Positions 1 through 64,000 of a DNA stretch of 64,000 nucleotides are shown here, piece by piece (positions within the stretch are counted from its first letter, which is position 1; each line of letters opens with the position of its first letter). This DNA is from an uncultured Ignavibacteria bacterium (lineage in GTDB: Bacteria; Zixibacteria; MSB-5A5; CAIYYT01). A model generated the notes under the pieces. That model did no database searches and was not told the origin of the DNA. It saw only the letters and a list, made by a program, of their open reading frames with translations. The stretch covers positions 1 through 64,000 of the forward strand of contig CAZIBI010000002.1 of assembly GCA_964537215.1 (NCBI GenBank), read 5' to 3'. The position numbers and the translations under genes were made by a program.

Positions 1-247
1 TCAAGTTGACACTCGCCAACTTTGATGCGGCCAAGGGATTCGATACGGCAATGATTAATGCGATTCTGTCGACGTTGCTAATACTTCTCGCGTTGTTCCT
101 AATTCTGACGGCAATATCAAAGAACCGAAGCGAAAGGCAAATTGCAGCCGCCGCACATTAAGTTCTGAAAATCAGTAAAGAGAAAAAGGCGGGTCGATTT
201 CTCAACCCGCCCGTATCAAACGAAGCTACTGCGCCTATGACCGCATG

Positions 248-2716
<2,469 letters not shown>

Positions 2717-2799
2717 AGGTACTTACCTCTCCTCCGTTTCGTTCCGATTGCTAAAACTTTAGTGTCAATTGGGCGGGAATATATGCTAAACCGGAATCT

Positions 2800-3555
2800 T
2801 TAGCCACACAAAACTGCGCCTCCATTGACATTCAGTATCTCACCCGTAATAAATGTGGACAAATTTGATGCGAGAAAGAGAATCGGCCCCGCAATTTCTT
2901 CGGCACTGCCCGGTCGGCCTAGCGGAATCAAGCGCAAATGCCGCTGCGCATCGGGCGCGCTCAACTCCTCGTGGCTCATGTCGGTGTCAACCCAGCCGGG
3001 AGCTACGCAGTTGACGCGAATGTTGTGCGGCGCCAATTCCGGCGCGAGCGATTTCGTCAGGCTGATTACCGCGCCCTTGGTTGCGGCATAGTGCGAATGA
3101 AAAGCCTCGCCCCGTTGACCGGCCGTTGATGCAATATGAATGATATTTCCCATGCGCCGCTGTTTCATATGCGGTACGACTGCGGTAGTAGGGAAGAACA
3201 CGCCATTGATGTTGATGGCGAGCATTTCGTTCAGTTCGCCCTCCGTCATTGTGTCAATCGCGGCCTCTTTCCAGATTCCCGCATTGTTCACCAAAATGTC
3301 GACTGCGCCGAATTCGGCAATCGTACTTCTAATCAATCGCTCGGCTTCCGACTTGATCGACACGTCCGACTTGACAGGAAGTGCTCGACCGCCGGCCTGC
3401 CGGATTTTGTCCACGACTTCCGTTGCTGCCTTTTCGTTGCTCACGAAATTGACTGCGACATTGCACCCGGCCTCGGCAAACATGATGGCCGCCGCCCGGC
3501 CAATGCCGCGCGAAGCGCCCGTGATGACTGCGGTTTTGCCCTCAAGATTGAACAT
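2800..3555 (-). CDS. Short-chain dehydrogenase/reductase, 3-oxoacyl-ACP reductase-like
   Basis: TGASRGIGRAAA Rossmann motif, NNAG, catalytic Y..K (YAATKGAV). 251 aa. AAGGAGA SD. Confidence 0.85.
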   Translation of the reverse strand: MFNLEGKTAVITGASRGIGRAAAIMFAEAGCNVAVNFVSNEKAATEVVDKIRQAGGRALPVKSDVSIKSEAERLIRSTIAEFGAVDILVNNAGIWKEAAIDTMTEGELNEMLAININGVFFPTTAVVPHMKQRRMGNIIHIASTAGQRGEAFHSHYAATKGAVISLTKSLAPELAPHNIRVNCVAPGWVDTDMSHEELSAPDAQRHLRLIPLGRPGSAEEIAGPILFLASNLSTFITGEILNVNGGAVLCG

Positions 3556-3596
3556 ATTACTAATTCTCCTTGCTTACAATTGGCTCCATAATAAAA

Positions 3597-3630
3597 AAAC
3601 GGCCACGCGAACGTGACCGTTTTCTACAGT
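3597..3630 (-). terminator. Rho-independent terminator downstream of ferritin gene (minus strand)
   Basis: GC-rich hairpin (ACGGTCACG..CGTGGCCGT) followed by a T7 run on the minus strand, between the ferritin stop and the SDR gene start. Confidence 0.45.
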
Positions 3631-3649
3631 CCAAGTTTATTGCTGCGAC

Positions 3650-4147
3650 TTAACCTTTGCCGCGCAACTCGAAGATGCGTCCTTCAATCATCAGCAACTG
3701 AATCTTTTCGGTCGCCAGGCTAACCAAATTCAGAAGCTGCAGCGCCGTCGATTCTTCCTCAACTTGCTCGTCAACGAACCAGGCGAGGAAATTTGAGGTT
3801 GCATGGTCGTTTTCCTTGTCCGCCAGATCAACGCACTCGTTGATGAGCTTCGTGATCTTTCTCTCGTGATCAAGCGCGGTCTGCACGATTTCTTTCACCG
3901 AGCCGTAGTCCGACTTCGGCGTTTCCAGTGTTCCCAGCTTAACCGGAGCGCCAACCTCGACGAGGTACTTGGCAATCTTCGTCGCATGGCCCATTTCTTC
4001 GCCGGCCTGAAGCTCATACCACTTGGCATAGCCCTTGAAGCCCATCTCATGAAGTTTGTACGACATTGCCAGATACGTCCAGTATGAGAAGAACTCTTCT
4101 TTGACTTGCGTGTTCAGTTTTGCCGACATGGCTGCTGAAATCATCAT
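3650..4147 (-). CDS. ftn: Ferritin-like iron storage protein (bacterial non-haem ferritin)
   Basis: Ferritin diiron-site residues (E..EEMGH..., FLAWFVDEQVEEE). The ORF track opens on TTG at 4162, but ATG at 4147 has a GGAGATAAGGAA SD, so 4147 is the likelier start. Confidence 0.8.
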   Translation of the reverse strand: MMISAAMSAKLNTQVKEEFFSYWTYLAMSYKLHEMGFKGYAKWYELQAGEEMGHATKIAKYLVEVGAPVKLGTLETPKSDYGSVKEIVQTALDHERKITKLINECVDLADKENDHATSNFLAWFVDEQVEEESTALQLLNLVSLATEKIQLLMIEGRIFELRGKG

Positions 4148-4266
4148 TTCCTTATCTCCCAAAATCTATGCACACAATTCTGTGTGGTTGAAATTCCAAT
4201 CTTAGTTCGTACGCACTCTATAAACTCCGAATTTGTACGAATATCCGCAAGGGAAGAGTGAAGAAT

Positions 4267-5703
4267 CTACAATTTTCCGCCGGCAAATTCCACTAGCGGT
4301 TGCAGCGCCGTAAACTGCGAATAGGACGCCCAGGCCTTTTGCATGCCCCGCGCAACAATTGCATTTCGTTCGTCGGGCGCCTGCAGATAGTGCTCAAACA
4401 TCTGGTGGAATTCCTGCGGATTTCGCGCTGCCACCAGTTCGTCTGCGCCGTACAAAGCATCGATTGCTTTCGGGTAGTCGCAGATTTGAAAAGCCCCGCA
4501 GGCCTGCAAGACGTGCGTCCGTTCGTTGACTTCGCTGAAATTCTCAAGTTGGCTGCGCAGATGATAATTCGGGCAGATTGCCGCAAAATTATAGAGAAAC
4601 CCGGCATCTTCCTGTGAGAAATTTCCGAACCGGCCCGGCCAGCCAGTTCCTGCCAAGATACCTGCGTGCTTCCGCACAACCGGAATCAAATACTCCTCCG
4701 TCTCGGTTGCTTTCACTGGGCTGTTAGTGCCCACAAACGCAAACTCGAACAACGCCCGCGCTGGGCTCATGCGATGCAGAAGCGGATTGAAGGCAAACGG
4801 CACTGAAAGCAGGGGAGAGGTCACGCGCTGCAAGCGCGCATCCTGACTCGGGTCAAGGTGAAAGGTGATATAGAAATCGGCTTCTTTGGGTGTCTGCCGG
4901 AAGTCGGAGCAAAGTCCAATGAGGATCTTATGACGGTTCATCCGTTCATAAATCGTACTCCAGTCCATTACGCCCGAAACGTCCGGCACATCAACAGTGA
5001 TGATGACATTTGGGTCGAACAGCTCAAGCGTCTCTTCCAGCGGAAATCCGGCCAATGTCATTTGCGTATCGATTCCCAAATACCCAAGGCACTGCTGCCA
5101 GCTCTCGAAGATGTAATAAAGGGCTCCCATTATCGGTGTCGGAGCATAGAGAAGCACACGCAGGCCGCGCTCACGATAGGCATCGCGAAAGCGATTCAGC
5201 AGGTCAGTTCGCAGCGAGCGGTTTAGTTGTACTAACTCGTCGCGCGCCGGGTCAGAAGCATTGACTGATATCCACCGCAGGGTCGGGATCAACTGCTCCG
5301 ACTCAAGCGCGTGCTTTGGGTCGGCCATCGTTAGACGCCCAAAGGTCGCACAGAGATTCACGTGCGCATCCAAGTATTCCGGATCCGCGGCTAACGACTT
5401 CTCTAGAAAATGTGCTGACCGTTCATAGTCCCGTGCGTGGAAAGCCAATACTCCGGCGTTATTCAGCGTCCGGGCATCATCGGGATTTGCTTGTAGCGCC
5501 AGTCCTGTGTAGTGCTTTGCGCCGGAAGTATCCCCGAGTCCGAAGCACGCCTCCGCTAGACCGCGCAGAGCTCGTAAATCGGAAGGAGATTCGCGCAGCA
5601 ATTCCTCGAACAAAGCGGCAGCCTCCGTCGCTTGTCCGCTTTCAAGTAACACTTCAGCTTTCGCCGCTAATTCATCGATTTGGACTCGATTTTTGTGCTG
5701 CAT
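4267..5703 (-). CDS. TPR-repeat protein with C-terminal CgeB-like (DUF3880/glycosyltransferase-like) domain
   Basis: N-terminal TPR-like helical repeats (AEACFGLGDTSGAKHY, ALQANPDDARTLNNAGV). C-terminal half resembles CgeB-family glycosyltransferase-like domains. Confidence 0.5.
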   Translation of the reverse strand: MQHKNRVQIDELAAKAEVLLESGQATEAAALFEELLRESPSDLRALRGLAEACFGLGDTSGAKHYTGLALQANPDDARTLNNAGVLAFHARDYERSAHFLEKSLAADPEYLDAHVNLCATFGRLTMADPKHALESEQLIPTLRWISVNASDPARDELVQLNRSLRTDLLNRFRDAYRERGLRVLLYAPTPIMGALYYIFESWQQCLGYLGIDTQMTLAGFPLEETLELFDPNVIITVDVPDVSGVMDWSTIYERMNRHKILIGLCSDFRQTPKEADFYITFHLDPSQDARLQRVTSPLLSVPFAFNPLLHRMSPARALFEFAFVGTNSPVKATETEEYLIPVVRKHAGILAGTGWPGRFGNFSQEDAGFLYNFAAICPNYHLRSQLENFSEVNERTHVLQACGAFQICDYPKAIDALYGADELVAARNPQEFHQMFEHYLQAPDERNAIVARGMQKAWASYSQFTALQPLVEFAGGKL

Positions 5704-5857
5704 AGTGCCAGAAGCATATCAATTTGAAACTTGCCGACAAGGGTTTTTGGGTCGAAAAACGGCTTCCCGTAGCAGCATAGCCCAGTTGCTATCCATTCAA
5801 GATTGTGGCTGAATCTGACGAAAATTGAGGGGTAACCCACGAGAAAAGGAATCAGAT

Positions 5858-6976
5858 ATGTCAATTATGATGGAAATCATTGAGTGGATGGATCCTACCG
5901 GCGAAGAAATGATCTATCGCCTCCCGCAAACCGGATCCGCAGACTTCAAGCTTGGCGCCCAGTTGATCGTTCGCGATAGTCAGATGGCAGTCTTCTTCAA
6001 GGACGGTCACGCTTGCGATTCGTTTACGGTCGGACGCCATACGCTGACGACGCTCAATATCCCGATTCTCACCCGCCTGCTTTCCTTGCCGTGGGGATTC
6101 GAATCGCCGTTTCGTGCCGAAGTCTATTTCACCAATCTCAAGACTTTCACGAATCTTAAGTGGGGAACTCGCCACCCCGTGACTTTCCGCGACAGCAAAT
6201 TGGGATTGATTCGTCTGCGCGGGCACGGCGCCTTCACCATGCGAATTTCGCAGCCGATGTTGTTCTTGAATTCCATCGTGGGACGGCAAGCGCGCTACAC
6301 TACCGACGACATCCAAAGCTACCTCCGCGATGTCATCATCGCGCGTATGAATGACATGCTCGGCGAGAAGCTTGACTCGATTCTCGACCTGCCGCGCGAC
6401 TACAGCGAACTTGCGGCGGAATTCAAGGGCATCGTCGCAAACGAATTCGACAAGTACGGCCTTGAGTTGATCGATTTCTACATTGCCTCGATTACTCCGC
6501 CCGAGGAAGTCTCTAAACTGATCGACCAACGTTCGGGCATGGAAGCAATTGGCGACCTGGACAAGTTCTTGAAATTCGAAATGGCGCGCGGTATGGCGAC
6601 CTCCGGAGTTGCCGGAGCAACCGGAAACACAATCGGCATGGCCGCCGGTGTCGGCGTCATGATGCCGACCATGCTTTCGCGGGCATTTTCACCCGAGCAG
6701 CAGGAATTGCGCAGCCAGCCGATTGCGACAGTCACGTGTCCCAAATGCCACACCGACACTCCGGAACAGTCGCGCTACTGCTACCGCTGCGGGCATGCTA
6801 TGTTCACTCAGAACGTCTGCCCCGGATGCCATTCGGAATTGCCCTCCGAAGCCAAGTTCTGTCTGCATTGCGGAATCAAGCTTGACAGCAAGACTCTCTG
6901 CCCGCATTGCCAGTCGGAACTAATTGCCGGATCCAAATTCTGCGGCTCCTGCGGAAAATCAGTCGATAATGGGTAA
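5858..6976 (+). CDS. SPFH/band-7 domain protein (COG4260 'virion core protein-like') with C-terminal triple zinc ribbon
   Basis: N-terminus IEWMDPTGEEMIYRLPQTGSADFKLGAQLIVRD is typical of COG4260. C-terminus has three CxxC..CxxCG ribbons (CPKCH..CYRCG, CPGCH..CLHCG, CPHCQ..CGSCG). The ORF track opens on TTG at 5825; ATG at 5858 has an AAAAGGAA SD. Confidence 0.7.
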   Translation: MSIMMEIIEWMDPTGEEMIYRLPQTGSADFKLGAQLIVRDSQMAVFFKDGHACDSFTVGRHTLTTLNIPILTRLLSLPWGFESPFRAEVYFTNLKTFTNLKWGTRHPVTFRDSKLGLIRLRGHGAFTMRISQPMLFLNSIVGRQARYTTDDIQSYLRDVIIARMNDMLGEKLDSILDLPRDYSELAAEFKGIVANEFDKYGLELIDFYIASITPPEEVSKLIDQRSGMEAIGDLDKFLKFEMARGMATSGVAGATGNTIGMAAGVGVMMPTMLSRAFSPEQQELRSQPIATVTCPKCHTDTPEQSRYCYRCGHAMFTQNVCPGCHSELPSEAKFCLHCGIKLDSKTLCPHCQSELIAGSKFCGSCGKSVDNG

Positions 6977-8375
6977 CCAGCAATCGCATCGCACCGGCTT
7001 CGCCATCGATGTCGGTTGCCCGGGCTGCGGCGGAGTTCTGACGCTGCAGGAGGACTTCTCCGTCCTGCGCTGCGAGCATTGCTCGTCCGTGCTGCGCGTC
7101 TACATGCCCGACCAGCCGCCGGCGTATCTGGTGAAACCGAAGCTCACGGCCATGCAAGTTCGCTTTCATCTCGACAAACATCTGCGTGAGAACGGCCGTC
7201 CGCTGACTCCGCCGGCGCTTGAGATTTCCGGCGTCTATCAACCGTACTGGAAGATCGATTCCATGATTCTGCGCATGCGCAATCGCATCGACACGCGAGT
7301 CGTTACTAACGAGTATTCCGAAGCGCAGACTTCCGAAGAGGTCGAAGAACTGAAGCAGGATATCACCCTGACACCGCATCCAGTGACAGTTTCCGCAACG
7401 CCAACCAGCGATCTCTTTCCATATTCATTGGGGCTGCGAACCGACTATGTCAAGATGCGCCCCTTTGCTGCCGACTCAACCGGCGAATTCGAGTTAATCA
7501 ATGGCGAGACGACAGTTTCCCAGGCTTACGCGCAAGCTGAGAAGGTCGCGCAGCGGCTGGCGGATTCATCGAATCTCACGACAAAACGCAACTACTCCAA
7601 ACTCTTTGGTCTGCGCGCAGCCCTCGTCTATTTCCCATATTTCAAGTGCATCTTCCGCGAATCGGGAAAAGAGCTTGTCGTTGCGATTGACGCTGTTTCC
7701 GGCCAACTCGTCGGCGAGTGCGAAATGGGGGATTCGACCGAAAGACGCAGTCGGGCTTCAGTACAGGAATTCGGCTCGTTGGGGATCGATTTTCATCGCT
7801 GCGGAAATTGCGGCGAAGATTTGCCGGCCCGCAATTCGTTCATCTATGCCTGCCACAACTGCGGCAGTCTGACGATTCTCGATAAGCACAAGTCATTCGA
7901 CCGTGTTGTTGAACAAACTGCCACTAAAGCCACCGACCGCGATCTACTCTTGCCTTTCTGGTTGATCCGCTGCGACGAAAGCACGATGTCGCTTGCCGGG
8001 CGCGCACTTGGCGCCACTGCACTTTTGGATCTGGTTGCAGTGCCCGCTTTTCGAATCGCGAATTTCGAATCGCTCTATCGTCTGACCAGCCGTCTGACTT
8101 TGGCGTTGCCGAAAATTCCGCATGCGCGCAACGGCGAAATCGAGGGTGATATTGCACCGGCTAACGTGTCGCTTCAGGAAGCGCTGATCATCGGCCAGGC
8201 CGCGCTGTCCCGTGCAGAACTCAAACGTAATCCCTCGGCGCATCCGGAAATCAATATTCAGGCAATGAAAGCCAGCCTTTTGCTCGTGCCGTTTCACGCC
8301 GAAAGCTATTTCCTAGTCGATTCGGTTATCTCGGCAATCACGGTCGAACGCCGCGCGCTCGTCGGCGTCTCATAA
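6969..8375 (+). CDS. Hypothetical protein with N-terminal and internal zinc ribbons, translationally coupled to the SPFH gene
   Basis: CPGCGG..CEHCSS and CGNCGE..CHNCGS motifs. The start overlaps the upstream stop by 8 nt. No recognised catalytic motif. Confidence 0.5.
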   Translation: MGNQQSHRTGFAIDVGCPGCGGVLTLQEDFSVLRCEHCSSVLRVYMPDQPPAYLVKPKLTAMQVRFHLDKHLRENGRPLTPPALEISGVYQPYWKIDSMILRMRNRIDTRVVTNEYSEAQTSEEVEELKQDITLTPHPVTVSATPTSDLFPYSLGLRTDYVKMRPFAADSTGEFELINGETTVSQAYAQAEKVAQRLADSSNLTTKRNYSKLFGLRAALVYFPYFKCIFRESGKELVVAIDAVSGQLVGECEMGDSTERRSRASVQEFGSLGIDFHRCGNCGEDLPARNSFIYACHNCGSLTILDKHKSFDRVVEQTATKATDRDLLLPFWLIRCDESTMSLAGRALGATALLDLVAVPAFRIANFESLYRLTSRLTLALPKIPHARNGEIEGDIAPANVSLQEALIIGQAALSRAELKRNPSAHPEINIQAMKASLLLVPFHAESYFLVDSVISAITVERRALVGVS

Positions 8376-8380
8376 TCCGC

Positions 8381-9574
8381 TTACTTTCCAACAAACTCCG
8401 CAAACGCAGCGCCGAATATTCGACAGTCTTGCAATTCCTGTTCGGAAGGCACCAATCGTGCCCGAACGCCAGGTTTCATCACCTTGAGCTTTAGCTGCTC
8501 AAGATACCCTTCCAATATCTCCGTCGCCTGGCCGCCCCAGCCAAACGATCCGAATGTCGCCGCCTTCTTACCGGTGCTCGATACTGACGGCAGCAGATGC
8601 GCGACGTCCCAGATCGGCTTCACGACATCTCCGGCGAAAGTTGGCGTGCCGAACAGGATTCCGTCCGATGACTCGATCAAGTCTCGCACTTTGTCGTGGC
8701 TGGTTTCCATGGCGTCCGCGATGTGCGTCTCAAACTGTCCATTCGATATGGCACTCGCGATTGTCTCCGCCATGCGCATGGTGTTGCCATAGGACGATGC
8801 AACGAAAATCGAGATGATCTTCTTGTCGGATCGAATCTTCGGCTGCGTCCAGTCGAGATACTTTTTGATGAAGTGTTTCGGCTGCTCCACAAATACCGGC
8901 CCATGCGACGGCGCCAGCACATCGATGTCCCGGGTCAGCACGGCCTCGGAGGCGCGTTTCGAAAACGGCGCGAATGGCCGCATAATATTGTCGTAATAGT
9001 ACCACGCCTCGTATTCGATTATCGGATCGCCGGACTTCGCAAAGATCGAATGGTCCGGGCAGTAATGCGCTGCATAGCCGTCGCAGGAGAATAGCACTTT
9101 CCGCTCCGGGCAATAGCAGAACATCGTGTCCGGCCAGTGCATGAACGGCGCCGAAACAAATTCCAGCGACAAACCGCCCAGTTCAAGCTTCTCGCCGCCT
9201 TTGACGCCCCTTATTGGCTTGGCATCGTCATTGATGATGTTCCGCAAGAACGGCACTGCCGGTGCCGAACAAATCAGCTCGATTCGAGGATTGAGCTGAA
9301 GCAACTTGTTGATCGCCCCGGAATGATCCGGCTCGTTATGGTTGACGATCAAATAATCTATCCGCTCGAGCGGCAGAATCTCGCTAATAGATCCGAAGAG
9401 CTGCTCCTCGAATCCGTCCTTGACCGCATCGATCAATGCGACCTTTTCGCCGACCAAGAGGTACGAATTGTAGGTTGTCCCGTAGGTCGTTTTCACATAT
9501 AGATCGAATATTCGCAAGCCCGGGTCCTTGGCCCCGACCCAATGGATATTGTCAGAAATCTTAATCGCTGTCAT
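8381..9574 (-). CDS. Flavodiiron protein (FprA family; metallo-beta-lactamase-like + flavodoxin domains)
   Basis: MTAIKISDNIHWVGAKDP...TYNSYLL..., HxExDH-type diiron motif (NHNEPDHSG), C-terminal flavodoxin fold (ISIFVASSYGNT). Start at internal ATG with AAGGAGAG SD. Confidence 0.85.
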   Translation of the reverse strand: MTAIKISDNIHWVGAKDPGLRIFDLYVKTTYGTTYNSYLLVGEKVALIDAVKDGFEEQLFGSISEILPLERIDYLIVNHNEPDHSGAINKLLQLNPRIELICSAPAVPFLRNIINDDAKPIRGVKGGEKLELGGLSLEFVSAPFMHWPDTMFCYCPERKVLFSCDGYAAHYCPDHSIFAKSGDPIIEYEAWYYYDNIMRPFAPFSKRASEAVLTRDIDVLAPSHGPVFVEQPKHFIKKYLDWTQPKIRSDKKIISIFVASSYGNTMRMAETIASAISNGQFETHIADAMETSHDKVRDLIESSDGILFGTPTFAGDVVKPIWDVAHLLPSVSSTGKKAATFGSFGWGGQATEILEGYLEQLKLKVMKPGVRARLVPSEQELQDCRIFGAAFAEFVGK

Positions 9575-9732
9575 GTTCTCTCCTTCATGCAGGCAAAGAT
9601 ATGCGAAAAAAGGACAATTGCAACCGCATTCCAGATGACGAATTTTCGAGCCTGGGGTGGCAAAAAAGCCGTTGCACAACTATCTCCCGATTTCGTATTT
9701 GTATTCAGATGACATTTAGATGGAATTCGAAA

Positions 9733-10257
9733 ATGCTGGTGCGAGTAATTGGTATTGCGGCAACAACTCTGTTTGCGCTGCTTGCCGTAAGCTGCGGGGA
9801 TGATGACCCACCGCAACCGCTGGCCGACAAGGTATTTCTCGCTAATTCCGTCGAAGCGACCGGCGGGCATGTGTTTGCCGTACCTATCTACGTCGAAAAT
9901 GACGACCCCATTGCGGCGGTCAGTTTGCCGCTGCGGTTTCCGTCGTCCATCATGCGCTGCGACTCGGTTTCTTTTGTGGGTGGACGCTGCAAGGACTTCT
10001 TCATAGTCCGTAATTTCGTTAGCGAGGACACAATCCAGATCGTCGCAATTGACACGATCGGCGTCGGCGCCGGAAGCGGTCTGTTTGCGACTCTGCATTT
10101 TTGGGCGCACGGTAATGCCCCTGATACGAATATCCTGATCGACCTGTTCGTCAATCCGTTCCTGCCGTTTGGCTATGCCGACACTTCATTGACGGCCGAT
10201 ATCATCATACCGGCATTCGAGGCGGGGCACGTTCACATCACCACGCAATTAGAATAA
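9733..10257 (+). CDS. Hypothetical secreted lipoprotein
   Basis: Signal peptide plus lipobox (LLAVSCGDD). Start adjusted to internal ATG; no known domain recognised. Confidence 0.45.
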   Translation: MLVRVIGIAATTLFALLAVSCGDDDPPQPLADKVFLANSVEATGGHVFAVPIYVENDDPIAAVSLPLRFPSSIMRCDSVSFVGGRCKDFFIVRNFVSEDTIQIVAIDTIGVGAGSGLFATLHFWAHGNAPDTNILIDLFVNPFLPFGYADTSLTADIIIPAFEAGHVHITTQLE

Positions 10258-10264
10258 CTTCCGC

Positions 10265-10573
10265 ATGCTCGAGCTTCGTCCCACTTGCGAACATTGCAAC
10301 AAAGCGCTGCCGCCCGATTCGCTAGAGGCTCGCATCTGCAGCTATGAATGTACTTTCTGTGCCGATTGCGTCGACCGTCTCTTGAGCAACGTTTGTCCTA
10401 ATTGCGGCGGCGGGTTTGTCCCGCGTCCGGTGCGGCCCAATCGAAACTGGAAGGGCGACAACTATCTCGGCAAAGATCCGGCTTCAACCAAGGTCAAGCA
10501 TCGCCCGGTCGATCTTGCCGCCCACGCAGTCTTGGTCGCGCAATTGCGCGGCATAGCGCCAGAACGACGCTGA
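10265..10573 (+). CDS. DUF1272-family small Cys-rich protein
   Basis: MLELRPTCEHCNKALPPDS..A..CSYECTFC..C...L...CPNCGG is the characteristic DUF1272 pattern. Confidence 0.6.
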   Translation: MLELRPTCEHCNKALPPDSLEARICSYECTFCADCVDRLLSNVCPNCGGGFVPRPVRPNRNWKGDNYLGKDPASTKVKHRPVDLAAHAVLVAQLRGIAPERR

Positions 10574-10631
10574 CCGGTTTCTTGATACAGATTATTGCTT
10601 TGCGAGAGTAATTTACTAAATTGGTCTACGT

Positions 10632-11309
10632 ATGTGCGGTCGCTATACTTTAGCTCTTGAGCACGAGCGTTTGCTCTTGCAATATGGTTTCACGGATGTC
10701 GATTTCCTCTATCGTCCGCGCTACAATATTGCGCCGATGCAGGAGAGTCCGATCGTTGCCATTGAAGACGGCAAGCGCGTCATGCAGTTGATGCGCTGGG
10801 GTTTGGTGCCTTCGTGGGCTAAGGACGAAACCATCGCCAGCAAACTTATCAACGCCCGTGGAGAAACCGTCGCCGAAAAGCCAAGCTTCCGGACTTCGTT
10901 CAAGAAACGCCGCTGCCTCGTCCCGGCCACTGGCTACTATGAGTGGAAGGTTCTCCCCGAATCGCTGCCGACTAAGAAGCTCAAACAGCCGATGTACTTT
11001 ACCGTCAAGAAGGGCGAGCCGTTTTCCTTTGCCGGATTGTGGGATTCTTGGGAGCGCTTTGACGGCAAGAGAATCGTAACATATACGATCATTACGACCG
11101 AGCCGAACGAGTTTGCCGCCGAGGTTCACAATCGCATGCCGGTGATTTTGAACAAGAAGGATGAAGAGCTTTGGCTTGAGGGCGATGTTGCAGAGGTTTC
11201 CGGTCTACTGAAAGCCTTTCCCGGCAAAGATATGTCCGTCTACGAGGTGTCCAAGCTCGTCAATTCGCCGAGCAACGACACCCCCGAGTGCATTGCCAAA
11301 GTCGCCTGA
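10632..11309 (+). CDS. yedK: SOS response-associated peptidase (SRAP/YedK, abasic-site processing protein)
   Basis: Starts MCGRYTL with the catalytic Cys2. Conserved RYNIAP, WGLVPSW and ERMP motifs. 225 aa. Confidence 0.85.
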   Translation: MCGRYTLALEHERLLLQYGFTDVDFLYRPRYNIAPMQESPIVAIEDGKRVMQLMRWGLVPSWAKDETIASKLINARGETVAEKPSFRTSFKKRRCLVPATGYYEWKVLPESLPTKKLKQPMYFTVKKGEPFSFAGLWDSWERFDGKRIVTYTIITTEPNEFAAEVHNRMPVILNKKDEELWLEGDVAEVSGLLKAFPGKDMSVYEVSKLVNSPSNDTPECIAKVA

Positions 11310-11311
11310 TA

Positions 11312-14300
11312 CTAGTGAAAATCGCGCGACTTCAGCTTCACGCTTGCACCGTCAATTGCCACTGAACGAAAACGCTCGCCGACGACATTGACGACACCAT
11401 CCTTGCGTTCAATTTTCCCCCACACATAAAGCACATTGGAGAATATCACTTCACGCCGGAATTGCTTGGCGAGATTCGGTTTGACCACAATATTCGCAAA
11501 CCCGGTTTCATCCTCCAGTGTGATGAATACAAATCCCTTTGCCGTCAGCGGTCGTTGCCGGATCACCACCATCCCACAGGCGCATACCGGTCTCCGGTCC
11601 GGAACTTCGCGCAGTTCCGCAGATGACAACACATCTTCCGCTCGCAGTTCCGCCCGCAACAGCGCCATCGGGTGCGGACCGGTAGATAGCGACAACCCCA
11701 TGATATCCGACTGGACAACATCGATTGTTCGCATCAGTGGCAGCAATTCCGATCCGGTGTCAGGGGAGACCAGGTCCAGTTCATATCCCGACTGGCGCAC
11801 CAGCGACAAGACTTGCCAGAGCGCCGCGCGTCGCGATACGCCGAAACAATCAAAAGCTCCCACTTGCGCCAGTTGTTCAAATTGATGCTGCGCCAATCCG
11901 GTTCGTAGAACGACATCGTTCAGTGAAGCAAACGGCATTTTGGCGCGTTCTGACAATACCCGTTCTGCTGCATTTGCGCCGAGGCTAAGCACATGGCTCA
12001 ACCCGAGACGGATCGCCTCGCCTTCGAGTGTGCATTCCCAGTTGCTGCGGGCAATGCAAACGTTCTTCACCTCAATGCCTTTGCGCATCGCTTCATAAAC
12101 GATGCTTGCCGGCGTGTAAAACCCCATTGGCTGGGCATTCAACAGGGCGCAGTAAAACTCCAGCGGATAATACACCTTCAGCCATGCCGAGACATACACG
12201 AGCAACGCAAACGAAGCCGCATGCGACTCGGCAAATCCGAAATCGGCAAACGCTGCAAGCTGATTGTAGATGCGTTCCGCAATGTCGGACGAAATTCCGT
12301 TCCTGCCCATCCCTTTGATCAACGCCTCCTTAAGCGCGGCAATCCGCTCTTTCGATTGTCGATGCCCGATCGAACGCCGCAGTAGATCCGCCTGTGCCGG
12401 CGAAAATCCTGCCGTCGCCATAGCGACACGAATCCCCTGTTCCTGAAACAGGGGAACACCAAGCGTCCGTTTCAGCACCGGCTCAAGCGACGGATGCAAA
12501 TAGCTGACCGGTTCTTCGCCGTTGCGGCGGCGCAAATAGGGATGTACCATCTTTCCCTGAATCGGTCCCGGGCGGATGATTGCCACTTCTACCACCAGAT
12601 CATAAAAGCAGCGCGGTCGCATTCGCGGTAAAGTGTTCATCTGCGCCCGCGACTCCACCTGAAACACACCAAGCGTATCCGCCGTGCAGAGCAAATCATA
12701 AACCTTTGGGTCGGCATAGGAAATCTGGCTGATATCGATATTCACACTGCGATGCTGCTGCACCATTTTCAAGGCAAGATCAATCAAGGTCAGCATTCCC
12801 AGCCCCAAAAGATCGATCTTCACCAAACCCATGTCTGCCGAATCGTCCTTGTCCCACTGAATCACCGTCCGGTTCGGCATTGTCGCGTTTTCGACCGGCA
12901 CAATTTCCGCAAGCGGCGTCTTGGTGATTATCATCCCCCCGCAATGAATTCCCAAATGCCGGGGAAATCCCTGCAGCCGCCGCGAAAGCTCAATCAGCAG
13001 CTTCACCCTTTTGTCATCAAGATCGACCCCTTGCTCAGCGAAACGCGATTCGGTCTCCTGCAAGTCATTGGTAAAATGATCGAGACACTTCGCCAGTTTG
13101 TCAATATCCGCCGCAGCCAGCCCCAAAGTCTTGGCAACCTCGCGCACCGCCAGGCGCCGGCGATAACAAATGACATTGCACACCATCGCCGCATGATCGC
13201 GGCCATACTTTTCGTAAACATACTGGATGGCTTCCTCGCGACGGTCGGAGGCAATATCAATGTCGATGTCGGGCGGCTCCTTACGCTCTTCCGACAAGAA
13301 GCGTTCAAACAGCAGCTCCAGCTTGATCGGATCAACCGCCGTAATCTCGAGGCAATAACACACTGCGGAATTTGCCGCCGATCCGCGGCCCTGGCAGAGA
13401 ATCCCGCGTTCGCGGCAGAAACGACAGATATCCCAGACGATCAAAAAATATCCCGACAAGTGCAGGTGCTCGATGATCGTCAACTCATGTTCAAGCTGCT
13501 TGTTGACAACTTCCGTGATTTCACCGCAGCGCCGCCGGGCGCCGGCAAATACGAGCTCCCGCAAGTATGAGCTGATCGTGTGTCCGTCCGGCACCGGGAA
13601 ATCCGGCAGCACGGTGGTAAGCTCCTTCATGGCAAAAGAACAGCGCTCCGCAATCTCGACTGTTCTTTCAATGACGCCAGGATAGCGCGCAAATTGCTCG
13701 ATCATGACCGGCTTGGGTTTCAGATATCGCTCGCTGTTCGGATACAGCAGCCCGTCTGATGTGTCAAGTGTAACGCCGTGTTTGATGCACGTCAGTACGT
13801 CCTGAACCCGGCGGTCGTCCTGCTCGCAATAGTGAACCATGTTGGCTGCCGTGACGGGAATTTCCAATTTCTGACCAAGTGCAAAGAGTTTTTCGCAGTA
13901 CAACTCATGCTGCGGCAATTTGTGATGGTACAATTCAAGGATGAAATTCCCCTTGGCGAACAAATCCCGAAATTTACCCGCCGTTTCTTCCGCTGCGTCA
14001 ATATCTCCCGACACGAGCTTTTCCAGCAGCGTTGTTCCCGAAAGTGCAATCAGCCCTCTGTTGTTTCTTTTCAGTTGTTCGATTGTTACCCGTGCTTCGC
14101 CTTTCGGCGATGCCTGCAATGCATTTGCCAACAGCAGGCTAAGGTTACGATACCCGGTGCGGTTCGAAACCAGCAGCACAAGACGGGTTTCGTCTTCGAG
14201 AATAACTTCACTGCCGAAAATCGGCCGCACGCCGTTTGACTTTGCGGCCTCGGCAAAACGCACCGTACCATAAAGTCCGTTGGTGTCAGTCAGGGCAAGT

Positions 14301-14404
14301 GCAGCATACCCAAGCTTGGCTGCGTGCTGCGCCAGTTCCTCCGGATGATTTGCGCCTTCCAGAAATGAGAAGTTGGATTTGCAGTGAAGTTCAACGTAGT
14401 CCAT
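11312..14404 (-). CDS. dnaE2: Error-prone DNA polymerase III alpha-type subunit DnaE2 (ImuC)
   Basis: 1030 aa. N-terminal PHP (HCKSNFSFLEGA), PolIIIalpha core, C-terminal OB fold. Sits downstream of imuA-imuB. Confidence 0.9.
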   Translation of the reverse strand: MDYVELHCKSNFSFLEGANHPEELAQHAAKLGYAALALTDTNGLYGTVRFAEAAKSNGVRPIFGSEVILEDETRLVLLVSNRTGYRNLSLLLANALQASPKGEARVTIEQLKRNNRGLIALSGTTLLEKLVSGDIDAAEETAGKFRDLFAKGNFILELYHHKLPQHELYCEKLFALGQKLEIPVTAANMVHYCEQDDRRVQDVLTCIKHGVTLDTSDGLLYPNSERYLKPKPVMIEQFARYPGVIERTVEIAERCSFAMKELTTVLPDFPVPDGHTISSYLRELVFAGARRRCGEITEVVNKQLEHELTIIEHLHLSGYFLIVWDICRFCRERGILCQGRGSAANSAVCYCLEITAVDPIKLELLFERFLSEERKEPPDIDIDIASDRREEAIQYVYEKYGRDHAAMVCNVICYRRRLAVREVAKTLGLAAADIDKLAKCLDHFTNDLQETESRFAEQGVDLDDKRVKLLIELSRRLQGFPRHLGIHCGGMIITKTPLAEIVPVENATMPNRTVIQWDKDDSADMGLVKIDLLGLGMLTLIDLALKMVQQHRSVNIDISQISYADPKVYDLLCTADTLGVFQVESRAQMNTLPRMRPRCFYDLVVEVAIIRPGPIQGKMVHPYLRRRNGEEPVSYLHPSLEPVLKRTLGVPLFQEQGIRVAMATAGFSPAQADLLRRSIGHRQSKERIAALKEALIKGMGRNGISSDIAERIYNQLAAFADFGFAESHAASFALLVYVSAWLKVYYPLEFYCALLNAQPMGFYTPASIVYEAMRKGIEVKNVCIARSNWECTLEGEAIRLGLSHVLSLGANAAERVLSERAKMPFASLNDVVLRTGLAQHQFEQLAQVGAFDCFGVSRRAALWQVLSLVRQSGYELDLVSPDTGSELLPLMRTIDVVQSDIMGLSLSTGPHPMALLRAELRAEDVLSSAELREVPDRRPVCACGMVVIRQRPLTAKGFVFITLEDETGFANIVVKPNLAKQFRREVIFSNVLYVWGKIERKDGVVNVVGERFRSVAIDGASVKLKSRDFH

Positions 14405-14413
14405 GCCCGCCTC

Positions 14414-15910
14414 TTAATCAAAGAAGCCTTGCAGGTACCAGCGCGACTGAAGCTCATCACGGTAGAGCAGATAATTCATCCCGCGCTCGGTTTCGACTTC
14501 ATAATAAGAGCGCTGAAATTCCCGCTCCCACCAACCGCCGGAAACATTGTACGGCGAACAATATTTTGTCACCCGCTCGACTCCCGCAGCGCTTACAATG
14601 CCATAGATATCTCCGTTGTTTGTCGTAACGCGCACACCCTGCGGTCGCTTGAACAATCGCAGTCCCGCCAGTGCCTTGCCGGCATAGTAACATGCGGGCG
14701 TTTTGCCGTTTGATTTGGCACTCGCTTTTTCGTCGTCATCCCAGTCGCTATTGCTGATGGTTTCCTCCGGCAAAACTTTCCGCGACAGCGCGACCCTGGT
14801 GATCGCCAACTTGTCCAGTCCCGGACGATTGGCAATCGCAGAACGATCATCCGAACTCGTCTGCGCAAACAGCGACATTTGGTTGGTTGGAATCGCACCG
14901 ATATTTGCCAGCGCTACCCGGATCAACGTTACGCCGAAACTGCATTGCACGCCTTCCATGGTTTGCTGCACTTGGCGTTTCCATACCGCTATCGCCGCAG
15001 TAGGTTTGGTCAGCTTTACGTCAATCTGCTTTGGATTGAAATAGGCGCCCTCAAGCAAAATCACGATCTCGCGGCAACCTTGCCCGGAAGATTGCAGCGG
15101 TGCCAATAAGCCTTGCAGCAGTTGCGTGATGCTCTCGATTAGTTGTTCAAGATTCTCCAGAGCATCTTCGAACCGTAACTCGGAGGTATGTTCCGGTGCA
15201 AACGACAACGGCGCAACCGGGGATGCGTTGTCTTCGCACAGACATTCTGCCAGACTGCGCATATCCTCGCCAAACCGCCGTGTAACTTCCTGAAGCGGCA
15301 AACGCGCCAGATCGCCAATCGTCCGCAATCCGAGCGTGTAAAGCTGAAAATTTGTCGCGCCGGAAATCCCCAGCGCAGCAATCGGCAACGGCGATAAAAA
15401 ACTGCGTTCGCTGCCGCGCGGGACAATCAAAGTCCCGTTAGCTTGTGCACGCCGTGAAGCTACCCGCGCCACCGGTTTGTTGCTCGCAATGCCAATTTGC
15501 ACCGCGTAACTAAAAGACGCAAACCGGCGCAGAGCGTTTTTGGCGATTCCGTCCTCACCGCCATGGAGGCGTTTCAACCCGCGCAGATCAAGATAGAATT
15601 CTCCCGGTGCTACAAATTCCACCTGCGGCCCGACCTGTTGCAGCAGTTCCCGTACTTTCTCCGATTCGAGTTGTTCCAGCTTGCTGTCCTGCGTAAGCAC
15701 ACGCAAATGCGCACAGCGATTGCGCGCCTGCGCAGCCGTCATGCCAATTTGCACATCACGTTCGGCAACCTGGTTTACTGCCACTAAAAGTGCATGGGGA
15801 TGTTCACTCTCCGCCACCGCATAGGGATTAAGCGCCAACTCGGCGCGGTTTCTGACCAGCACGGCTAACGGAAAGTCAACCGCATAGACACAAGCAACCC
15901 GGCTGTTCAT
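14414..15910 (-). CDS. imuB: ImuB, Y-family polymerase-like protein of the imuA-imuB-dnaE2 mutagenesis cassette
   Basis: Y-family fold similarity. Likely start is ATG at 15910, giving an ATGA overlap with the imuA stop; the ORF track extends further to 16090. 1 nt downstream is dnaE2. Confidence 0.75.
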   Translation of the reverse strand: MNSRVACVYAVDFPLAVLVRNRAELALNPYAVAESEHPHALLVAVNQVAERDVQIGMTAAQARNRCAHLRVLTQDSKLEQLESEKVRELLQQVGPQVEFVAPGEFYLDLRGLKRLHGGEDGIAKNALRRFASFSYAVQIGIASNKPVARVASRRAQANGTLIVPRGSERSFLSPLPIAALGISGATNFQLYTLGLRTIGDLARLPLQEVTRRFGEDMRSLAECLCEDNASPVAPLSFAPEHTSELRFEDALENLEQLIESITQLLQGLLAPLQSSGQGCREIVILLEGAYFNPKQIDVKLTKPTAAIAVWKRQVQQTMEGVQCSFGVTLIRVALANIGAIPTNQMSLFAQTSSDDRSAIANRPGLDKLAITRVALSRKVLPEETISNSDWDDDEKASAKSNGKTPACYYAGKALAGLRLFKRPQGVRVTTNNGDIYGIVSAAGVERVTKYCSPYNVSGGWWEREFQRSYYEVETERGMNYLLYRDELQSRWYLQGFFD

Positions 15911-16491
15911 GGCAACACAATCTCCGCGCTTTGTCCTTCCTGCGAAATTTTGCTGCGTGTCACCGTTATCGCGACCGCTTTGCGGCCTCTTCGTGCCGCA
16001 GTCATTTGCACTGCCATTAAACTTGGTGGAAACATCTGCCCGCCTTTGTCCGTGAGAAAAATCACCAACCCTTGATACTTGACCGCGCAAATCCGCAGCC
16101 TATGCACCTGTTCCATTCGCAGCTTGTCATTGCGTCCCGTAACATCGCAGACAATCACCCGCGCAGGCGTCAGACGAAACAGATTCTCTGCTGCCCGCAC
16201 GGCTTCGCCACTGGAATTGGTCATTATGCATAGCAGCTGTTCGACATTGACTCCGGCTGCGCTTGCCGCTACAGGGAAGAATGTCGTGCTGCAATCGACA
16301 TAAGCGATCTGCTGTGTTTTCTGATAGCCTGCCAGAAGCTGAAACAGCAGCTTGGTCTTGCCGCTGGAAACTGCACCGGTCAGTTCAATCAGTATTCCGG
16401 CCGGAAGTCCGCCTTGAGGAAACAACCCGTCAATACGGCTGTCGCCGGTTTTGAAACTCGCCCGCGCATCCGTCTTGTTCCGGCTGAACAT
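15907..16491 (-). CDS. imuA: ImuA (RecA/SulA-like) protein
   Basis: RecA-like P-loop region (GILIELTGAVSSGKTKLLFQLLAGY). The LexA box lies inside the longer ORF, so the first ATG below it (16491) was taken as start; that start is uncertain. Confidence 0.55.
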   Translation of the reverse strand: MFSRNKTDARASFKTGDSRIDGLFPQGGLPAGILIELTGAVSSGKTKLLFQLLAGYQKTQQIAYVDCSTTFFPVAASAAGVNVEQLLCIMTNSSGEAVRAAENLFRLTPARVIVCDVTGRNDKLRMEQVHRLRICAVKYQGLVIFLTDKGGQMFPPSLMAVQMTAARRGRKAVAITVTRSKISQEGQSAEIVLP

Positions 16492-16595
16492 TTCGGGATA
16501 CTTGTTTCGCAGCCCCTTTAAGGCATCCGCAAAATCTATCTGCCGCGGCTTGCTCCCGGCAGGGGATAGGGGGCCAAGCTTATTTTTTATTACAA

Positions 16596-16615
16596 TACTG
16601 CACACATGTGCAGTA
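16596..16615. promoter_or_regulatory. Putative LexA operator (perfect 20-bp palindrome TACTGCACACATGTGCAGTA) upstream of imuA-imuB-dnaE2
   Basis: Perfect palindrome with TACTG...CAGTA ends as in the E. coli-type SOS box (CTG-N10-CAG). It lies about 105 bp upstream of the imuA start, with AT-rich promoter-like sequence following. Confidence 0.6.
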
Positions 16616-16828
16616 CGCAGAATTTTGGGAAAAAAGCAATCACTTTTGACAATTGCCGGCAAAATGAGCGGGCAAAACTGGTTTAACCGGCGGAAATCCC
16701 GCCTTCCCATCCCTTTTTGTTTCGCGATCGAAACTTTCCGGCAAAAAAGTTGAATCCGGGTATTGACAAATAAGTAAAATCTGCGATACTTACTTTGAAA
16801 TTCAAAGTGCTTTGCCGATAGGAGTAAC

Positions 16829-17452
16829 ATGCAGGAACCAGATCGCCCGTCCGAACAGATTAATCAAATCCACGCCATCATGGCGCGTTCCACAACATTC
16901 GTCTCGTTGTCCGGATTTTCCGGCGTTTGCGCCGGCATTCTTGCCTTCATGGCGTTCTGGCGTGTCGGCCGCATGCTCGACACAATCTGGCTCGACGAAA
17001 AGGCATTTACGGTACTTCTCGATTCGCCGATCCTGCTGCCCGCTATTGCAGTCGTCTTTCTCGTTACCTTGATCCTCGCGCTCGCGGTTGCATTCTTCTT
17101 TACCTGGCGTCGAGCCAAACACAGTAATCTTGAACTGTGGAATATCGCCTCGCGTCGATTCGGCATGCACATGGCGCTTCCGCTTCTGGCTGGCGGAGTT
17201 TTCATTTTGGCGCTCGCCCGCCTTGGAACGTTTGAGCTGATCTGTCCCGCTATGTTAGTATTTTTCGGACTTGCGCTCATCAACGCCGGAAAATACTGCG
17301 TTTCCGGAACCGAACTCTTCGGTGTGGTGGAACTGGTATTGGGTCTGCTCGCTGCGTTCTGGGTGGAAGCTGGACTTATCCTCTGGGTGGTTGGTTTCGG
17401 ACTCGTCACCGCCGGACATGGCGTGCTCATGTATCTGCAATACGAACGATGA
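16829..17452 (+). CDS. Hypothetical integral membrane protein
   Basis: Several hydrophobic helices. AGGAG SD. The stop overlaps the start of the downstream regulator (ATGA). Confidence 0.5.
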   Translation: MQEPDRPSEQINQIHAIMARSTTFVSLSGFSGVCAGILAFMAFWRVGRMLDTIWLDEKAFTVLLDSPILLPAIAVVFLVTLILALAVAFFFTWRRAKHSNLELWNIASRRFGMHMALPLLAGGVFILALARLGTFELICPAMLVFFGLALINAGKYCVSGTELFGVVELVLGLLAAFWVEAGLILWVVGFGLVTAGHGVLMYLQYER

Positions 17453-17763
17453 AACAGATAATCAATCATATTAACAAATGCTTCGAGAATCGCATCCGTC
17501 TGGGCATCATGGCGGCGCTGATGGTCAATGAGAGCATCGACTTCAAGCCGCTCAAGCAGCTTCTCGGCGCCACCGACGGCAACCTCTCCAGCAACATCTC
17601 AACCCTTGAGCAACTTGGGTACGTGAGAGTGAAAAAGCGGTTTATCGCCAAGACTACCAATACATCCTATTCGATTACCAAAGTTGGCCGCAAGGCATTC
17701 CAGGATCATCTCGATGCATTGGAATCAATAATTAGGGGCGTCACGCCCAACGTAGAGAAATAA
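17449..17763 (+). CDS. Winged-helix transcriptional regulator (HTH_34-like)
   Basis: 104 aa. RLGIMAAL..F..L....GATDGNLS.....LE..GYV...K.F pattern typical of small wHTH regulators. Flanked by membrane-protein genes. Confidence 0.5.
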   Translation: MKQIINHINKCFENRIRLGIMAALMVNESIDFKPLKQLLGATDGNLSSNISTLEQLGYVRVKKRFIAKTTNTSYSITKVGRKAFQDHLDALESIIRGVTPNVEK

Positions 17764-17803
17764 CGGTAAGAGCCCACAACTATGAAAGCAACAGGAGACA
17801 AAA

Positions 17804-18358
17804 ATGGTACTCAACAGACAGAAGAGAATAATCGCGATTGCAGTCGCAGTAGCAGTGATTTTGATGGTGCCGCTGGTGGGTATGCAGTTCAGTAATGAAG
17901 TCGATTGGGGATTTTTCGACTTCGTATTTGCCGGTGCAATTCTCTTTGGAACCGGTCTCGCTTACGAATTGATATCAAGCCGCGCCTCGAACAACACTGC
18001 CTACAAAGTTGCATGCGGCATCGGACTTGGGGCTTGCTTGCTTCTCGTTTGGATCAATGCCGCCGTCGGGATCATCGGCGACGGCCCGGCAAATATGATG
18101 TATGGCGGCGTACTCGTCGTTGGATTCATCGGTACCATCATCGCGCGCTTACGCCCGCAGGGGATGGCATTTACGCTTTTCGCCATGGCGATCGCGCAGG
18201 TGCTGGTTCCGGTTATCGCGCTCGTTCTTGGGATAAGCGATTTTGCCCCCGGTGTGCTGCAGGTCTTCGGCCTCAATGCATTCTTCGCAGCGCTCTTCGT
18301 CGGATCTGCGCTGTTGTTTATGCAGGCAAGCGAGACCTCGCGCAGCAGCTCGAGTTAA
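17804..18358 (+). CDS. Hypothetical integral membrane protein
   Basis: Five predicted TM helices. AGGAGA SD. Confidence 0.5.
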   Translation: MVLNRQKRIIAIAVAVAVILMVPLVGMQFSNEVDWGFFDFVFAGAILFGTGLAYELISSRASNNTAYKVACGIGLGACLLLVWINAAVGIIGDGPANMMYGGVLVVGFIGTIIARLRPQGMAFTLFAMAIAQVLVPVIALVLGISDFAPGVLQVFGLNAFFAALFVGSALLFMQASETSRSSSS

Positions 18359-18589
18359 TAATTCGGTTGGTGTCGTCAAGCTGGTCCGTCCATCCGCAGA
18401 TTTAGGGAATTAAAGCCCAGGCTCGGCAACCCTTTTGTCTGCGAACTAATCCTCCCTCCACAAATGTGATTGCAGCCGCTGCCATCTGCCGCTATATTCA
18501 AAGTCTATGACTGCATCAAGGCTGTTCTGTCGCTTGTCAAACTCGAAGGAGTGGAGCGGGAAGCGCCAAGTCCCCGGAGGATTTCCAAC

Positions 18590-21500
18590 ATGACTAAATT
18601 GAGAATGCTTGCGGCCGCATTCGCGGCTTGTGGCGTAGTGTTATTTTCAACAGCGGCGGCCAAAGACGCCGATTCCACAGTCGCAAAGAAGGATTCCACT
18701 GATAACAAGTGGGATGTCAGTGTCGCTCACGTACCGAGCGATACTCTCGAGTTTGATGCCACAGACGGCACCTGGATTACTGTCGATGTTTCGCCTGATG
18801 GAAAAGAGATCGTCTTCGATATTCTCGGCGATATCTACAAGATGCCGATCGCGGGTGGAGATGCCAAGCTCTTGTCGGGCGGAATTCCGTACGAAGTACA
18901 GCCGCGGTTCAGCCCCGATGGCAAGAAGATTCTTTTCACAAGCGACCGCGGCGGCGGCGACAATATCTGGATGATGAATTCAGATGGTCGCGACAAAGTT
19001 CAGCTTACCAAAGAGGACTATCGACTTCTCAATAATCCTTGCTGGCACCCCAGCGGAGATTACTTCGTTGCAAAGAAGCACTTCACCAGCTACCGCAGCA
19101 TGGGCGCCGGCGAAATGTGGATGTTCAAGATTCCGGAGGCGGGTTCGGGCATCCAATTGACCAAGAAGAAAAACGATCAGCAAGACGCCAACGAACCGGT
19201 GTTCTCGCCGGATGGCAAATTTTTGTATTGGTCGGAAGACATGTCCGGCGGCGAAGCCTTCCAATACAATAAGGATCCTAACGGCACAATCTTTGTGATT
19301 CGCCGCTTGGATCTCCAAACCAATGAAATCACAGATGTAATTTCCGTCAACGGCGGCGCCTGCCGACCCCAGATCAGCCCGGATGGCAAGACGATGGCAT
19401 TTGTGCGCAGAGTTCGCGGCAAGTCAGTATTGTCGCTTTGCGATCTTGACTCGAAAGCCATTCGACACCTCTGGAATGAACTGGACGACGACCAGCAGGA
19501 AACATGGTCGCTGTTTGGCGTGTATCCCGGATTCGACTGGATGCCCGACGGCAAGAGTATTGTCATTTGGGCAAAAGGTAAGATTTGGCGCGTTGAAGTT
19601 GCAACCGGTACACCGACAGAAATTCCGTTCAAGGTTCATGTCATTCAAACCGTCGCTCAAGCAGTTCGCTTTCAACCCCAGGTCGGCGGCTCCGATTTTC
19701 CCGTAAAAGTCATGCGCTGGCCGCAAACCGCGCCGGACGGCAAACAAGTGATCTTCCAGGCGCTCGGATATCTTTACAAATTGACGCTGCCGGACGGAAG
19801 GCCCACTCGCTTGACACAACAAACCGACCACTACGAATTTGCCCCGGCGTTTTCGCACGATGGCAAGCAAATCGTCTACGTCACCTGGAACGATACGACT
19901 GGCGGCGCGATTCGGGCAATCGGAGTCGATGGGCGGAATGATCACGTCGTCGTTTCTCGGCCCGGGCATTATGTGTCAGCACATTTCTCCCTCGACGGAA
20001 ACGCTTTAGTCTATCATCGCGGCAGCGGAGATGGTTTCCGCGGCAACCTTTGGAAAGAAGATCCGGGAATATATCTCCTCTCACTTGAAGGCAAATCGGC
20101 TCCGGTATTCCTCACTCGCGAAGGCGAGACTCCCAGATTTTCGCAGGATGGCAAAAGAGTATACCTCAATTCGCGCGAAGGCGACAAATCGGCGCTCGTG
20201 AGCGTCGATCTTCTCGGCTCCGATCGTCGCGTTCATGCAACCTCCGAGCACGCCGGCGATTTTGTACTTTCGCCGGACGAGAAATGGCTGGCATTCGAGG
20301 AGTTGTGGCAGGCGTACATTACTCCGTATCCGCAAATCAGCGCCGCCATACAAGTCGGTCCGGATATGAAAAACTTGCCGGTGCACAAACTCTCCAAAGA
20401 TGCTGGTACCTACCTGAACTGGTCAGCCGATAGCAAATCGGTCTCATGGAATCTTGGCCCCGACTATTTCACTGCTGACGTAAACAGCGTTGCGACCGAC
20501 ACGACAAAAGATTCTACTAAGGCTTACAAATCTTCGGTCGTCGACCTTGGCTGGAAGGAGAAGGCGGACATCCCAAGCACTGACTTGTACTTTGTCGGCG
20601 CAAAGATCCTGCCGATGAACACGCTCGATGTCATTGCTGACGGTGTCGTGCATGTGAAAGGGAATCGCATTGCCGAAGTCGGCCCGCGAGACAAGGTAAG
20701 TGTACCGGCTGGCGCCAAAGTCATCGACGTCACCGGCAAGACGCTGATGCCGGGATTGATTGATGTTCACGCTCACGTTGGCAGCAGTAATCAATCAGTG
20801 TATTCGCAGCAGATTTGGTCAATGCTCGCCAATCTTGCCTTTGGTGTTACGACTTCGCACGATCCCAGCAACAACTCGCAGATGATTTTTGCCGCAGCTG
20901 AACTGCAAAAACAGGGCAAGCTCCTGGCGCCGCGGCTTTTCAGTACCGGAACGATTCTTTACGGTGCTGAAGGCGATTTCAAGACCGTAATCAACAGCTA
21001 TGAGGATGCGGTCAGTGCCGTCAAGAGAACAGCGGCTTGGGGCGCCATTTCGGTAAAGAGCTACAATCAACCTCGGCGAGAACAACGCCAAATGGTCATT
21101 AAGGCTGCTCGCGAACTTGGTATCATGGTTGTGCCAGAAGGCGGCTCAACGCTCAACAATAATATGACCCACTATCTTGACGGTCATACCACAATGGAGC
21201 ACACAATTCCCGTCGCGCCGTTGTACGAGCCGGAGCTGCAATTGATGAGTCGATTTGGTACCGGCTATACGCCGACGTTGATCGTGGCTTACGGCGGCTT
21301 GTGGGGAGAAAACTACTGGTATCAGCACACGAATGTCTGGGAAAACAAGCGGCTGGGTCGTTTCGTCCCACGCGTTGTCATTGATCCGCGTTCGATCCGA
21401 AGAACAATGGCACCCGATTCAGAATATCGCCACTTCGCTTCCTCAAAAGTCGCAACGGAAGTTCTTCATCGTGGCGGCAATGTCGAACTTGGAGCGCACG

Positions 21501-21865
21501 GACAATTGCAGGGCCTTGGAGCCCACTGGGAACTGTGGATGCTCCAGCAAGGCGGCATGACCAATCACGAGGCGCTCCGTTGCGTAACCTGGATGGGCGC
21601 CCGAGTGCTGGGTCTAGATAAAGAGTTGGGTAGTATTCAGCCGGGGTTGCTTGCGGATATCATCGTGATCGACGGCGATCCGCTTGGCGATCTCCGAAAG
21701 TCCGAGAACATTGCTCTTGTGATGATCAATGGTCGGCTTTACGATGCTATGACACTCGAGCAGATCGAACCGGAGCGCAAGCCGCTTGGAACGGGTCCAA
21801 ATCTCGAGGGAGTCATTGGGCCCGATCTCGGAATCGGTTGCTTTTGCACGCAACACAATCACTAA
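18590..21865 (+). CDS. Secreted TolB-like beta-propeller (PD40 repeats) fused to an amidohydrolase domain
   Basis: Signal peptide at internal ATG (GGAGGA SD). Repeated SPDGK PD40-like motifs. C-terminal metal-dependent amidohydrolase motifs (LMPGLIDVHAHVG, ...HGQLQG...DGD). Confidence 0.75.
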   Translation: MTKLRMLAAAFAACGVVLFSTAAAKDADSTVAKKDSTDNKWDVSVAHVPSDTLEFDATDGTWITVDVSPDGKEIVFDILGDIYKMPIAGGDAKLLSGGIPYEVQPRFSPDGKKILFTSDRGGGDNIWMMNSDGRDKVQLTKEDYRLLNNPCWHPSGDYFVAKKHFTSYRSMGAGEMWMFKIPEAGSGIQLTKKKNDQQDANEPVFSPDGKFLYWSEDMSGGEAFQYNKDPNGTIFVIRRLDLQTNEITDVISVNGGACRPQISPDGKTMAFVRRVRGKSVLSLCDLDSKAIRHLWNELDDDQQETWSLFGVYPGFDWMPDGKSIVIWAKGKIWRVEVATGTPTEIPFKVHVIQTVAQAVRFQPQVGGSDFPVKVMRWPQTAPDGKQVIFQALGYLYKLTLPDGRPTRLTQQTDHYEFAPAFSHDGKQIVYVTWNDTTGGAIRAIGVDGRNDHVVVSRPGHYVSAHFSLDGNALVYHRGSGDGFRGNLWKEDPGIYLLSLEGKSAPVFLTREGETPRFSQDGKRVYLNSREGDKSALVSVDLLGSDRRVHATSEHAGDFVLSPDEKWLAFEELWQAYITPYPQISAAIQVGPDMKNLPVHKLSKDAGTYLNWSADSKSVSWNLGPDYFTADVNSVATDTTKDSTKAYKSSVVDLGWKEKADIPSTDLYFVGAKILPMNTLDVIADGVVHVKGNRIAEVGPRDKVSVPAGAKVIDVTGKTLMPGLIDVHAHVGSSNQSVYSQQIWSMLANLAFGVTTSHDPSNNSQMIFAAAELQKQGKLLAPRLFSTGTILYGAEGDFKTVINSYEDAVSAVKRTAAWGAISVKSYNQPRREQRQMVIKAARELGIMVVPEGGSTLNNNMTHYLDGHTTMEHTIPVAPLYEPELQLMSRFGTGYTPTLIVAYGGLWGENYWYQHTNVWENKRLGRFVPRVVIDPRSIRRTMAPDSEYRHFASSKVATEVLHRGGNVELGAHGQLQGLGAHWELWMLQQGGMTNHEALRCVTWMGARVLGLDKELGSIQPGLLADIIVIDGDPLGDLRKSENIALVMINGRLYDAMTLEQIEPERKPLGTGPNLEGVIGPDLGIGCFCTQHNH

Positions 21866-21896
21866 GAGCTATCGGCTAGAGTAGGGAGAACATACT

Positions 21897-23192
21897 TTGA
21901 CGATTGAAGCCAATCGACATCCACGGGGATTCTGGTTCGTATTTTGGGGCGAACTCGCAGAGCGCGCGAGCTTCTACGGCATGAAAGCGCTCCTCGTGCT
22001 CTACATGATTGACGAATTGGGGTATTCCGACGCCAATAGCGCGACAGTGGCTTCGTTCTTCACGGCAGCGTGCTATCTCTTGCCGATCGCCGGCGGATAC
22101 ATCGCCGACCGCTGGTTGGGAAAATTCCGCACCATCATCTACTTCGCGATTCCCTACATCATGGGGCACATCATCCTTGGAACATTCAATTCCGAGATTG
22201 GTCTGTACGTGGCGCTGGCATTGCTTGCCGGCGGATCAGGTTCGATAAAGCCGAACATCAGCACGCTGATGGGCAAGATGTACGAAGAACAGGGGAAGAG
22301 CCATCTGCTTTCCCAGGCGTTTTCCTGGTTCTACATGTCGATCAACATCGGCGCCGCGTCGACAATCACTGTGCTACCGTTTATTCGCGACCACTACGGT
22401 TATGGACCTGCATTCATGGCGCCAACGATTCTGATGGTTGTCGCTCTGGGGATCTTCTATCTCGGCAAGAAGCACTATCCGAAAGAGGATTTGCGGGGGC
22501 GAGCTGCTGAAGTACCAAGCCCGCTTCAGCGCCACGAGCGCAACGCCGTGTTGATTCGCCTATCCGGGCTCTTTCTGCTCATCGTCTTCTTTTGGTCGGT
22601 CTTTGACCAGTCCTATTCTACGTGGACGTTGTTTGCGCGCGACTACATGGTGCTCGATACTTGGTTTGGACGAATTCCCCCTGATGCCATCCAGGGTCTC
22701 AATCCAATATTGATCGTTCTGATGACGCCGCTCTTCGCGTGGATCTGGGCAAAAACGGATCGCGACAAAACCAATCCATTGTCTTCGCCGCGCAAGATGC
22801 TCTTCGGTTTTATCTTGGTTGTTTTGTGTATGGGCCTCATGTCCGTCGCCGGATACTTGGCAATGGATGCGAAGGTCTCGATCCTGTGGGAAGCCGGCGC
22901 CTATATCCTGATGACGGCCGCCGAACTGTGCATTTCGGCAATCGGATTACAGCTGGCGTTCGAAGAAGCGCCTGATAGTATGAAGTCGATGATCACCGGC
23001 GTCTTCTGGTTCACTGTGTTCCTCGGAGATATTCTTGCCGGTTTGTTCGCGCGTTTCTATACGCAGACAACACCGGGAAATTTCTTCGCAGTCATGACCG
23101 TGATGATAATCGTCGTGACTGTCGCATTCTACCATGTGGGTAAGCGATTCGAGCGAAAACGAGACCTTGCGCCGCGACCGGGAACAGTGTGA
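21897..23192 (+). CDS. POT/PTR2-family proton-dependent oligopeptide transporter (MFS)
   Basis: ERASFYGMKALLVLYM signature near the N-terminus, about 12 TM segments. TTG start with GGGAGAA SD. At 431 aa it is somewhat short for the family. Confidence 0.7.
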   Translation: MTIEANRHPRGFWFVFWGELAERASFYGMKALLVLYMIDELGYSDANSATVASFFTAACYLLPIAGGYIADRWLGKFRTIIYFAIPYIMGHIILGTFNSEIGLYVALALLAGGSGSIKPNISTLMGKMYEEQGKSHLLSQAFSWFYMSINIGAASTITVLPFIRDHYGYGPAFMAPTILMVVALGIFYLGKKHYPKEDLRGRAAEVPSPLQRHERNAVLIRLSGLFLLIVFFWSVFDQSYSTWTLFARDYMVLDTWFGRIPPDAIQGLNPILIVLMTPLFAWIWAKTDRDKTNPLSSPRKMLFGFILVVLCMGLMSVAGYLAMDAKVSILWEAGAYILMTAAELCISAIGLQLAFEEAPDSMKSMITGVFWFTVFLGDILAGLFARFYTQTTPGNFFAVMTVMIIVVTVAFYHVGKRFERKRDLAPRPGTV

Positions 23193-23256
23193 GGCAGACA
23201 ATTCCCCCTCGTGTCCGCCGCAACTTAACCCTAAATTGCCAACCGCCTTCCACTCT

Positions 23257-23294
23257 GCGGGAGTGGCGAAATTGGTGGACGCAAGGGACTTAAG
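23257..23294 (+). pseudogene. tRNA-Leu(UAA)-like 5' half (acceptor 5' strand, D-arm, anticodon 5' stem and loop); no 3' half
   Basis: Matches bacterial tRNA-Leu(UAA) through GGACTTAA and then diverges. Slightly mutated relative to copies 2 and 3. Confidence 0.6.
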
Positions 23295-23434
23295 AAGCAA
23301 ACCTGACGAAAACACATGCGAATGACACGCAACGCATTCCCTTCCGCGAAAAAGGGAAGAGGCGCAATTAGTAATGTGCTGCTTTGGATCGACTTCGACA
23401 ACTTTGGATTCTGCGTAGTCACAAATCGGTCACA
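23257..23434 (+). repeat. 178-bp direct repeat, copy 1 (tRNA-Leu 5'-half-like head + GTCACA-N5-GTCACA tail)
   Basis: Conserved head GCGGGAGTGGCGAAATTGGTGGACGCAAGGGACTTAAGAAGCAAACCTGACGAAAAC. Conserved tail TTTGGATCGACTTCGAC...GTAGTCACAAATCGGTCACA. The middle is variable. Confidence 0.8.
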
Positions 23435-23539
23435 GACGCTTCTCTGAGTCTGTATTCATAATTTGAACCAACCTCAAAGAGATCGTGTACAAACTATCGA
23501 CGCCAGGTAAAAACACATCGATCTCTTGTAGGAGCGCGT

Positions 23540-24691
23540 TTGAAGCAGTTCGCGAATGAAAACCATAAATTAATCGTCGAGAAATCACAGGAGCTAAACA
23601 ATCTTACGCTCGGTCGGCGCAGTGTCGCGCAGAGATTGGAGTTGATCAAACTTTACGGCTCCCATTCCTTGGCGTATGCGACACTACAGACCGACTCCTG
23701 TGGAAATCCGCTTCTCGAATATTTCGACACAGATGATGGTTTCCTGGCGTTTTCGACGACGCACTGTTTTGGCACGCGCCAAATCGTACTAGGCGAGCCA
23801 ATTTGTTCGCACGACGACATGGAAGGCATGCTGGCGGCATTTATCAAAAGGTACCCAAGAGCTGTGTTTCTTCAGATTGGCGAGTTTGTCGGTCGTTGTC
23901 TCGAAAAACTCGGCTTCCTCGTCAATAGATTTGGCACAGAGACTATTCTCGACATCGAGAGCTTTTCCCTGAAAGGACTTAGGCGCCAGGACATCCGCAC
24001 GCTACTAAACCGTGCTCACCGAGGCTGTGTCGAAGTCAGGACGTTGCCGAATGTCGACGAATCCCCGCTCGACGTCGAGCAAGTAAGTTTTGAGTGGCTG
24101 CAGAGCCGAGTAGTTCGATCCAGCGAGCTGCGGTTCATGGTAAGGCCGGTACTTCACACAGGGGAGCCTTATGTTCGCAGGTTATATGCATTCGCGAGAG
24201 AGAAATTGGTGGGCTTCGCTTACTATGATCCGATATTTCGAAGTGGGAGAATTGTCGGATATCACGCGATGACGAATCGTTTCTCAGCGAGCGCTCCCGG
24301 GGGCACTTCCTACCTTCTCGATGTCACCATGGCAGCGCTGCTCAAAGACGAAGGAGTCCCACATCTTGCGTTGGGATTTGCTCCATTCTCTCGCGTTGGC
24401 GAACGAGAGTTGTTTCGACACAGTTGGGTTGCGAAGAGATCATTTTCGTTCAACTATTCTTGTTTGAACTCGCTCTATAATTTCAGGGGCCAGGACCTTC
24501 GCAAGCGCAAATTCTGCGGGCGCAGTTTGCCGCTCTACTTCGCGTCAAAGGGGCGTCTCCTGCGCCCATTCGTGGATTTGCTTTCCACTTGCAGAGTAAG
24601 CAACTTCCGCATCGGAGGTCAGATACTGCAGGCTGTCGGGATCCATAACAGAGTATCCGCGGAATTGCCTTCCACTACTGGCGTTTGTTGA
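23540..24691 (+). CDS. DUF2156-like protein (related to the C-terminal aminoacyl-tRNA-dependent domain of MprF/LysX-type phospholipid aminoacyl transferases)
   Basis: 383 aa; overall resemblance to the DUF2156/GNAT-like fold. TTG start with AGGAG SD. Moderate confidence. Confidence 0.45.
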   Translation: MKQFANENHKLIVEKSQELNNLTLGRRSVAQRLELIKLYGSHSLAYATLQTDSCGNPLLEYFDTDDGFLAFSTTHCFGTRQIVLGEPICSHDDMEGMLAAFIKRYPRAVFLQIGEFVGRCLEKLGFLVNRFGTETILDIESFSLKGLRRQDIRTLLNRAHRGCVEVRTLPNVDESPLDVEQVSFEWLQSRVVRSSELRFMVRPVLHTGEPYVRRLYAFAREKLVGFAYYDPIFRSGRIVGYHAMTNRFSASAPGGTSYLLDVTMAALLKDEGVPHLALGFAPFSRVGERELFRHSWVAKRSFSFNYSCLNSLYNFRGQDLRKRKFCGRSLPLYFASKGRLLRPFVDLLSTCRVSNFRIGGQILQAVGIHNRVSAELPSTTGVC

Positions 24692-24867
24692 GTGCGTTCG
24701 TGACAGGACAGCCGGCTATCCATTCGCAACAGACTGCGCGTCGTCCGGCGCATTCAAATGATAGGCAAAGCAACTATTGGAGTGAGTGTCCCTCGATGGC
24801 AACTTCATTACGACATTCTGTTACGTTAAGTTAGAATCAGAGCCATGCGGAAACGAGAGTTCGTCTG

Positions 24868-26205
24868 ATGCATTCTGATCCCATCGCACCAGTGCTTTTG
24901 ATGCTCATGGTCATCCTCGCGGCAGCGAAAATCTGCGGTGAGATCAGCGAGCGCCTCGGTCAGCCGTCGGTCTTGGGCGAGCTACTCGCGGGCATCCTGT
25001 TGGGGAATATCGTCCTTCTGAATCCAGACTGGACGCTTTTTGAATCGTTGCGCGAATCAGCGATTTCTGTAGAACCCGCCGTAATTGTCGACGCTCTCGC
25101 GCGCCTGGGCGTCATTCTGCTTCTGTTTGAAGTTGGACTCGAATCGACCGTGGCTGAGATGAAAAATGTCGGCAAGGCATCGCTTTGGGTGGCTGCTGCA
25201 GGAGTCATCGCTCCCTTCATTCTCGGATTCGGAGCGAGTTGGTTGTTCATATCGGAAGTGCCGAGTGACATTGCAAGGTTGGTTCCGGCTGATTTCGGGG
25301 TTATTAATATTCATATTTTCATAGGCGCCACTCTTTGTGCTACCAGCGTGGGAATAACGGCACGAGTATTCAAAGACTTAGGCAAACTTCAAATTCGCGA
25401 GGCAAAAATCATACTCGGAGCGGCGGTAATCGACGATGTCCTGGGTTTGATCATTCTGGCTGCGGTGTCTGCAATTGTAGCTTCCGCTATGACCGGTGCG
25501 CCGCTTAGCGCATTCGGGCTTGCGCGAATTGCCGTGATTTCGATCGGTTTCCTGGTTCTGTCGATTTTCGTCGGAGTGAAACTCATTCCGCGTATTATGA
25601 CACTTCTTGCCAAGCTCCGATCCGATGGAATCATGGTTATCTCTGCGCTGTTGTTCTGCTTTTTGCTTTCGTGGCTAGCCGACGAAGCCGGACTGGCCGC
25701 GATCGTTGGCGCATTTGCGGCGGGATTGATTCTCGAAGAAGTGCACTTCCGAGACTTCCGCGAACGAATATCGATGCATGAACTCATCCGACCGATAACA
25801 ACATTTTTTGTCCCAATCTTCTTCGTATTGATGGGAATCCGAGTTCGGCTCGAGATGTTTGCATCGCTCCAAGTGCTCGGGCTGGCAGCAGCTTTGACAA
25901 TTGCGGCAATTATCGGAAAGCAGATTTGCGGACTCGCAATCAGAGAAAAGGGCATCGATAAGATTAGTATCGGCGTCGGGATGATACCGCGTGGGGAAGT
26001 GGGACTGATCTTTGCAGGCATTGGTAAGAGCCTGAATGTGGTTGACGACGCCCTATTTTCGGCAATTGTGATTATGGTCACTCTAACGACTTTTGCTGCT
26101 CCACCGATCCTAAGATGGTCGCTCGGTCGCTGGGAAAAAAAGCATGCAAGCGCTGACGGTTCGTCGACACAGGCCTCTCCTCCAGAATCTCCTCCAACGA
26201 AATAA
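24868..26205 (+). CDS. Cation:proton antiporter (CPA2/Kef-type Na+(K+)/H+ exchanger)
   Basis: 445 aa, about 12 TM helices, Na_H_exchanger-type conserved D/E and GxxG patterns. Confidence 0.8.
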   Translation: MHSDPIAPVLLMLMVILAAAKICGEISERLGQPSVLGELLAGILLGNIVLLNPDWTLFESLRESAISVEPAVIVDALARLGVILLLFEVGLESTVAEMKNVGKASLWVAAAGVIAPFILGFGASWLFISEVPSDIARLVPADFGVINIHIFIGATLCATSVGITARVFKDLGKLQIREAKIILGAAVIDDVLGLIILAAVSAIVASAMTGAPLSAFGLARIAVISIGFLVLSIFVGVKLIPRIMTLLAKLRSDGIMVISALLFCFLLSWLADEAGLAAIVGAFAAGLILEEVHFRDFRERISMHELIRPITTFFVPIFFVLMGIRVRLEMFASLQVLGLAAALTIAAIIGKQICGLAIREKGIDKISIGVGMIPRGEVGLIFAGIGKSLNVVDDALFSAIVIMVTLTTFAAPPILRWSLGRWEKKHASADGSSTQASPPESPPTK

Positions 26206-26325
26206 TCTGCACAATTGGGGAGTCGTTTTAGCTTTATCCACTTCCCACCTTTGGCAATTAAACCATTGTTGTACATACTGATAGATAGGCAATCTGCGGC
26301 TTTACGGGTTTCCCCAAAAAATACT

Positions 26326-26378
26326 TGACAAATTGCTTTCTGTACCGATAATTTGTATACGAATGATGTGTATGCAAA
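26326..26378 (+). promoter_or_regulatory. Sigma70-like promoter (TTGACA-18-TAATTT) overlapped by the inverted repeat TTTGTATAC-N9-GTATGCAAA (candidate MarR operator)
   Basis: Read directly from the sequence upstream of the MarR gene. Confidence 0.35.
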
Positions 26379-26439
26379 TTATAGGAGAGGATGATTGCTC
26401 CAGTGAGGCATACGCATGGAGCACGGGAGGAGTTTCAGA

Positions 26440-27069
26440 GTGAGCGATCCCAAGCCCACAGGCATAGAGGGCGGACCGGCTGAGGCAGATGCACAGCTTA
26501 AGAGCGACTCAAGCGGCAGCAATGCAAATTCTAATGATTCGGCGCACGCTTTGCCGGTTGATATGCAGCCGCCTTATGAGCTGCATGTTTTGAAATCTCT
26601 TCGTCGGATCATCAGGGCTCTTGACCTCTATTCGCGGAGACTTAAGGGCAGCTATGGTCTGACAGTGCCGCAGCTGGTGTGTTTGTCAGTGATTGCAAAG
26701 GATGGACCTATTTCATCGATCGCGCTTTCACAACAAGTGCAGCTAAGTCCCAGCACCATTGTGGGCATTTTGGATCGCCTGCAGAAAATGGAACTAGTCA
26801 AGAGAGTGAGAAGCGTCACCGACCGCAGACTGGTCATAATTACAGCTTCCGAACGTGGGGAAGAAGTGGTTAACGGGGCACCTTCACCACTGCAAGACAG
26901 TCTGACTATTGCTTTAAAGAACCTTCCCGCTACGGAGCAGGAGACCATTGCCAGATCGCTGGGAAGAGTCGTTGAGCTTATGCAAGCACAGGATATTAGG
27001 GTGGCACCGATTCTCACGTTGGAGAAGAACGACTTCTCCATGAATGGAGCGCAAGGAAAGCAAAAGTAA
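26440..27069 (+). CDS. MarR-family transcriptional regulator
   Basis: wHTH core LTVPQLVCLSVIAKDGPISSIALSQQVQLSPSTIVGILDRLQKMELVKRVRSVTDRR. GTG start with GGGAGGAG SD; the ORF track extends upstream to 26416. Confidence 0.75.
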   Translation: MSDPKPTGIEGGPAEADAQLKSDSSGSNANSNDSAHALPVDMQPPYELHVLKSLRRIIRALDLYSRRLKGSYGLTVPQLVCLSVIAKDGPISSIALSQQVQLSPSTIVGILDRLQKMELVKRVRSVTDRRLVIITASERGEEVVNGAPSPLQDSLTIALKNLPATEQETIARSLGRVVELMQAQDIRVAPILTLEKNDFSMNGAQGKQK

Positions 27070-27096
27070 TCTTTGACTATTGGTCAGGAGGTGTCA

Positions 27097-27789
27097 ATGT
27101 TAAGGGGAGTCAAGAAAGTATTAGGATACAAAGTCAGTTCGAACGAGGGGCGTTGCGGTGTGGTGCACGATTTTCTTTTTGACGACCGGTTTTGGAAGCT
27201 AAGCCACTTGGTCGTAAGAATCTCGCTGCCGCAGAAATCACTCCGCCTGTTCCAGCTATCTGCCAAAACTCCCGCGACTGCGATTGCTGAAGCGAACACT
27301 CTAATGCTAAAAGCCAATTCCTCTGCAATACTGTCATCGCCGTCGATCGAGGCTAACCCGCCCGTGTGTCGCCAGCGTAAGCAAGAACTATCGAAACTAA
27401 AGACAGGCGTTACTTCGCACAGCAACGATCAGCCGGATTTCCCGTCCTCAGGGCAGTTGACTCCCGTACCGATGAATCCGAGCTCTCCGAATCCCTCGAC
27501 TCCAGAGTCCGCGAAGGAGGAAACCAGATGGAATCCTCACCTTAGGAGTGTCCGGGAGGTTATTGGTTACCGGATACGAGCGCAAGACGGTCGTGCCGGA
27601 GTCTTGGAGGATCTCATTTCCGATGAGTTTGATTTTTCGATTCGCTACCTGGTCGTCCGAACGCAGCGATTCCTGCTCCGCAAGAGAGTGATCGCAACCC
27701 CAATTGAAGTGAAAGGAATTAGCTGGGACACAGCGACGGTCGATGTCTCGGTGGACCGGCGAGCTTTGCGTCAGCGTCATCCAGTATAG
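27097..27789 (+). CDS. Tandem PRC-barrel domain protein
   Basis: Two PRC-barrel-like units (VLGYKVSSNEGRCGVVHDFLFDD..., VIGYRIRAQDGRAGVLEDLISDE...) separated by a Pro/Ser-rich linker. ATG with GGAGG SD. Confidence 0.65.
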   Translation: MLRGVKKVLGYKVSSNEGRCGVVHDFLFDDRFWKLSHLVVRISLPQKSLRLFQLSAKTPATAIAEANTLMLKANSSAILSSPSIEANPPVCRQRKQELSKLKTGVTSHSNDQPDFPSSGQLTPVPMNPSSPNPSTPESAKEETRWNPHLRSVREVIGYRIRAQDGRAGVLEDLISDEFDFSIRYLVVRTQRFLLRKRVIATPIEVKGISWDTATVDVSVDRRALRQRHPV

Positions 27790-28019
27790 GTGGCGCTGGC
27801 TGAAGACATGTTCGCTTGAAGGCGCAGTAATTCGATTTGCCTTGGCAAGAGAAGTCGGGTCGGTCAATTGGAATTCTTCATTACTTCTCGGGGTTGTGAG
27901 TAACCCTGCCAATCGCGCATCGAAGTGCCAAGCGAATAGTCAGTTGTATTGCCGGCGATTGAACTCCTTGTGGAAAAATGTCGGTGCGGTCCGCTTCGAC
28001 GGAGAAAGGAGAAATAGAA

Positions 28020-28400
28020 ATGACACAGGCCATAACAACCAGAAGCGTAGCACTTTCTGCACAGTCCAAGCGCGTTCTTACGAGTGTCACACGGCATTTG
28101 GAAGCGTTTTTTCGCAGGGTGCTTAGAATCGAATGGACGATCGATACCAGTGGCCGCGGCATAGAGGTCCATTTGAAAGTACATGCGCGCTCCGGGCACT
28201 ATCGCGCACATTGTTGCGTGAACGATGTGGACGCGGGAATTCGCTTAGCAGCTGATCGGGTTGAACGCCAAAGGCGCAGAAAGAAGAAAATCGACTTGCG
28301 AGAGAAGCGTCGGTCGATCTTGTCTCCGAAAGCACGTTTGGCGAAGACCAGCAATACAGGCAAGAGCGCCGGAAATGTCCTTCGTGACTGGCAAAGCTGA
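28020..28400 (+). CDS. hpf: Ribosome hibernation-promoting factor / RaiA-family (short HPF)
   Basis: Beta-alpha-beta-beta-beta-alpha pattern with the conserved AIDxxxDxxERQ..K tail (DAGIRLAADRVERQRRRKK). AAAGGAGAAA SD. Confidence 0.6.
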   Translation: MTQAITTRSVALSAQSKRVLTSVTRHLEAFFRRVLRIEWTIDTSGRGIEVHLKVHARSGHYRAHCCVNDVDAGIRLAADRVERQRRRKKKIDLREKRRSILSPKARLAKTSNTGKSAGNVLRDWQS

Positions 28401-28440
28401 TTCGCCGCAAGGACCGCAGCACGGAAGGAAGTGACACGCG

Positions 28441-29541
28441 ATGAATCTCGATACTTCAGTTGCCGCCAATACTCCGATCGACTGGCTGGTTGCACTCTTG
28501 GTGCCGCTGGTAGCGAGCGGAATAGTCTGGTTGATTCGGTTCTATGTCAAGAAGCGACTGGCGGTATTAGCAGCAGCGACTGACAATGTCCTGGATGACA
28601 TCCTGGTAGATCTCATCGGCGGCGTCAATCTGTTCATCGTATTTGTCGTTGTCGCCTTCATGTCTTCGCGAGCCCTCGTGTTGCCGGAATCCCTGGTTCC
28701 GATTATCAAGACTCTAGCTATTATCGCAGCCTTCGCGCAAGTGGCAATCTGGGGAAACGGTCTGATCTCGATGTTTCTGAATCGCGCCCAAATGAATGAG
28801 GGTTCGCAGCGAATCAATCCATCGGCGCGCAGAGCCATGGGATATCTTGGTCGGCTAGTTCTGTGGACACTAGTAGGTGCACTATTGCTGGAAAACCTGG
28901 GAGTCCAACTAAGCGCATTACTTGCCGGTGTCGGAATCGGCGGCATCGCACTCGCTCTGGCCGCGCAAAATGTCTTGGGAGACATCTTCTGCTATGTCGC
29001 CATCATTCTCGATAAGCCGTTCATCGCCGGTGACTTTGTTATCGTGGGCGAGATGATGGGGACGATCGAGCGGATTGGAATCAAAACAACGCGGGTTAGA
29101 TCGCTTTTCGGCGAACAATTGGTTTTCTCAAATCATGATTTAGTCACAAGCAGATTGCGGAATTACAAGACTATGAGTCAGAGGCGAGTAGTTTTCAGCT
29201 TCGGAGTCGCATACGAAACGCCTGTCGAATCAGTCAAGGGAATTCCGGAAATGACGCGCGAAATAATTTCTTCGATTGAGAGTACGAGATTTGATCGAGC
29301 CCACTTCGCCAAATTTGGTGACTTTAGCCTGGATTTTGAGATTGTGTACTACATTCTCGACAGCGACTACAATCGCTACATGGATATTCAACAACGGATC
29401 AATGTTGAATTGATGAAGCGCTTCAGGGACGAGGGAATCGAGTTCGCATATCCGACCCAGTCGCTTTATCTCAAGCGGCCGGAACGAATAGTAAGGGAGG
29501 CGCCGCCGTTGGTCGCGGAGGAAAGTGATGGGTACAATTGA
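28441..29541 (+). CDS. Small-conductance mechanosensitive channel (MscS family)
   Basis: TM3 pore-helix-like LALAAQNVLGDIFCYVAIILDKPFIAGDFV followed by the MscS beta-domain. The stop overlaps the downstream start. Confidence 0.85.
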   Translation: MNLDTSVAANTPIDWLVALLVPLVASGIVWLIRFYVKKRLAVLAAATDNVLDDILVDLIGGVNLFIVFVVVAFMSSRALVLPESLVPIIKTLAIIAAFAQVAIWGNGLISMFLNRAQMNEGSQRINPSARRAMGYLGRLVLWTLVGALLLENLGVQLSALLAGVGIGGIALALAAQNVLGDIFCYVAIILDKPFIAGDFVIVGEMMGTIERIGIKTTRVRSLFGEQLVFSNHDLVTSRLRNYKTMSQRRVVFSFGVAYETPVESVKGIPEMTREIISSIESTRFDRAHFAKFGDFSLDFEIVYYILDSDYNRYMDIQQRINVELMKRFRDEGIEFAYPTQSLYLKRPERIVREAPPLVAEESDGYN

Positions 29542-29711
29542 ATAGGAATAAATCAGATGGTGATATAGGGTTCGACCGCGGGCTAGATGTTGAAGCACCG
29601 CGACTCGAACCGCAAGGTTTATCTTTGGAAAATCCAATCGCAAATTTCGAGAGCAATACTGTGCATACCGCGGCGGGCCTCGCCGCCAGGATCGAGGCGG
29701 TTGCACGCGGT

Positions 29712-31139
29712 ATGAAGCTGATCGTGGTGTCGAACCGAGAGCCATGTATTCATGAGCGAACCGGACAGGGACTGCGAATTGTGAGACCGGCAAGCGGCAT
29801 GGTAACGGCGCTGGAACCGATTGTGCGGGCGGTCGGCGGAACATGGGTTGCCCATGGATCCGGTAGCGGCGATCGCAACGTCGTCGATGCTCGGGATCGC
29901 GTAGTCATTCATGCTAATGAACAGCAATACACGCTTCGGCGAGTCTGGTTGACGCGACAGGAGGAAGAGGGATATTATTATGGGCTATCCAACAGTGCGC
30001 TGTGGCCCCTGTGTCACATTGTGTACCAGATGCCCGAATTTCGCAAGAGCGATTGGGACCAGTACCTCGCAGTAAACGAGAAATTCTGCCAGGCTGTTCT
30101 TGAGGAAGCGGAGGGGGGACCAGCGATTGTCTTTATTCAAGACTATCAGCTCGGACTACTTTCGCGCCTGTTAAGAAATCGTCGAAGCGATCTCGTACTG
30201 GTACAGTTTTGGCACATCCCTTGGCCAAATCGGGAGGCCTTCCGCGTTTTTCCGTGGGGCGAACAACTGCTTGACGGGCTTTTAGGCAACGACATATTGG
30301 GTTTCCACATTCAGTATCACTGCAATAATTTCATGGACACTATCGATCGCGGAATTGAGGCCAAAGTTGATTACGAACATTTTCGCATTTTTCGCGGCGG
30401 TCGTCCAACCTCGATTCGTCCGTTTCCGATTAGTGTTGACTCGGCGCAGATAGAATCAGATTCGCATTTGCCCCGTGTTGATGAAAAGATCCTTGAATTT
30501 AGCGCTGCTATCGGTTACGCCCCCGGCAATCGAAGGTTGTTTGTCGGCGCTGACCGGATCGACTACACGAAGGGAATTCTTGAACGATTAAAGGCTCTTG
30601 ACGTCTTGATGCAACAACATCCGGAACTTCGCGGGAATATTAGTTTCATGCAGTTGGCCGCACCCAGCCGCACCCACATTGATGTATATCGTGACCTTAA
30701 TGATCGGATAGAAGATCTGGTTGACGACATAAACTGGCGCCATCAAACTGACGAATGGCAGCCCATCCATTACCTCAGAGCTCAACACGACTATTATGCG
30801 GTTTTAGCCGCCTACCGGATGGCTGATGTTTTATTGACCACGTCGTTGCATGACGGCATGAATTTGGTCGCCAAGGAATTTATTTCCACCAAGAGTGATA
30901 ACAGCGGAGTTCTCGTGCTTTCTCAATACACCGGGGCTGCCCGGGAAATGCCCGATGCCCTTTTAGTAAATCCGTTCGATGTCGAGGATCTTGCCGCAGC
31001 CATGTATGCGGCCTGCACGATGTCGGAGACCGAAATTAGTCAACGGATGTCGCGCCTTAGAGACCAACTAACTAATAACAATGTCTATTCTTGGGGAGCA
31101 AAAATCTTCGACGAGATTAGAAAGGTGCTTCCGCAATGA
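29712..31139 (+). CDS. otsA: Trehalose-6-phosphate synthase-like GT20 glycosyltransferase (OtsA; could also be a glucosylglycerol-phosphate synthase)
   Basis: GT20 architecture (KLIVVSNREP..., IQDYQL, FWHIPWP, C-terminal GMNLVAKE). An alternative TTG start at 29538 overlaps the MscS stop. Confidence 0.75.
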   Translation: MKLIVVSNREPCIHERTGQGLRIVRPASGMVTALEPIVRAVGGTWVAHGSGSGDRNVVDARDRVVIHANEQQYTLRRVWLTRQEEEGYYYGLSNSALWPLCHIVYQMPEFRKSDWDQYLAVNEKFCQAVLEEAEGGPAIVFIQDYQLGLLSRLLRNRRSDLVLVQFWHIPWPNREAFRVFPWGEQLLDGLLGNDILGFHIQYHCNNFMDTIDRGIEAKVDYEHFRIFRGGRPTSIRPFPISVDSAQIESDSHLPRVDEKILEFSAAIGYAPGNRRLFVGADRIDYTKGILERLKALDVLMQQHPELRGNISFMQLAAPSRTHIDVYRDLNDRIEDLVDDINWRHQTDEWQPIHYLRAQHDYYAVLAAYRMADVLLTTSLHDGMNLVAKEFISTKSDNSGVLVLSQYTGAAREMPDALLVNPFDVEDLAAAMYAACTMSETEISQRMSRLRDQLTNNNVYSWGAKIFDEIRKVLPQ

Positions 31140-31915
31140 GCGAAGCGAGCAAGCGTGCAAACTCAATTTGGGTATTTGACTTTGATGGAACATTATCGGA
31201 AGTCGTCCCGGATCGCAACGAAGCTTCACTTCATCCTGCGTGCCAACAAATGTTGACTGCCTTATTAGGCAGCGAGAGTGAAGAGGTTGCGATCTTGTCA
31301 AGTCGCCGGCTGGAGGACTTGATTCCGCGCATTCCGTTTCGAGGAATTCTGCTGGCAGCTAGTAGCGGACTGGAACTACAATTGTCGAACGGGGAAATTG
31401 TCCTTCCAAACAAGAGAGAATTTCAAGAATTGGAGCCTGTTCGTCTCCAGATCATGCCGCTTGTGAGGTCAATTGAACTAAATATCCCGTTCGTCGAGAT
31501 TGAAGACAAGTTGTGGTCAGTGACAGTTCACTATCGTCGCGTTTCTCCGGATAACCGTCCGTCGCTGCGCTATATGCTTGCAGCGCTTGGTTCGATTCCG
31601 GGGATTCAAGTATTTGAGGGAACGGAGGCGCTCGAATTGATGATGGTGCCACGCTATAGCAAATCTGCGGGTCTACGCAAGATTGCCAGAATCACTGGAT
31701 TTGACCGATGCGTTGCCAAAATTGTCTTCGCAGGAAACGATGAGAACGATGCCCGCGCCATGAGGTGGGTACTGGGCAAGGGGGGACGATCAATAGTTGT
31801 GGGGAATCGCATACACGTCGAGGGCGCGCTCGTTGTTTCGGACCAAGTGGAACTAGCAGCCAAAGTCATGTCGTTGCGGCTATCGCAAAAGACGCCGCAT
31901 TCTGCGGGGCGATGA
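31136..31915 (+). CDS. otsB: Trehalose-6-phosphate phosphatase-like HAD hydrolase (OtsB)
   Basis: HAD motif I (IWVFDFDGTL). ATGA overlap with the otsA stop. Confidence 0.75.
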   Translation: MSEASKRANSIWVFDFDGTLSEVVPDRNEASLHPACQQMLTALLGSESEEVAILSSRRLEDLIPRIPFRGILLAASSGLELQLSNGEIVLPNKREFQELEPVRLQIMPLVRSIELNIPFVEIEDKLWSVTVHYRRVSPDNRPSLRYMLAALGSIPGIQVFEGTEALELMMVPRYSKSAGLRKIARITGFDRCVAKIVFAGNDENDARAMRWVLGKGGRSIVVGNRIHVEGALVVSDQVELAAKVMSLRLSQKTPHSAGR

Positions 31916-32154
31916 TCAGAATTGACCTGTAAAGTCTATTGCTTCCGGAACAAACTCGATATCCTACTCACTACTTGCAACAAATTGTATGCATGAGTTG
32001 CCGCAAATCACCGGATATTCCCGTAAACCAGATTGAAGTTAATTCTCGCACTTGCAATCGGTCTTTCAAATTCTTCCCCCAGAGCCGAAAGAATGTTCTT
32101 GTGGAGAGAAAAGCTGAAGAGTATCTGGTAAGGTAGTTAGTCAGGAAAGAGCTA

Positions 32155-33378
32155 ATGCAAAACGAGTTTATTGAGAGCGTACTCACATTCCTAAAGGCTC
32201 CCGAAGTCGGTTACATACTACTGATTTTCTTTCTTTTCATCGTGCCGAGAATTCTGCAACGATTTCGACTTCCGTCAGCCATCACGAGCTTTGCGCTCGG
32301 AATTGCCGCGGGAATGGGGCTGAACATTTTCCAACACGATGAGACTATCGCGCTGCTTGCGACTTTGGGAATTGTCTCGCTGTTCTTACACGCAGGTCTC
32401 GATGTCAGCGTCTCCGAGCTTCGTCGGAACTCCCGTGTATTGATCTACCATTTGATATTTCTCTTGCTGTTGCTTGTGGTCGGGTCGATTGTGGTTGCTA
32501 AGGTCTTCGAGCTGTCAATGCGAGTCTCGATTCTCATCACTCTGGCACTGGCGACTCCATCGACTGGCTTTATTCTGGACTCGATCAAGGCCTTTGGACT
32601 CAGCGACGATGAGAGAAACTGGATCAAGACCAAGGCGATCTCGGCAGAATTACTTGCGTTGGCAGGCATGTTTCTCACGCTTCAATCCCTGACCGCAGAG
32701 AAGTTCCTGATTTCGATGGGAGTTATGCTGGCTCTAGCTCTCTTGATCCCTTTCTTCTTTCGTTTCTTTGCCTCGAAGATTGTTCCGTACGCCCCCAATT
32801 CGGAGTTTGCGTTCCTAATCATGTTGGCGATTGCATGTGCCTTCGTTACGCGAAAGATTGGCGTCTATTATCTCGTCGGCGCGTTTGTGGTTGGCGTCGC
32901 AGCCACAAGCTTCAAGCAGAAACTCCCTTCGGTGGCGTCCGATCGGCTCTTGCACTCTGTCGAGCTATTCGCTTCATTTTTTGTTCCTTTCTATTTCTTC
33001 AAGAGCGGGACATCGCTAACAGCCTCTGACTTCAGCCTGAACGCGTGGCTTCTTGCCGGCGCCTTCATTGTGATCATGGTTCCGGCCCGACTCGCAGTGG
33101 TTGTTGCACACCGGCGTTTCGCGCTCAAGGAATCGGTCCGGGAAGGACTCCGCGTCGCCTTCCCGATGCTGCCCACACTGATTTTCACTTTGGTTCTGGC
33201 CCAAATTCTGCGCGAGCAATTTGCTCTTAGCAACGAACTCTTCGGAGGTCTGGTGATCTACGCTGTTGCGACGAGCCTGATGACAGGCTTTGTTTTCCGG
33301 ACACCGCAACCAGATTTCGAGAGTGAACTGATTGAGCATTCGGCGTCGTCGGTGACGCCAACAAAAAGCGAGGGGTAA
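32155..33378 (+). CDS. Cation:proton antiporter-family membrane protein
   Basis: 407 aa with 11–12 TM helices and Na_H_exchanger-like N-terminal helices. Confidence 0.55.
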   Translation: MQNEFIESVLTFLKAPEVGYILLIFFLFIVPRILQRFRLPSAITSFALGIAAGMGLNIFQHDETIALLATLGIVSLFLHAGLDVSVSELRRNSRVLIYHLIFLLLLLVVGSIVVAKVFELSMRVSILITLALATPSTGFILDSIKAFGLSDDERNWIKTKAISAELLALAGMFLTLQSLTAEKFLISMGVMLALALLIPFFFRFFASKIVPYAPNSEFAFLIMLAIACAFVTRKIGVYYLVGAFVVGVAATSFKQKLPSVASDRLLHSVELFASFFVPFYFFKSGTSLTASDFSLNAWLLAGAFIVIMVPARLAVVVAHRRFALKESVREGLRVAFPMLPTLIFTLVLAQILREQFALSNELFGGLVIYAVATSLMTGFVFRTPQPDFESELIEHSASSVTPTKSEG

Positions 33379-33391
33379 GGAACGGAATTCA

Positions 33392-35149
33392 CTAGCGTCG
33401 GATTTGGTCAACGAGCCTGCGATTGTAGAATTCAAGAACAGAGTTTCGCAAAAGCAACCCGACCGGCCTGAAAGCTTCAGAATCAAGCACCGGAAGTAAT
33501 TGAGAGCCCGTAAGGTTAAACTTGTTTAGCGCGGTTTCAAGGCTGTCCGTGACGAGCAGCGATGGCGTTTCAACGCTTACGATGTCTCCGGCAACGATCA
33601 CACCACCGGTTTCTCGATACGAAAGAATCGACCTGATATCACCCAGTGATGCGACACCACGGAAAGCTCCATCTTTGTCAACCACCACCACGGCCGGGCA
33701 GTTGGCATCTTCTAGCATCTCAAGGAAATCGTCGACAGGAGTGCTTGTTGAGACTTGCGCCGAGATCGGACTCATCACTTCGGTGACTTTCAGAGAATTG
33801 AGGATATTGGCATCACGGCCGGAGCGCAAGTCGATTCCGCGCTTAATTAGCTTTGCCGTATAGATCGAGTGTGCAAAAATACCCCGGGAAACCAACGATG
33901 ATACGGCTACCGTTACCATCAGCGGCAGTATGATGTGGTAGTCTCCGGTCATCTCGAAGATGATCATCAACGCCGTTATCGGGGCGTGGGTCGTTCCTGC
34001 AACGAGGCCCGCCATTCCGACGAGGGCGTAGGCGCCCGGATCCGCAGTGACGCCGGGGAAGAGCGCTTGGGCTACGAATCCAAAAGCTCCGCCGGCCATT
34101 GCTCCGGTGAAGAGGGATGGGGCAAAGATGCCGCCCGAGCTGCCTGAACCAAGAGTCAGCGACGTGGCGACGATTTTGAGAAATATCAAAGGGATGAGAA
34201 GCGCCAGTGCCATGTTGTTGTGAAGTGTCAGTCTGATTGTTTCATATCCATCGGCAAGCACTTGCGGATAGAGAAATGCAACTATACCAAGCAATAACCC
34301 ACCTAAGGCAGGTTTAACAATCGACGGCAGCTTCATCGATTCGAACGCGTCCTCGAAATAGTCAAGCGTCTTTGTGAAAAGGACGGCTAACGCACCGAGA
34401 ACAGCGCCCATACCCACATACATGAGAATTTCCCAAGCGGAGACGAGCTCGTACGGAGGCACCTCAAAAGCCGGATGATTTCCAAGTATTGACCTTGTGA
34501 GTACGGACGCCAAAACCGAGGAGATGAGGACCGGCGAGAAAGTGCTGATGGCGAAATCTCCCAAGATAACCTCGAGGGAGAAGAATACGCCGGCGATCGG
34601 CGCATTAAAGATAGCCGAGATACCGGCGGCCGCGCCGCATCCCACCAGTAGTCTGACATTGTTGGTCGAGAGGCCGAAGAACTGCGCAACGGTCGATCCG
34701 AGAGCCGAGCCAATCTGTACAATGGGACCTTCGCGGCCGGCAGAGCCACCGGAGCCGATGCAGATTGCTGACGCAACGGACTTAGCCAAAGCCACCCGTG
34801 GCCTGATGATACCGCCAAGTCGGGCAACGGCATTCATAACTTCCGGAACACCGTGTCCTTTGGCTTCTTTGGCGAAGTGGAAAACGATTGGTCCGACCAG
34901 AAGACCGCCCAGCATTGGGATAATCGGCGTCCAATAGTGAAAACCCGCTCCTCCCAGGGCAGTCGAGAGAAGTTGATCCGTCATGCCGAAAAAGAGTCGA
35001 TTGAAGTAACGGATGAGCGCAGTAAATCCGATCGCACCAAGCCCCGTCACGATGCCGACGCTTGCCGCCATTAGCAGAAGGGCATTGATTCCGCGAATCC
35101 GAAAGCGATCCAGAAAACTTAAGATATTCTTGCCAGCTTGCACGATCAT
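33392..35149 (-). CDS. ClC-family chloride channel/antiporter with C-terminal CBS pair
   Basis: GSGGSAGREGP, GxFAPSL(F) and GREGP selectivity motifs, C-terminal CBS domains. Probable ATG at 35149; the ORF track opens on TTG at 35164. Confidence 0.85.
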   Translation of the reverse strand: MIVQAGKNILSFLDRFRIRGINALLLMAASVGIVTGLGAIGFTALIRYFNRLFFGMTDQLLSTALGGAGFHYWTPIIPMLGGLLVGPIVFHFAKEAKGHGVPEVMNAVARLGGIIRPRVALAKSVASAICIGSGGSAGREGPIVQIGSALGSTVAQFFGLSTNNVRLLVGCGAAAGISAIFNAPIAGVFFSLEVILGDFAISTFSPVLISSVLASVLTRSILGNHPAFEVPPYELVSAWEILMYVGMGAVLGALAVLFTKTLDYFEDAFESMKLPSIVKPALGGLLLGIVAFLYPQVLADGYETIRLTLHNNMALALLIPLIFLKIVATSLTLGSGSSGGIFAPSLFTGAMAGGAFGFVAQALFPGVTADPGAYALVGMAGLVAGTTHAPITALMIIFEMTGDYHIILPLMVTVAVSSLVSRGIFAHSIYTAKLIKRGIDLRSGRDANILNSLKVTEVMSPISAQVSTSTPVDDFLEMLEDANCPAVVVVDKDGAFRGVASLGDIRSILSYRETGGVIVAGDIVSVETPSLLVTDSLETALNKFNLTGSQLLPVLDSEAFRPVGLLLRNSVLEFYNRRLVDQIRR

Positions 35150-35395
35150 ATCATAAACAATCAAATTTCTGCGCCAAGCTCATATGGCACCCGAATCCAT
35201 GAAGGTGAGTGCTCAAGAGATCACTGGAGACTTCGAATCTTGTGTTACACGAAGTACCTTTCCGTTATTAGGAACGTCAGTGGCTACCGTGTCCAACGAC
35301 ATGTCTCTGATTGCGTGTAAGACCATTCTGTGACTGTTGCTGTTTTCGGAAGTGGAGACACTGTCCTCGTGTCCCACAAATGCTTTGCGGCACGG

Positions 35396-35424
35396 ATTGG
35401 CAAGGACGCAAGGGACTAAAAATT
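35396..35424 (+). repeat. Degenerate fragment of the tRNA-like repeat head (GACGCAAGGGACTAAAAA), about 55 bp upstream of copy 2
   Basis: 18/19 identity with the D-arm/anticodon portion of the repeat head. Confidence 0.4.
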
Positions 35425-35474
35425 ACTTGTGCGTACTACAGGTCTCTTGTAATGTTGTGCCACTGAGTTATTTT

Positions 35475-35512
35475 GCCGGAGTGGCGAAATTGGTAGACGC
35501 AAGGGACTTAAA
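35475..35512 (+). pseudogene. tRNA-Leu(UAA)-like 5' half, copy 2 (best-preserved)
   Basis: Identical to canonical bacterial tRNA-Leu(UAA) from G1 through the anticodon loop CTTAAAA, then unrelated sequence. Confidence 0.65.
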
Positions 35513-35652
35513 AAGCGAACCCGACGAAAACGTAAATGAATGAGCTTCATTGTATTACATTGTGTAACAATCTGATAGCTCGCACTTCTTGATGTATTAG
35601 TTTGGATCGACTTTGACTATTTGGGACTGAATGTAGTCACAAATTGGTCACA
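35475..35652 (+). repeat. 178-bp direct repeat, copy 2
   Basis: GCCGGAGTGGCGAAATTGGTAGACGCAAGGGACTTAAAAAGCGAACCCGACGAAAAC ... TTTGGATCGACTTTGACTATTTGGGACTGAATGTAGTCACAAATTGGTCACA. Confidence 0.85.
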
Positions 35653-35917
35653 ACGTGGATTTGTTAATCTCCGCACGGTTTGCTGATTCTCCCCATTCGC
35701 GTACGGTTTCTGTTAACGTCAAGCAGTTCTTTGACCTTCGGATCGCGACAGCAGCACGGCTTGATTCAAGCCCTTGCCTGCGGCTATAGTGGATGGAAAC
35801 CCCCTGATATCGTTCAGAGGGAGCTATGGACCTGAGCATGCAGAAGTCCATTGGAGTGGATAAATCCCTCCAGTACGACTCGCACAGGGAGACGCTACTT
35901 TTGTCGTGCGCCTTCAG

Positions 35918-38053
35918 CTAACCCCGCAGTAACCGGAGTGCGTTCGCGATGACCAGAAGCGCAGAAACTTCATTGAAGAGTAGACCAGGCACAAGCCCAA
36001 TCCATCCAAGGAGTGCGGCTGGGATAAGAACCGCGACAATAGCCAAGGACGCAATCGTATTCTGCTGCATATTGTGAACTGCCCGGCGACTGAGATTTAG
36101 TACGAGTGGCAACTTCGCTAAATCATCTGACATCAAGACAACGTCGCCCGTTTCTTTCGCAATATCGGTTCCGCGTGTACCCATGGCAATACCGACATCA
36201 GCTGAGGCCAGGGCCGGCGCATCATTGATCCCGTCACCCACCATGCCGACCGCGCCGAACTGCTGGCGGATTCGTTCAATTGTATCGACCTTCTGCTCAG
36301 GCAAGAGCCCCGCGTAGAACTCGTCGATGCCTGCCTGTGCGGCAATAGCCTGAGCAGTTCCGTGATGGTCACCAGTCAGCATGACAGTATGCAGGCCTTC
36401 GCTCTTAAGCGATGCTACAGTGCTCTGGACATTCGATCGGAGCTGGTCGGCTACGGCCACAATACCAAGCAGTTTTTGTTTATCGGCAAGCAAAACGACG
36501 GTCTTGGCATTTTGTTCCAGACCAGCTATCACCTCTAGTTGCTCGGGCGATATCTTCACTCCGTGTGTGCTTAGCAGACTCTGGTTGCCTACCAGATAGC
36601 TTGTTCCGTTCACTAGGGCGCGGACCCCCTGGCCGGTCACGGAGTCGAACTCCTCCGGTACACTCGCTGTCGGCACTGAGAGGGATCGCGTGTGTCGCAC
36701 GATGGCTTCAGCCAGAGGGTGCTCCGAACGTGATTCAATGCTCGCCGTCACCGATAGGATATCGTTCTGGGTTAGTCCGTTAAAGGGTATCAGATCGGTT
36801 ACCACCGGCAGTCCAATGGTGAGCGTTCCCGTCTTATCAAATGCAAGCGCCTTGATCCTGGCGGCGGCCTCTAAGTACACTCCACCCTTGAAGAGCACAC
36901 CTCGCCGAGCGGCGGTCGCGACAGCAGCAACGACTGAAACCGGCACAGAAAGAGCCAAGCCGCAGGAACAAGACACTACCAGCACTACGAGTCCACGATA
37001 AATGTATTCGCCCCATGCTGTAGCAAAAAGCATCGGTGGAACGACCGCAACTGTCAACGCCAAGGCGAACATGGTTGGGGTATAAATGCGGCCGAATTTC
37101 TCCGCGAATCGCTGGTACGAGGACTTCTTGGCCTGTGCTTCTTCGACGGAGTGAATGATACGAGCCAACGTGGTGTCGCGAGCAAGCTTTGTAACCTCGA
37201 TCTCGAGCGAGCCTTTTTGGTTAATGGTCCCGGCAAACGCCTCATTGCCAACCACCATGTGCACCGGCATCGGCTCGCCAGTGATAGTCGATGTATCAAC
37301 GTACGACGATCCGTCTGTGACCCTCCCGTCAATAGGAATCTTCTCGCCGGGGCGAATGATAACCGTATCACCGATGCGGACTTGCTCTGTGGGAAGAATT
37401 ATTTCTCTACCGTCGCGGCGAACCAGCGCCTCTCTGGGAACAAGATCCATCAGCGCCCGGACCGCTCCGCGAGCCCGATCAACTGCGTATGCTTCGAGGA
37501 CATCTCCCAATGAGTAAATGACCACCAACAGCGCCGCTTCTTCCCAGAGGCCGAGAGCAACTGCGCCTGCAGCGCCGACGACCATGAGCAGGCGAATATT
37601 CAGCGTTAATGTTCGTAATGCAAGCAAGCCCATCCGGGCAGGAAAGTAAGCACCGATGAGAATGGCCGCCCCAAAGAGCACTTGGACCGCGCTGTGTTGT
37701 ACGCCGAATGTTTCCGCGCCGAAGCCGGACAGAACAAGGACACCGCTGGCAAGGAGAGCGATCACTTGCGGTGTGAGCCATCGACGCGTTGGCGTGACAA
37801 CAGGGCTCCGAGAGCGCGGAGTCGCTTTCAATCCGGTGGCATTGGCAGCTTGGACGACTTGATCCAGTGATATCTTCGCAGCATCGTACTCGACTGCGAC
37901 TTCCCGCGTCATGAGGTTAGCCTGCCAGCGACTTACACCGGGCAGACGCTTGAGCGCCTGGTCGATCAACACAACCTCGTCGTTGCAATCCATGTTTGCA
38001 ACAAACAAGGTCGCCGATGCGTGGTTTGTGGCTGTATTTGGCACTTTGTTCAT
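35918..38053 (-). CDS. Heavy-metal-translocating P1B-type ATPase
   Basis: N-terminal HMA-like domain, DKTGTLT phosphorylation motif, GDGINDAP, TGD. The TM6 metal motif reads SCSC rather than the usual CPC. Confidence 0.85.
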   Translation of the reverse strand: MNKVPNTATNHASATLFVANMDCNDEVVLIDQALKRLPGVSRWQANLMTREVAVEYDAAKISLDQVVQAANATGLKATPRSRSPVVTPTRRWLTPQVIALLASGVLVLSGFGAETFGVQHSAVQVLFGAAILIGAYFPARMGLLALRTLTLNIRLLMVVGAAGAVALGLWEEAALLVVIYSLGDVLEAYAVDRARGAVRALMDLVPREALVRRDGREIILPTEQVRIGDTVIIRPGEKIPIDGRVTDGSSYVDTSTITGEPMPVHMVVGNEAFAGTINQKGSLEIEVTKLARDTTLARIIHSVEEAQAKKSSYQRFAEKFGRIYTPTMFALALTVAVVPPMLFATAWGEYIYRGLVVLVVSCSCGLALSVPVSVVAAVATAARRGVLFKGGVYLEAAARIKALAFDKTGTLTIGLPVVTDLIPFNGLTQNDILSVTASIESRSEHPLAEAIVRHTRSLSVPTASVPEEFDSVTGQGVRALVNGTSYLVGNQSLLSTHGVKISPEQLEVIAGLEQNAKTVVLLADKQKLLGIVAVADQLRSNVQSTVASLKSEGLHTVMLTGDHHGTAQAIAAQAGIDEFYAGLLPEQKVDTIERIRQQFGAVGMVGDGINDAPALASADVGIAMGTRGTDIAKETGDVVLMSDDLAKLPLVLNLSRRAVHNMQQNTIASLAIVAVLIPAALLGWIGLVPGLLFNEVSALLVIANALRLLRG

Positions 38054-38396
38054 TCTCCTAAGTGCAGTTTATCATAGATCGTGACGCTGCGGAAGGTGCC
38101 TTGCACACTACCTATTCGGAACTCGCGCGCCCAAATCCCATCGGCCAACTGAGCGTCGAAGATCTGTTCCTCTGGAATGTTATGGCTCGTCTCATTTCCG
38201 GATAGGGAAGCATATTCCTTTCTGGCGTCACAACCGCAAATACAACCATCGATGCTGAGGCAAAGTGTGCATGCTGTTACCACTTGACCAATTCGGAGGT
38301 ACAGCCGCAACCGTTTAGGGAAAGATCGCCCGTTCTTGCTTGACAGTTCTTTTGTCAGAAAGGTAGATTTCCGATGCCCGACTTGAACTTGCAAGG

Positions 38397-38786
38397 TCAT
38401 CGGCAGGCATCCACGATTCGCACAATTTGTCCTTCTACCTGCGCTGCGATCGCCGCCACGTCTTTGCTGGGGAAGAAGTTGGAGATTACTGTCGGTCGCA
38501 TTGCGCAAATGAACGTACGTCCCTTGTCGGCATAGATGCTGATGGGACAAGGAAGCATCAGAGAGATCTCTGGATCGATGCTGAGGACGTCATTCGCGAA
38601 TTTGGCGTTGCAGATTTCCACAATTTTCATCGATTCACGAACAAATCCTTTGGCCGCCAAGGTTGCTTGAACGTCGTGAACGTGCAGCACGCGAAACCCA
38701 GCATCCTGGCTCGTTGCCTCGACTGCAGCAAGCGCGGCGTCCACACTCTTGCCCGTCTCAACCGTATAGTCGAATTCCTTTTGCAT
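38397..38786 (-). CDS. DUF302-family protein
   Basis: Conserved DUF302 core (GFRVLHVHDVQATLAAKGF...MLPCPISIY). Start at internal ATG with GAGGAG SD. Confidence 0.65.
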   Translation of the reverse strand: MQKEFDYTVETGKSVDAALAAVEATSQDAGFRVLHVHDVQATLAAKGFVRESMKIVEICNAKFANDVLSIDPEISLMLPCPISIYADKGRTFICAMRPTVISNFFPSKDVAAIAAQVEGQIVRIVDACR

Positions 38787-38949
38787 TGCTTTGACTCCTC
38801 GGTAAAACGATTTCAATTGATTCTGCTCCACTGTCTGCACACCTGCGTTCGTGATCAACTCGCCTCAACGCACTCGGCACGAAACCGATGCTGCGTTGCA
38901 ATGTTGTTCTCAAACGTTTCGGTTTTATCGATAGCAATTCCACGCACGC

Positions 38950-39489
38950 CTACGGTCGTGTCCGAAAATGAAGCATGAAGCCGCCGTATTGGTAGCTATT
39001 CATGTCCATCATCATGCCATTGCGACCGCGTACGTCACCGTAAACGTACAGCATGCAGTTCGTATTCGGCATCAAGGTTGAGTCGACGTAGAATGTGCAG
39101 CTGTCGAGCATTTGATTCCACTCAAATGAGCCGTGAAAATCGATTGAGTCGAGCCAGTTCATCATGTGGCCCATGTTCATCATGCCGCCGCCCATCATAC
39201 CACGGTGATGCTGGAGCGAGTCCATCCAGCTGGGCAAACCCGGACTTGCAGTGAAGTGGAAGTTGTGTCGGAAGCTGGCTGAGTCCATCGGCATATCAAA
39301 CTTGATGTCGAGAATCGGTTTTAAGGCAACGTCGTTACTTCCTTCTGCCGGCGTGACGCGAACGATTTTCGGTGCGGTCGTAGGAAGACTATTGCCAGTA
39401 GTCTTATTGTCGTCACTGCAACCGGCAATCCACGAAAGCGACACTACCAGAACCAGCCCGAGCAATGCTGTGACAGAGAATTGTCTCAT
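38950..39489 (-). CDS. Lipoprotein with Met/His-rich motif (candidate Cu/Ag-binding periplasmic protein)
   Basis: Signal peptide plus lipobox (WIAGCSDD). HHRGMMGGGMMNMGHMMNW Met-rich stretch. AAGGAGA SD. Adjacent to the czc-type operon. Confidence 0.5.
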   Translation of the reverse strand: MRQFSVTALLGLVLVVSLSWIAGCSDDNKTTGNSLPTTAPKIVRVTPAEGSNDVALKPILDIKFDMPMDSASFRHNFHFTASPGLPSWMDSLQHHRGMMGGGMMNMGHMMNWLDSIDFHGSFEWNQMLDSCTFYVDSTLMPNTNCMLYVYGDVRGRNGMMMDMNSYQYGGFMLHFRTRP

Positions 39490-39683
39490 GCTAAAGTCTC
39501 CTTATTGAAGCAAATCTGAGTAAAAGACACCGTTTCTCAAACGAGACACAGAATACATGTACGAAACAAACCACGCTTGTTGAGTTTCTGACACGCAGTA
39601 CGCTAACATCTATTGACATGTCTTTGCTTGAAACCGTGGAAGGTAGCGTCCAACGCGAAGAACAGTTTCCACATACTCGAATC

Positions 39684-42600
39684 TTAGTTGTTTGTTATTG
39701 CCTCACTTTCCGCCGCTCTATGGAAGATGCGATACAAGGCGGGCAGCACAACCAATGTCAAGAACGTCGATGACAATATTCCGCCAATCACAACGGTCGC
39801 CAGAGGTCGCTGTACCTCAGCACCCGAGCCGGTCGCAATAGCCATTGGCACAAATCCCAGTGAGGCGACCAGCGCTGTCATCAGCACGGGGCGCAGGCGA
39901 GTCAACGCGCCGCGTTTGATCGCATCTTCAAGATGACTACCTTCCTCACGAAGTTTGTTGATAAACGAAACCATCACCAGGCCGTTGAGTACGGCTATAC
40001 CTGAAAGCGCGATAAAACCAACTCCGGCCGAGATTGACAGCGGTATGTCCCTAAACCAAAGCGTCAGAATGCCGCCGGTCAGAGCCAGTGGGATGCCGGT
40101 AAAGACCAGTATCGAATCCTTGATCGAGCCGAAAGTAGCGAAGAGGAGCAAGAAGATCAGCAATAAGGCAATGGGCACCACGACCTGCAGTCGTGCTTTT
40201 GCAGCAATCAAGTTTTCGAACTGACCGCCCCAGGTCATCCAATACCCAGCAGGCAACTTTACGTTTTCGTTTATTTTCTCCTGCGCCTCAGCGACGAACG
40301 AGCCGATATCGCGGCCGCGCACGTTTGATTGCACCACCACACGACGCTTGCCGTTCTCGCGGCTAATTTGGTTCGGTCCTTCAGCAATACTGATCTTCGC
40401 AATTGCCCCAAGAGGCACATAGCCCGGATCGACATCACCGGAAAGAGCATAGGAAGCGAAGGCTATCTCGCGCTCGCGATCTGCACTTGGCTCGGGCAGC
40501 GGAATCGCAAGGAACTCCAGCGCCTCCACGTCACGCCGCACTTCCTCAGGAAGACGGACCACGAGGTCGAAGCGTCGATCTCCCTCGAATACCTGGCCGA
40601 CGCTCGTGCCGCCGACCGCAGCTTCGACAACTTCCTGCACATCTGCAATATTCAATCCATAACGAGCTATGGCAAGGCGGTCTAGGTCAACCGTCAGAAT
40701 CGGTAGGCCAGTGACCTGTTCAACCTTGATGTCCGCTGAGCCGCGGACATCTTGCAGGATTGCGGCTATCTTCTGTCCCTGCTCAAGCATTACCTCCAAA
40801 TCGTCGCCGAATACTTTCACGGCAACGTCGCTGCGCACGCCAGCAATGAGCTCGTTGAAGCGCATCTGAATTGGTTGAGTGAATTCGTAAGCGTTTCCCG
40901 GCAGATGGTCGATAGCTTCTTCAATGTCTTTTACTAAGTCTGCCTTTGGTTTACTTGGATCAGACCACTCGGAACGTGGCTTGATGATGATAAAACCGTC
41001 AGCAATCGAGGGGGGCATGGGGTCGGTGGCAATCTCCTGCGTACCGATTTGGGCAAAGACGCGTTCCACCTCCGGCACCGTCAGCACGGCTCGCTCCCAT
41101 TCTTTCTGCATCTCCGTTGACTGGGCCAGACCCGTCGAGGGAATGCGGAAGGATTGAATGAGGACATCACCTTCATCGAGCTGCGGGATGAATTCACTCC
41201 CCATACGAGAAGCGACGAGTGTGCAGAAGATGATGAAGGCGCTGGCGACAGTTACGGTCATCCACCGCTGCTGAATCACCTTGTCCAAGAGTGGTTCGTA
41301 TACGCGCTTGCAGCCGCGGATAACAATGCTTTCCTGCTCGGAAACCTTGCCGCCAAGAAACAATGCTATGCCTGCTGGAATGAACGTAAACGTTAGAATC
41401 AGCGCTCCGGCAAGGGCGAACAGCACCGTCTCAGCCATTGGAATGAACATTTTGCCTTCGATGCCGCCCAGAGTGAGGATCGGCAGGTAAACTATCATGA
41501 TGATTGCGACGCCAAACAGAGTTGGCTTAGACACTTCGCGAGCACTTTCGAACGCTTCTTCGAGGCGTTCACCTTTTGTCAGGAGTCTCCCCAGATGCTT
41601 TTGGCGCTCTGAGAATCGGCGGATGATGTTCTCGACCATAACTACGGCGCCGTCAACGATGATGCCGAAGTCGATGGCGCCAAGGCTCATGAGGTTGCCA
41701 CTAACCTTGTTCCCTACCATCCCGGTTACTGCAAAGAGCATGGATAGCGGAATGGTCAGCGACACAAGGAGCGCCGCACGGAGATTGCCAAGCAGAGCGA
41801 AGAGGATAGCGATGACCAAGACCGCGCCTTCAAAAAGATTGTTGCGGACTGTTCGCAGAGTAGCGTCCACAAGATGAGTGCGGTCGCGAACAGTGCGGGC
41901 AATAATGCCTTCCGGCAACGTCTCGTTAACTTCTTTCATTCGGGCATCCACGCGCCTGGAGACCGTTCGACTATTCTCACCCATGAGCATGAACACCGAA
42001 CCAAGCACAACCTCTTCGCCGTTCTCCGTAGCTGATCCGGTTCGCAGTTGCTTGCCAAGATCAACATTGGCAACATCGCGGATAAAGACCGGGGTACCGT
42101 CATTTTCGCCGATAATGATGTTGCGAATGTCGTCAACACCGCTCACCAGTCCGGGTACGCGAATGAGGTATTGCTCGCCCTTGTGCTCGATATAGCCAGC
42201 TCCGACTGAGCTGTTGTTTTTGGCAAGCGCTTCCATGACGTCATGAAAGCTCAGGCCGTAGGCAACCAATCGCGCGGGATCGGGGGTCACGTGGAATTGC
42301 TTTTCGTACCCGCCGACGGTGTTGACTTCGGTTACGCCGGGTACGGTTCGGAGTTGTGGTTTGATCACCCAGTCCTGGATTTCTCGCAGGTCAGTGGGCG
42401 TGTACGGCTCACCGTTCGACTTGGTTGCGCCCGGCTCCGCTTCGATGGCCCAACTGTATATCTCACCAAGACCTGTCGATATTGGCCCCATTTCCGGCTC
42501 ACTCGCTGTGGCCGGGAGATTTGCTTTGGCCTCCTGCAATCTCTCATTCACCAACTGACGGGCAAAGTAGATATCGGTTCCGTCTTCGAACACGACCGTC

Positions 42601-42878
42601 ACCTGCGACAGCCCGTAACGTGACAACGAACGGGTATGTTCTACTTTTGGTATGCCGCCCATGGCCGTCTCAATAGAAAAGGTAATCTGTTTTTCAACCT
42701 CGAGCGGTGACATGCCCGGCGCTGCAGTGTTAATCTGCACTTGCACATTGGTAATGTCCGGCACGGCGTCAATCGGCAGACGGTTGAAGTTGTAAATCCC
42801 GAGCACTGCCAAGCCAACGACCGCCAACAAAATGAGCCAGCGGTTGTGTATGGAAAAGTTTATTATTTTTTCAAGCAT
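39684..42878 (-). CDS. czcA: Heavy-metal efflux RND transporter, CzcA/CusA family
   Basis: 1064 aa, 12 TM helices plus large periplasmic loops, HME-RND-type conserved segments. Confidence 0.9.
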   Translation of the reverse strand: MLEKIINFSIHNRWLILLAVVGLAVLGIYNFNRLPIDAVPDITNVQVQINTAAPGMSPLEVEKQITFSIETAMGGIPKVEHTRSLSRYGLSQVTVVFEDGTDIYFARQLVNERLQEAKANLPATASEPEMGPISTGLGEIYSWAIEAEPGATKSNGEPYTPTDLREIQDWVIKPQLRTVPGVTEVNTVGGYEKQFHVTPDPARLVAYGLSFHDVMEALAKNNSSVGAGYIEHKGEQYLIRVPGLVSGVDDIRNIIIGENDGTPVFIRDVANVDLGKQLRTGSATENGEEVVLGSVFMLMGENSRTVSRRVDARMKEVNETLPEGIIARTVRDRTHLVDATLRTVRNNLFEGAVLVIAILFALLGNLRAALLVSLTIPLSMLFAVTGMVGNKVSGNLMSLGAIDFGIIVDGAVVMVENIIRRFSERQKHLGRLLTKGERLEEAFESAREVSKPTLFGVAIIMIVYLPILTLGGIEGKMFIPMAETVLFALAGALILTFTFIPAGIALFLGGKVSEQESIVIRGCKRVYEPLLDKVIQQRWMTVTVASAFIIFCTLVASRMGSEFIPQLDEGDVLIQSFRIPSTGLAQSTEMQKEWERAVLTVPEVERVFAQIGTQEIATDPMPPSIADGFIIIKPRSEWSDPSKPKADLVKDIEEAIDHLPGNAYEFTQPIQMRFNELIAGVRSDVAVKVFGDDLEVMLEQGQKIAAILQDVRGSADIKVEQVTGLPILTVDLDRLAIARYGLNIADVQEVVEAAVGGTSVGQVFEGDRRFDLVVRLPEEVRRDVEALEFLAIPLPEPSADREREIAFASYALSGDVDPGYVPLGAIAKISIAEGPNQISRENGKRRVVVQSNVRGRDIGSFVAEAQEKINENVKLPAGYWMTWGGQFENLIAAKARLQVVVPIALLLIFLLLFATFGSIKDSILVFTGIPLALTGGILTLWFRDIPLSISAGVGFIALSGIAVLNGLVMVSFINKLREEGSHLEDAIKRGALTRLRPVLMTALVASLGFVPMAIATGSGAEVQRPLATVVIGGILSSTFLTLVVLPALYRIFHRAAESEAITNN

Positions 42879-42889
42879 ATGGTAGTCTC

Positions 42890-43231
42890 CTATACCGCTG
42901 CATCGCCGGTTTCACCGGTGCGGATGCGTGCCACGTATGCGATATCGCTGATGGTTATGATTCCGTCGCCGGCGTTGCCCGTATGGGCGTGCCCGGCAAT
43001 AGCCTTCACGATGCTGTCGGCATCTTCATCAGAGCAAATAATCTCAATGCGCTCCTTGTCGTGGAACTGAATCTCGTCTTCGGTTAGAACGAAGGTGCCG
43101 CCCTGGCCGCGGCCGCGGCCCTGGCCCTGACATTTGAGTACCGTCATGCCCGGGAAATGGGGAAGCTCATGCAGCGCTTGCGCCACCTTGCTGAACATAT
43201 GTGGTTGAATGGTTGCTTTGATTTCTTTCAT
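42890..43231 (-). CDS. P-II (GlnB)-like small protein associated with the RND efflux operon
   Basis: 113 aa, ferredoxin-like PII fold pattern (MKEIKATIQP...GMTVL...G.G...). Confidence 0.6.
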   Translation of the reverse strand: MKEIKATIQPHMFSKVAQALHELPHFPGMTVLKCQGQGRGRGQGGTFVLTEDEIQFHDKERIEIICSDEDADSIVKAIAGHAHTGNAGDGIITISDIAYVARIRTGETGDAAV

Positions 43232-43240
43232 GGCTTCCTC

Positions 43241-44233
43241 CTAATGTTCGTGACCGGCTTCGCCCTTGCCGAATTCCGCTTTGAAAATGTAACTGTCGGC
43301 TGCGACGTACTCCTCGCCCGGCTTCAATCCGTTTAGAATTTCCACGTTCTTGCCATCACTGCGGCCAAGGGTCACTGGCCGAATTTCGAAGGCATCACCT
43401 TCTTTTACAAAGACGACCGGTTTATCCTCAATAGTCTGAACTGCATCATCGGGAATGGCCATTTCGACCTGATCTTTAGCAACGGCGATTTTTGCCGTCA
43501 CGAAGAGTCCCGGCTGCCAGACGCCGCGCGGATTGGAGAGCACGACGCGAGCGGAACCAGTACGCGTGCGTTCGCCGATTATCGGGCCGACGTAGTCGAT
43601 TGTTCCTTCGACCGCTTCGTCGATACCACTAGCGGTCAGTCGAACGTGTTGCCCCGGCTTGATCAGCGAAAGGTACTTGGAATAGATGCTGATCTTGACC
43701 CAAACAGTGGAGAGGTCGGCAACGACGTAAACATCAGCATCATCACGCACAAACTCACCGAGCGTGATGTGTTTCTCGATAATGGTTCCGGACACCAGAG
43801 ACTTCACCTCATAGGGGGCAACGCTTTGGTTGCTTTGAACAACGGCGAGTACCTCTCCGGAGTCGACGCGATTTCCAAGATCCTTTCGCACCCGCTGGGC
43901 AATCCCGGCAAAGCGCGGCACAATGTGAGCGACTTTATCGGCATTCAGAACGATTTCGCCCGGCAGTTCTATCTCCTGCACGATCATGCCAGGGCCAGCT
44001 TTGGCGAGTTTGAGCCGTTGGAGTATGGGCGCGTCGTCGTGGAGCGTAATGCGATCCATAGTTGCGTGGCCCTCCTCATGTTCACCATGCTCTCCCGTCT
44101 CCTCAGCAAGTGCCTCTTGTTCCTCGTGTTCTTCCCCGGTCACCTGCGGCTCGCTTTGCAAAACAAAGACGCTTGCGACGGCAAGCACGAGGAGTGCCGC
44201 GATGGTTATTAGTACAGATTTCTTCATTCTCAT
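43241..44233 (-). CDS. czcB: RND efflux periplasmic adaptor (CzcB/CusB family) with His/Glu-rich N-terminus
   Basis: Signal peptide, HEEQEALAEETGEHGEHEEGH metal-binding-like stretch, MFP barrel/hairpin segments. Overlaps the czcC stop. Confidence 0.8.
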   Translation of the reverse strand: MRMKKSVLITIAALLVLAVASVFVLQSEPQVTGEEHEEQEALAEETGEHGEHEEGHATMDRITLHDDAPILQRLKLAKAGPGMIVQEIELPGEIVLNADKVAHIVPRFAGIAQRVRKDLGNRVDSGEVLAVVQSNQSVAPYEVKSLVSGTIIEKHITLGEFVRDDADVYVVADLSTVWVKISIYSKYLSLIKPGQHVRLTASGIDEAVEGTIDYVGPIIGERTRTGSARVVLSNPRGVWQPGLFVTAKIAVAKDQVEMAIPDDAVQTIEDKPVVFVKEGDAFEIRPVTLGRSDGKNVEILNGLKPGEEYVAADSYIFKAEFGKGEAGHEH

Positions 44234-45555
44234 CTCCTCACCGGATTCAAGCGATGACCGGTTAGCTGTTCAATGCCGATGGCGGCGTTGGCGCCCGCCA
44301 CAAGTGCGTCAATAAGTTGCCCCTGTAATTCTGAGAGGGTTCTTTGCGCGTCGAGAACGTTGATGTAGGGCTGGGAGCCGAGTCGGTACGCTAGATCAAT
44401 CTCTTCCATAGCTTGTTGCGCTGGTGGAATGACCTGCTCGCGCAGCATTGCAATCAACTCGCGTTGTGTTTGGAGTCCGACCAGTAGTTGCCGGAGTTCG
44501 CCGTCCAGTCGCTGGCGCGTAGCGGCGAGTTCGGCTTCGGACTGCGTCAAACGCTCTGTGGCTTCGGCGACACCCCCTTTGTTGCGGTTGAACAGGGGTA
44601 ACGGTACGGAGGCCCAGACGAGGAAGGAATTGCTCCCATCATCGTGCAAACGCCGATAACCGGCTCCGAGATTCAGATCAGGTTTGCCGGTAGCCTTTGA
44701 AAGCTTGATATTCGCTTCTCTGGCCCGCATTTGCGCTTGCAGAGCGGCGAGTGCCGGATTTTCGTCTACCGATAGCATTTCATTACCTGTGGGTGCACTC
44801 GCAAGCCACTCATCAAGTGAACCATCGACCCGGAAAGTAGCGTCACTTGACCCCCACAGTGCAGCCAGGGCTAAACGTGCCTGAGTCGCCGTCGCTTCGG
44901 ATGCCGCAAGGTCGATCTGGCCGAGGTTGGTTGCCGATTGAGCCCGGAGTAATTCGGCTTTCGGCACTGCGCCATCATAGACCTTTACTCGTACCGCCTC
45001 TTCTATCTTTCGCGCCAGTTCCAGACGCTGCTTCGCCAACGTGATATTATCCTGAGCTGCAAGTGCAGCAGCGAAGGAAGATGCAACCGATTGATAGAGA
45101 TCCAGTAGCCTGAGTTGTGCCGCGTACTGTTCTGCAGAGAGCTCCGCCTCCGCGACCGCTTTTCGCGCGCCACGCTTGCCGAATAGCTCAAACGGCTGTT
45201 CAACGCCTATGGTTGTTTGAGCTGGTCCGGATTCGTTCTTCCGACCGAAGTCTTCGATCTCTGTGGAAAGTTCAGGGTTGGGTCGATACCGACTCTGTTG
45301 CAGTCTCCCCGTTGCCGCGGCGATCTGCGCTCGCGCCGCTTGCATCTGCGGATTGCGCGCCACGACCAATTGCAGAGCAGAGTTGAAACTGAGAGCGGAA
45401 TCAGTTACCGAAGGAAGATTCTCTTGAACCCCATATTCCTGGTACACCGGCGGCAGGAGCGATGGCGCACTTGGGGGATTCTGGGCTAGTGCCAGTCCCG
45501 GAAGTCGGGTTAAAATAAAGACCAGATATAATGTTGTTCGAAAGTGCATCAACAA
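44230..45555 (-). CDS. czcC: TolC-like outer-membrane efflux protein (CzcC/CusC family)
   Basis: Signal peptide, two OEP repeat units with coiled-coil-rich sequence. Confidence 0.8.
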   Translation of the reverse strand: MLMHFRTTLYLVFILTRLPGLALAQNPPSAPSLLPPVYQEYGVQENLPSVTDSALSFNSALQLVVARNPQMQAARAQIAAATGRLQQSRYRPNPELSTEIEDFGRKNESGPAQTTIGVEQPFELFGKRGARKAVAEAELSAEQYAAQLRLLDLYQSVASSFAAALAAQDNITLAKQRLELARKIEEAVRVKVYDGAVPKAELLRAQSATNLGQIDLAASEATATQARLALAALWGSSDATFRVDGSLDEWLASAPTGNEMLSVDENPALAALQAQMRAREANIKLSKATGKPDLNLGAGYRRLHDDGSNSFLVWASVPLPLFNRNKGGVAEATERLTQSEAELAATRQRLDGELRQLLVGLQTQRELIAMLREQVIPPAQQAMEEIDLAYRLGSQPYINVLDAQRTLSELQGQLIDALVAGANAAIGIEQLTGHRLNPVRR

Positions 45556-45656
45556 TTCTCCAAGCTAAAATAGTGTGGTTAGCCATGTCGCATAAGCGGC
45601 ATGGCAACGCTCCCGAACAGATCGGGAGCCGATCATGTTCTATCTTGCTTGGAGAA

Positions 45657-46067
45657 TCAGCAGCGAATGACGGTAGCTGCAGTGAAGACGCTGAAGTCGG
45701 CGTCCAACGCGAATTCGGGGGGATCTAGCAGCTCTTGTATAAACATGTGAAAGCAGACAGCAGGTGCGTTAGAGCCGTGTCCGAGATTCTGAAGGGAATT
45801 TAATTGTCCCCGATCATTGATAGTTTGAGCCCAGCGGCCGAATTCAGGCAATTGGAAATCTGTACACGAGACGCATTCACTCGGAATCTCCTGACCGGCG
45901 ATGGAGACCTCCGAAACTGCGCTAATAGCAATCGAACAGCACTCTGCGCCAAAACTTTCAAATTCGGAATGTCCCGATTCACCAACACACAGAACTGTTG
46001 TGCCTTGAATCGGAATTACGAGAACTTGGAGTAACAGCAAAGCGCCGCTCAACACTTTTGTTCGCAT
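45657..46067 (-). CDS. Hypothetical secreted Cys-containing protein
   Basis: Internal ATG with a clear signal peptide (MRTKVLSGALLLLQVLVIP). Eight Cys residues. No known domain recognised. Confidence 0.35.
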   Translation of the reverse strand: MRTKVLSGALLLLQVLVIPIQGTTVLCVGESGHSEFESFGAECCSIAISAVSEVSIAGQEIPSECVSCTDFQLPEFGRWAQTINDRGQLNSLQNLGHGSNAPAVCFHMFIQELLDPPEFALDADFSVFTAATVIRC

Positions 46068-46762
46068 ATTGGTAAACATGCCAAAATATACGTAACTATT
46101 CAAATTCATCCAAGACCAAAAATCTCCATGCTTTTCCTTCCAAGAGATAGACTTCAAAATCGTCAACCTGAAGGTAGACATAATGCATTTAACACTCGTT
46201 AGCCTTATTGGTTCCACGGAATCCGTGCTCAACCTGACCTTCGGGTTTTGACCAACTTGCATGCATCCGCAAGTTTAATCGTCGAAAGAACTCGACAATA
46301 TCTGGACACAAGGGGATAGAAGTTGGGAACGGTTTGGTCAATGGCAGGTATGTCAACGGTGTTTTCTTGACGGTTGTTGGGAACCTTGTCCGACCGTCGA
46401 GCGCGTATGATCACACGCCGGGCGCATTAGAGAGAGATTAGCATATTCCTTGGCTCTCAAGTTCGAGGCAAATCTGGAAATAGGTTTTCGTGGCACAGCT
46501 CAGAGAGGAGGCAGCTTCTAGTTCCTCTGGATATTGGATTTGCTTGGCTTTCTTGGTTGCACTTTCGGCGTACCGATTACTTGAAATGAACACCAGCATT
46601 AGTTTGCTACGACTCCATCTGCGACAGTCTGACTCGCCTAAGAGCGGCACTGTACTATCATAGGGATCGCTAGCTGTCTTGAACCAATTATTCAGCAGCT
46701 TAGACAGGTGCTTTACGAAGCCTTGTTCCGAGTTTGTGATACTGATGTACTCGAGCAAAATT

Positions 46763-46782
46763 GTAGTCACAATTTGGTCACA
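46763..46782 (+). repeat. Solo copy of the repeat tail motif GTAGTCACAATTTGGTCACA
   Basis: 19/20 match to the tail of repeats 1–3. Lies 124 bp upstream of copy 3 with no associated tRNA-like head. Confidence 0.6.
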
Positions 46783-46905
46783 ACACCAGACTAATCCTAA
46801 GTCAAGTGACAATTTATCAATCACCTAAGTAACTTGCCGCACGGCTTCAAAAGCCCCTTGCGTCCTCTCGAAGATAAGTTCAAATTGTTGAACAGCTAAC
46901 CAATT

Positions 46906-46943
46906 GCCGGAGTGGCGAAATTGGTAGACGCAAGGGACTCAAA
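46906..46943 (+). pseudogene. tRNA-Leu(UAA)-like 5' half, copy 3 (anticodon loop CTCAAAA)
   Basis: As copy 2 with one substitution in the anticodon loop. Confidence 0.6.
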
Positions 46944-47083
46944 AAGCGAGACTGACGAAAACGCAAACGAATAAACCGCAACGTATTATGTTGTGCGACA
47001 ATCGGGTGGCCAGTCTTATGTTAAGCATTACTTTGTATCACTTTTGACGATTTGGGACTAGTTATAGTCACAAATTGGTCACA
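46906..47083 (+). repeat. 178-bp direct repeat, copy 3
   Basis: GCCGGAGTGGCGAAATTGGTAGACGCAAGGGACTCAAAAAGCGAGACTGACGAAAAC ... TTTTGACGATTTGGGACTAGTTATAGTCACAAATTGGTCACA. Confidence 0.85.
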
Positions 47084-47187
47084 CAAGATTGCTTTTCCCT
47101 GATTCTAGATTTTGGATCGAATACCTGGAGCAATCATCGTGATATACACTCTTAGTGCATGGAAAAACACAATCGAAAGGTGCGCAA

Positions 47188-47607
47188 ATGAAAGTGCCAA
47201 TGGAACTGAGTAATGTGTTTTACGGTGGCGAAAACACGGAGATGCAGCTGTGGATTCAGAGCACATTGACCAAGCTCCCTGAGGAAGTTGCAGTTTTTGC
47301 TATTGATCGATGTCGGTTCATTTCGATCGGATGGGGCGTAGCCGGATTAACTTTTCCGGGAAGGATTGGTGTTGACGACTACGAAAGTCCGCTCAATGTG
47401 TGGATCATAGTCCTGGACGATAACATCAGCTCAGAACATGTGGAGAGCGTCATCGCGCACGAAATAGCCCATGCGTGGCTCGGTCATGATCGGATTGGAG
47501 ATATCCCGGATGACTGCGAGGTCGTTGCCGCGAATCTAACGAAAGAATGGGGATTTACCGGCCACGGAGCAGACGCGGAATTCAGTGATCGACCATATCG
47601 CTCATAG
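47188..47607 (+). CDS. Hypothetical HExxH-motif protein (putative Zn-dependent peptidase-like)
   Basis: VIAHEIAHAWLGHD zincin-like motif. ATG with AAAGGTG SD; the ORF track opens on GTG at 47155. Confidence 0.4.
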   Translation: MKVPMELSNVFYGGENTEMQLWIQSTLTKLPEEVAVFAIDRCRFISIGWGVAGLTFPGRIGVDDYESPLNVWIIVLDDNISSEHVESVIAHEIAHAWLGHDRIGDIPDDCEVVAANLTKEWGFTGHGADAEFSDRPYRS

Positions 47608-47906
47608 CGTTTTTTGCCATTGAGTTGTCTTCAGGAACGGAATAAAACCTAAGGCAATCTAATTCTCTCCAATCGGAGTTAAGCCTATCATCTTTTCTCC
47701 CACCCCGATGGTTCCGCTCGCTGCATTTGGCTGCCTCGCCGCAGGCCTTGGCAGGGTACCATAGAGTCTCAGTGCCGGTGCAAGGTAGAACTACTGTCTC
47801 CACCTTGACCGACACTCCACCCCTCTATGGCCAATTTGGGTGGCATGCGGCGCGCCAGCGGTGCTGCTGCACTTTGCATTCACGGCTGGAGAAAGGCTAC
47901 CGACGT

Positions 47907-48083
47907 ATGGCATACCTCGATGACGTTCGCGAGAGGATCCTCGGCCTCCTCGACGCGCAACTGCCGAAGAGCGAAGTCCGCAAGCGGATTTCGGTCATGT
48001 TCGCCGATGAGGTGCGACGCTCGTTCTGGAGCGGCGCACGGTTCGCGGTGCAGCGAACACGCCAGCAGCAGGTGAAGCAGTAG
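47907..48083 (+). CDS. Possible small hypothetical protein (58 aa)
   Basis: ATG preceded by GGAGAAAGG. Followed by a strong hairpin terminator. Composition-only support. Confidence 0.2.
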   Translation: MAYLDDVRERILGLLDAQLPKSEVRKRISVMFADEVRRSFWSGARFAVQRTRQQQVKQ

Positions 48084-48092
48084 GTGCGGCAA

Positions 48093-48120
48093 CGGGCGGG
48101 TACCCCCCGCCCGTTTCTCT
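48093..48120 (+). terminator. Rho-independent terminator-like hairpin (GGGCGGG-tacccc-CCGCCC + TTTCTCTT)
   Basis: Perfect 7-bp GC stem followed by a T-rich tail. Confidence 0.4.
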
Positions 48121-48177
48121 TGCTCCCGGAACCATCTCCCACCCTCTGAATAGGAAACCATGTTCACAATCTGCAGC

Positions 48178-49458
48178 CTATGCGCTCATCCACCGCTGAA
48201 TGTGGTGCTCGACCTGCGCACGTTCCTGACTGTAGCGGAGACGTGACTGTGCAACGATCTTACGTCGATTTGACGGTTGCAATATGTCGGGTGGTGGCAA
48301 CGTCTCGGCGCTGAACGGTTCAGACGTCTTCCCATTTATGGACAAGCGGAGGTAGACGTTATATTGCGGCAAGCTCTGCAGATCGACAGCGTGAAAAGTT
48401 GGATAGAATTCGCGGGCGAAAATCTCTGCATCTTCCGAACCGCAGTTGAAGGCAATCAAGGTTCCCACGTTCCCAAGAATGGCTGAAGCCAGTTGCTTTG
48501 GTAGCTGGGCAAGAAACTGATTTGCCATGCCGGCGATAACTAGCCGGTACTTCCGCGCCTCAGAGAGTATCGCAGGGAAGTCTTCCGTCGCATACGAATG
48601 TGTCTCGTCGATGTACACAAAATAGTCCGTGCGTAAGTCTTCGGCAACCGCCGCGCGCCGCAGTGCAGCCAAGTACAACTGCGTAATCATCATCGACCCC
48701 AGCAGCGCGGAGTTTTCTTCACCAATCTTCCCTTTGGCAAGATTCAGCAGGAGTATCTTTCCGGCATCCAAGACGTCCGACAGGTCAAACTTCGTCTTTG
48801 TCTGCCCGACAATGTTCCGCACGACCGGGTCAGTGAGGAACTGCCCGACCTTGTTCAGAATCGGTGAGATGGTCTCGGTGCGGAAGACTTTGGGGTACTG
48901 TTCAAATTCCACCGTCCAGAAGTGCCGAAGCATCGGGTCCTGCAAGCCGGACACAATCCGCGCCCGGAAGTGGTCGTCGACGAGGAGCCGGTTCACACCG
49001 AGCAGGGTACTGCCGCGCGCTTCCAGCAGCGCCAGAATCGCGTTGCGTAAGACGTACTCCAGCCTGGGACCCCATGAGTCCGTCCAAATCTTCTTGAAGA
49101 CCTGCACGACACCGGAAGCGACGAGATGCCGCTGTCTCGCGTCGGGATTGGACAGGACATTGAAGGCAATCGGGTACTCGCTGTCGGCGGGGTTGAAGTA
49201 GATGGTTTCGTTAATGCGCCTGGCCGGTATGTGGTCGAGGACGTGTTCGACGAGATCGCCGTGCGGGTCAATAACCGCGACACCGCGTCCAGCTTGAATG
49301 TCCTGTACGATGCAATTGAGCAGCAGCGTACTCTTGCCGGCGCCCGTTTTGCCCAGCAGGAACGTATGCCGCCGCCGGTCTTCCGGCTTGATGCCGAAGC
49401 GTCGCCGGTTACTTCGGTAATTCGTCTGCCCGAGAATCAAAAGCCCATTGTTCTGCAT
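48178..49458 (-). CDS. P-loop ATPase of the TraD/VirD4-coupling-protein or HerA/AAA_10 type
   Basis: Walker A in a typical context (HTFLLGKTGAGKSTLLLN...AVIDPHGDL), Walker B (FVYIDETH). 426 aa, in a phage/ICE-like neighbourhood. Confidence 0.55.
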   Translation of the reverse strand: MQNNGLLILGQTNYRSNRRRFGIKPEDRRRHTFLLGKTGAGKSTLLLNCIVQDIQAGRGVAVIDPHGDLVEHVLDHIPARRINETIYFNPADSEYPIAFNVLSNPDARQRHLVASGVVQVFKKIWTDSWGPRLEYVLRNAILALLEARGSTLLGVNRLLVDDHFRARIVSGLQDPMLRHFWTVEFEQYPKVFRTETISPILNKVGQFLTDPVVRNIVGQTKTKFDLSDVLDAGKILLLNLAKGKIGEENSALLGSMMITQLYLAALRRAAVAEDLRTDYFVYIDETHSYATEDFPAILSEARKYRLVIAGMANQFLAQLPKQLASAILGNVGTLIAFNCGSEDAEIFAREFYPTFHAVDLQSLPQYNVYLRLSINGKTSEPFSAETLPPPDILQPSNRRKIVAQSRLRYSQERAQVEHHIQRWMSA

Positions 49459-49638
49459 AGTTTGCAGTCTACTCCAACAAGTAATCCACAGTCACCGAGG
49501 AATTCATGTTCTTTTCGACAATTGAGCAGTTTGGCAGACCAGGTACGATGCCCTTGAAGGCGATCCGCACGACGCACTCAGCCCTGCACGTTCGTTACCA
49601 ACTACATAACCTGAACCAAACACGAGAAAGGAGGTCTC

Positions 49639-50316
49639 ATGAAGACCCAATCCAACCTGGTCACGACCATCGAGATCAAAGACCGCCAAGGCCGGGTCGT
49701 GGCGACCAAAGAGGTTGTCACGTACGCTGGCTTGCTCAATCGAGCCCACCAGGAAGGCTTGAAACAGATTGAAACGACGCTGCTCCAAGCCCCATCCGCC
49801 GCCAACGAAATGACCGCGATTTCTATGGCAAAAGTGGTGACAGAAAAAGGGGTGTTCACCGAGGTCGGCGATGCCAACCCCGGCAACGTCAATGCGACCA
49901 TCGTTCCCCACATCATTCGCATGGCGTTCACCAGAGCCAAGGCACGCGCCCTACGCGATGCCGTCAACGTCGGCGTCATCGCGCTCGAAGAGCTCACCGA
50001 CGACTACGCCAACGGCGCTGTGGATAGCGGAAACAGCGCGAAGACGAATGGTGCGACAGCGTCAGCAGCGGACGATGCCGGAAACGGCTCGACTGGCAAC
50101 GGCAGTAGTCAAGAGCCGGCCAGCGACCCGATGACGGAAAACCAGCGTCGCTACTTGTTCCGGCTGCTTGCCGAGCGCAGCATTACCGGCGATGAAGCCC
50201 ACGGTTTCTTGAAGCGGGCATTCGGCGTCGAGTCCCTGAAGGACGCGTCCAAAGCAGATGCCAGCACCTTGATCGACCACATCCTCAATGTGGGACTGGA
50301 GGGGGTGCCGTTCTGA
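49639..50316 (+). CDS. Putative Rad52/Sak-family single-strand annealing protein
   Basis: Central TEVGDANPGN...RMAFTRAKARALRDAVNVG resembles the Rad52 N-terminal signature (EDVGYG...[26 protein letters not shown]). Gly/Ser-rich linker plus small C-terminal domain. Strong AAAGGAGGT SD. Coupled to the exonuclease gene. Confidence 0.45.
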   Translation: MKTQSNLVTTIEIKDRQGRVVATKEVVTYAGLLNRAHQEGLKQIETTLLQAPSAANEMTAISMAKVVTEKGVFTEVGDANPGNVNATIVPHIIRMAFTRAKARALRDAVNVGVIALEELTDDYANGAVDSGNSAKTNGATASAADDAGNGSTGNGSSQEPASDPMTENQRRYLFRLLAERSITGDEAHGFLKRAFGVESLKDASKADASTLIDHILNVGLEGVPF

Positions 50317-51077
50317 TGCGCGACCACATTTCCGTCTCGCAGATCAATTTGTATCTGTCCTGCCCGCTCAAGTACAAGTACCGCTACATCGACGAACTTC
50401 CGGTGCCAAGCAAAGCCGCCGAACTTGCATTCGGCAGTGCCGTGCATTCGTCCATTGAGTGGTGGCATAAAGAGCGGCAAGCCGGGTACATGCACGAATG
50501 GGAAGACGTCGCCGTGATCTTCGCCGCCGACATGAACGCGCAGGCGGTTGATGACTTGCGCTTCAAGAATGGCGACGACCTTGACTCGCTGCTTGCGCTG
50601 GGCAGGCAGCTCATCGCCATCTACATTCAAGAGTACAAAGGGGCAGCACCGAAAGCCGTTGAGCAGAATTTCCGGGTACCGCTCGTCGATCTGGAAACCG
50701 GCGAGCGGCTCGATATGCCGCTCGAAGGCTACTTCGATCTGTTGGAAGAAGGTGACACCGTTGTTGAGCTGAAGACGGCAGCAAAAGTGTACGACACGAC
50801 AACCTTAGTCCAGCACTTGCAGCTGACCGCGTATTCGTACGCGTTCAGCTTCCTCAAGAAGCGCGACGCCAATCTCCGGATTGACATTCTCACCAAGACG
50901 AAGAAGCCGCGGCTGCACAGCTTCGAGATTACACGCACGCAGAACGACCACGTCCGCTTCGTCCACCTGGCCAAGCGAGTGATCCAAGGGATCCAAGCGG
51001 GGCACTTCTACCCCAACGCAGGTTGGCAGTGCCAAGGCTGCGAGTACTATGAAACGTGCCAGAAATGGCGTGGATAA
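50316..51077 (+). CDS. PD-(D/E)XK exonuclease, Cas4/RecB-like with C-terminal Cys cluster
   Basis: N-terminal ISVSQINLYLSCPLKYKYRY, D..ExK core (GYFDLLEEGDTVVELKT), C-terminal C-x-QCQGC-x5-C Fe-S-like cluster. Start overlaps the upstream stop. Confidence 0.7.
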   Translation: MRDHISVSQINLYLSCPLKYKYRYIDELPVPSKAAELAFGSAVHSSIEWWHKERQAGYMHEWEDVAVIFAADMNAQAVDDLRFKNGDDLDSLLALGRQLIAIYIQEYKGAAPKAVEQNFRVPLVDLETGERLDMPLEGYFDLLEEGDTVVELKTAAKVYDTTTLVQHLQLTAYSYAFSFLKKRDANLRIDILTKTKKPRLHSFEITRTQNDHVRFVHLAKRVIQGIQAGHFYPNAGWQCQGCEYYETCQKWRG

Positions 51078-51093
51078 GGAAGGAGAGTTCACT

Positions 51094-52158
51094 ATGTCCA
51101 TGATACTTATCGACGCCCACAAACAGTGGGTGAAACGAGCTCCCGATGAACGATTCACATCGTTGGATGCAATTCTGGAATTCACCGGAAACCGGAAACG
51201 CAATGCGCTGGAAGAAACGCACAGCTTGCGCAACCTCCGTCTCCACGCAACACACGGCGGCGGGATGTTCCTAAACGGGCACGTTCCGCACGCGGCGTTC
51301 ACGAACTGGTCTTTCTCGCAATTGTGCCAGTCGGTGAAGGCGCCTGCCGGATATCTTCGGTCGCTGTCTGCCGGCATGGCGGTGCAGTGCCTGGAATACG
51401 GCATGGCGAGAAACGGTGGGGAAGCGAAACTCTTGCTCAGGCGGAACGAGTCGCCGGACTCGGACGAGAGCAACTTTGGCAACGCCGTCTCCGCCTTCAC
51501 AAGTCCGACGTATGGCCGCATATGGGACTACGAGGTCATTTCCGAGCTTCTGGAGGCGATTAGAGGCTCGAACTGGCACCCGCCTGACTCGAAGACCGGA
51601 TCGGCCGGTCTCTACGCCTCAGATCGCGATATGTTCGTCTTTCTGATCAATGATGAACGTCTAATTGAGATCGGCAACGCTCGACTCGGCAAGGGGTTCT
51701 TCCTCTGGAATTCGGAAACCGGTTCGGCGACGTTTGGCCTGACGGTATTTCTATTCAACTTCGTCTGCGCGAATCACATTGTCTGGGGCGCTGAAGAAAT
51801 TCGAGAGCTCAAGATTGTGCACCGGCACCACGCGCTATCGCGATTCTACAGCGAGGCAATTCCGGTATTGAATCGGTTTGTCGAGAACCGCAATCTCGAT
51901 GAACGAATCCGGGAGACGGTGGGTCGAGCAATGGATGATCGTCTCGGAACCACCCTTGAAGAGATTAGTACGTCTTTGAAAGATCTTCCGTTCACGCGCA
52001 ACGAACTTGCAGCGGGCTGGAATACTGGCCTTGCCGAAGGAGAGGATGTTACGAGCCGCTGGGGCTTGACGCAAGGGTTGTCGGCCTACGCCCGTGCATT
52101 GCCATTTATTGACAAGCGAGTGAGCTTAGAGCGCCGAACCGGCGCGTTGCTAATCTGA
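51094..52158 (+). CDS. Hypothetical phage/plasmid-associated protein (DUF932-like)
   Basis: Size and context as for DUF932-type proteins of mobile elements. ATG with AGGAAGGAGAG SD. Low-confidence family call. Confidence 0.35.
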   Translation: MSMILIDAHKQWVKRAPDERFTSLDAILEFTGNRKRNALEETHSLRNLRLHATHGGGMFLNGHVPHAAFTNWSFSQLCQSVKAPAGYLRSLSAGMAVQCLEYGMARNGGEAKLLLRRNESPDSDESNFGNAVSAFTSPTYGRIWDYEVISELLEAIRGSNWHPPDSKTGSAGLYASDRDMFVFLINDERLIEIGNARLGKGFFLWNSETGSATFGLTVFLFNFVCANHIVWGAEEIRELKIVHRHHALSRFYSEAIPVLNRFVENRNLDERIRETVGRAMDDRLGTTLEEISTSLKDLPFTRNELAAGWNTGLAEGEDVTSRWGLTQGLSAYARALPFIDKRVSLERRTGALLI

Positions 52159-52252
52159 TTGAATCATGTTCTTTTCAAAGGGCTTGAACCATACCATTTC
52201 AAGCCCTTACTTAGTACCTGAAAACTGGCGGTCATCTGAGATCAAATCCTAG

Positions 52253-53467
52253 CTAGCTCAGTCTTGGGCCGCAGCAGAGGTTGAACTGCTGAAGGCTTCC
52301 GCACGGGCAGAGTCCGCTCTTAGAGAAGTGACTCACGCAGGCTAGAAACTCTGGTATTTCATCTGTGCGCATATTGAGACAGGTAGGCCAGGCGGAAAAC
52401 TTCTTGCGGTCACCCGGATTAATGCATTTGCGCCAGAGCGACGCTGTTGCGAGATCAGGCAGAGCGGAGAGTATTTCGTTAACGTTGTTCAGCTCCGGAG
52501 ACGACTTCGGAGTTTTGGACTTCAGCATCCAATTCGCAATTCGACTGAGATCGTCCTTGAGGTCCTTACCTGATAGGAATGTTTGATCAGCCGTCATGCA
52601 GCATGGCGCCGTCAAAGCATGGAACTTGTCGTTTGAGCAAAAGACCATACAGAAGGGCAAGTAGAATAAGTATTCTTTATCGACTTGGTTAGTGGCTCGG
52701 GTACCCACCAAGTTGCGAGCTAAGCCGAGGCGGAACGACAATTCGACTTTCGCGCAGTGGTAGGCAAACGGTGCGAATTCCCCAATTGTTCCTAGCCCTG
52801 AGAGTCTGTACCGTTCGACGATTGGTGTCCGATCAGGAGGATCAACTAGCAAGACCGATAGCATGAGAGATAGTGCGTCTGACTGATCATCCAGGTTGAG
52901 AAACAGCTTCTCAACACGCTGGACGAGCTCTTGAAAGCTCTTTGCGTCCGACAGTTGTTCAGCAGCTTGCGAGTAGAGTGTCCTCACATATTCGAGATCA
53001 AAGGTGCGCGAGTGTGCCCGCCACTCATCGGCAAATGCGATGTCGCTGGGGCCGAAATCGCCGCGCTGCCACCGCATTACATCTTGCTCTTGACGCGACT
53101 CCTCAAACACAATCCCAGAGCGACCGTCCTTGAGCGCGTGCCGATGTGCCCGATCGAGGACAATTTGATAGTTCGTCGGAACATACTCACCTGCTAGTTC
53201 GAGCGCGATTAGCTCGTGATGTAGCTGATTGTAGAAGCCTCGGGACTGAATCGCTTTCTTGGCAAGCCGCATGGCTTCACTCGGCTGCACAAGGCCTCCC
53301 GTATTCAACTTGGTGAGATCGCCGATTATTTCGAAGAAGAGAATGGGTGTCAGGTTTACAGTGTACAGCCGTGCGAGAAGTGAAATCTCGTGCTCATCTA
53401 GCGCCTGAAGCACCGACTTGTCGATGATGAGCACTGGCGCACTTAGTCCGTCATGTACTACCTTCAT
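52253..53467 (-). CDS. Hypothetical protein with C-terminal SEC-C metal-binding motif
   Basis: 404 aa. C-terminus CPCGSLQQFNLCCGP matches the SEC-C motif. The N-terminus (VLIIDKSVLQALDE...) is unassigned. Overlaps the upstream gene by 4 nt. Confidence 0.5.
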   Translation of the reverse strand: MKVVHDGLSAPVLIIDKSVLQALDEHEISLLARLYTVNLTPILFFEIIGDLTKLNTGGLVQPSEAMRLAKKAIQSRGFYNQLHHELIALELAGEYVPTNYQIVLDRAHRHALKDGRSGIVFEESRQEQDVMRWQRGDFGPSDIAFADEWRAHSRTFDLEYVRTLYSQAAEQLSDAKSFQELVQRVEKLFLNLDDQSDALSLMLSVLLVDPPDRTPIVERYRLSGLGTIGEFAPFAYHCAKVELSFRLGLARNLVGTRATNQVDKEYLFYLPFCMVFCSNDKFHALTAPCCMTADQTFLSGKDLKDDLSRIANWMLKSKTPKSSPELNNVNEILSALPDLATASLWRKCINPGDRKKFSAWPTCLNMRTDEIPEFLACVSHFSKSGLCPCGSLQQFNLCCGPRLS

Positions 53468-54450
53468 GATTCAGTCGAATCATCTGGCCCACGGAGCAAC
53501 TTTGGATTGCGATAGTCAATGGCATCGTGATCTTCGGCGGGGTGGGGTGCGAACTGACTCGGTACAACGCCTTGATCAAAGAGGTCTAACGAGTGTTTTA
53601 CGATTCTCATTGCAGCTTCGTCAGGAATCTCCTTCGGAATTGTGCCTTCGGCCGCGGCACGTTGTAACTCTCTCAGTGCAGCAACGCCTTCGCTGAGGAC
53701 TTTGTTCACCCGTTCTGCTCGTTCAATGTCGCGGTAGTGCCAGCGGAAGAGCGCGTTCAGTACACACTCTACGGTCTTCGCCAGTCCCTCTCCAAGTTTG
53801 AATTCAATTCGAATCGGCGATCCCGTTTCAATGCGGAGAATTTCCACTGGATGAAGGTTCTCCTGAGGTCTGAGGGAAGCAAGCTCTCCAGCGAGTTCGC
53901 TTACCAATTCCAGAATCTTAGAGAGTTGTTGAGCTTGAGTAAGTCCAATTCGGAATTGCAGAACGTCAATCGAAACTACGGTCGGAATATCTTCAGGATC
54001 GTCATCCTGGAGTCCGAGTAAGCTCTGCAAGCTTTCCTCCACCGCTGTCATTCGTAGCCAGTTCTCGTAAACCTCCCCCCGAAACTCGCTTGCCTGATCT
54101 CGAGTCTGGTGATTGATGTGATGCACCGCCACAGCAGGTACAATTGTACTACTCAATAATGCATTGAAGTTCAACGCTTCAAGAATTTCTCTAGCTGCCG
54201 GATTCTGCGAGATGGCGTCAATGCCACGAACCAGTTCGGCATGCAACAGCATGACCGTCGGATTGGGCAGAACATTTCCGTTGTGGTTTGGATAGTCCCG
54301 GTTTTCAAAAAACAACTCTCGTGCTGTCGGAAATCGCTCTCGAATCCATTTGATGCCAGCAACAATGTCCTTGGGATACAAAACCCCTCCTGCTTTAGAT
54401 GTAGTCAGCTCAACTAATCTCGCGCTTCTAGCGCTTGCGTGAAACGGCAC
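53464..54450 (-). CDS. Hypothetical protein, upstream partner of the SEC-C protein
   Basis: No recognisable motifs. The ORF track start is GTG; a TTG at about 54381 with AGGAGG SD may be the true start. Confidence 0.4.
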   Translation of the reverse strand: MPFHASARSARLVELTTSKAGGVLYPKDIVAGIKWIRERFPTARELFFENRDYPNHNGNVLPNPTVMLLHAELVRGIDAISQNPAAREILEALNFNALLSSTIVPAVAVHHINHQTRDQASEFRGEVYENWLRMTAVEESLQSLLGLQDDDPEDIPTVVSIDVLQFRIGLTQAQQLSKILELVSELAGELASLRPQENLHPVEILRIETGSPIRIEFKLGEGLAKTVECVLNALFRWHYRDIERAERVNKVLSEGVAALRELQRAAAEGTIPKEIPDEAAMRIVKHSLDLFDQGVVPSQFAPHPAEDHDAIDYRNPKLLRGPDDSTES

Positions 54451-54690
54451 CTGCGCAAGACAGTCACCGGACTATTTAAGCGAAATGTTTGCATAAGATC
54501 AAGGGCTTCGAGGTGATCAACATGCCGATTCCGACAAAACAGTGTGTCGGCTCCCGGGAGAGTCGATCAAGAATTATGGACTCTTTTCACTTGCCCATAT
54601 CACTTACTTACTTTACCTTTCGGTTCGAAATAGGTAGCATAAAATGGGTGTTCTAATGACTGCGCGTGCACTACTTAGCACGAAAACATC

Positions 54691-56922
54691 ATGCAACTAA
54701 GCGATAACGAAAAACGGGATATAATCAAGTATATTGAGGCCGGAAAGCCTCTGCCCGACAAGTATCGCTTCCTGCTTTTCGAGGAAAAGCAGGAAGTCGA
54801 GCTCGTTTGGAATGGCAAAACCAGCGAAGTCACAAACGTTGTATTGCCATTTCAGATTATCGAGCAAGTAGACGAACCACGGAGTGAAAAGGACGTAAAG
54901 CTCCAACTTGGCCTGTTTGATCTGGATTCGCGGGGACGGCAGCTCAAAGGGTGGACAAACAAACTCATTTGGGGAGACAACAAACTGATCCTCTCCAGTC
55001 TCAAGAACGGTCCGATGCGCCAAGAGATTGAAGAGCAGGGCGGCATCAAGCTCATCTACATTGACCCACCGTTCGATGTCGGGGCAGACTTCTCGATGGA
55101 CATTGAGATCGGCGAGGACACACTTACCAAGCGTCCGAATGTCCTTGAAGAACTTGCCTATCGGGATACTTGGGGCAAGGGTGCGGATTCATTTATCGCC
55201 ATGATCTATGAGCGCCTCGTGCTGATGCGAGACTTGCTGGCAGAAGATGGAAGCATTTATGTGCATTGTGACTGGAGGCTAATCGCATACATGCGGCTCG
55301 TCCTCGACGAAGTATTTTCGACAGATCGCTTCCAAAACATTATTACGTGGAGACGTGGTCCGCAAAAATCGCACGGCCTTGGATATGGTCACAATGCAGA
55401 CTACATCATCTATTTCACCAAATCGAATCACTTCATTTGGAATAAGCCTGTTGGCGACCTTTCGGAAGAGTATCTCAAGTCATTCAAACAGGACGCAAAG
55501 GGGAAGTATGTCACGACTCCGCTGCATAGCGGACGACCGGCGCTTCACGTACCGGCTTGGAGGGGTGCCAAGCCGCCACAAGGACGCGGCTGGGCTTATA
55601 AGATTGAAACACTTGAACAATTCGAACGCGATGGCCTGATCGAGTGGAGCAAGACAGGGACTCCGAGACTCAAGCGTTACCTCGACGACATTGAGGGTGC
55701 CGCAGTTCAAGAAATCTGGTCCGATATCAAACCCCTGCTCGCAAAGAGTGGTGAGCACTTAGCGTATCCGACTCAAAAACCTGAGGAGTTACTCGACCGC
55801 ATTATTGAAGCCTCATCTAATGAAAACGATGTTATCGCCGATTTCTTCTGTGGTTCCGGTACTACGCTAGCAGTCGCGGAAAGGCTCGGGCGTAAGTGGA
55901 TAGGTACGGATTTAGGAAAATTCGCAATTCATACTTCAAGAAAGCGAATGATCGCGGTTCAGCGGCAGCGAAAGACTGCCGGCGAATCATTCCGTGCATT
56001 CGAAATCCTCAACCTTGGGAAATACGAACGACAGCACTATATCGGGGTCAACCCGAATCTTCGGGATCAAGAGAAACAGAGGCAAATCGCGAAGAAGGAA
56101 AAGGACTTCATCGCGTTGATTCTTTCAGCGTACCGGGCCGAAGCCGTCGATGGATTCAAGACTTTCCATGGCAAAAAATCATCTCGCCTTGTCGCAATCG
56201 GTCCAATCAACTTGCCCGTATCGCGCCTCTTCGCCGAGGCAGTAATTGCCGAGTGCCTGGAGAAGAAAATCACCAAGGTAGATATTCTCGCTTTCGAGTT
56301 TGAAATGGGGTTGTTTCCCAACATTCAAGAAGAGGCTAAGCGAAAGGGCGTCGATCTTGCACTAAAGTACATACCGCGCGAAGTCTTCGACAAGCGCGCC
56401 ATCGAAAAGAACCAAGTTGTATTCCATGACGTTAGCTTCATCGAATTGAAGCCTATCGTAAAGAAGGGTCTCGTCTCCGTCGAACTTACCGATTTTTCGG
56501 TATTCTACAACCAAGACTCGCTAAAGGACGTCGAGGAGAATCTCAAGGCCGGTGGAAAAAAACTGATCGTCCAGAACGGCCAAATCATTAAGGTCGCGAA
56601 AGATAAGAATGAGGTCGTCACTCGTGAAGTGCTCACGAAGAAATGGACTGATTGGATAGACTATTGGGCCGTGGACTTCGCCTTCGAGAGTAAGAAAGAA
56701 ACGATCCGCGTAAAGAGCGAAAAGGCCGAAGGGTACGACGAAGTCTGGACCGGCAGCTATGTCTTTGAGAACGAGTGGCAGTCGTTCCGAACGAAGAAAG
56801 AACGTAGTCTCGAACTGACCAGTGTCGCTCGCGAACTCCCTAAGGGGAAGCACAAGATCGCCGTCAAAGTCGTTGACATCTTCGGCAACGACACGATGAA
56901 GGTCATCGAGGTCACTGTCTAG
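54691..56922 (+). CDS. mod: Type III restriction-modification methyltransferase (Mod), beta-class N6A/N4C amino-MTase
   Basis: Motif IV DPPF (LIYIDPPFDVG) precedes motif I FxGxG (DFFCGSGTT). 743 aa. 12 nt upstream of res. Confidence 0.85.
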   Translation: MQLSDNEKRDIIKYIEAGKPLPDKYRFLLFEEKQEVELVWNGKTSEVTNVVLPFQIIEQVDEPRSEKDVKLQLGLFDLDSRGRQLKGWTNKLIWGDNKLILSSLKNGPMRQEIEEQGGIKLIYIDPPFDVGADFSMDIEIGEDTLTKRPNVLEELAYRDTWGKGADSFIAMIYERLVLMRDLLAEDGSIYVHCDWRLIAYMRLVLDEVFSTDRFQNIITWRRGPQKSHGLGYGHNADYIIYFTKSNHFIWNKPVGDLSEEYLKSFKQDAKGKYVTTPLHSGRPALHVPAWRGAKPPQGRGWAYKIETLEQFERDGLIEWSKTGTPRLKRYLDDIEGAAVQEIWSDIKPLLAKSGEHLAYPTQKPEELLDRIIEASSNENDVIADFFCGSGTTLAVAERLGRKWIGTDLGKFAIHTSRKRMIAVQRQRKTAGESFRAFEILNLGKYERQHYIGVNPNLRDQEKQRQIAKKEKDFIALILSAYRAEAVDGFKTFHGKKSSRLVAIGPINLPVSRLFAEAVIAECLEKKITKVDILAFEFEMGLFPNIQEEAKRKGVDLALKYIPREVFDKRAIEKNQVVFHDVSFIELKPIVKKGLVSVELTDFSVFYNQDSLKDVEENLKAGGKKLIVQNGQIIKVAKDKNEVVTREVLTKKWTDWIDYWAVDFAFESKKETIRVKSEKAEGYDEVWTGSYVFENEWQSFRTKKERSLELTSVARELPKGKHKIAVKVVDIFGNDTMKVIEVTV

Positions 56923-56934
56923 GGGAAAACACGT

Positions 56935-59631
56935 ATGGCGCTACATCCCAATTTCCCGAAATCCCCACACGCAATCCTTGATCCCGCGATCCGCTGGTTC
57001 CCAGCGGACGAGTCCTTGCGCGAACAGGGATACGACAAATTGCTCCCGCCTCTCGTCGCCGAACTGCGCAAGCAGGTGCGAGACTGGCGGCTTTCTGGGT
57101 ATCAAGGCGCAAGTGAAACCAGCCGAACTCTTCTGAACTGGTGGTTCTTGCGGGAACACCCTGTGTCAAGCGCGAAGGGTGAAACCTTTCTGTTCCAATA
57201 CTACTTCGCCCAACGGGAAGCTGTTGAGACGATCATTTGGCTCTATGAAGTAGCGCAGGCACGAGACAAGTACGACCTCATCCGGCATGATAGCTCTGGT
57301 GCTGTTTCGGCGGGCATGTTCGACGAGACTTGGACTCGCTACGTTGTTAAGATGGCGACGGGTTCGGGCAAGACGAAAGTCTTAAGTCTGATCCTGACCT
57401 GGTGCTATTTCCATAAGCTCTACGAAACAGGCTCCGAACTAGCTCGCAATTTCCTCGTCATCGCGCCGAACATCATCGTCTTAGATCGCCTACGTGCGGA
57501 CTTCGACGGCTTGAAGATCTTCTTCGAGGATCCGGTGCTCCCGGACAACGGCGTCGACGGCCACAATTGGCGCGACGACTTCCAACTGACATTGCACATC
57601 CAAGACGAGATCGGCACGATTCGCAAGACCGGCAACATCTTCTTGACGAACATTCACCGCGTCTACCAAGGCGCGATCGAAGCATCCAGCTTCGATGACG
57701 AAGATACTGCCGACTACTTTCTTGGCAAGCGCCCTGTGGGCGCGACCAATCAGTCGAAACTCGACCTTGGCGACATTGTTCGCAACATCGACGAGCTCGT
57801 CATCTTAAATGACGAAGCCCACCACATCCATGACCCGCGTTTAGCATGGTTCAAAGCAATCGAAGACATCCACAACCGTCTGCTCATGAAAGGCGACAAG
57901 CTCAGCCTTCAGGTCGACGTCACAGCGACGCCGAAGCACAACAACGGCTCGATCTTCGTGCAGACGGTGAGCGACTATCCGCTTGTCGAAGCGATCCACC
58001 AGGACGTCGTGAAGCACCCGGTCCTGCCAGATTCAGCGAGCCGGGCGAAGCTGCAGGAGCACAAAAGCTCCAGCTTCACCGAGAAGTATAAGGACTACAT
58101 CCACCTCGGCTACCTGGAGTGGAAGAAAGCATACGATGAGCACTTGAAGCTCCAGAAGAAGGCAGTGCTCTTCCTCATGACCGATGACACCAAGAATTGC
58201 GACGAAGTCGCGAAGTACCTTGAATCTACCTACCAAGAACTCCAGGGCGCCGTCCTGGTCATTCATACGAAGGACAATGGCGAAATCTCGGAAAGCGTCA
58301 CCGGCAAGAAAGAAGAAGAGCTCAAGTTACTCCGCGAGGCGGCGAACTCCATCGACCACTTGGGCAACCCGTACAAGGCCATCGTGTCCGTCCTGATGCT
58401 CAAGGAAGGCTGGGACGTGCGGAACGTCACCACGATCGTCGGCTTACGCGCGTACAGCGCCAAGAGCAATATCCTTCCGGAACAGACGCTCGGCCGCGGC
58501 CTGCGGCGCATGTACCACGATCCCGACCTTCCGGAACTCGTCAGCGTCGTCGGTACGGATGCCTTCATGGATTTCGTGGAATCGATCAAGAGCGAAGGCG
58601 TCGAGCTCGAACGACGGCAAATGGGTGAAGGCTCAGGGCCGAAGACGCCGATCGTTGTTGAAGTCGACAAAGAGAATCGGAAGAAGAATATTGAACAGCT
58701 CGATATCGACATCCCCGTTCTAACTCCGCGCATTTATCGAGAGTACAAGAATCTCTCAGAGCTTGCCGTTGATCGGTTCGGCATCAAGAAGATCCCGCTC
58801 AAAGAATTTACCGAGGAACAGAAGAGGCAGATCGTCTTCCGTGATATCACGAGCGGCGAGGTAACCCATACGACAGAACTCGATACCGACTTTGTCCCAA
58901 ACTACCAGAGCGTCATCGGCTACTTCACGCAAGTCATCATGAAAGACTTGCGCCTCGTCAGCGGGTACGACGTCCTCTACGGCAAAGTGAAGGAATTCAT
59001 TCAGCAACACTTGTTCGTCAAGAGAATTGAGCTGGACAACTTAAATTCGCTCCGGAACCTCTCCGAAATCGAAGCGTCACGCACGGTCGTCGAGACGTTC
59101 AAGAAGGAGATCAACTCTCTCACAGTCTTGGATCGAGGCGAAGCTGAAATCCGTGACTACATCAAAATTAGTAAGAGCCGCCCCTTCGTTGTGAAGGAGC
59201 AGGGGTACATTATTCCCAAGAAGAGTGTGTTCAACAAGATTGTTGGGGACAGCCACTTCGAACTTGAGTTCGCCAATTTCCTCGAGGGTTGCGACGACAT
59301 CATTTCCTACGCAAAGAATTATTTCGCCGTTCACTTTCGGATAGACTACAGGAACGCCGACGGGAGCATTTCCGACTACTACCCGGACTTCATTGTCAAG
59401 GTCGCGCCGAAGCAGTATTTCGTTGTTGAGACAAAGGGCAGAGAAGATTTGGACGATGTATTGAAAATCGAACGTCTTCAACAATGGTGTGACGACGTGA
59501 ATGCGACGCAGCGAGAGATCAAGTACCAGATGCTGTATGTGAAGCAAGAGCAATGGGAGTCTTCTCCTAACCGTCCAAGGTCGTTTAAGAATGCAATTCA
59601 ATTGTTCCAACAAAAGGCACGTTTAGTATGA
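56935..59631 (+). CDS. res: Type III restriction endonuclease Res subunit (SF2 helicase + C-terminal PD-(D/E)XK)
   Basis: Helicase motif I (MATGSGKTKV), motif II DEAH (LNDEAHH), C-terminal nuclease-like D...VETKG. Confidence 0.85.
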   Translation: MALHPNFPKSPHAILDPAIRWFPADESLREQGYDKLLPPLVAELRKQVRDWRLSGYQGASETSRTLLNWWFLREHPVSSAKGETFLFQYYFAQREAVETIIWLYEVAQARDKYDLIRHDSSGAVSAGMFDETWTRYVVKMATGSGKTKVLSLILTWCYFHKLYETGSELARNFLVIAPNIIVLDRLRADFDGLKIFFEDPVLPDNGVDGHNWRDDFQLTLHIQDEIGTIRKTGNIFLTNIHRVYQGAIEASSFDDEDTADYFLGKRPVGATNQSKLDLGDIVRNIDELVILNDEAHHIHDPRLAWFKAIEDIHNRLLMKGDKLSLQVDVTATPKHNNGSIFVQTVSDYPLVEAIHQDVVKHPVLPDSASRAKLQEHKSSSFTEKYKDYIHLGYLEWKKAYDEHLKLQKKAVLFLMTDDTKNCDEVAKYLESTYQELQGAVLVIHTKDNGEISESVTGKKEEELKLLREAANSIDHLGNPYKAIVSVLMLKEGWDVRNVTTIVGLRAYSAKSNILPEQTLGRGLRRMYHDPDLPELVSVVGTDAFMDFVESIKSEGVELERRQMGEGSGPKTPIVVEVDKENRKKNIEQLDIDIPVLTPRIYREYKNLSELAVDRFGIKKIPLKEFTEEQKRQIVFRDITSGEVTHTTELDTDFVPNYQSVIGYFTQVIMKDLRLVSGYDVLYGKVKEFIQQHLFVKRIELDNLNSLRNLSEIEASRTVVETFKKEINSLTVLDRGEAEIRDYIKISKSRPFVVKEQGYIIPKKSVFNKIVGDSHFELEFANFLEGCDDIISYAKNYFAVHFRIDYRNADGSISDYYPDFIVKVAPKQYFVVETKGREDLDDVLKIERLQQWCDDVNATQREIKYQMLYVKQEQWESSPNRPRSFKNAIQLFQQKARLV

Positions 59632-62309
59632 GCACTACTGGACTCAGTTTTAAGAGAGTCGACCTGCATGTGCATTCTACAGCCTCAGCTGACTACAGAA
59701 ATAAGGCAGCCACTCCGAAACAAATTGTAGAAGCTGCACTAGCAAAGGGTTTGAGTGCAATTGCTGTAACTGATCATCAGACGGGCAACGGTATTGACGA
59801 AATTATTGCAGCTGCAGTAGGTACGGAACTAGCTGTTTTCCCAGGCGTAGAGATTACTGCGGCAGGAGGAAAAAACGGCATTCATGTTCTCTGCATTTTT
59901 AACAAAGATAAGAACACTACTCACGTTAATCAGTTCCTAAACACTCTAAAGATCTACGACCGGGAGGGAAAAGTTACCCCGTGTACTGAGTCAACGGTTG
60001 GACAGATTGCGGAACAGCTTGATATATATGATAGCGATGCAATCATGATACTCGCGCACTGTCATTCCTCTAAGGGCGTTTTAGGCGACATTACCGGCGT
60101 CCAGCGATCCGCAATTTTTGAGAAGAAGAGCCGTTGCCTCATCGGGGCCGAAACAAGTGAAGGTAACTTCACTGATCCCAAAAGGATTGAAGAACGAACT
60201 CGAGTTATCGACATCCTCGACGGGTCCGATGCCAACTACCACAACGCAAAGTTAGGAGTGATTCAGAGTTCAGATGCGCATGAGCCAGCCGAGATTGGCT
60301 CAGCGTTTTCTTGGTTTAAAGTTGATGAACCAATCACTATAGAAGACTTACGCCAATGCCTAATTGACCGCGAAACGCGGATACGTCAACCTTATGAATT
60401 CAAGCCAGGTCTATTTCCTTCTATTCGATCGATTCGAATTGAGGGTGGCTTTCTTGACGGGGCGCACCTGAACTTCAATAATGGCTTAAACAGCATACTG
60501 GGAGGCAAGGGCACGGGAAAATCGCTTGTAGTTGAGTTGTTGCGTTTCGGCCTGGATCAAGGCCCCGCGGAGCCGCCTCTCGCGAACGATCACGAACAGA
60601 AACTTCTCAATTGTCTGAAGACATACGGAAAGGTAGGCATCACAATTTCAGATGAAACTGGGAAAGAGTATTTGATCACACGAGAGTACAAACCCAATGA
60701 TGGCAATCCGACCACGGTTACCGACATTCAAGACAAGACACCGAAGACTTTTTCCATTCGGGACGTCTTCCCGTGCATTTTCCTAAGCCAGAATGAAGCA
60801 ATCCAAATTGCTCAAGATGTGACTGGACGTGCGCAACGCCAATTCATTGATCGGTTTTTTGACTTCAACCGAATCCAGCAAGAAATTCTCAGAACAAATC
60901 GAGAACTCCAGCAGGCTGACAAAAATTTTGCTGAGTGTGTGCGAGCTAAATTCGAGTCTGAGCTCGTCGACAAGCAGTTGGCTGGAATTCGCGAAGAGAT
61001 TGAGAAGATTGATCGACAAGTAAAGAACGAAGCGTTTGACGAGTACGCAAAGAAAGAGCGAGTTGGAAGAGCTATTGACACACAGCACAGTTTCATCAAA
61101 CAACTTAGTCGGCACCTGTCGGAATTCAAAGGCACCTTAACTGACTTGCATGTACCTCTAGACGATGACGACACTACAGCCAAGGATCCGATCGTTCGAA
61201 GGTCGAGAGATGTTTCGCAAGAGTCTCTTCGAAAACTGATAGAACAACTGAATGCAAGTAGCGCCGCTCTCGCACAAGCAGAACAAGGTATCAGCAAGGA
61301 GAACATTGAATACCGCAACTCCGTCGCCCCCGTCAAACAACGTTACGAAGAGCTTGTCAAACAAGCCGGTGGAAATCAGGTAACTCTGAACGAGCGAAGA
61401 AAGAAGCTAATCCTTCAGAGGACGCAATTAGACAGTAAGATGAGCGAGCTTCAGAATAAACATGCACAGCTCAGGACGATTGCTGACAACAGAAAAGCCC
61501 ATCTTGCCCAGTTGGACGCATTGCACACGGAATACTCGACTTTGCGACGCCAGCGTTGCGAGCATTTTTCGAGCAACTCCAACAGAGCACTGGATGTGAG
61601 TATTATGGAAGCAAAGGACACCGCCGACTTCCAAGCAAACCTAATGCGATTGAAAAAAGGGTCCTGGCTTCGCGAAGATGAGATTAGTGCAATCACAAAA
61701 GGAATAATTCCAAAGGATTTTGTTCGCGCAATTCTAGGCTATGCATGGAAACATCGTAACGCTCCCGAGGCCGTCAAAGAGGTTGCTGACAAGACTGGAC
61801 TTGCGGTAGATAGAATCGAGAAGCTCTTCAGTCACTTTTTGGACGAGTGCACATACGAGGAGCTGCTTGCGCTGGAGTATACTTCTACTCCTGACGACGT
61901 ACCCCAAATCAAGTATCGCGTCGATGGTCAGTACAAACTCTTGAGTGAACTTTCAGTGGGCCAGAAATCCGTCGCGCTTCTAATCATGGCATTGAGCGAC
62001 GGGCGAAGTCCCATAATCATCGATCAGCCGGAAGACTCTCTCGACCTTCGCTCAATTTGGGACGACGTTTGCACTAAAGTTCGAACCACGAAGGAGCAGA
62101 GGCAGTTCATCTTCTCTACTCACAATTCGTCTGTTGCCATCGCATCCGATTCAGACTGTTTTTCTATTCTCGTAGCAGATGGATCCCACGGCAAAGTAGC
62201 GTATTCAGGCTCGATTAATGCTCCTGATATTCGAAAGGAGGTCCTACTCCATCTAGAAGGCGGAAAGGACACCTACAATCACAAGAGGCGAAAGTACAAT
62301 ATTGCATAG
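59628..62309 (+). CDS. PHP-domain phosphoesterase fused to SMC/RecN-like ABC ATPase with coiled coil (Ppl-like)
   Basis: N-terminal PHP (VDLHVHSTASADY, HxH...H...E...H...D/H). Walker A (GGKGTGKS), long coiled-coil region, ABC signature and Walker B (LSVGQKSVALL...IIIDQPEDSLD), H-loop (STHN). ATGA overlap with the res stop. Confidence 0.7.
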   Translation: MSTTGLSFKRVDLHVHSTASADYRNKAATPKQIVEAALAKGLSAIAVTDHQTGNGIDEIIAAAVGTELAVFPGVEITAAGGKNGIHVLCIFNKDKNTTHVNQFLNTLKIYDREGKVTPCTESTVGQIAEQLDIYDSDAIMILAHCHSSKGVLGDITGVQRSAIFEKKSRCLIGAETSEGNFTDPKRIEERTRVIDILDGSDANYHNAKLGVIQSSDAHEPAEIGSAFSWFKVDEPITIEDLRQCLIDRETRIRQPYEFKPGLFPSIRSIRIEGGFLDGAHLNFNNGLNSILGGKGTGKSLVVELLRFGLDQGPAEPPLANDHEQKLLNCLKTYGKVGITISDETGKEYLITREYKPNDGNPTTVTDIQDKTPKTFSIRDVFPCIFLSQNEAIQIAQDVTGRAQRQFIDRFFDFNRIQQEILRTNRELQQADKNFAECVRAKFESELVDKQLAGIREEIEKIDRQVKNEAFDEYAKKERVGRAIDTQHSFIKQLSRHLSEFKGTLTDLHVPLDDDDTTAKDPIVRRSRDVSQESLRKLIEQLNASSAALAQAEQGISKENIEYRNSVAPVKQRYEELVKQAGGNQVTLNERRKKLILQRTQLDSKMSELQNKHAQLRTIADNRKAHLAQLDALHTEYSTLRRQRCEHFSSNSNRALDVSIMEAKDTADFQANLMRLKKGSWLREDEISAITKGIIPKDFVRAILGYAWKHRNAPEAVKEVADKTGLAVDRIEKLFSHFLDECTYEELLALEYTSTPDDVPQIKYRVDGQYKLLSELSVGQKSVALLIMALSDGRSPIIIDQPEDSLDLRSIWDDVCTKVRTTKEQRQFIFSTHNSSVAIASDSDCFSILVADGSHGKVAYSGSINAPDIRKEVLLHLEGGKDTYNHKRRKYNIA

Positions 62310-62390
62310 TCGATTCGTTGCTCTCAGCTTGGTAAGGGTGGAAAGCAGATGTCAAAGAAAACCTAAGGGCAGGAAAAGAGAACATTCGAG

Positions 62391-63287
62391 TTGGTAGACC
62401 TTACAGATCTAACTTATGTAATCAAAGCGGACTCACTGCGCGTTGGCGGTTCGAACAAACCAATATTTGTCCACAAACGTCATCGTTGGGTGCTCCCAAT
62501 CATTCACTTTACACAGACGTACGGCATTCTTAACGAACCATGCACTATTGTCAACATTGACGGCCATAGAGACTGGGCATTCTACGGTGGGGTTACAAAT
62601 GTCGAAATGTTTGATGATATTCGGCAATACGGAGTGACTCACGAAAGGCTGAAGGCTTATCTAGCCGATGATAGAGACGACGATGCGCAGTGGCTCGTGT
62701 CAGCGGTCGACTTCAATTTAGTCGATAGCGTAATCCTTATTGGCGGGCAGCTTGAAGCAGAAATGCGAACTGTACCATGGGATGAACGGAAAGTGATTGG
62801 AGACATTGAGGACTCAGTTCCATTCGTCGCTCAAGACGTCCGGGGTGTCTTTCACGAAGTGCATCCGCTTCACACTTACACTGTTGCGGAAACAGAGGGG
62901 GGATATGAACATAGCGTACTGCTAAAGTCAATGGCGGGTGTTGAGCAACTCAGATGGTGGAAATGTTACGAAATTGTTTCGGAAATCGCAGCAGACCAAC
63001 TGTTTCTTACAGTCGACCTAGATTTTTTTGCTGCAGATCCGTTCGGAGAGACTCGGCTGTGGGACCTTCGCGACCTGGAGGTGTTTCTCGCTCTTAATAT
63101 TAGCCCGCCGAGCTTTGGAAAGGTCGTTACCACTGGAGATCTGATCAGATTGATTGCCAAGAAGTCTGTAGCCATTTCCGTCGCCACAGAAGTCGATCAT
63201 TGCGGAGGAATTGAGAATGCGAAAATCGCATATCAATGGGCGAGGGAATACTTTGGCATGGACGTCTCGGGCGCACTGTTTATTTAA
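62391..63287 (+). CDS. Hypothetical protein (Asp/His-rich motifs IVNIDGHRD, TVDLDFF)
   Basis: 298 aa. TTG start with AGGAAAAGAG upstream. No confident family assignment. Confidence 0.4.
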   Translation: MVDLTDLTYVIKADSLRVGGSNKPIFVHKRHRWVLPIIHFTQTYGILNEPCTIVNIDGHRDWAFYGGVTNVEMFDDIRQYGVTHERLKAYLADDRDDDAQWLVSAVDFNLVDSVILIGGQLEAEMRTVPWDERKVIGDIEDSVPFVAQDVRGVFHEVHPLHTYTVAETEGGYEHSVLLKSMAGVEQLRWWKCYEIVSEIAADQLFLTVDLDFFAADPFGETRLWDLRDLEVFLALNISPPSFGKVVTTGDLIRLIAKKSVAISVATEVDHCGGIENAKIAYQWAREYFGMDVSGALFI

Positions 63288-63514
63288 AGTCCGATATGAG
63301 GTTAGTTGGTTTCTGTATCGTGTGTCTTGCGTGTCGCATCCAAATGCGACCAGTAACATGGCGGATTCTCACCGACACTCAAACTTATTCCTCAAAGTAA
63401 TCACAAAGACTCCTCGCCGAACACTACCTCCAACATGAGCTGACTTGCATTGTCTTTGTGATTGCTTTGTTAGAGGGCATCTTTAAACGTATAGGTTCAA
63501 GAGAGTTGAATCAT

Positions 63515-64000
63515 ATGACACGATTAGGACGTAACGAGCCATGTCATTGTGGTAGCGGGAAGAAGTACAAGCGGTGTCACCTTGAACAGGATGAAAAAAA
63601 GACTTCCACTGCTGAGAAGGAACATCATCTGAAGATCGATCCTCGTATTTTTATCCATGCACCGTACATCGTATGCCCAAAATGCAGTAGGGCAGAATTT
63701 GGCGTTCTTATGATTGGTAACCGAAGTTTTGTTCGTCGCTGTAAGTCATGTTTCTTCACAAATGATTATCCGTTGCCACCAATCAAAAAACTATTGATCT
63801 ACTTGGATCAACCGGTCATCAGCAATATCACGAAGGTTCTCGATCCGCGGAGCGTTGGGCATGCGAGAGCAATTCAGAATCCTTACTGGCTTGAACTGTA
63901 TAAGCACCTTGATCGACTTCAGAAGCTACAGCTGATTCTTTGTCCTGACTCATTCTATCATCGAGAAGAGTCGTTGGCATCGCCTGATTTTGAAAGCATG
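63515..64000 (+). CDS. SEC-C motif-containing protein, 5' partial (runs off the window)
   Basis: ATG at about 63515. N-terminal NEPCHCGSGKKYKRCH is a canonical SEC-C motif. Further CPKC/CKSC pairs. No stop before the window end. Confidence 0.5.
   Translation, partial: MTRLGRNEPCHCGSGKKYKRCHLEQDEKKTSTAEKEHHLKIDPRIFIHAPYIVCPKCSRAEFGVLMIGNRSFVRRCKSCFFTNDYPLPPIKKLLIYLDQPVISNITKVLDPRSVGHARAIQNPYWLELYKHLDRLQKLQLILCPDSFYHREESLASPDFESM

Follow-up and report, generated by a model that had tools for sequence, protein, structure and literature searches.

Zhao and Williams reportedly described, in 2002, integrative elements with a 'reversed target orientation', whose recombination involves the 5' part of the tRNA gene. 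In the attP of lambda-type elements, which use heterobivalent tyrosine integrases, the core is flanked by arm-type sites. Cases in which the 5' region of a tRNA gene takes part in the recombination are known, if infrequent, with cited examples from archaea, and tyrosine-recombinase elements build arrays by re-using one site (PMC6563490). CIMEs (cis-mobilizable elements) and tandem accretion are established concepts, and accretion of ICE and IME with CIMEs is exemplified by the ICESt1/ICESt3 family (PMC5704250). Tandem islands at ssrA occur in Dehalococcoides (PMC3146451).

The three direct repeats in the window studied here (the whole stretch of 64,000 nt that was analysed) are most likely att junctions left by islands that inserted successively into a tRNA-Leu gene of an uncultured Zixibacteria. 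The event is most likely of a known kind in an uncommon orientation, and not the work of a new cassette system. As in the described 5'-part elements, the islands are bordered by repeats of the 5' portion of the tRNA, the native upstream flank retains a truncated 5' half, and attP must carry a 5' half. In contrast to what is reported for those elements, neither an integrase nor a rebuilt tRNA is seen, the host is an uncultured Zixibacteria lineage, and the att region, at ~320 bp, is of unusual length and keeps a strictly constant spacing. With the ICE/CIME arrays and the ssrA islands the locus shares the stacking at one RNA gene with repeated att sites in between, the older members that keep att without genes for integration or transfer, and the adaptive cargo (resistance, defence). 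Those arrays repeat the 3' end of the target gene and have at least one resident that keeps its integrase, whereas the repeat here is of the 5' half and 28 kb of island DNA contain no integrase. The earlier note on this DNA had regarded the repeats as tRNA-derived recombination sites and not REP or MITE elements, a view that is supported, and the best fit among its options is 'att remnants of tandem integrative elements'.

The repeats are 178 bp each, lie in the same direction at 23257-23434, 35475-35652 and 46906-47083 (units 1, 2, and 3; Table 1) and follow each other at intervals of 12,218 and 11,431 bp, so that the previously reported coordinates, lengths and spacings were reproduced. The head and tail patterns occur 3-4 times each in the window vs. 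0 expected from shuffles, and pairwise identity of the three window units is 70-78% overall. In each unit the 5' 40 nt of tRNA-Leu(UAA), which reach to the end of the anticodon loop, are followed by 138 nt of non-tRNA DNA with a GTCACA-N5-GTCACA motif at its end. Relative to the intact tRNA-Leu(UAA) genes of the related genomes L017 and L021 the head is identical at 40/40 positions in unit 2, 39/40 in unit 3 and 38/40 in unit 1, and tRNA-Leu genes annotated in records of phages and plasmids match it as well. Units 1 and 3 and one of two units in genome L007 (L007_B; the other is L007_A) are substituted in the acceptor stem, D arm or anticodon loop in ways incompatible with a working tRNA, and these heads are therefore scars. 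When nine units from six genomes are aligned, without any gap, identity is 88% in the head, 55% in the middle and 74% in the tail; the middle, said to be unalignable and hairpin-rich, aligns in all nine copies. That the 178 nt are free of indels despite the 55% identity of the middle fits a fixed spacing between protein-binding sites. The set of three copies was incomplete, as a tail-only copy of the motif at 46763-46782 had been overlooked, and the limits of 178 bp were too short, as homology reaches upstream of the head for ~70 nt at unit 1 and ~143 nt at unit 3. All motif copies in the window are direct and none is inverted.

Table 1. Features of the repeat-bearing region (positions in the window)
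Feature	Position	Strand	Description
Partial left arm of unit 1 (putative)	23187..23256	+	CCCTCGTGTCC...TTAACCCTAAATTGCC...CACTCT
Unit 1	23257..23434	+	tRNA-Leu 5' 40 nt (2 mismatches) + 138-nt putative element arm ending GTCACAAATCGGTCACA
Native backbone genes	26416..35164		MarR, MscS, GT20 trehalose-P synthase, TPP, Na/H antiporter, CLC
Native flank (B arm)	35290..35474	+	between divergent CLC gene and tRNA start
Unit 2 head	35475..35514	+	acceptor strand, D arm, anticodon stem 5' strand, loop CTTAAAA
Unit 2 arm, putatively element-derived	35515..35652	+	AGCGAACCCGACGAAAAC, variable spacer, TTTGGATCGACTTTGAC, arm motif GTCACAAATTGGTCACA (35636-35652)
Island 1 (earlier "block 2")	35653..46762		metal-efflux gene block
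Left arm of junction 3	46763..46905	+	arm motif GTAGTCACAATTTGGTCACA (46763-46782)
Unit 3	46906..47083	+	tRNA-Leu 5' 40 nt (loop mutated to CTCAAAA) + right arm ending GTCACAAATTGGTCACA
Island 2 (earlier "block 3")	47084..64000		defence/mobility genes; runs past window end

Unit 2 appears to be the primary attL, at which foreign DNA split the native tRNA gene, and its head the 40 nt with which the native tRNA-Leu(UAA) gene originally began. Flank and head together (35290-35514) are 87% identical over 223 nt to the intact tRNA-Leu flank in L021, and divergence from L021 and L017 starts right after CTTAAAA, i.e., at the 3' edge of the head, which is why unit 2 is read as the left junction. At this site L021 has CLC, an intact tRNA-Leu and then EPS genes (GT2-CpsD), whereas the window has CLC, unit 2 and at least 28 kb of other genes; the change of gene content at a repeat boundary that the earlier note had looked to find between strains is therefore present, exactly at unit 2. 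For ~120 nt past 35652 the sequence still resembles L006, L007_A, and L008, though more weakly. The AGCGA to the right of the breakpoint does not repeat the anticodon-stem half-site in inverted form, and a classical symmetric core is thus not evident. A second empty site is found in L017, where imuA is followed by an intact tRNA-Leu(taa) and CpsD. Its left flank, including the SOS box of imuA, is common to L008/L018, L016, and L012/L013; L008/L018 and L016 leave L017 exactly after CTTAAAA and pass into unit sequence, and L012 does so three nt later. The cargo that follows the 5' half looks accessory and differs from genome to genome, with examples such as RND metal efflux, an MFS efflux operon, a LysR-linked metabolic cluster, type I R-M, a Ser/Thr kinase and a defence island.

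It is probable that a family of integrative islands targets the tRNA-Leu(UAA) gene of Candidatus Zixiibacteriota, recombines at the 3' edge of the anticodon loop, replaces the 5' part of the gene and has been stacked here with loss of the integrases. Such elements would replace the 5' part of the gene, unlike most tRNA-targeting elements, and the attP of each would hold its own copy of the first 40 nt of the tRNA with upstream sequence, its core flanked on each side, ~120-165 bp off, by the directly repeated GTCACA-N5-GTCACA arm motif. Tandem 5' halves are found in the window (units 2 and 3) and in L007 (A and B), which means that each element must bring its own 5' half. The left product (attL, the 178-bp unit) would join native flank and native 5' half to the right arm of the element, and the right product would join the 5' half of the element to the native 3' half and so rebuild the gene. 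Repeated integration at the same core would give a tandem stack, in which internal junctions should resemble a complete attP (arm, core, arm), and subsequent loss of integrases would leave fixed, CIME-like remnants. We infer that the recombinase was a heterobivalent tyrosine integrase and that the far right end of the array is where the tRNA was rebuilt. The only array whose right end was reached is L025, a contig of L006; it ends without a tRNA or a remnant of the 3' half, at a truncated IS256-family transposase, and the adjacent GT2 gene is missing. The IS remnant can explain the absence of a rebuilt tRNA-Leu only after the fact.

In the window, unit 2 as primary attL would be followed by an old metal-efflux island, an internal junction and, from 47084 onward, a defence and mobility island. 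The stretch 46763-47083 appears to be a 321-bp attP-like junction between islands 1 and 2, with the motif on both sides of a tRNA-derived core, and the head of unit 3 is probably an element-borne copy of the 5' 40 nt of tRNA-Leu. Its left arm is homologous end to end to the region upstream of L007_B, the homology beginning at the arm motif, and in both junctions the arm motif stands on either side of the core in copies 301 bp apart. This arm also holds a second conserved box, TCAAGTGACAATTTATCAATCA at 46802-46823, and CCCCTTGCGTCC (46854-46865), an inverted copy of the head bases GGACGCAAGGG. Blocks 2 and 3 are inserted islands. Island 1 encodes, by Pfam, a P-type heavy-metal ATPase, a Big_5 protein, an RND pump (AcrB-like), P-II, HlyD/CzcB, OEP and two unknown ORFs; in L012/L013 a homologous RND block follows the tRNA-Leu 5' half immediately on its right, in L020 one stands beside imuA, and the empty-site genomes L017 and L021 lack the block. 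Its proteins diverge from their L012 counterparts as much as the backbone does, so that it is an old resident and no shuffling cassette, and this divergence gives no indication of recent mobility. Island 2 contains an ImmA/M78-like peptidase, a TraD/HerA/mad8-like ATPase, a Cas4-like PD-(D/E)XK nuclease, DUF932, type III R-M and a Ppl-like PHP-ATPase; it had been placed within 23257-47083 and starts only after that span, and the source contig (L001) extends only ~1 kb beyond the window.

The claim that no integrase lies inside any block was borne out, as no integrase or other recombinase lies anywhere in the window. None adjoins the junctions examined, i.e., the three window units, L007 A and B, L008/L018, L016, L012/L013, L025, L010, and L011. 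In 4/4 IMG/VR contigs with the exact 19-mer the motif lies inside or within about 100 bp of a Phage_integrase gene, with a second copy 190-250 bp away in three of the four, and in the viral contig L005 a tRNA fragment lies between two motif copies. These integrases belong to different subfamilies, and the link to the motif is therefore one of association and the arm motif a putative binding site. The arrangement resembles a lambda-type attP in having a core between directly repeated arm motifs 120-165 bp off on each side, a conserved spacing with variable spacer sequence, and the same motif pair next to integrase genes in four viral contigs. It differs in that the arm sites are putative and adjoined elsewhere by integrases of different subfamilies, and in that there are no clear inverted core half-sites.

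The single-gene block (encoding a 1253-aa protein) between the two units of L007, the ~10 junctions in eight genomes without an adjoining recombinase, and the retention of arms and of the exact 178-nt spacing in islands that lack an integrase would also suit integrase-less cassettes that are bounded by ~320 bp of tRNA-derived sequence and are captured, excised and reshuffled by a recombinase, possibly of an undescribed type, whose gene lies elsewhere in the genome. This is unlikely, as the divergence of the block 2 homologues in L012 points to long vertical residence, block order relative to the tRNA is constant wherever seen, the blocks are multi-gene and of mixed orientation, no candidate for a trans-acting recombinase was identified, and integrase loss after accretion (CIME formation) is documented and simpler (PMC5704250). 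The same old residence and mixed orientation speak against the integron attC-like or undescribed cassette array of the earlier note. There is, as in attC arrays, one direct repeat per gene block with conserved ends and a variable centre, but IntI, attI, Pc and a conserved imperfect hairpin are missing, the blocks are at least 11-17 kb, and the repeat is a fragment of a tRNA gene at a tRNA locus. Mobilisation in trans, which the earlier note had also proposed, may still have taken place. We consider it similarly improbable that the repeats are inert scars, i.e., that one illegitimate insertion hit the tRNA, that segmental duplication or rearrangement made the extra copies and that the tail reflects shared ancestry. 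The lack of an integrase and a rebuilt tRNA, the non-tRNA position of unit 1 in a lineage-specific segment and the IS activity at the locus would all agree with this. On the other hand, the same breakpoint after the anticodon loop precedes unrelated cargo in at least six genomes and two left-flank contexts, a second variant of the arm motif breaks 3 nt away (L012), the patterned, indel-free conservation is unlike neutral decay, and the arm motif flanks the core left and right and is met again next to integrases elsewhere.

It is very unlikely that the units form a structured ncRNA gene, be it a tRNA-derived sRNA, a split or intron-containing tRNA-Leu or the guide RNA of a mobile element. The classical tRNA-Leu(UAA) group I intron does sit in the same loop, unit length is strictly conserved, unit 2 keeps the native tRNA upstream region, and RNAalifold pairs head with tail in three sequences, with a few compensatory pairs. 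The consensus fold of nine sequences, however, reaches only -6.7 kcal/mol with 18 pairs, a covariation term of +0.41 and one compensatory pair, no Rfam family is found at the gathering threshold and no tRNA by ARAGORN, the window and the complete L025 array are devoid of a tRNA 3' half or T-arm, and the heads carry disabling substitutions. Tn7-like and CRISPR-associated transposons home beside tRNA genes, the tail ends in ...ACA like a TnsB-type repeat, head and tail are weakly complementary, and tail GTCACAAATTGGTCACA and box GTGACAATTTATC presumably resemble the end repeats of cyanobacterial Tn7-like elements. That the repeats are such ends, or a MITE, is nevertheless exceedingly improbable, given direct motif copies throughout, a window without tnsA/B/C, tniQ, cas12k or any transposase, a tRNA split within the gene rather than targeted downstream, no target-site duplications, and copies at the tRNA-Leu locus only, unit 1 excepted. 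The RNA-gene, integron, MITE and Tn7 readings each failed their tests.

With the repeats taken as att junctions of stacked islands, unit 1 may be a displaced junction copy. It lies away from any tRNA locus, within a 10-kb segment missing from L006, which lacks unit 1 and its surroundings. The ~70 nt before it correspond by homology to the sequence that precedes the L006 unit and, less closely, to the left arms of unit 3 and L007_B; the arm motif is absent from them, and they appear to be an element-type arm and not native tRNA flank. The osmotic-stress genes between units 1 and 2 ("block 1") had been counted as one of three cargo modules partitioned by the repeats, a partition that does not hold. 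These genes are conserved chromosomal backbone outside the element, since from MscS to CLC they are collinear with L021 (72-94% amino acid identity), where the intact tRNA-Leu adjoins, and since MarR, MscS, and CLC are also carried by L006.

The three direct 178-bp copies described in the earlier note were confirmed, spaced 12,218 and 11,431 bp apart, and pattern counts over the 64-kb window gave three heads and four tails, where shuffled sequences are expected to give none; the fourth tail had been absent from the earlier finding. In unit 2 the head agrees with the intact tRNA-Leu(UAA) genes of relatives at 40 of 40 positions, and these first 40 nt of the gene occur as direct repeats three times in the window and twice in L007, a locus found by scanning for the junction pattern. 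The head also corresponds to annotated tRNA-Leu genes of phage and plasmid records, with the similarity ending at the end of the anticodon loop, and it was the sole match when the 321-bp junction 3 (left arm plus unit 3) was compared with phages and plasmids by blastn. A gap-free alignment of nine units, drawn from six genomes, gives mean identities of 88% (head), 55% (middle) and 74% (tail), and the heads of unit 1, unit 3 and L007_B (one of the two L007 units) carry disabling substitutions. A sigma-70 scan found no promoter upstream of any unit, the native flank included, and the lineage may use other promoter types; by eye, the left arms contain -35/-10-like boxes.

The origin of these repeats is revealed by relatives in which the site is empty. 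Neighbourhoods of related Zixibacteria were obtained via ImuA orthologues, and a CpsD-like kinase gene located beyond the tRNA gene of one of them, L017, served as a second anchor and yielded L021. In L017 an intact tRNA-Leu(taa) gene lies about 120 bp from imuA. The same left flank, LexA-type box included, is present in L008/L018, L016 and L012/L013; the sequences of L008/L018 and L016 depart from that of L017 exactly after CTTAAAA, into unit sequence, and in L012 the break falls 3 nt later, with the variant arm GGACACTTTTTGGACAC. The gene order of L021 is MscS-GT20-TPP-DUF5752-TreT-Na/H-CLC, an intact tRNA-Leu(taa) gene, and then GT2-CpsD-EPS genes. MscS, GT20, TPP, Na/H and CLC of L021 are collinear with 28.4–35.2 kb of the window at 72–94% amino acid identity, and its upstream flank and head (223 nt) are 87% identical to window 35290–35514, split exactly after the anticodon loop; counterparts of GT2, CpsD and Wzy are absent from the window. 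It follows from this comparison that the native gene was split at unit 2, which forms the left junction, that foreign DNA extends for at least 28.5 kb beyond unit 2, and that block 1 is native backbone. The empty sites are the decisive evidence for the island reading, and a restored empty site would join window position 35514 to TCCCTCGTG...GGTTCGATTCCGG. The map drawn in the earlier note, with three cargo modules, is corrected accordingly: the foreign part is confined to the DNA after unit 2, and the genes for osmotic stress in block 1, which are collinear with L021 beside its intact tRNA-Leu gene, are native.

Two further observations concern this flank. A partial copy of the D-stem and anticodon arm is found about 45 nt before the start of the native tRNA-Leu gene, both in the window and in L021 (~12340–12365, minus strand); since this tRNA-like piece is present in the empty-site genome too, it belongs to the native flank and is older than the islands. 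The LexA-type SOS box just upstream of the imuA-imuB-dnaE2 mutagenesis cassette is kept at the equivalent place in relatives (L012, L017 and L008), and in several of them the tRNA-Leu gene or a unit begins about 100–120 bp beyond it.

Features of the array and its surroundings in the window
Feature	Position	Remarks
imuA-imuB-dnaE2 cassette	11312–16830	among ordinary chromosomal genes left of unit 1
LexA-type SOS box	~16596–16615	TACTGCACACATGTGCAGTA (CTG-N10-CAG)
Unit 1	23257–23434	tail 23380–23434, reads LLWIDFDNFGFCVVTNRSQ
Block 1		LPG-synthase-C, two Na/H antiporters, MarR, MscS, trehalose-P synthase and phosphatase, CLC
tRNA-like piece	35405–35431	GGACGCAAGGGACTAAAAATT
Unit 2	35475–35652	tail 35598–35652, reads LVWIDFDYLGLNVVTNWSQ
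Block 2 (island 1)	35653–46762	heavy-metal P-type ATPase and RND/P-II/HlyD/OEP efflux set
P-II family gene	42890–43231	in metal-efflux operon
Fourth tail	46763–46782	in left arm of junction 3
Junction 3	46763–47083	321 bp
Unit 3	46906–47083	tail 47029–47083, reads LLCITFDDLGLVIVTNWSH
ImmA-like peptidase		island 2, after unit 3
mad8/HerA/TraD-like ATPase	48178–49458	island 2
Cas4-like PD-(D/E)XK nuclease	50316–51077	island 2
DUF932 protein		island 2
Two adjacent unknown ORFs	52253–54450	404 and 328 aa; no Pfam, PHROGs, NCBIfam or PADLOC match
Type III R-M, Mod	54691–56922	island 2
Type III R-M, Res	56935–59631	island 2
Ppl-like PHP-ATPase	59628–62309	PADLOC 1.4e-42

The products of block 2, which spans the DNA from unit 2 to junction 3, are exclusively metal-efflux proteins and unknowns. 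The block is bounded by att sequences on both sides and is devoid of integrase and conjugation genes, which is the structure of a cis-mobilizable element (CIME), i.e., an att-flanked element without integration and transfer genes (PMC5704250). Its homologues directly follow the 5' half on the right-hand side in L012/L013 and adjoin imuA in L020, another related neighbourhood, and they are not present in L017 or L021. The block 2 proteins are 63–81% identical to their L012 counterparts, against 50–92% for backbone proteins; as block 2 is thus no closer to L012 than the backbone is, it is an old island that has long been resident. Island 2 (47155–62309) is a defence island; a protein scan with its ATPase gave nothing, and the source contigs stop about 1 kb past the window end. 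Other cargo is found in relatives, i.e., a 4.5-kb MarR-MFP-MFS-OEP operon in the L006 island and a LysR-linked metabolic cluster in that of L018. Block-wise variation between strains, expected from the cassette idea, was therefore seen in part: cargo does change at the tRNA breakpoint, although solely on the right-hand side of the native 5' half. L006 also lacks window 16.7–26.5 kb (which holds unit 1), 27.1–28.4 kb and 29.5–33.4 kb, so that differences inside block 1 ignore the repeat boundaries.

When the junction pattern (anticodon loop plus AGCRA) was used for scanning, only three MAG loci and three metagenome contigs were retrieved; the GTDB representatives scanned do not include the source genome. 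Full 178-nt units are found in L006, L007 and L008, and L016 has one more. The second L007 unit is preceded by a left arm homologous to window 46765–46905, with the homology starting at the arm motif, and the 178-nt unit of L010 has three GTCACA-type repeats. In L009 and L011 the tRNA sequence breaks at the same point and continues into other sequence. Neither the head junction, nor arm plus head, nor the left-arm box was detected when the viral collection was scanned. The break in L011, an unrelated metagenome contig, lies in a segment (1003–1150) where a tRNA-Leu 5' half with strong -35/-10 boxes (TTGCAA...TATAAT) is followed directly by a terminator hairpin and a type I restriction R subunit; as the point is the same, other island families also use the tRNA-Leu(UAA) anticodon loop. 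A second variant at this tRNA gene is seen in L012/L013 (9703–9880, minus strand), which breaks after AAAATCC and has the arm motif GGACACTTTTTGGACAC as opposed to GTCACAAATTGGTCAC; this suggests a sister element family with another arm specificity and the same target.

The tail motif is associated with integrase genes elsewhere. The exact tail 19-mer is present in four IMG/VR viral contigs (L002–L005), in all four at most about 100 bp from, or inside, a Phage_integrase-family gene, and three of the four have a second, equally oriented copy at a distance of 190–250 bp. The two copies in L005 enclose a tRNA fragment. Such a paired motif around a tRNA fragment has the layout of a putative attP, in which a tRNA-derived core is flanked on either side by arm-type sites. 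The window is laid out alike over 321 bp, in the order fourth tail, unit 3 head and unit 3 tail, and GTCACA-N5-GTCACA, the putative arm site, flanks the core on either side in junction 3 as well as in L007_B. The motif in L002–L005, GTCACAAWTNGGTCAC (16–19 nt, usually paired 190–250 bp apart), accompanies tyrosine integrases of different subfamilies, i.e., a P4-type with Arm-DNA-bind_3 (L002) and Int_N/SAM_5 types (L004, L005).

The repeats most likely mark an array of islands anchored in a tRNA gene of Zixibacteria, in the 5'-half orientation, and as such belong to a known kind of system. The earlier suggestion of att remnants of tandem integrative elements is upheld by the tRNA-part repeats, the empty sites of L021 and L017 and the two-sided arm motifs. 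The presence of a 5' half with native flank and of further 5' halves at internal junctions indicates that the elements carry the 5' part in attP; in the proposed mechanism the gene would be rebuilt at the right end of each element, and the array would grow by re-use of the site and then decay, leaving att-flanked CIMEs without an integrase. Both array formation through repeated use of one site and such decay are documented (PMC5704250, PMC6563490). Replacement of the 5' part of the tRNA is an uncommon orientation, described as less frequent where PMC6563490 cites Zhao and Williams (2002). The 178-nt geometry is fixed although the spacer varies, and the arm motifs are paired and also lie beside integrase genes elsewhere; from these two features we infer that a heterobivalent tyrosine integrase performed the recombination.

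No such enzyme is encoded beside the junctions examined. Phage_integrase, serine recombinase and DDE/transposase domains were absent from every window ORF in all libraries searched, and tblastn with the L002 and L005 tyrosine integrases gave no match in the window, in keeping with the earlier statement that no integrase lies inside any block. Nor does one lie beside any junction in the relatives; about 10 junctions in 8 genomes are thus without a neighbouring recombinase, and the arms stay conserved in blocks without one. Both points would be compatible with an undescribed recombination system, in which integrase-less blocks, with tRNA-Leu-derived sites of about 320 bp and strict 178-bp geometry at their limits, would be integrated and exchanged through a recombinase encoded elsewhere or belonging to an unrecognised family. 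This would amount to a cassette platform in the chromosome, with a tRNA gene as its anchor. It is, nevertheless, improbable, and the new cassette system proposed in the earlier note is not needed. An integron cassette array is rejected, since the 64 kb hold no integrase of any kind and IntI with attI and Pc is absent. The attC-like sites once envisaged are equally lacking: the head pairs with the tail when three sequences alone are folded, but the consensus of the nine units has only -6.7 kcal/mol and 18 pairs, with a covariation term of +0.41 and a single compensatory pair, i.e., no conserved hairpin and no covariation support.

MITE or REP elements, already discounted in the earlier note, do not fit because copies in each genome are confined to the tRNA-Leu neighbourhood and the head-tail complementarity is weak and not conserved. 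The ...GTCACA terminus raised the idea of Tn7-like or CAST ends; all copies of the motif are direct, and Tns and Cas12k domains are absent. A structured RNA, or an intron-containing or split tRNA-Leu, is likewise dismissed, as Rfam gave no family match and ARAGORN no tRNA in the window, covariation is absent with n = 9, and there is no 3' half in the window or in L025, the contig of L006.

The window ends before the right end of its array. One right end was reached in the relatives, that of the L006 array in L025, via the CpsD orthologue, and here there is neither a tRNA gene nor a trace of the 3' half. Exactly at the expected position of the right junction and rebuilt tRNA-Leu is a truncated, frameshifted remnant of an IS256-family transposase (10702–11491), and the GT2 gene of L021 is missing. 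It is plausible, as an after-the-fact explanation, that an IS-linked deletion removed this end. Unit 1 is also atypical, as it lies remote from any tRNA site, with a POT transporter gene on one side and LPG-synthase-C on the other; it has about 70 nt of element-type left arm in common with the L006 unit and lacks the upstream arm motif. It is tempting to speculate that it is a circularly permuted, re-inserted island fragment, or otherwise a rearranged piece of the array.

What had appeared to be a new cassette system is, with good support, a case of islands accreted in tandem at a tRNA gene. To our knowledge, the mobile elements of the uncultured phylum Zixibacteria are essentially undescribed. 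The long, strictly spaced and recognisable att region could mark the limits of islands, those for defence and metal resistance included, in Zixibacteria metagenome-assembled genomes.

The three window tails can be read in one frame with many differences at third codon positions, and they resemble diverged copies of a short coding segment, with stops just upstream and without an integrase body. In L005 the motif sits inside the last codons of the integrase (..SLVTNQSQ..). A remnant of an integrase C-terminus (...VVTNWSQ, like ...LVTNQSQ of the L005 integrase) was considered and rejected for the tails, as every unit has mid-unit stops and no integrase body was detected in the window by tblastn with the L002 and L005 integrases. 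Finally, the metal-efflux operon of block 2 has a P-II family signal-transduction gene embedded between the membrane-fusion and RND pump genes, and this gene is kept in all three genomes that carry the block, at 3847–4188 in L012 and 4811–5152 in L020.

What the first reader, a model, noticed from the sequence alone, without database searches (positions are those of the whole stretch)
23415..23434. Conserved GTCACA-N5-GTCACA direct-repeat motif at the tail of every repeat unit (four occurrences)
GTAGTCACAAAT(C/T)GGTCACA occurs at 23415, 35633 and 47065, and as a solo copy at 46763, always in the same orientation. Two hexamer direct repeats spaced about one helical half-turn apart are typical of arm-type recombinase binding sites or of a dimeric regulator operator. 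Its strict conservation against the variable repeat interior suggests protein recognition.
Basis: seen in the sequence. Interest (0 to 1): 0.55.

Follow-up and report, generated by a model that had tools for sequence, protein, structure and literature searches.

The report
Integrase arm sites at island junctions
The repeated GTCACA pair is most likely the docking site for a phage-P22-type integrase on the arms of its attachment site; here it marks the junctions of three genomic islands stacked beside a split tRNA-Leu gene, which is a well-understood kind of element and fairly ordinary.

Summary
GTCACA-N5-GTCACA occurs four times on the + strand (23418, 35636, 46766, 47067), against 0.31 expected. 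Three copies end a ~180-nt repeat. Each repeat starts with the first 39 nt of a tRNA-Leu gene, broken in the anticodon loop. The window holds no intact tRNA and no integrase.

In other genomes the same 19-mer (TAGTCACAAWTYGGTCACA) sits in two places. One is ~125-150 nt from a displaced tRNA half. The other overlaps the 3' end of a tyrosine-integrase gene, in all three reading frames, 28-125 nt from an intact tRNA.

The integrase of the nearest relative aligns full-length with phage P22 Int (E 1e-37). P22, HK639 and related phage attP sites have the same layout: an 11-bp-spaced hexamer pair at the int 3' end, a tRNA core, and a second pair ~220 bp away. The hexamer co-varies between the two arms of each phage.

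The motif is therefore a pair of arm-type integrase sites. The window holds a tandem array of integrase-less islands (osmotic stress, copper efflux, defence) at tRNA-Leu, in the rarer orientation that replaces the tRNA's 5' half.

Its "half-turn" spacing is wrong, because 11 bp is one full turn. Known kind, new member. Binding itself is untested.

The parts
23257..23295 (+). Displaced 5' half of tRNA-Leu(UAA), copy c1. It runs from the acceptor stem to the anticodon loop CTTAAGA. It is probably the host's original 5' half, at the left border of the island array.
   Evidence: Read directly. It aligns with the intact tRNA-Leu(UAA) of L022 at 95% over 39 nt. ARAGORN finds no intact tRNA in the window. 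Ordinary chromosomal genes lie to its left (POT transporter, amidohydrolase).
23296..23415 (+). Integrase-distal arm of the att site of island 1. It has conserved blocks (AGCnAACCnGACGAAAAC, GAATGA, TTTGGATCGAnTTTGAC..TTGGGACT) around a variable middle.
   Evidence: Alignments A2, A3 and A4.
23416..23434 (+). Arm-site pair TAGTCACAAATCGGTCACA. It is the outermost conserved element of the arm.
23435..35474 (.). Island 1 cargo, with no integrase: LPG-synthase-C-like protein, two Na+/H+ exchangers, MarR, MscS, trehalose-6-P synthase and phosphatase, CLC channel.
   Evidence: Pfam scans. tblastn with 11 integrases found nothing.
35397..35422 (+). Decayed extra remnant of a tRNA-Leu 5' half (ATTGGCAAGGACGCAAGGGACTAAAAA). 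It looks like the scar of a lost element.
   Evidence: Read. Weak nhmmer hit, E 0.35.
35475..35513 (+). tRNA-Leu(UAA) 5' half, copy c2, brought in by island 1.
   Evidence: 100% identical over 40 nt to the intact tRNA-Leu of L022.
35634..35652 (+). Arm-site pair TAGTCACAAATTGGTCACA, in the integrase-distal arm of island 2.
35653..46763 (.). Island 2 cargo, with no integrase: Cu/heavy-metal P-type ATPase, a 1064-aa ORF not scanned against any library (RND-type pump is a guess from its operon position only), HlyD/CusB-like adaptor, outer-membrane factor.
   Evidence: Pfam scans. ORF list.
46764..46782 (+). It is the integrase-proximal arm at the right end of island 2.
   Evidence: The homologous arrangement, motif then ~123 nt then tRNA-Leu, occurs in L013 and L021. 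The overlapping minus-strand ORF 46438-46824 is not conserved as an ORF in L021 or L013.
46783..46905 (+). Rest of the integrase-proximal arm. It includes the conserved block just upstream of the tRNA start (..AAGATAAGTTCAAATTGTTGAAC..), which is probably the tRNA promoter supplied by the element.
   Evidence: 72.6% identity to L013 and 77.9% to L021 over this stretch. Sequences. The promoter role is inferred.
46906..46944 (+). tRNA-Leu 5' half, copy c3. Its anticodon loop reads CTCAAAA, that is CAA. It was brought in by island 2.
47065..47083 (+). Arm-site pair TAGTCACAAATTGGTCACA, in the integrase-distal arm of island 3.
47084..64000 (.). Island 3, which runs off the window: ImmA/IrrE-like peptidase, TrwB/HerA-like ATPase, PD-(D/E)XK nuclease, DUF932, DNA methylase with a ResIII/endonuclease protein, PHP-AAA protein.
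   Evidence: Pfam scans. The contig L083 adds only ~970 nt to the right.

Best explanation
The motif is a pair of adjacent arm-type binding sites for a heterobivalent tyrosine integrase of the P22 Int family. The two sites are one helical turn apart, on the same face of the DNA. Such an integrase holds the crossover core with its C-terminal domains. Here the core is the anticodon stem-loop of a tRNA gene. Its small N-terminal domain holds the distant arm sites, which folds the ~250-300-bp attachment site into a recombination complex. In this family each arm carries one pair, so the two arms together offer four sites, which would fit the four N-domains of an integrase tetramer. After integration, one pair stays at each end of the element. 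The window shows the result of repeated integration at one tRNA-Leu gene, in the rarer orientation where the element replaces the promoter and 5' half of the tRNA. Each of the three repeat units is a displaced 5' half followed by the integrase-distal arm of the next island. The 'solo' copy is the integrase-proximal arm of island 2. The stretch 46764-47083 is therefore a complete attP-like junction between islands 2 and 3. Islands 1 and 2 carry only cargo. The integrase and the intact tRNA-Leu are expected beyond the right end of the window, or have been lost. Island 2, and islands 1+2 together, keep a full set of arm sites and could be excised if an integrase were supplied. Island 1 alone has lost its proximal pair. 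Shown here: the anatomy, the association with integrases and tRNAs, the homology to P22 Int, and the co-variation between arms. Inferred: that Int's N-domain is the binding protein, the four-site count, and the mobility of the islands.
For: (1) Each repeat unit starts with tRNA-Leu positions 1-39 and leaves the tRNA in the anticodon loop. The window has no intact tRNA and no Rfam match.

(2) The exact 19-mer occurs in 71 loci of 185,579 representative genomes, about 75 instances. I estimate ~17 by chance. With four viral-contig loci added, 51 of 80 instances have a tRNA arm or an integrase C-terminus within 260 nt, against 64 of 858 control positions in the same loci.

(3) Integrase-linked copies are followed 28-79 nt later by an intact tRNA: Arg, three Leu isoacceptors, Gln, Lys.

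(4) The same MAG holds both ends of an element. L008 has the tRNA-Arg(ACG) 5' half plus the motif, and L004 has int, the motif and an intact tRNA-Arg(ACG), identical through the anticodon loop. L021 and L022 do the same for tRNA-Leu.

(5) A complete bounded element lies on one contig, L013+L067: 5' half, 125 nt, motif, 3.9 kb of ABC efflux genes plus MarR, motif, 123 nt, intact tRNA-Leu(UAA).

(6) The motif overlaps the int 3' end in three frames..SHKLVT....VTNWSQ.., and with its TAG as the stop codon.

(7) L022 Int aligns with P22 Int over its full length, including the N-terminus (28% identity, E 1e-37). All seven integrases checked have a ~55-aa N-terminal extension ahead of the core-binding and catalytic domains. 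It matches Arm-DNA-bind_2 above Pfam's cut-off in one of them and only weakly (below cut-off) in three others.

(8) P22, HK639 and Burkholderia phage attP sites have the same layout, and the hexamer co-varies between the two arms of each phage. P22 has GTCCCA on both arms and HK639 has GACACA on both. The Burkholderia phage has GGCACA/GGCACA on one arm and the looser GTCACA/GGCGCA on the other. A Hafnia phage has imperfect pairs of the same kind. Pair-to-pair distances are 219-230 bp in P22, HK639 and the viral contig L076, against 301 bp in the window and L021.

(9) Conservation ends abruptly after the motif, as expected at the outer edge of an att site.

(10) No proximal pair exists upstream of c1, the chromosomal border, as the model predicts.
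Against: No integrase, excisionase or intact tRNA lies in the window, so the cognate protein is inferred only from relatives. Binding of Int to the motif has not been tested for this variant. I could not read the P22 footprinting paper, so equating P22's GTCCCA pairs with its mapped arm sites rests on position and on my own recollection. The N-domain shows no detectable sequence link to lambda Int's arm-binding domain and has no solved relative. About a third of the genome hits show no tRNA or integrase nearby; these may be chance matches or decayed sites. The near-invariance of one 19-mer across many phyla is more than arm sites usually show.
Confidence: 0.82

Rival explanations
1. The pair is bound by the recombination directionality factor (Xis/RDF) or another accessory protein of the element, not by the integrase.
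For: It is a phased direct repeat, as Xis sites are in lambda (own knowledge). The motif is nearly invariant although the linked integrases are only ~25-45% identical.
Against: The pair is present on both arms of the att site, whereas lambda Xis sites lie on one arm only (own knowledge). Other phased 10-11-bp repeats sit next to the distal pair and are better RDF candidates: TGCAAA x3 in P22, with GTATAC-type and TTTCAC-type repeats in environmental loci. The hexamer co-varies with the phage, and the only protein shared by all the elements examined is Int.
Confidence: 0.08
2. The pair is the operator of a dimeric transcription regulator that controls the downstream genes, and has nothing to do with recombination.
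For: Each copy lies in an intergenic region upstream of genes.
Against: The downstream genes differ and point either way: 23540 on the + strand, 35918 on the - strand, 47155 on the + strand. In other genomes the partners of the motif are tRNA halves and int genes, not any particular cargo gene. Direct repeats on one DNA face are unusual for a symmetric dimer.
Confidence: 0.03
3. The ~180-nt repeat is a structured non-coding RNA with a tRNA-like 5' domain (or a tRNA gene carrying an intron), and the motif is part of its 3' hairpin.
For: The units start with a promoter-like block and a tRNA 5' half. A local hairpin (GGGACT...AGTC) can form.
Against: There is no Rfam hit and no tRNA 3' half downstream. 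The fold is not better than shuffles (z = -1.2 and -1.8). RNAalifold on 9 homologues gives -12.5 kcal/mol with no covariation support. The same motif follows halves of different tRNAs in either orientation, and also lies inside int genes.
Confidence: 0.03
4. The matches are chance, or a by-product of segmental duplication.
For: None beyond the small number of copies in the window.
Against: There are 4 copies against 0.31 expected. The motif is the best-conserved block of units that are only 72-78% identical. It recurs in the same context across phyla.
Confidence: 0.01

Closest known systems
Phage P22 Int and its attP (arm-type sites; Smith-Mungo, Chan and Landy 1994, cited in 10.1101/2023.11.06.565760 and PMC4111918)
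   Same: The integrase is homologous over its full length. The crossover lies in a tRNA anticodon loop. One 11-bp-spaced hexamer pair overlaps the 3' end of int. A second identical pair lies ~220 bp away on the other arm, next to a set of 10-bp phased repeats.
   Different: The hexamer is GTCACA here and GTCCCA in P22. The pair-to-pair distance is 301 bp here and 219 bp in P22. P22 restores the 3' half of tRNA-Thr, while the window's elements replace the 5' half and promoter of tRNA-Leu. The window has no int gene.
Lambda Int arm-type sites (P1, P2, P'1-P'3)
   Same: It uses the same heterobivalent logic (PMC2951348 introduction). The sequences look alike: lambda P'1-P'2 reads AGGTCACTATCAGTCAAAAT, P2 reads CAGTCACTAT and P1 reads AGGTCACTAAT, against TAGTCACAAATTGGTCACAA here. 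In both, adjacent sites are 10-11 bp apart and the int 3' end overlaps one arm.
   Different: No sequence homology between the N-domains is detectable (hhalign probability 0.2%). Lambda has five sites arranged asymmetrically. The lambda attB is not a tRNA gene. The sequence likeness may be coincidence.
Cis-mobilisable elements (CIMEs) and tandem accretion at one att site, as described for ICESt1/ICESt3 of Streptococcus thermophilus (own knowledge)
   Same: Cargo-only islands lie in tandem, each bounded by att sites, with no recombinase of their own. Int-less bounded units also occur in L013+L067 and L051.
   Different: Mobilisation by a neighbouring integrase has not been shown here. Island 1 has lost one arm pair.
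Integrative elements that recombine with the 5' part of a tRNA gene (Zhao and Williams 2002, cited in PMC6563490)
   Same: The element displaces the tRNA's 5' half and must supply a promoter and a new 5' half.
   Different: PMC6563490 describes this orientation as considerably less frequent. Among loci carrying this exact motif it is the commoner one by my reading.

Membership tests
Arm-type sites of heterobivalent tyrosine integrases | The sites lie in the arms, tens to ~150 bp from the crossover core, and differ in sequence from the core sites. | tested here: met
   The pairs lie ~125 nt on either side of the tRNA anticodon-loop crossover point.
Arm-type sites of heterobivalent tyrosine integrases | Copies occur on both arms of attP, so each prophage or island junction keeps some. 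| tested here: met
   Window 46766 and 47067. L021 has two pairs 301 nt apart. L076, P22 and HK639 carry pairs on both arms.
Arm-type sites of heterobivalent tyrosine integrases | A cognate integrase with an extra N-terminal DNA-binding domain is encoded next to the site. | tested here: inconclusive
   Not met in the window: there is no integrase. Met in relatives: int ends at or over the motif, and a ~55-aa N-terminal extension is present. That extension reaches Pfam's Arm-DNA-bind_2 cut-off in only one of the seven.
Arm-type sites of heterobivalent tyrosine integrases | The site is physically bound by the integrase N-domain and is needed for recombination. | not testable with these tools
   This needs EMSA or footprinting, and recombination assays.
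P22-type Int/att module | The integrase is homologous to P22 Int over its whole length. | tested here: met
   L022 Int against P22 Int: 28% identity, E 1e-37, residues 1-356 aligned with 1-315. An integrase for the window itself is unavailable.
P22-type Int/att module | The layout is an 11-bp-spaced hexamer pair at the int 3' end, then a tRNA core, then a second identical pair. | tested here: met
   for P22 and HK639. for the environmental loci. for the window.
Cis-mobilisable element (CIME) array | The islands are flanked by att sites and lack their own recombinase. | tested here: met
Cis-mobilisable element (CIME) array | The islands are excised or transferred by the integrase of a neighbouring element. 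| not testable with these tools
   No integrase is in view. Circular forms or empty sites would have to be sought in reads or by PCR.
Functional tRNA gene, or tRNA with an intron | A 3' half completes the cloverleaf. | tested here: not met
   ARAGORN finds none. The sequence after the anticodon loop is not tRNA, and nothing suitable lies downstream.

The most novel reading that the evidence does not exclude
One almost invariant arm code (TAGTCACAAWTYGGTCACA) may be shared by P22-type integrases that target many different tRNA genes (Leu, Arg, Gln, Lys, Thr, Phe, Met, Ser, SeC, and tmRNA) in well over ten phyla, mostly uncultured lineages. If so, the arms would act as universal handles and only the core specificity would change. 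Integrase-less cargo islands such as those in this window could then be picked up in trans by any resident family member whose core matches. In this lineage, integration on the 5' side of the tRNA, with the element supplying the promoter, would be the rule and not the exception.
Probability: 0.25. Interest if true: 0.5.

Novelty: new member of a known kind. Interest (0 to 1): 0.3.

Why it matters
The finding turns an unexplained repeat into a map. It fixes the borders of three islands (osmotic-stress, copper-efflux and defence cargo) in what is probably an Ignavibacteria-like genome. It predicts where the integrase and the intact tRNA-Leu should be. It also says which islands still have the sites needed to move. 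More generally, the 19-mer is a cheap, specific marker for att sites of this integrase family in uncultured phyla, where island borders are hard to call. The data also suggest that 5'-side tRNA integration is common in this lineage.

Tried and rejected
- **tRNA with an intron, or split tRNA.** Rejected: there is no 3' half, ARAGORN finds no tRNA, and Rfam has no match.
- **Structured RNA.** Single-sequence folds are not better than shuffles. RNAalifold on nine homologues shows no covariation.
- **Integrase in the window.** tblastn with 11 integrases from related loci gave only noise. Pfam scans of 30 window ORFs, 28 of them in the 23-64 kb island region, found no recombinase.
- **More att remnants in the window.** nhmmer found only the three units, the solo pair and one weak remnant. 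No decayed proximal pair lies upstream of c1 or c2.
- **Homology of the N-domain to lambda Int's arm-binding domain.** Not detectable. There is no solved relative.
- **Literature searches for the motif, and for the lambda and P22 arm sequences.** No useful hits. The key P22 papers and Zhao & Williams 2002 are not held.
- **Extending the window to the right.** The only contig returned adds ~970 nt.
- **Metagenome scan with a Leu-type arm pattern.** One uninformative hit.
- **DnaA-box or iteron reading.** Considered and dropped: each half has two mismatches to TTATNCACA, and the context does not fit.

Full report
**Observation**

GTCACA-N5-GTCACA occurs four times in the window, all on the + strand: 23418, 35636, 46766 and 47067. 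Shuffles gave 0.31 expected, and none of 100 reached four. The longer 20-mer is exact at 23415 and 35633 and has one mismatch at 46763 and at 47064.

Three copies end a ~180-nt direct repeat at 23255-23434, 35473-35652 and 46904-47083, 72-78% identical. The motif is the best-conserved block of that repeat, and similarity stops right after it. The hexamers are 11 bp start to start.

**What the repeat unit is**

Each unit begins with GCCGGAGTGGCGAAATTGGTAGACGCAAGGGACTTAAAA. This is the first 39 nt of a tRNA-Leu(UAA) gene, up to the anticodon loop, after which the sequence is no longer tRNA. Copy c1 differs in the acceptor stem and D-loop. Copy c3 reads CAA in the anticodon.

The window has no intact tRNA and no Rfam family. 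To the left of c1 lie ordinary genes: a PD40/amidohydrolase protein and a POT transporter. Between and after the units lie three blocks of cargo:
- **Island 1 (23.4-35.5 kb), osmotic stress.** LPG-synthase-C-like protein, two Na+/H+ exchangers, MarR, MscS, trehalose-6-P synthase and phosphatase, CLC channel.
- **Island 2 (35.65-46.8 kb), metal efflux.** P-type ATPase with an HMA domain, an unscanned 1064-aa ORF at 39684-42878 that sits where an RND-type pump would be expected, HlyD/CusB-like adaptor, outer-membrane factor.
- **Island 3 (47.1 to beyond 64 kb), mobile-element and defence genes.** ImmA/IrrE-like peptidase, TrwB/HerA-like ATPase, PD-(D/E)XK nuclease, DUF932, methylase with a ResIII protein, PHP-AAA protein.

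These calls come from Pfam scans and the ORF list. No tyrosine recombinase related to those described below is present.

**The motif elsewhere**

I scanned one genome per species (596 Gb) for TAGTCACAAWTYGGTCACA. It gave 71 loci and about 75 instances. With equal base frequencies I estimate ~17 by chance. The hosts span many phyla, mostly uncultured: Aminicenantes, Omnitrophota, Zixibacteria, Ignavibacteria, Latescibacterota, Acidobacteriota and Elusimicrobia. Neisseria, Pasteurellaceae, Methylophilus, Aneurinibacillus and clostridia also appear.

Reading the flanks and scanning for tRNAs shows a few recurring contexts:
- **(a)** The motif lies ~125-150 nt downstream of a tRNA 5' half (Leu, Arg, Phe, Met).
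- **(b)** The motif lies the same distance from a reverse-complemented tRNA 3' half (Thr, Phe and others).
- **(c)** The motif overlaps or abuts the 3' end of a tyrosine-integrase gene and is followed 28-79 nt later by an intact tRNA (L004 Arg-ACG, L022 Leu-UAA, L035 Leu-CAA, L050 Leu-GAG, L025 and L046 Gln, L043 Lys). In L011, L038 and L070 that tRNA points the other way.
- **(d)** The motif lies 70-137 nt downstream of an intact tRNA-Ser, tRNA-SeC or tmRNA.

A crude signature test covered these instances plus four viral-contig loci. It flags 51 of 80 instances, against 64 of 858 control positions in the same loci.

In context (c) the motif is read in all three frames..SHKLVT....VTNWSQ.., or with its TAG as the stop codon. 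The constraint is therefore on the DNA, not on a protein. In the window, the minus-strand ORF over the solo copy is not conserved as an ORF in L021 or L013.

**Both ends of one element**

In one MAG, L008 carries the first 40 nt of tRNA-Arg(ACG) followed by an arm and the motif. L004 carries int, the motif and an intact tRNA-Arg(ACG). The two are identical through the anticodon loop. L021 and L022 do the same for tRNA-Leu(UAA).

On one Zixibacteria contig (L013+L067) a complete unit is visible: 5' half, 125 nt, motif, 3.9 kb (ABC efflux genes plus MarR, no integrase), motif, 123 nt, intact tRNA-Leu(UAA). The only direct repeat there is the tRNA 5' half. The element therefore supplies the promoter and 5' half of the working tRNA and leaves the old 5' half behind.

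This 5'-side orientation is known but is described as considerably less frequent than 3'-side integration (PMC6563490, citing Zhao and Williams 2002).

The window's 46760-46944 is homologous to the motif-to-tRNA stretch of L013 (72.6%). The window's 46765-47083 is homologous to L021 (77.9%), which also has two pairs 301 nt apart.

**The integrase family**

The linked integrases have the Phage_integrase catalytic domain, a core-binding SAM-like/Int_N domain, and a ~55-aa N-terminal extension with a shared pattern (R..W.I.YY..G.R.R). Four of the seven match Pfam Arm-DNA-bind_2, but only one above the curated cut-off.

L022 Int aligns with phage P22 Int from residue 1 to the catalytic tyrosine region (28% identity, E 1e-37). 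A tblastn with the Pasteurellaceae integrase found 571 phage records.

In four of the five phage attP regions where both arms were available, the same layout appears:
- **P22.** ..TGTCCCAAATATGTCCCA.. lies inside the int 3' end. Next come the stop codon, a reverse-complemented tRNA-Thr 3' half, ~130 nt holding three TGCAAA repeats at 10-bp spacing, and then ATGTCCCATTTTTGTCCCA.
- **HK639.** GACACAAATACGACACA and GACACATCTGTGACACA.
- **Burkholderia phage E192a.** GGTCACATTTTGGGCGCA and GGGCACACTTTGGGCACA.
- **Hafnia phage Meifeng.** GTCACGTTTTTGGCACA and GACACAAATTTGGCACA, both imperfect pairs.

The Shewanella phage shows the pair at the int 3' end but no clear second pair. Pasteurella phage Pmp11 has ACGTCAAATTTACGTCAAAT at its int 3' end; its record lacks the other arm.

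Within P22 and HK639 the two arms use the same hexamer, and the Burkholderia phage nearly so, while the hexamer differs between phages. That is what is expected if one element-encoded protein reads both arms. The pairs are the only exact 11-bp-period hexamer repeats in the ~500-bp regions of P22, HK639, L076 and the window. Pair-to-pair distances are 219 (P22), 227 (HK639), 230 (viral contig L076) and 301 bp (window and L021).

P22's att site is one of the few that have been fully characterised (10.1101/2023.11.06.565760; PMC4111918, which gives attP as 260 bp). I could not read the footprinting paper itself. That its mapped arm sites are these GTCCCA pairs is therefore my inference from their position.

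**Mechanism**

Heterobivalent integrases bind core sites with the C-terminal domains and arm sites with the N-terminal domain. This assembles the intasome (PMC2951348, introduction).

I propose that each GTCACA-N5-GTCACA pair binds two N-domains side by side on one DNA face. The two pairs would then serve the four subunits of the tetramer. This count is inferred.

In the window:
- **c1** is the chromosomal border. It has the host's 5' half and the distal arm of island 1, with no proximal pair upstream.
- **c2** is the junction of islands 1 and 2. Its proximal pair has been lost. A further decayed 5'-half remnant lies at 35397-35422.
- **46764-47083** is a complete attP-like junction between islands 2 and 3.

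Island 2, and islands 1+2 as a block, still have a full set of sites. Island 1 alone does not. The integrase and the intact tRNA-Leu should lie to the right of the window. The only longer contig I could find adds ~970 nt.

Tandem, integrase-less, att-flanked islands correspond to what has been called cis-mobilisable elements (own knowledge). Tiny versions occur in L051, with a GGDEF gene and a HepT/MNT pair, each bounded by motif copies.

**Rivals**
- **RDF/Xis site.** Less likely. The pair is on both arms, and other family-specific phased repeats next to it are better RDF candidates.
- **Regulator operator.** This does not fit the varied downstream genes, or the tRNA and integrase partnership.
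- **Structured RNA.** There is no Rfam hit, no fold signal and no covariation. The motif also follows halves of different tRNAs in both orientations.
- **Chance.** Excluded.

**Comparison with lambda**

Lambda's arm sites read AGGTCACTAAT (P1), CAGTCACTAT (P2) and AGGTCACTATCAGTCAAAAT (P'1-P'2). These look like TAGTCACAAATTGGTCACAA. However, the N-domains show no detectable sequence relation. This is a resemblance, not evidence of membership.

**Verdict**

This is a new sequence variant and a new set of members of a known kind of site. It lies in a fossil or trans-dependent island array of an Ignavibacteria-like genome: L010 is 79-84% and L040 66-70% identical to parts of the window. The cross-phylum near-invariance of the 19-mer and the prevalence of 5'-side integration are modestly interesting. 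The rest is ordinary.

Noticed in passing
window 35397-35422: There is an extra, truncated and decayed copy of the tRNA-Leu 5' half (ATTGGCAAGGACGCAAGGGACTAAAAA), ~50 nt upstream of unit c2. It looks like the scar of a further element that was lost.
   Followed up: partly
window 46906-46944 (c3) compared with 23257-23295 and 35475-35513: The third 5' half has anticodon CAA where the others have UAA. A related Ignavibacteria locus (L035) has int, the motif and tRNA-Leu(CAA). Island 2's att site may therefore derive from an element that targeted the other Leu isoacceptor.
   Followed up: no
window 23215-23256, 35440-35474, 46860-46905; L013 about 6890-6940: A conserved block lies just upstream of every 5' half (..TAAATTG.. 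about 20 nt before the tRNA start). It resembles a Bacteroidota-type -7 promoter element. The displaced halves may therefore still be transcribed as truncated tRNA-arm RNAs.
   Followed up: no
L055, L029, L064 (Arg type); L007, L008, L051 (Thr/Arg types); P22 L082 21195-21225; window 35593-35630: Next to the distal pair, each att family has its own set of 3-4 direct repeats at 10-11-bp spacing: GTATAC.., TTTCAC.., TGCAAA in P22, and TTTGGATCGACTTTGAC..TTGGGAC in the window. These are candidate excisionase (RDF) sites.
   Followed up: partly
loci L001-L071: Among loci with the exact 19-mer, displaced 5' halves outnumber displaced 3' halves, by my reading of the flanks rather than a formal count. 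The 5'-side cases total roughly 20 plus 7 int-to-tRNA cases in the same direction. The 3'-side cases total roughly 13 plus 3. The literature'-side integration rare.
   Followed up: partly
L051 1860-3920; L047; L016: Mini-islands of 1-2 kb carry a single gene or a toxin-antitoxin pair: a GGDEF protein, HepT/MNT, a RelE-like protein. Each is bounded by motif copies next to tRNA-Thr or tRNA-Phe and has no integrase.
   Followed up: partly
L009, L028, L061 (MAG labelled Aenigmatarchaeota): Three contigs of a MAG labelled as a DPANN archaeon carry the motif. Their arm sequences are almost identical to those in Aerophobetes and Gammaproteobacteria MAGs (L023, L057), and the tRNA halves look bacterial. 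This could be mis-binning or a recent transfer.
   Followed up: no
window 54691-62309: Island 3 carries a DNA methylase (54691-56922), a ResIII/endonuclease protein (56935-59631) and a PHP-AAA/SMC-like ATPase (59628-62309), joined by overlapping start and stop codons. This is probably a type III-like restriction system plus a further defence gene.
   Followed up: no
L041 about 2960-2990; L044 about 2520-2570: Some loci have three units in tandem instead of two (GTCACAAATCGGTCACAAATCGGTCACA). The number of adjacent arm sites therefore varies.
   Followed up: no
L010 1368-1553 and L021 6094-6279: Older copies of the Leu-type arm carry single mutations in the first hexamer (AGTCCCA, AGCCACA). This fits decay of att sites once the element is fixed.
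   Followed up: no

What the first reader, a model, noticed from the sequence alone, without database searches (positions are those of the whole stretch)
35475..35512. Repeat head is a precise tRNA-Leu(UAA) 5' half ending at the 3' edge of the anticodon loop; no 3' half anywhere nearby
GCCGGAGTGGCGAAATTGGTAGACGCAAGGGACTTAAAA matches bacterial tRNA-Leu(UAA) from nucleotide 1 through loop position 38, and identity then stops abruptly. The anticodon 3' stem, variable arm, T-arm and acceptor 3' strand are absent.
- Tyrosine integrases that target tRNA genes cross over in the anticodon loop, but the displaced or duplicated part is almost always the 3' portion.
- Three copies of a 5' half would imply elements that each carry a 5' half, with the intact gene expected at the far right of the array beyond this window.
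- A bolder alternative is a split-tRNA-like or tRNA-half-derived RNA, since the breakpoint matches the canonical 37/38 split/intron position.
Basis: partly seen in the sequence, partly recalled or inferred. Interest (0 to 1): 0.7.

Follow-up and report, generated by a model that had tools for sequence, protein, structure and literature searches.

The report
Orphan tRNA-Leu halves bounding genomic islands
The three tRNA-Leu(UAA) 5' halves are most likely scars left where successive genomic islands inserted into one tRNA gene of a Zixibacteria genome; this is a rare orientation of a well-known process, not a split tRNA.

Summary
Three same-strand copies of nucleotides 1-38/39 of tRNA-Leu(UAA) lie at 23257, 35475 and 46906, where chance predicts none. 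The window holds no 3' half, no tRNA and no intron.

Each copy has a promoter-like upstream region and is followed by a conserved, indel-free stretch of about 140 nt ending in GTAGTCACAAATTGGTCACA. The copies separate three gene blocks:
- osmotic/ion stress genes;
- metal efflux genes;
- defence and mobility genes.

A related metagenome contig (L122) shows the full layout: orphan 5' half, the same 140-nt arm, a small cargo gene, the motif, the promoter region, then an intact tRNA-Leu(UAA). Its first 39 nt are identical to window copy 2. A second Zixibacteria genome (L143) has the same orphan next to the same ClC gene but with different cargo.

I read these as attachment-site repeats of a tandem island array in which the elements carry the promoter and 5' half, so the intact gene should lie beyond the window's right end. 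Such 5'-fragment islands are known but rare (159 of 3919 in Islander).

Neither the recombinase nor this genome's intact gene was seen. The split-tRNA and intron readings are not supported.

The parts
23209..23237 (+). Promoter-like pair upstream of copy 1: TCGTGT, 17 nt, TAAATT
   Evidence: Read. The same two blocks are aligned in all six sites in alignment A4. Its function as a promoter is inferred. The consensus scanner was run only around copy 3 and did not flag the equivalent pair there.
23257..23295 (+). Copy 1 of the tRNA-Leu(UAA) 5' half (positions 1-38/39). Substitutions: C3G, A21G, A37G.
23296..23434 (+). Conserved arm after copy 1 (P'-like), ending in GTAGTCACAAATCGGTCACA at 23415-23434
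   Evidence: It is 59-66% identical to the other orphan arms, against 33% to the sequence after the intact gene.
23435..35404 (.). Gene block 1. Contains LPG_synthase_C-like, two Na+/H+ exchangers, MarR, an S30AE-like protein, MscS, trehalose-6-P synthase and phosphatase, and a ClC channel. No integrase.
   Evidence: Pfam. The MarR-like, MscS and ClC genes are chromosomal neighbours of imuB/dnaE2 in relative L143, so this block is not a simple single insertion.
35405..35422 (+). Extra core-like piece GACGCAAGGGACTAAAAA, 53 nt upstream of copy 2
   Evidence: 1 mismatch; 0.07 matches expected by chance. Origin unexplained.
35427..35455 (+). Promoter-like pair upstream of copy 2: TTGTGC, 17 nt, TAATGT
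35475..35513 (+). Copy 2 of the tRNA-Leu(UAA) 5' half, 39/39 identical to the intact gene of L122
35514..35673 (+). Conserved arm after copy 2 with the motif at 35633-35652. Similarity to L122 and L143 runs 20 nt past the motif.
35674..46709 (.). Gene block 2. Contains a heavy-metal P-type ATPase, a CzcCBA-like RND efflux system (OEP, HlyD, AcrB), P-II and unknowns. No integrase.
   Evidence: Pfam, PHROGs, tblastn with five integrases.
46710..46905 (+). Element right arm (P-like) upstream of copy 3. Contains the motif GTAGTCACAATTTGGTCACA at 46763-46782, CAAGTGACAATTTATCAATCA at 46803-46823, and the promoter-like pair TTGCGT/CAAATT at 46858-46886.
   Evidence: With the tRNA half (46710-46944), 78% identical over 237 nt to the region upstream of the intact tRNA-Leu in L122.
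46906..46944 (+). Copy 3 of the tRNA-Leu(UAA) 5' half, with T34C in the anticodon
46945..47083 (+). Conserved arm after copy 3 with the motif at 47064-47083
47084..64000 (.). Gene block 3, cut by the window end. Contains an M78 peptidase, a HerA/TrwB-like NTPase, a Cas4-like nuclease, DUF932, type III restriction-modification, a Ppl-like PHP-ATPase and a SEC-C protein. In relatives it continues with a large serine recombinase, HTH_3 and two Replic_Relax genes.
   Evidence: extension.

Best explanation
The three 5' halves are direct repeats of an attachment site at the borders of a tandem array of genomic islands inserted into one tRNA-Leu(UAA) gene of a Zixibacteria chromosome.

**Proposed mechanism.** The elements of this family carry, in their attachment site, the tRNA promoter region and the 5' half up to the 3' edge of the anticodon loop. 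Arm sequences with GTCACA-type repeats flank this core. Recombination in or near the anticodon stem-loop joins the element-borne promoter and 5' half to the resident 3' half, which keeps the gene functional. The resident promoter and 5' half are displaced to the left end of the element, next to the 140-nt arm. Repeated insertions, or insertion into an existing orphan site, give the array seen here.

**Reading of each copy.**
- Copy 1 is the left junction next to chromosomal genes.
- Copy 3 is an element-element junction that has both arms.
- The intact gene should follow the last island, to the right of the window.

**What is shown and what is inferred.**
- Shown: the repeats, their exact break point, the arms, the differing cargo, and the complete layout in a relative.
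- Inferred: the recombinase (most likely a tyrosine integrase with an arm-binding domain, encoded outside the window), the crossover position, the activity of the orphan promoters, and the position of this genome's intact gene.

Blocks 1 and 2 have no recombinase gene. They are therefore decayed or dependent islands, not autonomous elements.
For: 1. There are three copies on the same strand, spaced 12218 and 11431 nt apart, where chance predicts none.
2. The break falls exactly after A38 in all five orphans from three genomes, whereas the intact gene continues TCCCT.
3. L122 shows the whole layout: orphan, 140-nt arm, one cargo gene, motif, promoter region, then an intact tRNA-Leu(UAA).
4. The upstream arm and tRNA half of copy 3 (46710-46944) are 78% identical over 237 nt to the corresponding stretch of the intact gene in L122. 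Its downstream arm (46899-47083) is 80% identical to the L122 orphan arm. Copy 3 therefore has the form of a junction between two elements.
5. L143 has the orphan next to the same ClC gene as window copy 2, but it is followed by a different efflux island.
6. The tRNA part is 90-100% identical between copies. The arms are 59-78% identical with no indels, against 24-33% for unrelated sequence.
7. The arm motif AGTCACAAWTYGGTCACA lies 100 nt or less from the 3' end of a tyrosine integrase gene in 4 of 5 IMG/VR contigs that contain it. One of those integrases has an arm-DNA-binding domain.
8. Cargo is of the accessory type: stress, metal efflux and defence genes.
9. The L122 orphan has C20 and the L122 intact gene has T20. 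C20 occurs in another intact tRNA-Leu (L134). This fits a crossover 3' of position 20.
10. Islands with 5' tDNA fragments upstream of the gene, and tandem arrays, are documented (PMC4383910; PMC7192596).
Against: - The intact tRNA-Leu(UAA) of this genome was not seen. The source contig could not be fetched, and about 10 kb of a 96%-identical relative beyond the window end holds no tRNA, half or motif.
- No tyrosine integrase, or remnant of one, is in the window, L122, L135 or L137. In L143 only the gene table's precomputed Pfam hits were seen, and none is an integrase.
- The only recombinase near the array is a large serine recombinase just beyond the window.
- No empty site was found. Relatives with 86-87% identical POT have no tRNA-Leu next to it.
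- MarR-like, MscS and ClC lie between copies 1 and 2 here, but in L143 they sit beside imuB/dnaE2 on the chromosomal side of the orphan. Block 1 is therefore not a simple insertion.
- The five motif hits in IMG/VR are, by my rough estimate (not computed), about the number expected by chance. Only their position next to integrase genes is informative.
Confidence: 0.8

Rival explanations
1. The array is the same, but the recombinase is the large serine recombinase of block 3 rather than a tyrosine integrase. It would cut at a dinucleotide at the 3' edge of the anticodon loop. The long shared 5' half and promoter would then be kept by selection for an intact tRNA, not by the chemistry of recombination.
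For: A 553-aa Resolvase/Recombinase/Zn_ribbon_recom protein lies 1-3 kb beyond the window end in L135 and L137, next to HTH_3 and Replic_Relax genes. No tyrosine integrase was found anywhere. The sharp break after A38 would fit a fixed cut site.
Against: - The gene lies about 18 kb from copy 3 and at least 7 kb from any right end, not next to an att site.
- From established knowledge, serine integrases use short sites of about 50 bp without arm sites. Here 140-200 nt arms with repeated GTCACA motifs are conserved on both sides.
- The motif is associated with tyrosine integrase genes elsewhere.
- Islander's authors state that only tyrosine integrases were known to target tDNAs (PMC4383910).
Confidence: 0.12
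2. The copies are functional RNA genes. Either they are 5' halves of a split tRNA-Leu that pair with a 3' half encoded elsewhere, or they are promoter-driven tRNA-half-like RNAs with a regulatory role.
For: Each copy keeps a promoter-like upstream region. The break at 37/38 is the canonical split or intron position. The 140-nt arm is conserved without indels.
Against: - The window holds no 3' half.
- The 178-nt unit folds no better than shuffled sequence (z = -0.57). The consensus structure has a covariation term of -0.12 kcal/mol, and only 2 of 28 pairs show compensatory change.
- The halves carry substitutions at positions 3, 21, 34 and 37.
- A relative has an ordinary intact gene with the identical 5' half right next to an orphan.
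- From established knowledge, split tRNAs are known in archaea that have the splicing endonuclease, not in bacteria.
Confidence: 0.03
3. Each copy is the 5' exon of an intron-containing tRNA-Leu(UAA) gene, as in the group I intron genes of cyanobacteria and some proteobacteria, and the 3' exon was missed.
For: tRNA-Leu(UAA) is the classic host of a group I intron in the anticodon loop. Two loci from the genome scan show this: L023 has an Rfam RF00028 hit, and L025 has a similar sequence.
Against: - Rfam finds no intron or tRNA exon in the window at gathering score, and none around copy 2 at E<=10. The same tool detects the intron in L023.
- No 3' exon pattern is present anywhere in the window.
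- The sequence after A38 is unrelated to the L023 and L025 introns.
- Protein-coding genes start about 245 nt after copies 1 and 3.
Confidence: 0.01

Closest known systems
Genomic islands in tRNA genes that leave a 5' tDNA fragment (Islander database: 159 of 3919 islands, against 3760 with a 3' fragment; PMC4383910)
   Same: A displaced end fragment of the tRNA gene lies in the same orientation, upstream of the regenerated gene. The crossover region is centred on the anticodon loop. The cargo consists of accessory genes.
   Different: Islander requires an integrase inside each island, and blocks 1 and 2 here have none. The intact gene of this array was not seen. The host phylum (Zixibacteria) is uncultured.
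Tandem arrays of integrative elements at one att site (TIGER/Islander, PMC7192596; Islander counts 125 arrays of two or more and 4 of three or more)
   Same: Successive insertion into the restored core gives adjacent, unrelated islands separated by repeated att cores. Junctions between two elements carry both arms, as at copy 3.
   Different: Only one of the three blocks has any recombinase nearby. Synteny with L143 shows further rearrangement within the array.
Tycheposon islands of Prochlorococcus (bioRxiv 10.1101/2020.12.28.424599)
   Same: Cargo islands accumulate next to a specific tRNA gene. Partial tRNAs and degenerate, integrase-less remnants are scattered through the island, and newer elements push older ones inward. 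A minority of those elements carry a large serine recombinase.
   Different: No homology to tycheposon genes was tested or seen. Which tRNA part tycheposons duplicate was not checked here. The conserved arms with the GTCACA motif seen here were not compared with tycheposon att sites.
Cis-mobilisable elements (CIMEs) and accretion of ICEs in Streptococcus thermophilus (from my own knowledge, not checked here)
   Same: Islands flanked by att sites lack their own integrase and excisionase, sit in tandem with a complete element, and can in principle be moved by its recombinase.
   Different: Mobilisation is untested here. The target and the polarity differ.

Membership tests
tDNA-targeting integrative island, 5'-fragment class, in a tandem array | The fragment is an end fragment of the tRNA gene, not an internal piece, and matches a real cognate tRNA | tested here: met
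   The fragment covers positions 1-38/39. Copy 2 is 39/39 identical to the intact tRNA-Leu(UAA) of L122.
tDNA-targeting integrative island, 5'-fragment class, in a tandem array | An intact cognate tRNA gene lies in the same orientation on the correct side, which for a 5' fragment is downstream | tested here: inconclusive
   The gene is not in the window, nor in about 10 kb of a relative beyond it. The feature is met in the related array of L122. The source contig could not be fetched.
tDNA-targeting integrative island, 5'-fragment class, in a tandem array | An integrase gene lies inside each island | tested here: not met
   Blocks 1 and 2, and the mini-island of L122, hold no tyrosine or serine recombinase. 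Block 3 has a large serine recombinase only in its extension beyond the window. Blocks 1 and 2 are therefore filed as integrase-less remnants or dependents, not as autonomous elements.
tDNA-targeting integrative island, 5'-fragment class, in a tandem array | Different cargo sits at the same site in related genomes | tested here: met
   After the orphan the window has metal efflux genes, L143 has MFS/RND efflux with MarR, and L122 has a single lipoprotein gene.
tDNA-targeting integrative island, 5'-fragment class, in a tandem array | A relative has an empty target site | tested here: inconclusive
   Relatives found through POT (86-87% identical) and ClC (78-80% identical) have different gene orders, and none has an unoccupied tRNA-Leu next to these genes.
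tDNA-targeting integrative island, 5'-fragment class, in a tandem array | Excision or circular junctions are observed | not testable with these tools
   This needs read mapping or PCR.
Split tRNA genes | A separate 3' half gene exists whose leader is complementary to the sequence after the 5' half | tested here: not met
   The window has no 3' half. A genome-wide search was not possible. The unit has no significant structure.
Group I intron-containing tRNA-Leu(UAA) | A group I intron fold follows the anticodon, with a 3' exon after it | tested here: not met
   Rfam finds nothing in the window. The positive control in L023 is detected.
Integron cassette array | An IntI-type integrase with attI, and hairpin-forming attC sites between the cassettes | tested here: not met
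   There is no integrase. The repeats are 180-nt direct repeats with no significant fold.

The most novel reading that the evidence does not exclude
The blocks are cassettes of a system mobilised in trans. Integrase-less cargo islands, each bounded by the conserved 140-nt arm and by the motif-bearing arm with a promoter and tRNA 5' half, would be captured and shuffled at one tRNA-Leu(UAA) gene by a single recombinase encoded at the end of the array, possibly the large serine recombinase. The retained tRNA promoters of the orphan halves would drive the first genes of the islands. These genes are co-oriented with the orphan at copies 1 and 3.
Probability: 0.12. Interest if true: 0.6.

Novelty: new member of a known kind. 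Interest (0 to 1): 0.3.

Why it matters
- **Genome dynamics in Zixibacteria.** The array marks a hot spot of gene gain in an uncultured phylum. Stress, metal-resistance and phage-defence genes have accumulated at one tRNA gene. The finding also gives the sequence signature needed to map such islands in other Zixibacteria genomes: the 5' half, the 140-nt arm and the GTCACAAATTGGTCACA motif.
- **A well-resolved example of the rare polarity.** Here the mobile element must bring the tRNA promoter and 5' half rather than the 3' end.
- **Annotation.** These copies should be labelled as att-site fragments, not as pseudo-tRNAs or split tRNAs.

Tried and rejected
- **Intron-containing tRNA.** Rejected by Rfam, with a positive control.
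- **Structured RNA or split tRNA.** The fold z-score is -0.57 and there is no useful covariation.
- **Empty site through flanking genes.** POT homologues and ClC homologues gave no unoccupied tRNA-Leu. The ClC route did yield L143, a third array.
- **Walking right to find the intact gene and the integrase.**
  - L001 added about 1 kb and L135 about 10 kb. This revealed a serine recombinase but no array end.
  - The 161-kb and 171-kb NCBI contigs named in the cluster tables were not on record.
  - The contig look-ups are now exhausted.
- **Integrase remnants.** tblastn with five integrases found nothing in the window, L122, L135, L137 or L001.
- **IMG/VR scans.**
  - Neither the orphan junction nor the P-arm block was found.
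  - The NTPase of block 3 has no close relative there.
  - The tRNA 5'-half pattern found only a conventional provirus downstream of an intact tRNA-Leu (L134).

Full report
**Observation**

The 39-mer GCCGGAGTGGCGAAATTGGTAGACGCAAGGGACTTAAAA is at 35475-35513 (+), so the finding's end coordinate is one base short. Related copies lie at 23257 (3 mismatches) and 46906 (1 mismatch). None of 100 shuffles gave a match.

Each copy heads a direct repeat of about 180 nt that is 72-78% identical between copies. The spacings are 12218 and 11431 nt.

The window holds no tRNA by any test:
- ARAGORN finds none in the whole window.
- Rfam finds nothing at gathering score, and nothing at E<=10 around copy 2.
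- A T-arm/acceptor pattern has no match with up to 3 mismatches.

**Is it really a tRNA-Leu(UAA) 5' half?**

Yes. A 31-nt core of the sequence occurs in more than 120 genomes. In 116 of the 120 loci fetched it is followed by TCCCT, the 3' strand of the anticodon stem.

The best comparison is metagenome contig L122 (Ga0209777_10094204). It ends in a tRNA-Leu(UAA) that Rfam scores at 52.9 bits, and that ARAGORN calls once the single base cut off at the contig end is added. Copy 2 is 39/39 identical to its start.

In the alignment of six sites, identity between orphans and gene stops exactly after A38, the last base of the loop CTTAAAA. The orphans go on AGC(A/G/C)A..GACGAAAA, while the gene goes on TCCCTCGC.

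**Anatomy of the repeat**

Upstream of every copy, and of the intact gene in L122, there is a conserved pair of blocks: TTG(T/C)G-type, then 17 nt, then TAAATT-type, about 20 nt before the tRNA start. I read this as the tRNA promoter. That is an inference. The consensus scanner, run only on the copy 3 region, did not flag it.

Downstream, the orphans share 139 nt without a single indel, ending in GTAGTCACAAATTGGTCACA. Identities are as follows:

| Region compared | Identity |
|---|---|
| tRNA part, between copies | 90-100% |
| Arm, between orphans | 59-78% |
| Orphan arm against the sequence after the intact gene | 24-33% |

The same motif also lies 140 nt upstream of copy 3, at 46763-46782. 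The region 46710-46944 is 78% identical over 237 nt to the region upstream of, and into, the intact gene of L122. Copy 3 therefore carries both arms, which is what a junction between two tandem elements should look like. Copy 1 has only the downstream arm.

**Gene content**

The left flank is ordinary chromosome: dnaE2/imuB, a PD40-amidohydrolase and a POT transporter. The POT homologues are named Candidatus Zixiibacteriota by their sources.

| Block | Content |
|---|---|
| 1 (between copies 1 and 2) | Ion, osmotic and stress genes |
| 2 (between copies 2 and 3) | Heavy-metal ATPase and a Czc-like RND pump |
| 3 (after copy 3) | M78 peptidase, HerA/TrwB-like NTPase, Cas4-like nuclease, DUF932, type III restriction-modification, Ppl-like protein |

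No recombinase gene or remnant is in the window.

**Related loci**

- **L122** shows the complete layout in 2.5 kb: orphan half, arm, one lipoprotein gene on the other strand, motif, promoter region, intact tRNA-Leu(UAA).
- **L143**, a Zixibacteria MAG contig, has an orphan with its arm next to a ClC gene 80% identical to the one beside window copy 2. A different efflux island follows it.

The same site therefore borders different cargo in three genomes.

One polymorphism fits a crossover 3' of position 20. The L122 orphan has C20 and its intact gene has T20, and C20 is a natural allele in another intact tRNA-Leu (L134).

**Mechanism**

The simplest account is site-specific integration into the tRNA gene in the rarer polarity:
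1. The element brings the promoter and 5' half.
2. The resident promoter and 5' half are displaced to the element's left end.
3. Repeated events build a tandem array, with the functional gene at the far right.

The arm motif supports a tyrosine integrase with arm-type sites. In IMG/VR the motif occurs in five contigs. In four of them it lies within 100 nt of the stop codon of a tyrosine integrase gene, and one of these integrases has an arm-DNA-binding domain. By my rough estimate (not computed), five hits is about what chance would give, so only their position is informative.

The recombinase itself was not found. About 1-3 kb beyond the window, a 96%-identical relative (L135) and a contig from the same sample as L001, which matches the window's right end (L137), carry a 553-aa large serine recombinase followed by HTH_3 and two Replic_Relax genes. 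This is a rival candidate. It is far from any att copy, however, and serine integrases do not use long arms (established knowledge).

**Complications**

- The intact gene of this genome was not seen, and the source contig could not be retrieved.
- No empty site was found.
- In L143, MarR-like, MscS and ClC lie beside imuB/dnaE2 on the chromosomal side of the orphan. The upstream 32 nt of that orphan match window copy 1, not copy 2. Block 1 is therefore not one clean insertion, and the array has been rearranged in at least one lineage.
- An extra 18-nt core-like piece at 35405-35422 is unexplained.

**Alternatives rejected**

- **Group I intron gene.** Rfam finds none here but does find one in L023.
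- **Split tRNA or structured RNA.**
  - The fold z-score is -0.57.
  - The covariation term is -0.12 kcal/mol, and only 2 of 28 pairs show compensatory change.
  - The halves have drifted at positions 3, 21, 34 and 37.

**Comparison with what is known**

- Islander lists 159 islands with a 5' tDNA fragment against 3760 with a 3' fragment. It lists 125 tandem arrays of two or more islands but only 4 of three or more (PMC4383910).
- TIGER describes how arrays arise by insertion into restored cores (PMC7192596).
- Tycheposon islands show the same mix of partial tRNAs and integrase-less remnants (bioRxiv 10.1101/2020.12.28.424599).

This is therefore a new member of a known kind. It is unusual in its polarity, the length of the array and the lack of integrases in two blocks, but it needs no new principle.

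**Verdict**

- Observation: confirmed.
- Confidence in the att-scar array: 0.8.
- Interest: 0.3.

Noticed in passing
L135 7276-8937 (-), equivalent to about 1-3 kb beyond the window's right end; also L137 1199-2860: A 553-aa large serine recombinase (Resolvase, Recombinase and Zn_ribbon_recom domains) is followed by HTH_3 and two Replic_Relax genes, so block 3 continues as a mobilisable-element-like module. Its left neighbour differs between strains: a SEC-C protein in L135 and an AAA_13 protein in L137.
   Followed up: partly
window 47084-64000: Block 3 is rich in defence genes: type III restriction-modification (54691-56922 and 56935-59631), a Ppl-like PHP-ATPase (59628-62309), a mad8/HerA-like NTPase (48178-49458, - strand) and a Cas4-like nuclease (50316-51077).
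   Followed up: partly
window 35405-35422: An extra 18-nt copy of the tRNA D-stem and anticodon stem-loop segment (GACGCAAGGGACTAAAAA) lies 53 nt upstream of copy 2, inside the promoter-proximal region. It may be a scar of a further recombination event.
   Followed up: partly
window 23269-23276, 35487-35494, 46918-46925 (tRNA D-loop region) and the arm motifs at 23415-23434, 35633-35652, 46763-46782, 47064-47083: The 8-mer AAATTGGT of the tRNA D-loop region recurs in the same orientation inside the motifs at 35633-35652 and 47064-47083 (GTCACAAATTGGTCACA). The motifs at 23415-23434 (AAATCGGT) and 46763-46782 (AATTTGGT) each differ from it by one base. This could mean the same protein domain reads both, or it could be coincidence.
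   Followed up: no
L143 (GCA_049664025.1 contig, read on the - strand) against window 12777-35102: In this relative the gene order is dnaE2, imuB, imuA, MarR-like, MscS, ClC, then the orphan half. Genes that lie between copies 1 and 2 in the window are therefore on the chromosomal side of the orphan there.
   Followed up: partly
L120 (Rhodopseudomonas palustris XCP, NZ_QKQS01000001.1, reverse strand around 4018-4056): An orphan tRNA-Leu(UAA) 5' part (to about position 42) has no tRNA within 8 kb. It is followed by two GTCAC(A/T)CTACGATCAGCA repeats and a T7-like single-subunit RNA polymerase gene. This may be a 5'-polarity prophage in a cultured bacterium.
   Followed up: partly
L055 (gammaproteobacterial MAG OZ255836.1), L023 and L025: In L055 an orphan tRNA-Leu 5' half sits 13-16 nt upstream of a different, intact tRNA-Leu(UAA). 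L023, and by sequence L025 (Steroidobacter flavus), carry a group I intron in tRNA-Leu(UAA).
   Followed up: partly
L134 71-1398 (IMG/VR UViG_3300047316_000539): A conventional arrangement at a near-identical tRNA-Leu(UAA), which has the same GCCGGAG acceptor stem. The intact gene is followed at once by a tyrosine integrase on the opposite strand, so the same tRNA type is also targeted from its 3' side.
   Followed up: partly
window 11312-16090 (-): An error-prone polymerase cassette (dnaE2, and an imuB-like gene of the IMS family) lies just left of the array. The same cassette flanks the array in L143.
   Followed up: no

What the first reader, a model, noticed from the sequence alone, without database searches (positions are those of the whole stretch)
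52253..54450. Uncharacterised overlapping two-gene operon (328-aa + 404-aa SEC-C-motif protein) embedded in the defence/mobile module
Two minus-strand genes overlap by 4 nt. They sit between a phage-type recombination module (Sak-like SSAP + Cas4-like exonuclease) and the type III R-M/PHP-ATPase operon.
- Neither protein has recognisable enzymatic motifs except a C-terminal SEC-C zinc-binding motif (CPCGS...CCG) on the 404-aa protein, whose N-terminal segment (VLIIDKSVLQALDE...LTPILFFEII) is vaguely PIN-like.
- Location, operon structure and lack of annotation make this a candidate novel anti-phage or abortive-infection pair.
Basis: inference. Interest (0 to 1): 0.6.

Follow-up and report, generated by a model that had tools for sequence, protein, structure and literature searches.

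The report
Split PIN-like nuclease with lineage-specific partner
The 404-aa gene encodes an intact member of a previously undescribed, horizontally mobile family of PIN-type nucleases that normally occurs as a single gene, so its pairing with the 305-aa upstream gene is a local arrangement and not a conserved two-gene defence system.

Summary
Two minus-strand genes overlap by 4 nt (ATGA) and both are under purifying selection (omega about 0.2). Gene A is more likely 305 aa (TTG at 54381, GGAGG upstream) than 328 aa.

B's family occurs in 125 species across many phyla, has lower GC than its flanks, and has no Pfam, NCBIfam, PADLOC or PHROG model. In more than 80 independent loci it is a solo gene with no A-type gene, no conserved neighbour, no cryptic small ORF and no upstream repeats. 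A minority of loci are clear defence islands.

A belongs to a separate rare family with no known domain or fold match, and that family is also solo elsewhere. The "novel pair" reading is therefore only partly supported. B is best read as a stand-alone conflict-associated nuclease, with A as a lineage-specific, probably co-translated add-on.

The parts
53464..54381 (-). Gene A, 305 aa (TTG start). Member of a rare uncharacterised family with an N-terminal helical region, a central beta-alpha-beta-beta-alpha (ferredoxin-like) module and C-terminal helices. It lacks the K/R-rich tail that most relatives carry.
54382..54450 (-). Possible 23-codon N-terminal extension of A if the GTG at 54450 is used. 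Probably 5' UTR instead.
   Evidence: Longest-ORF start. The stretch is not conserved in L001, while the GGAGGGG-TT-TTG context is conserved.
54386..54390 (-). GGAGG ribosome-binding site 4 nt upstream of A's TTG start.
   Evidence: Sequence read. Conserved in L001.
53464..53467 (-). ATGA overlap: B's start codon overlaps A's stop codon. No obvious separate RBS for B, so translational coupling is inferred.
   Evidence: Identical junction in L001.
52253..53467 (-). Gene B, 404 aa: PIN-like nuclease with a large insert and a Zn-knuckle tail.
53303..53443 (-). B residues 9-55: N-terminal half of the PIN core (strand-helix-strand-helix) with D16 (motif IIDKS) and E46 (FFEIIGDL).
   Evidence: Secondary structure. 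Conservation: D16 in 86/89 and E46 in 86/89.
52703..53302 (-). B residues 56-255: mostly helical insert, about 200 aa, between the second and third catalytic acidic residues. Contains the family-invariant W149-R150.
52508..52702 (-). B residues 256-320: C-terminal half of the PIN core with D263 and the invariant block Y-L-F-Y-L-P-F-C-x-x-F-x-S278-x-D280-K-x-H283.
   Evidence: D263 88/89, S278 89/89, D280 89/89.
52265..52312 (-). B residues 386-401: SEC-C-like Cys4 knuckle (CPCGSLQQFNLCCG).
   Evidence: Pfam PF02810 at E=0.031, 14.6 bits, below the cut-off. 5 of 27 aligned members match, best 1.3e-7. Tail present only in window, L001, L010, L011 and L098 out of 89.
54451..54690 (.). Divergent intergenic region between A and the Type III mod gene. 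Presumably holds both promoters. It is the least conserved stretch of the syntenic block.
   Evidence: 52% identity to L001 against about 90% for the block. No consensus sigma-70 site found there.

Best explanation
Gene B encodes a catalytically intact member of a previously undescribed family within the PIN-like nuclease superfamily. The PIN core is assembled from the N-terminal ~55 and C-terminal ~65 residues of the domain. Its acidic tetrad is D16-E46-D263-D280, and a ~200-residue helical insert interrupts the core. By analogy with the helical arch or insert of FEN and PIN nucleases, the insert probably caps the active site and sets substrate choice. The family is a stand-alone, horizontally transferred accessory gene that lands in variable regions, often but not always beside restriction-modification or other defence genes. 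The window's sub-clade has replaced the usual C-terminal tail with a SEC-C-type zinc knuckle. In SecA and its relatives this element docks onto SecB and ribosomes, so I infer that this B may be tethered to the translation apparatus and cut RNA there in a Mg2+/Mn2+-dependent manner. Gene A belongs to a different, rare, uncharacterised family that is also solo elsewhere. In this lineage it was placed directly upstream of B, with a strong RBS of its own and an ATGA overlap. The two are therefore almost certainly co-transcribed and probably translationally coupled, and A may modulate B. The pairing is a lineage-specific juxtaposition, not a conserved two-gene system. SHOWN: the genes, the overlap, purifying selection, the PIN fold at the level of a predicted structure, conserved acidic residues, solo status of both families, sporadic taxonomic spread, low GC, and defence-island context in a minority of loci. 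INFERRED: nuclease activity, RNA substrate, ribosome tethering, a conflict or defence role, and any A-B interaction.
Against: The PIN assignment rests on a predicted structure only. No sequence method detects it: no PIN-family Pfam match at E<=1 apart from one member at 0.2 to Mut7-C, hhalign against a PIN_3 protein gives probability 0.2, and full and insert-spliced profiles find no PIN in PDB sequences. I could not inspect coordinates to confirm that the four acidic residues cluster in space. Many B loci are flanked by housekeeping genes such as MnmA, isocitrate dehydrogenase and RNase II family proteins. No formal defence-enrichment statistic against a genomic background was computed. The window's SEC-C motif is below Pfam threshold. 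The tight overlap, conserved over dS of about 0.3 to 0.85, is compatible with a real functional A-B link, which would make 'juxtaposition' an understatement.
Confidence: 0.55

Rival explanations
1. One reading: A and B form a dedicated two-component toxin-antitoxin or abortive-infection system. A is the upstream antitoxin or sensor that holds the PIN toxin B in check until infection, as in VapBC.
For: The gene order (partner first, PIN second) and the 4-nt ATGA overlap mimic VapBC operons and are conserved in L001. B lacks an obvious RBS of its own. A evolves faster than B, 74% versus 88% amino-acid identity, as antitoxins and sensors often do. The pair lies in a defence and mobile island.
Against: B is solo in 84 other loci with no A-type gene, no conserved small ORF and no repeat array beside it, so B does not generally need a linked antidote. 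A-family members are solo or next to unrelated genes. A is 305 aa with no recognisable DNA-binding antitoxin domain. Neither protein hits a PADLOC model. The only second example is the same island in a close relative.
Confidence: 0.15
2. B is an accessory module of helicase-nuclease restriction systems of the Type III Res type. It works together with the neighbouring Res/Mod genes, not on its own.
For: ResIII-type helicase genes lie within 2.5 kb of B in five independent loci: window/L001, L037, L061, L083 and L098. In L098, L083 and L061 they are on the same strand with gaps of 51, 242 and 28 nt. The SEC-C sub-clade members window and L098 both adjoin Type III Mod+Res genes.
Against: This applies to only about 6% of loci. 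The helicases belong to different architectures (Res+TnsA-like, HTH-ResIII, PLD-helicase-DUF3427). In the window, A-B is transcribed divergently from mod-res. Most B loci have no helicase nearby.
Confidence: 0.1
3. B is an ordinary RNA-processing or housekeeping-type PIN nuclease, and A an unrelated hypothetical gene. Their island location is incidental and neither has a role in conflict.
Against: The family is found in only 125 of about 185,000 species genomes, scattered across phyla. It has lower GC than its flanks and lies next to recombinases, integrases and defence genes in many loci. That is the pattern of an accessory, horizontally moving gene, not a core function.
Confidence: 0.12

Closest known systems
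VapC-type PIN-domain toxins (Pfam PIN clan; e.g. M. tuberculosis VapC21 5sv2, Shigella VapC 6sd6)
   Different: B is 404 aa against about 135 aa. A roughly 200-aa helical insert splits the core. There is no detectable sequence similarity to any Pfam PIN family. There is no small DNA-binding antitoxin. Homologues are solo genes, whereas VapC is almost always paired with VapB.
PIN-like nucleases with inserted specificity elements (FEN/XRN 'helical arch'; Mut7-C with its C-terminal zinc ribbon), as classified by Matelska et al. 2017 (PMC5499597)
   Same: A PIN-like core elaborated by an inserted helical element after the early strands and by a Cys4 zinc module at the C-terminus. One family member gave a marginal Mut7-C hit (E = 0.2).
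   Different: The insert is far larger and has no structural match. The zinc element is a terminal SEC-C knuckle present only in a sub-clade, not an embedded ribbon. There is no profile-level relationship to FEN, NYN, PRORP or Mut7-C families.
SEC-C / SecA metal-binding-domain tails (PF02810; SecA, YecA, YchJ)
   Same: A C-terminal C-x-C-x-S...C-(C/H) knuckle at the very end of the protein. Clade relatives P0003-P0005 pass the Pfam threshold.
   Different: It is attached to a nuclease, not to a translocase or chaperone. The window copy is degenerate (lacks the G-K-K-[FY]-K core) and scores below threshold. Binding to SecB or ribosomes is untested.
Known single-gene or small anti-phage systems catalogued in PADLOC v2 (including candidate PDC families)
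   Same: Island context next to a Type III R-M and Ppl. Sporadic, HGT-like distribution. A nuclease effector.
   Different: No PADLOC model matches A or B. No experimental phenotype is available.

Membership tests
PIN domain-like superfamily (for B) | Rossmann-like alpha/beta/alpha sandwich with a central parallel sheet (PMC5499597) | tested here: met
PIN domain-like superfamily (for B) | Three to four conserved acidic residues at the C-terminal ends of core strands, forming the metal site | tested here: met
   D16, E46, D263 and D280 are present in 85 of 89 members. Order, spacing and the S-x-D motif match canonical PINs.
PIN domain-like superfamily (for B) | Sequence-profile relationship to an established PIN-like family | tested here: not met
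   No PIN-family Pfam hit at E<=1, apart from one member at 0.2 to Mut7-C. hhalign against a PIN_3 protein gives probability 0.2. Full and insert-spliced profiles find no PIN in PDB sequences. B would therefore be a new family placed in the superfamily by fold.
PIN domain-like superfamily (for B) | Divalent-metal-dependent nuclease activity | not testable with these tools
   Needs biochemistry.
VapBC-type type II toxin-antitoxin module (for the A-B pair) | Small upstream antitoxin with a DNA-binding domain (AbrB, RHH, HTH or PhD type) | tested here: not met
   A is 305 aa with no Pfam, NCBIfam or PADLOC domain and no fold match to such domains.
VapBC-type type II toxin-antitoxin module (for the A-B pair) | Toxin and antitoxin genes linked across homologues | tested here: not met
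   None of 84 independent B loci carries an A-type gene. No conserved small ORF flanks B. A-family loci lack B.
VapBC-type type II toxin-antitoxin module (for the A-B pair) | Bicistronic operon, partner first, with overlapping or abutting genes | tested here: met
   ATGA overlap, conserved in L001.
SEC-C motif, PF02810 (B C-terminus) | Match to the Pfam model at or above the gathering score, with the C-x-C...C-(C/H) ligands | tested here: inconclusive
   The ligand pattern CPCGS...CC is present. The score is 14.6 bits against a 20.4 cut-off (E = 0.031). Clade relatives pass at 1.3e-7. Only 5 of 89 family members have such a tail.
Catalogued anti-phage defence systems (PADLOC v2.0.0) | Match of either protein to a known or candidate defence-protein model | tested here: not met
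   No hits for A or B or for the 37 A-family members at E<=0.1 beyond noise.
Defence-island gene (guilt by association) | Homologues enriched next to known defence genes compared with the genomic background | tested here: inconclusive
   Clear defence neighbours occur in the window, L037, L061, L083 and L098 and in a further set of immediate neighbours, but many loci have housekeeping neighbours. No background-normalised score could be computed.

The most novel reading that the evidence does not exclude
The B family is a new, widespread, single-gene anti-phage or abortive-infection effector: a PIN RNase gated by its own 200-residue insert. In the SEC-C sub-clade it is docked on the ribosome by the zinc knuckle. 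In this lineage, A (a ferredoxin/RRM-like protein of a second unknown family) has been recruited as a dedicated sensor or regulator, creating a new two-component variant.
Probability: 0.2. Interest if true: 0.65.

Novelty: new variant of a known kind. Interest (0 to 1): 0.4.

Why it matters
If correct, this defines a new family in the PIN-like nuclease superfamily. It is present in at least 125 species, from CPR bacteria to Asgard-related archaea, and no current domain, annotation or defence database captures it. It has an unusual split-core architecture whose insert may be an autoregulatory or substrate-selecting module. It also gives a second orphan family (A) a first functional lead. For defence-system discovery it is a useful caution: a tight, overlapping operon inside a defence island can be a lineage-specific juxtaposition of two solo genes and not a conserved system.

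Tried and rejected
1. Sequence-level identification of B. Pfam, NCBIfam, PADLOC and PHROGs gave nothing. A profile against PDB sequences gave nothing, including after splicing out the insert. hhalign against a PIN_3 neighbour gave probability 0.2.
3. Genome and metagenome scans with the A family. Alignments A2 and A3 were too diverse for the pattern scan. A5 gave only 5 metagenome loci and no viral loci. Three context look-ups landed on contigs under 3 kb.
4. afdb50 fold search: library unavailable.
5. Cryptic antitoxin hypotheses for solo B genes. No conserved small ORFs and no tandem-repeat RNA arrays were found, so both were rejected.
6. Phage or plasmid carriage. No phage-genome hit for A or B. 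There was one truncated plasmid remnant and 4 hits among 2.9 million viral contigs.
7. Rfam, promoter/terminator and repeat scans around the pair found nothing above background.
8. Source naming gave no names or accessions for A or B. The window's own contig could not be retrieved, so the organism is unidentified.

Full report
**1. Observation**

At the junction, B's ATG overlaps A's TGA (ATGA), and the junction is identical in the only close relative, L001.

A's real start is more likely the TTG at 54381:
- A GGAGG lies 4 nt upstream.
- Gene callers made a 305-aa product in the database and in L001/L002.
- The 23-codon extension lies in sequence that is not conserved in L001, whereas the GGAGGGGTT-TTG context is conserved.

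Both ORFs are genuine genes. Window versus L001 gives dN/dS = 0.19 for A and 0.22 for B, compared with 0.07 for the neighbouring Cas4-like gene. Neither protein hits any Pfam, NCBIfam, PADLOC or PHROG model.

The SEC-C motif has the right Cys pattern (CPCGS...CC) but scores below Pfam's threshold (14.6 bits, E = 0.031). Three more distant clade members pass.

**2. What B is**

An alignment of 27 family members (A1) shows conservation concentrated at the two ends of a roughly 320-residue region:
- N-terminal motifs: G-P-x-x-[LI]-x-D-K-S-x-L-Q and P-x-x-x-x-E-x-x-x-D-L.
- C-terminal motif: D-x-x-Y-L-F-Y-L-P-F-C-x-x-F-x-S-x-D-K-x-H.

After hmmalign of 89 family proteins from genomes and viral contigs, D16, E46, D263 and D280 are all present in 85. 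The four exceptions are truncated or gapped. S278, Y266, Y269, P271, F272 and F276 are invariant. The order D...E...D...S-x-D and the spacings (30 and 17 residues) match the canonical PIN tetrad (my knowledge of VapC/FitB, and PMC5499597).

No sequence method links B to known PIN families. B is therefore a new family assigned to the superfamily by predicted fold and motif logic, not by profile homology.

**3. Distribution and context of the B family**

A pattern scan of one genome per species found 125 confirmed loci. They span Acidobacteriota, Patescibacteria/CPR, Planctomycetota, Nitrospirota, Proteobacteria (including *Xanthomonas hortorum* and *Aurantiacibacter flavus*), Chloroflexota and archaea (Promethearchaeota, *Methanobacterium*). 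B genes average 4.4 GC points below their flanks: 61 of 75 loci are lower, Wilcoxon p = 7e-9.

I called ORFs in all loci and searched them with an HMM of the A family.
- No locus other than the window and L001/L002 has an A-type gene within +-8 kb. The same holds for the 4 viral-contig loci.
- Clustering of 730 neighbours found no partner family. The largest clusters were response regulators (8 loci), serine recombinases (6) and Res-like helicases (4), then integrases, Dcm methylases and transposases (3 each).
- The 149 nearest flanking ORFs hit 127 different Pfam families, none in more than 3 members.
- No conserved small ORF lies within 450 nt on either side, and there are no consistent upstream tandem repeats.

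B is therefore a stand-alone gene family.

Several independent loci are clear defence islands:
- L098: GmrSD-like gene, Type III Mod, Type III Res, then B 51 nt downstream.
- L083: AAA_21 ATPase, HTH-ResIII helicase, B, patatin phospholipase.
- L061: HNH, B, PLD-helicase-DUF3427.
- L037: a Res protein closely related to the window's.

Immediate neighbours elsewhere hit PADLOC models for Type IV and Type IIG restriction enzymes, IetS, HamB, PbeA and mad2/3. Many other loci are flanked by housekeeping genes. B is absent from 50,697 phage genomes. It has one truncated remnant among 72,556 plasmids and 4 hits in 2.9 million viral contigs.

The SEC-C tail occurs only in the window, L001, L010, L011 and L098. 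Most members instead carry a different C-terminal motif (G-x-W-x-Q-x-P-x-D-L).

**4. What A is**

The word-indexed search found only A itself and the L001 copy. The exhaustive representative search found about 40 proteins of 300-370 aa, aligned nearly end to end at 18-26% identity (E from 6e-11 to 7e-4).

The alignment (A2) shows a conserved N-terminal W, the motifs N-P-x-A-x-x-V-L-x-A-F, K-I-E-S-G-S-x-x-R-I-D-x-K-G, E-A-W-x-x-x-R-H-x-R and G-A-L-P-x-E-I-P, and in most members a K/R-rich C-terminal tail. The window's copy lacks that tail.

Where context could be read, A-family genes are solo or next to unrelated genes:
- L008: directly after a DUF4145 gene.
- L009: alone, between a hypothetical gene and enolase.
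- L096/L095: among MscS, CarboxypepD_reg and cupin genes.

A nucleic-acid-binding role (RRM-like module plus basic tail in relatives) is a low-confidence inference.

**5. The pair and its island**

The only other A-B pair is L001/L002, from a related organism. It has the same order, Mod - A - B - DUF932 - Cas4-like, at about 90% nucleotide identity overall.

Within that block A is a divergence hot spot. Its dS is 0.85, against 0.27 for B and 0.26 for the Cas4-like gene, and its N-terminal third has dS 1.6. The A-mod intergenic region (52% identity) and the central part of Mod (55342-55893, 52-62%) are similarly divergent. This suggests recombinational replacement of A and its upstream region, and it argues against long co-evolution of A and B as one unit.

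The window region from about 46 kb to 64 kb has the following gene content:
- an ImmA/IrrE-like peptidase;
- a TraD/VirD4/HerA-like ATPase;
- a Cas4-like exonuclease;
- DUF932;
- A-B;
- Type III Mod and Res;
- Ppl (PADLOC 1.4e-42, full length).

**6. Mechanism (best estimate)**

B is a metal-dependent PIN nuclease. Its insert probably governs access to the active site, by analogy with the helical arch or insert of FEN and PIN nucleases (PMC5499597). In the window's clade the SEC-C knuckle may dock it onto ribosomes or a SecB-like partner, as the SecA metal-binding domain does (bioRxiv 10.1101/613315). That would fit the RNA targets (tRNA, rRNA) of many VapC enzymes (my knowledge).

Its sporadic, low-GC, island-prone distribution points to a conflict role (defence, addiction or exclusion), exercised as a single gene. 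A is co-transcribed and probably translationally coupled here and may modulate B, but comparative genomics gives no support for an obligate pair. All functional steps are inferred.

**7. Novelty and verdict**

B represents an undescribed family and architecture within a well-known superfamily, and A an undescribed orphan family. The proposed "novel two-gene defence system" is not supported as a conserved system. I rate this a new variant of a known kind, of moderate interest (0.4).

The most novel reading still open is a new single-gene PIN defence effector with a recruited regulator in this lineage. I give it probability of about 0.2.

Noticed in passing
window 53464-54690 versus L001: Gene A and its upstream intergenic region are far more diverged from L001 than the flanking genes. 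A has dS 0.85 (N-terminal third 1.6) against about 0.27 for B and the Cas4-like gene, and the intergenic region is 52% identical. This suggests recombinational replacement with a breakpoint near the A/B junction.
   Followed up: partly
window 55342-55893: The central part of the Type III mod gene is only 52-62% identical to L001, with indels, while the rest of the gene is about 90% identical. This is the pattern expected for a swapped target-recognition domain, meaning a different methylation specificity.
   Followed up: no
window 59628-62309: The PHP-ATPase matches the PADLOC Ppl model end to end (E = 1.4e-42). Its start overlaps the stop of the Type III res gene by 4 nt (59628-59631), so Ppl appears to be fused into the R-M operon.
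   Followed up: no
Pfam gives only DUF3072 at 0.008 (below cut-off), PHROGs gives an unknown-function family at 9.5e-6, and there is no PDB sequence match.
   Followed up: partly
window 48178-49458: This TraD/VirD4/HerA-like P-loop ATPase has its best matches to PADLOC mad8 (4.5e-14) and phrog_5156 (3e-55, unknown function). It could be a conjugative coupling protein remnant or a defence ATPase.
   Followed up: no
window 62391-63287: A 298-aa ORF downstream of Ppl has no hit in PADLOC, NCBIfam or PHROGs. It is another unannotated island gene.
   Followed up: no
L083 2496-11224: A compact defence island in a Candidatus Eisenbacteria MAG: AAA_21 ATPase, a 292-aa unknown, an HTH-ResIII helicase, the B homologue, a patatin phospholipase and a 297-aa unknown, all on one strand.
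   Followed up: partly
L061 7059-12410: An HNH_2 endonuclease lies 6 nt upstream of the B homologue, and a 1037-aa PLD-helicase-DUF3427 protein lies 28 nt downstream. This may be an operon that includes B.
   Followed up: partly
L008 9251-10996: An A-family gene (P0059) lies 19 nt downstream of a DUF4145 gene on the same strand. A second A-family paralogue (P0034) occurs elsewhere in the same assembly (GCA_004196315.1).
   Followed up: no
Alignment A2 (A family), C-termini: Most A-family proteins end in a 20-60-residue K/R-rich tail after a conserved P-K-L-L motif. The window and L001 copies lack it and end right after that motif, at the overlap with B.
   Followed up: no
L015 and L087: B-family genes occur in archaeal MAGs (Promethearchaeota, Methanobacterium), which indicates inter-domain transfer of this family. 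The Methanobacterium copy is a longer ORF of 636 aa.
   Followed up: no
window 46000-47000: GC drops to 45% just after the RND efflux operon that ends at about 45.6 kb. This probably marks the left boundary of the island. No tRNA gene was found in the window, and no integrase domain appeared among the ORFs I scanned between 45.6 and 63.3 kb.
   Followed up: no
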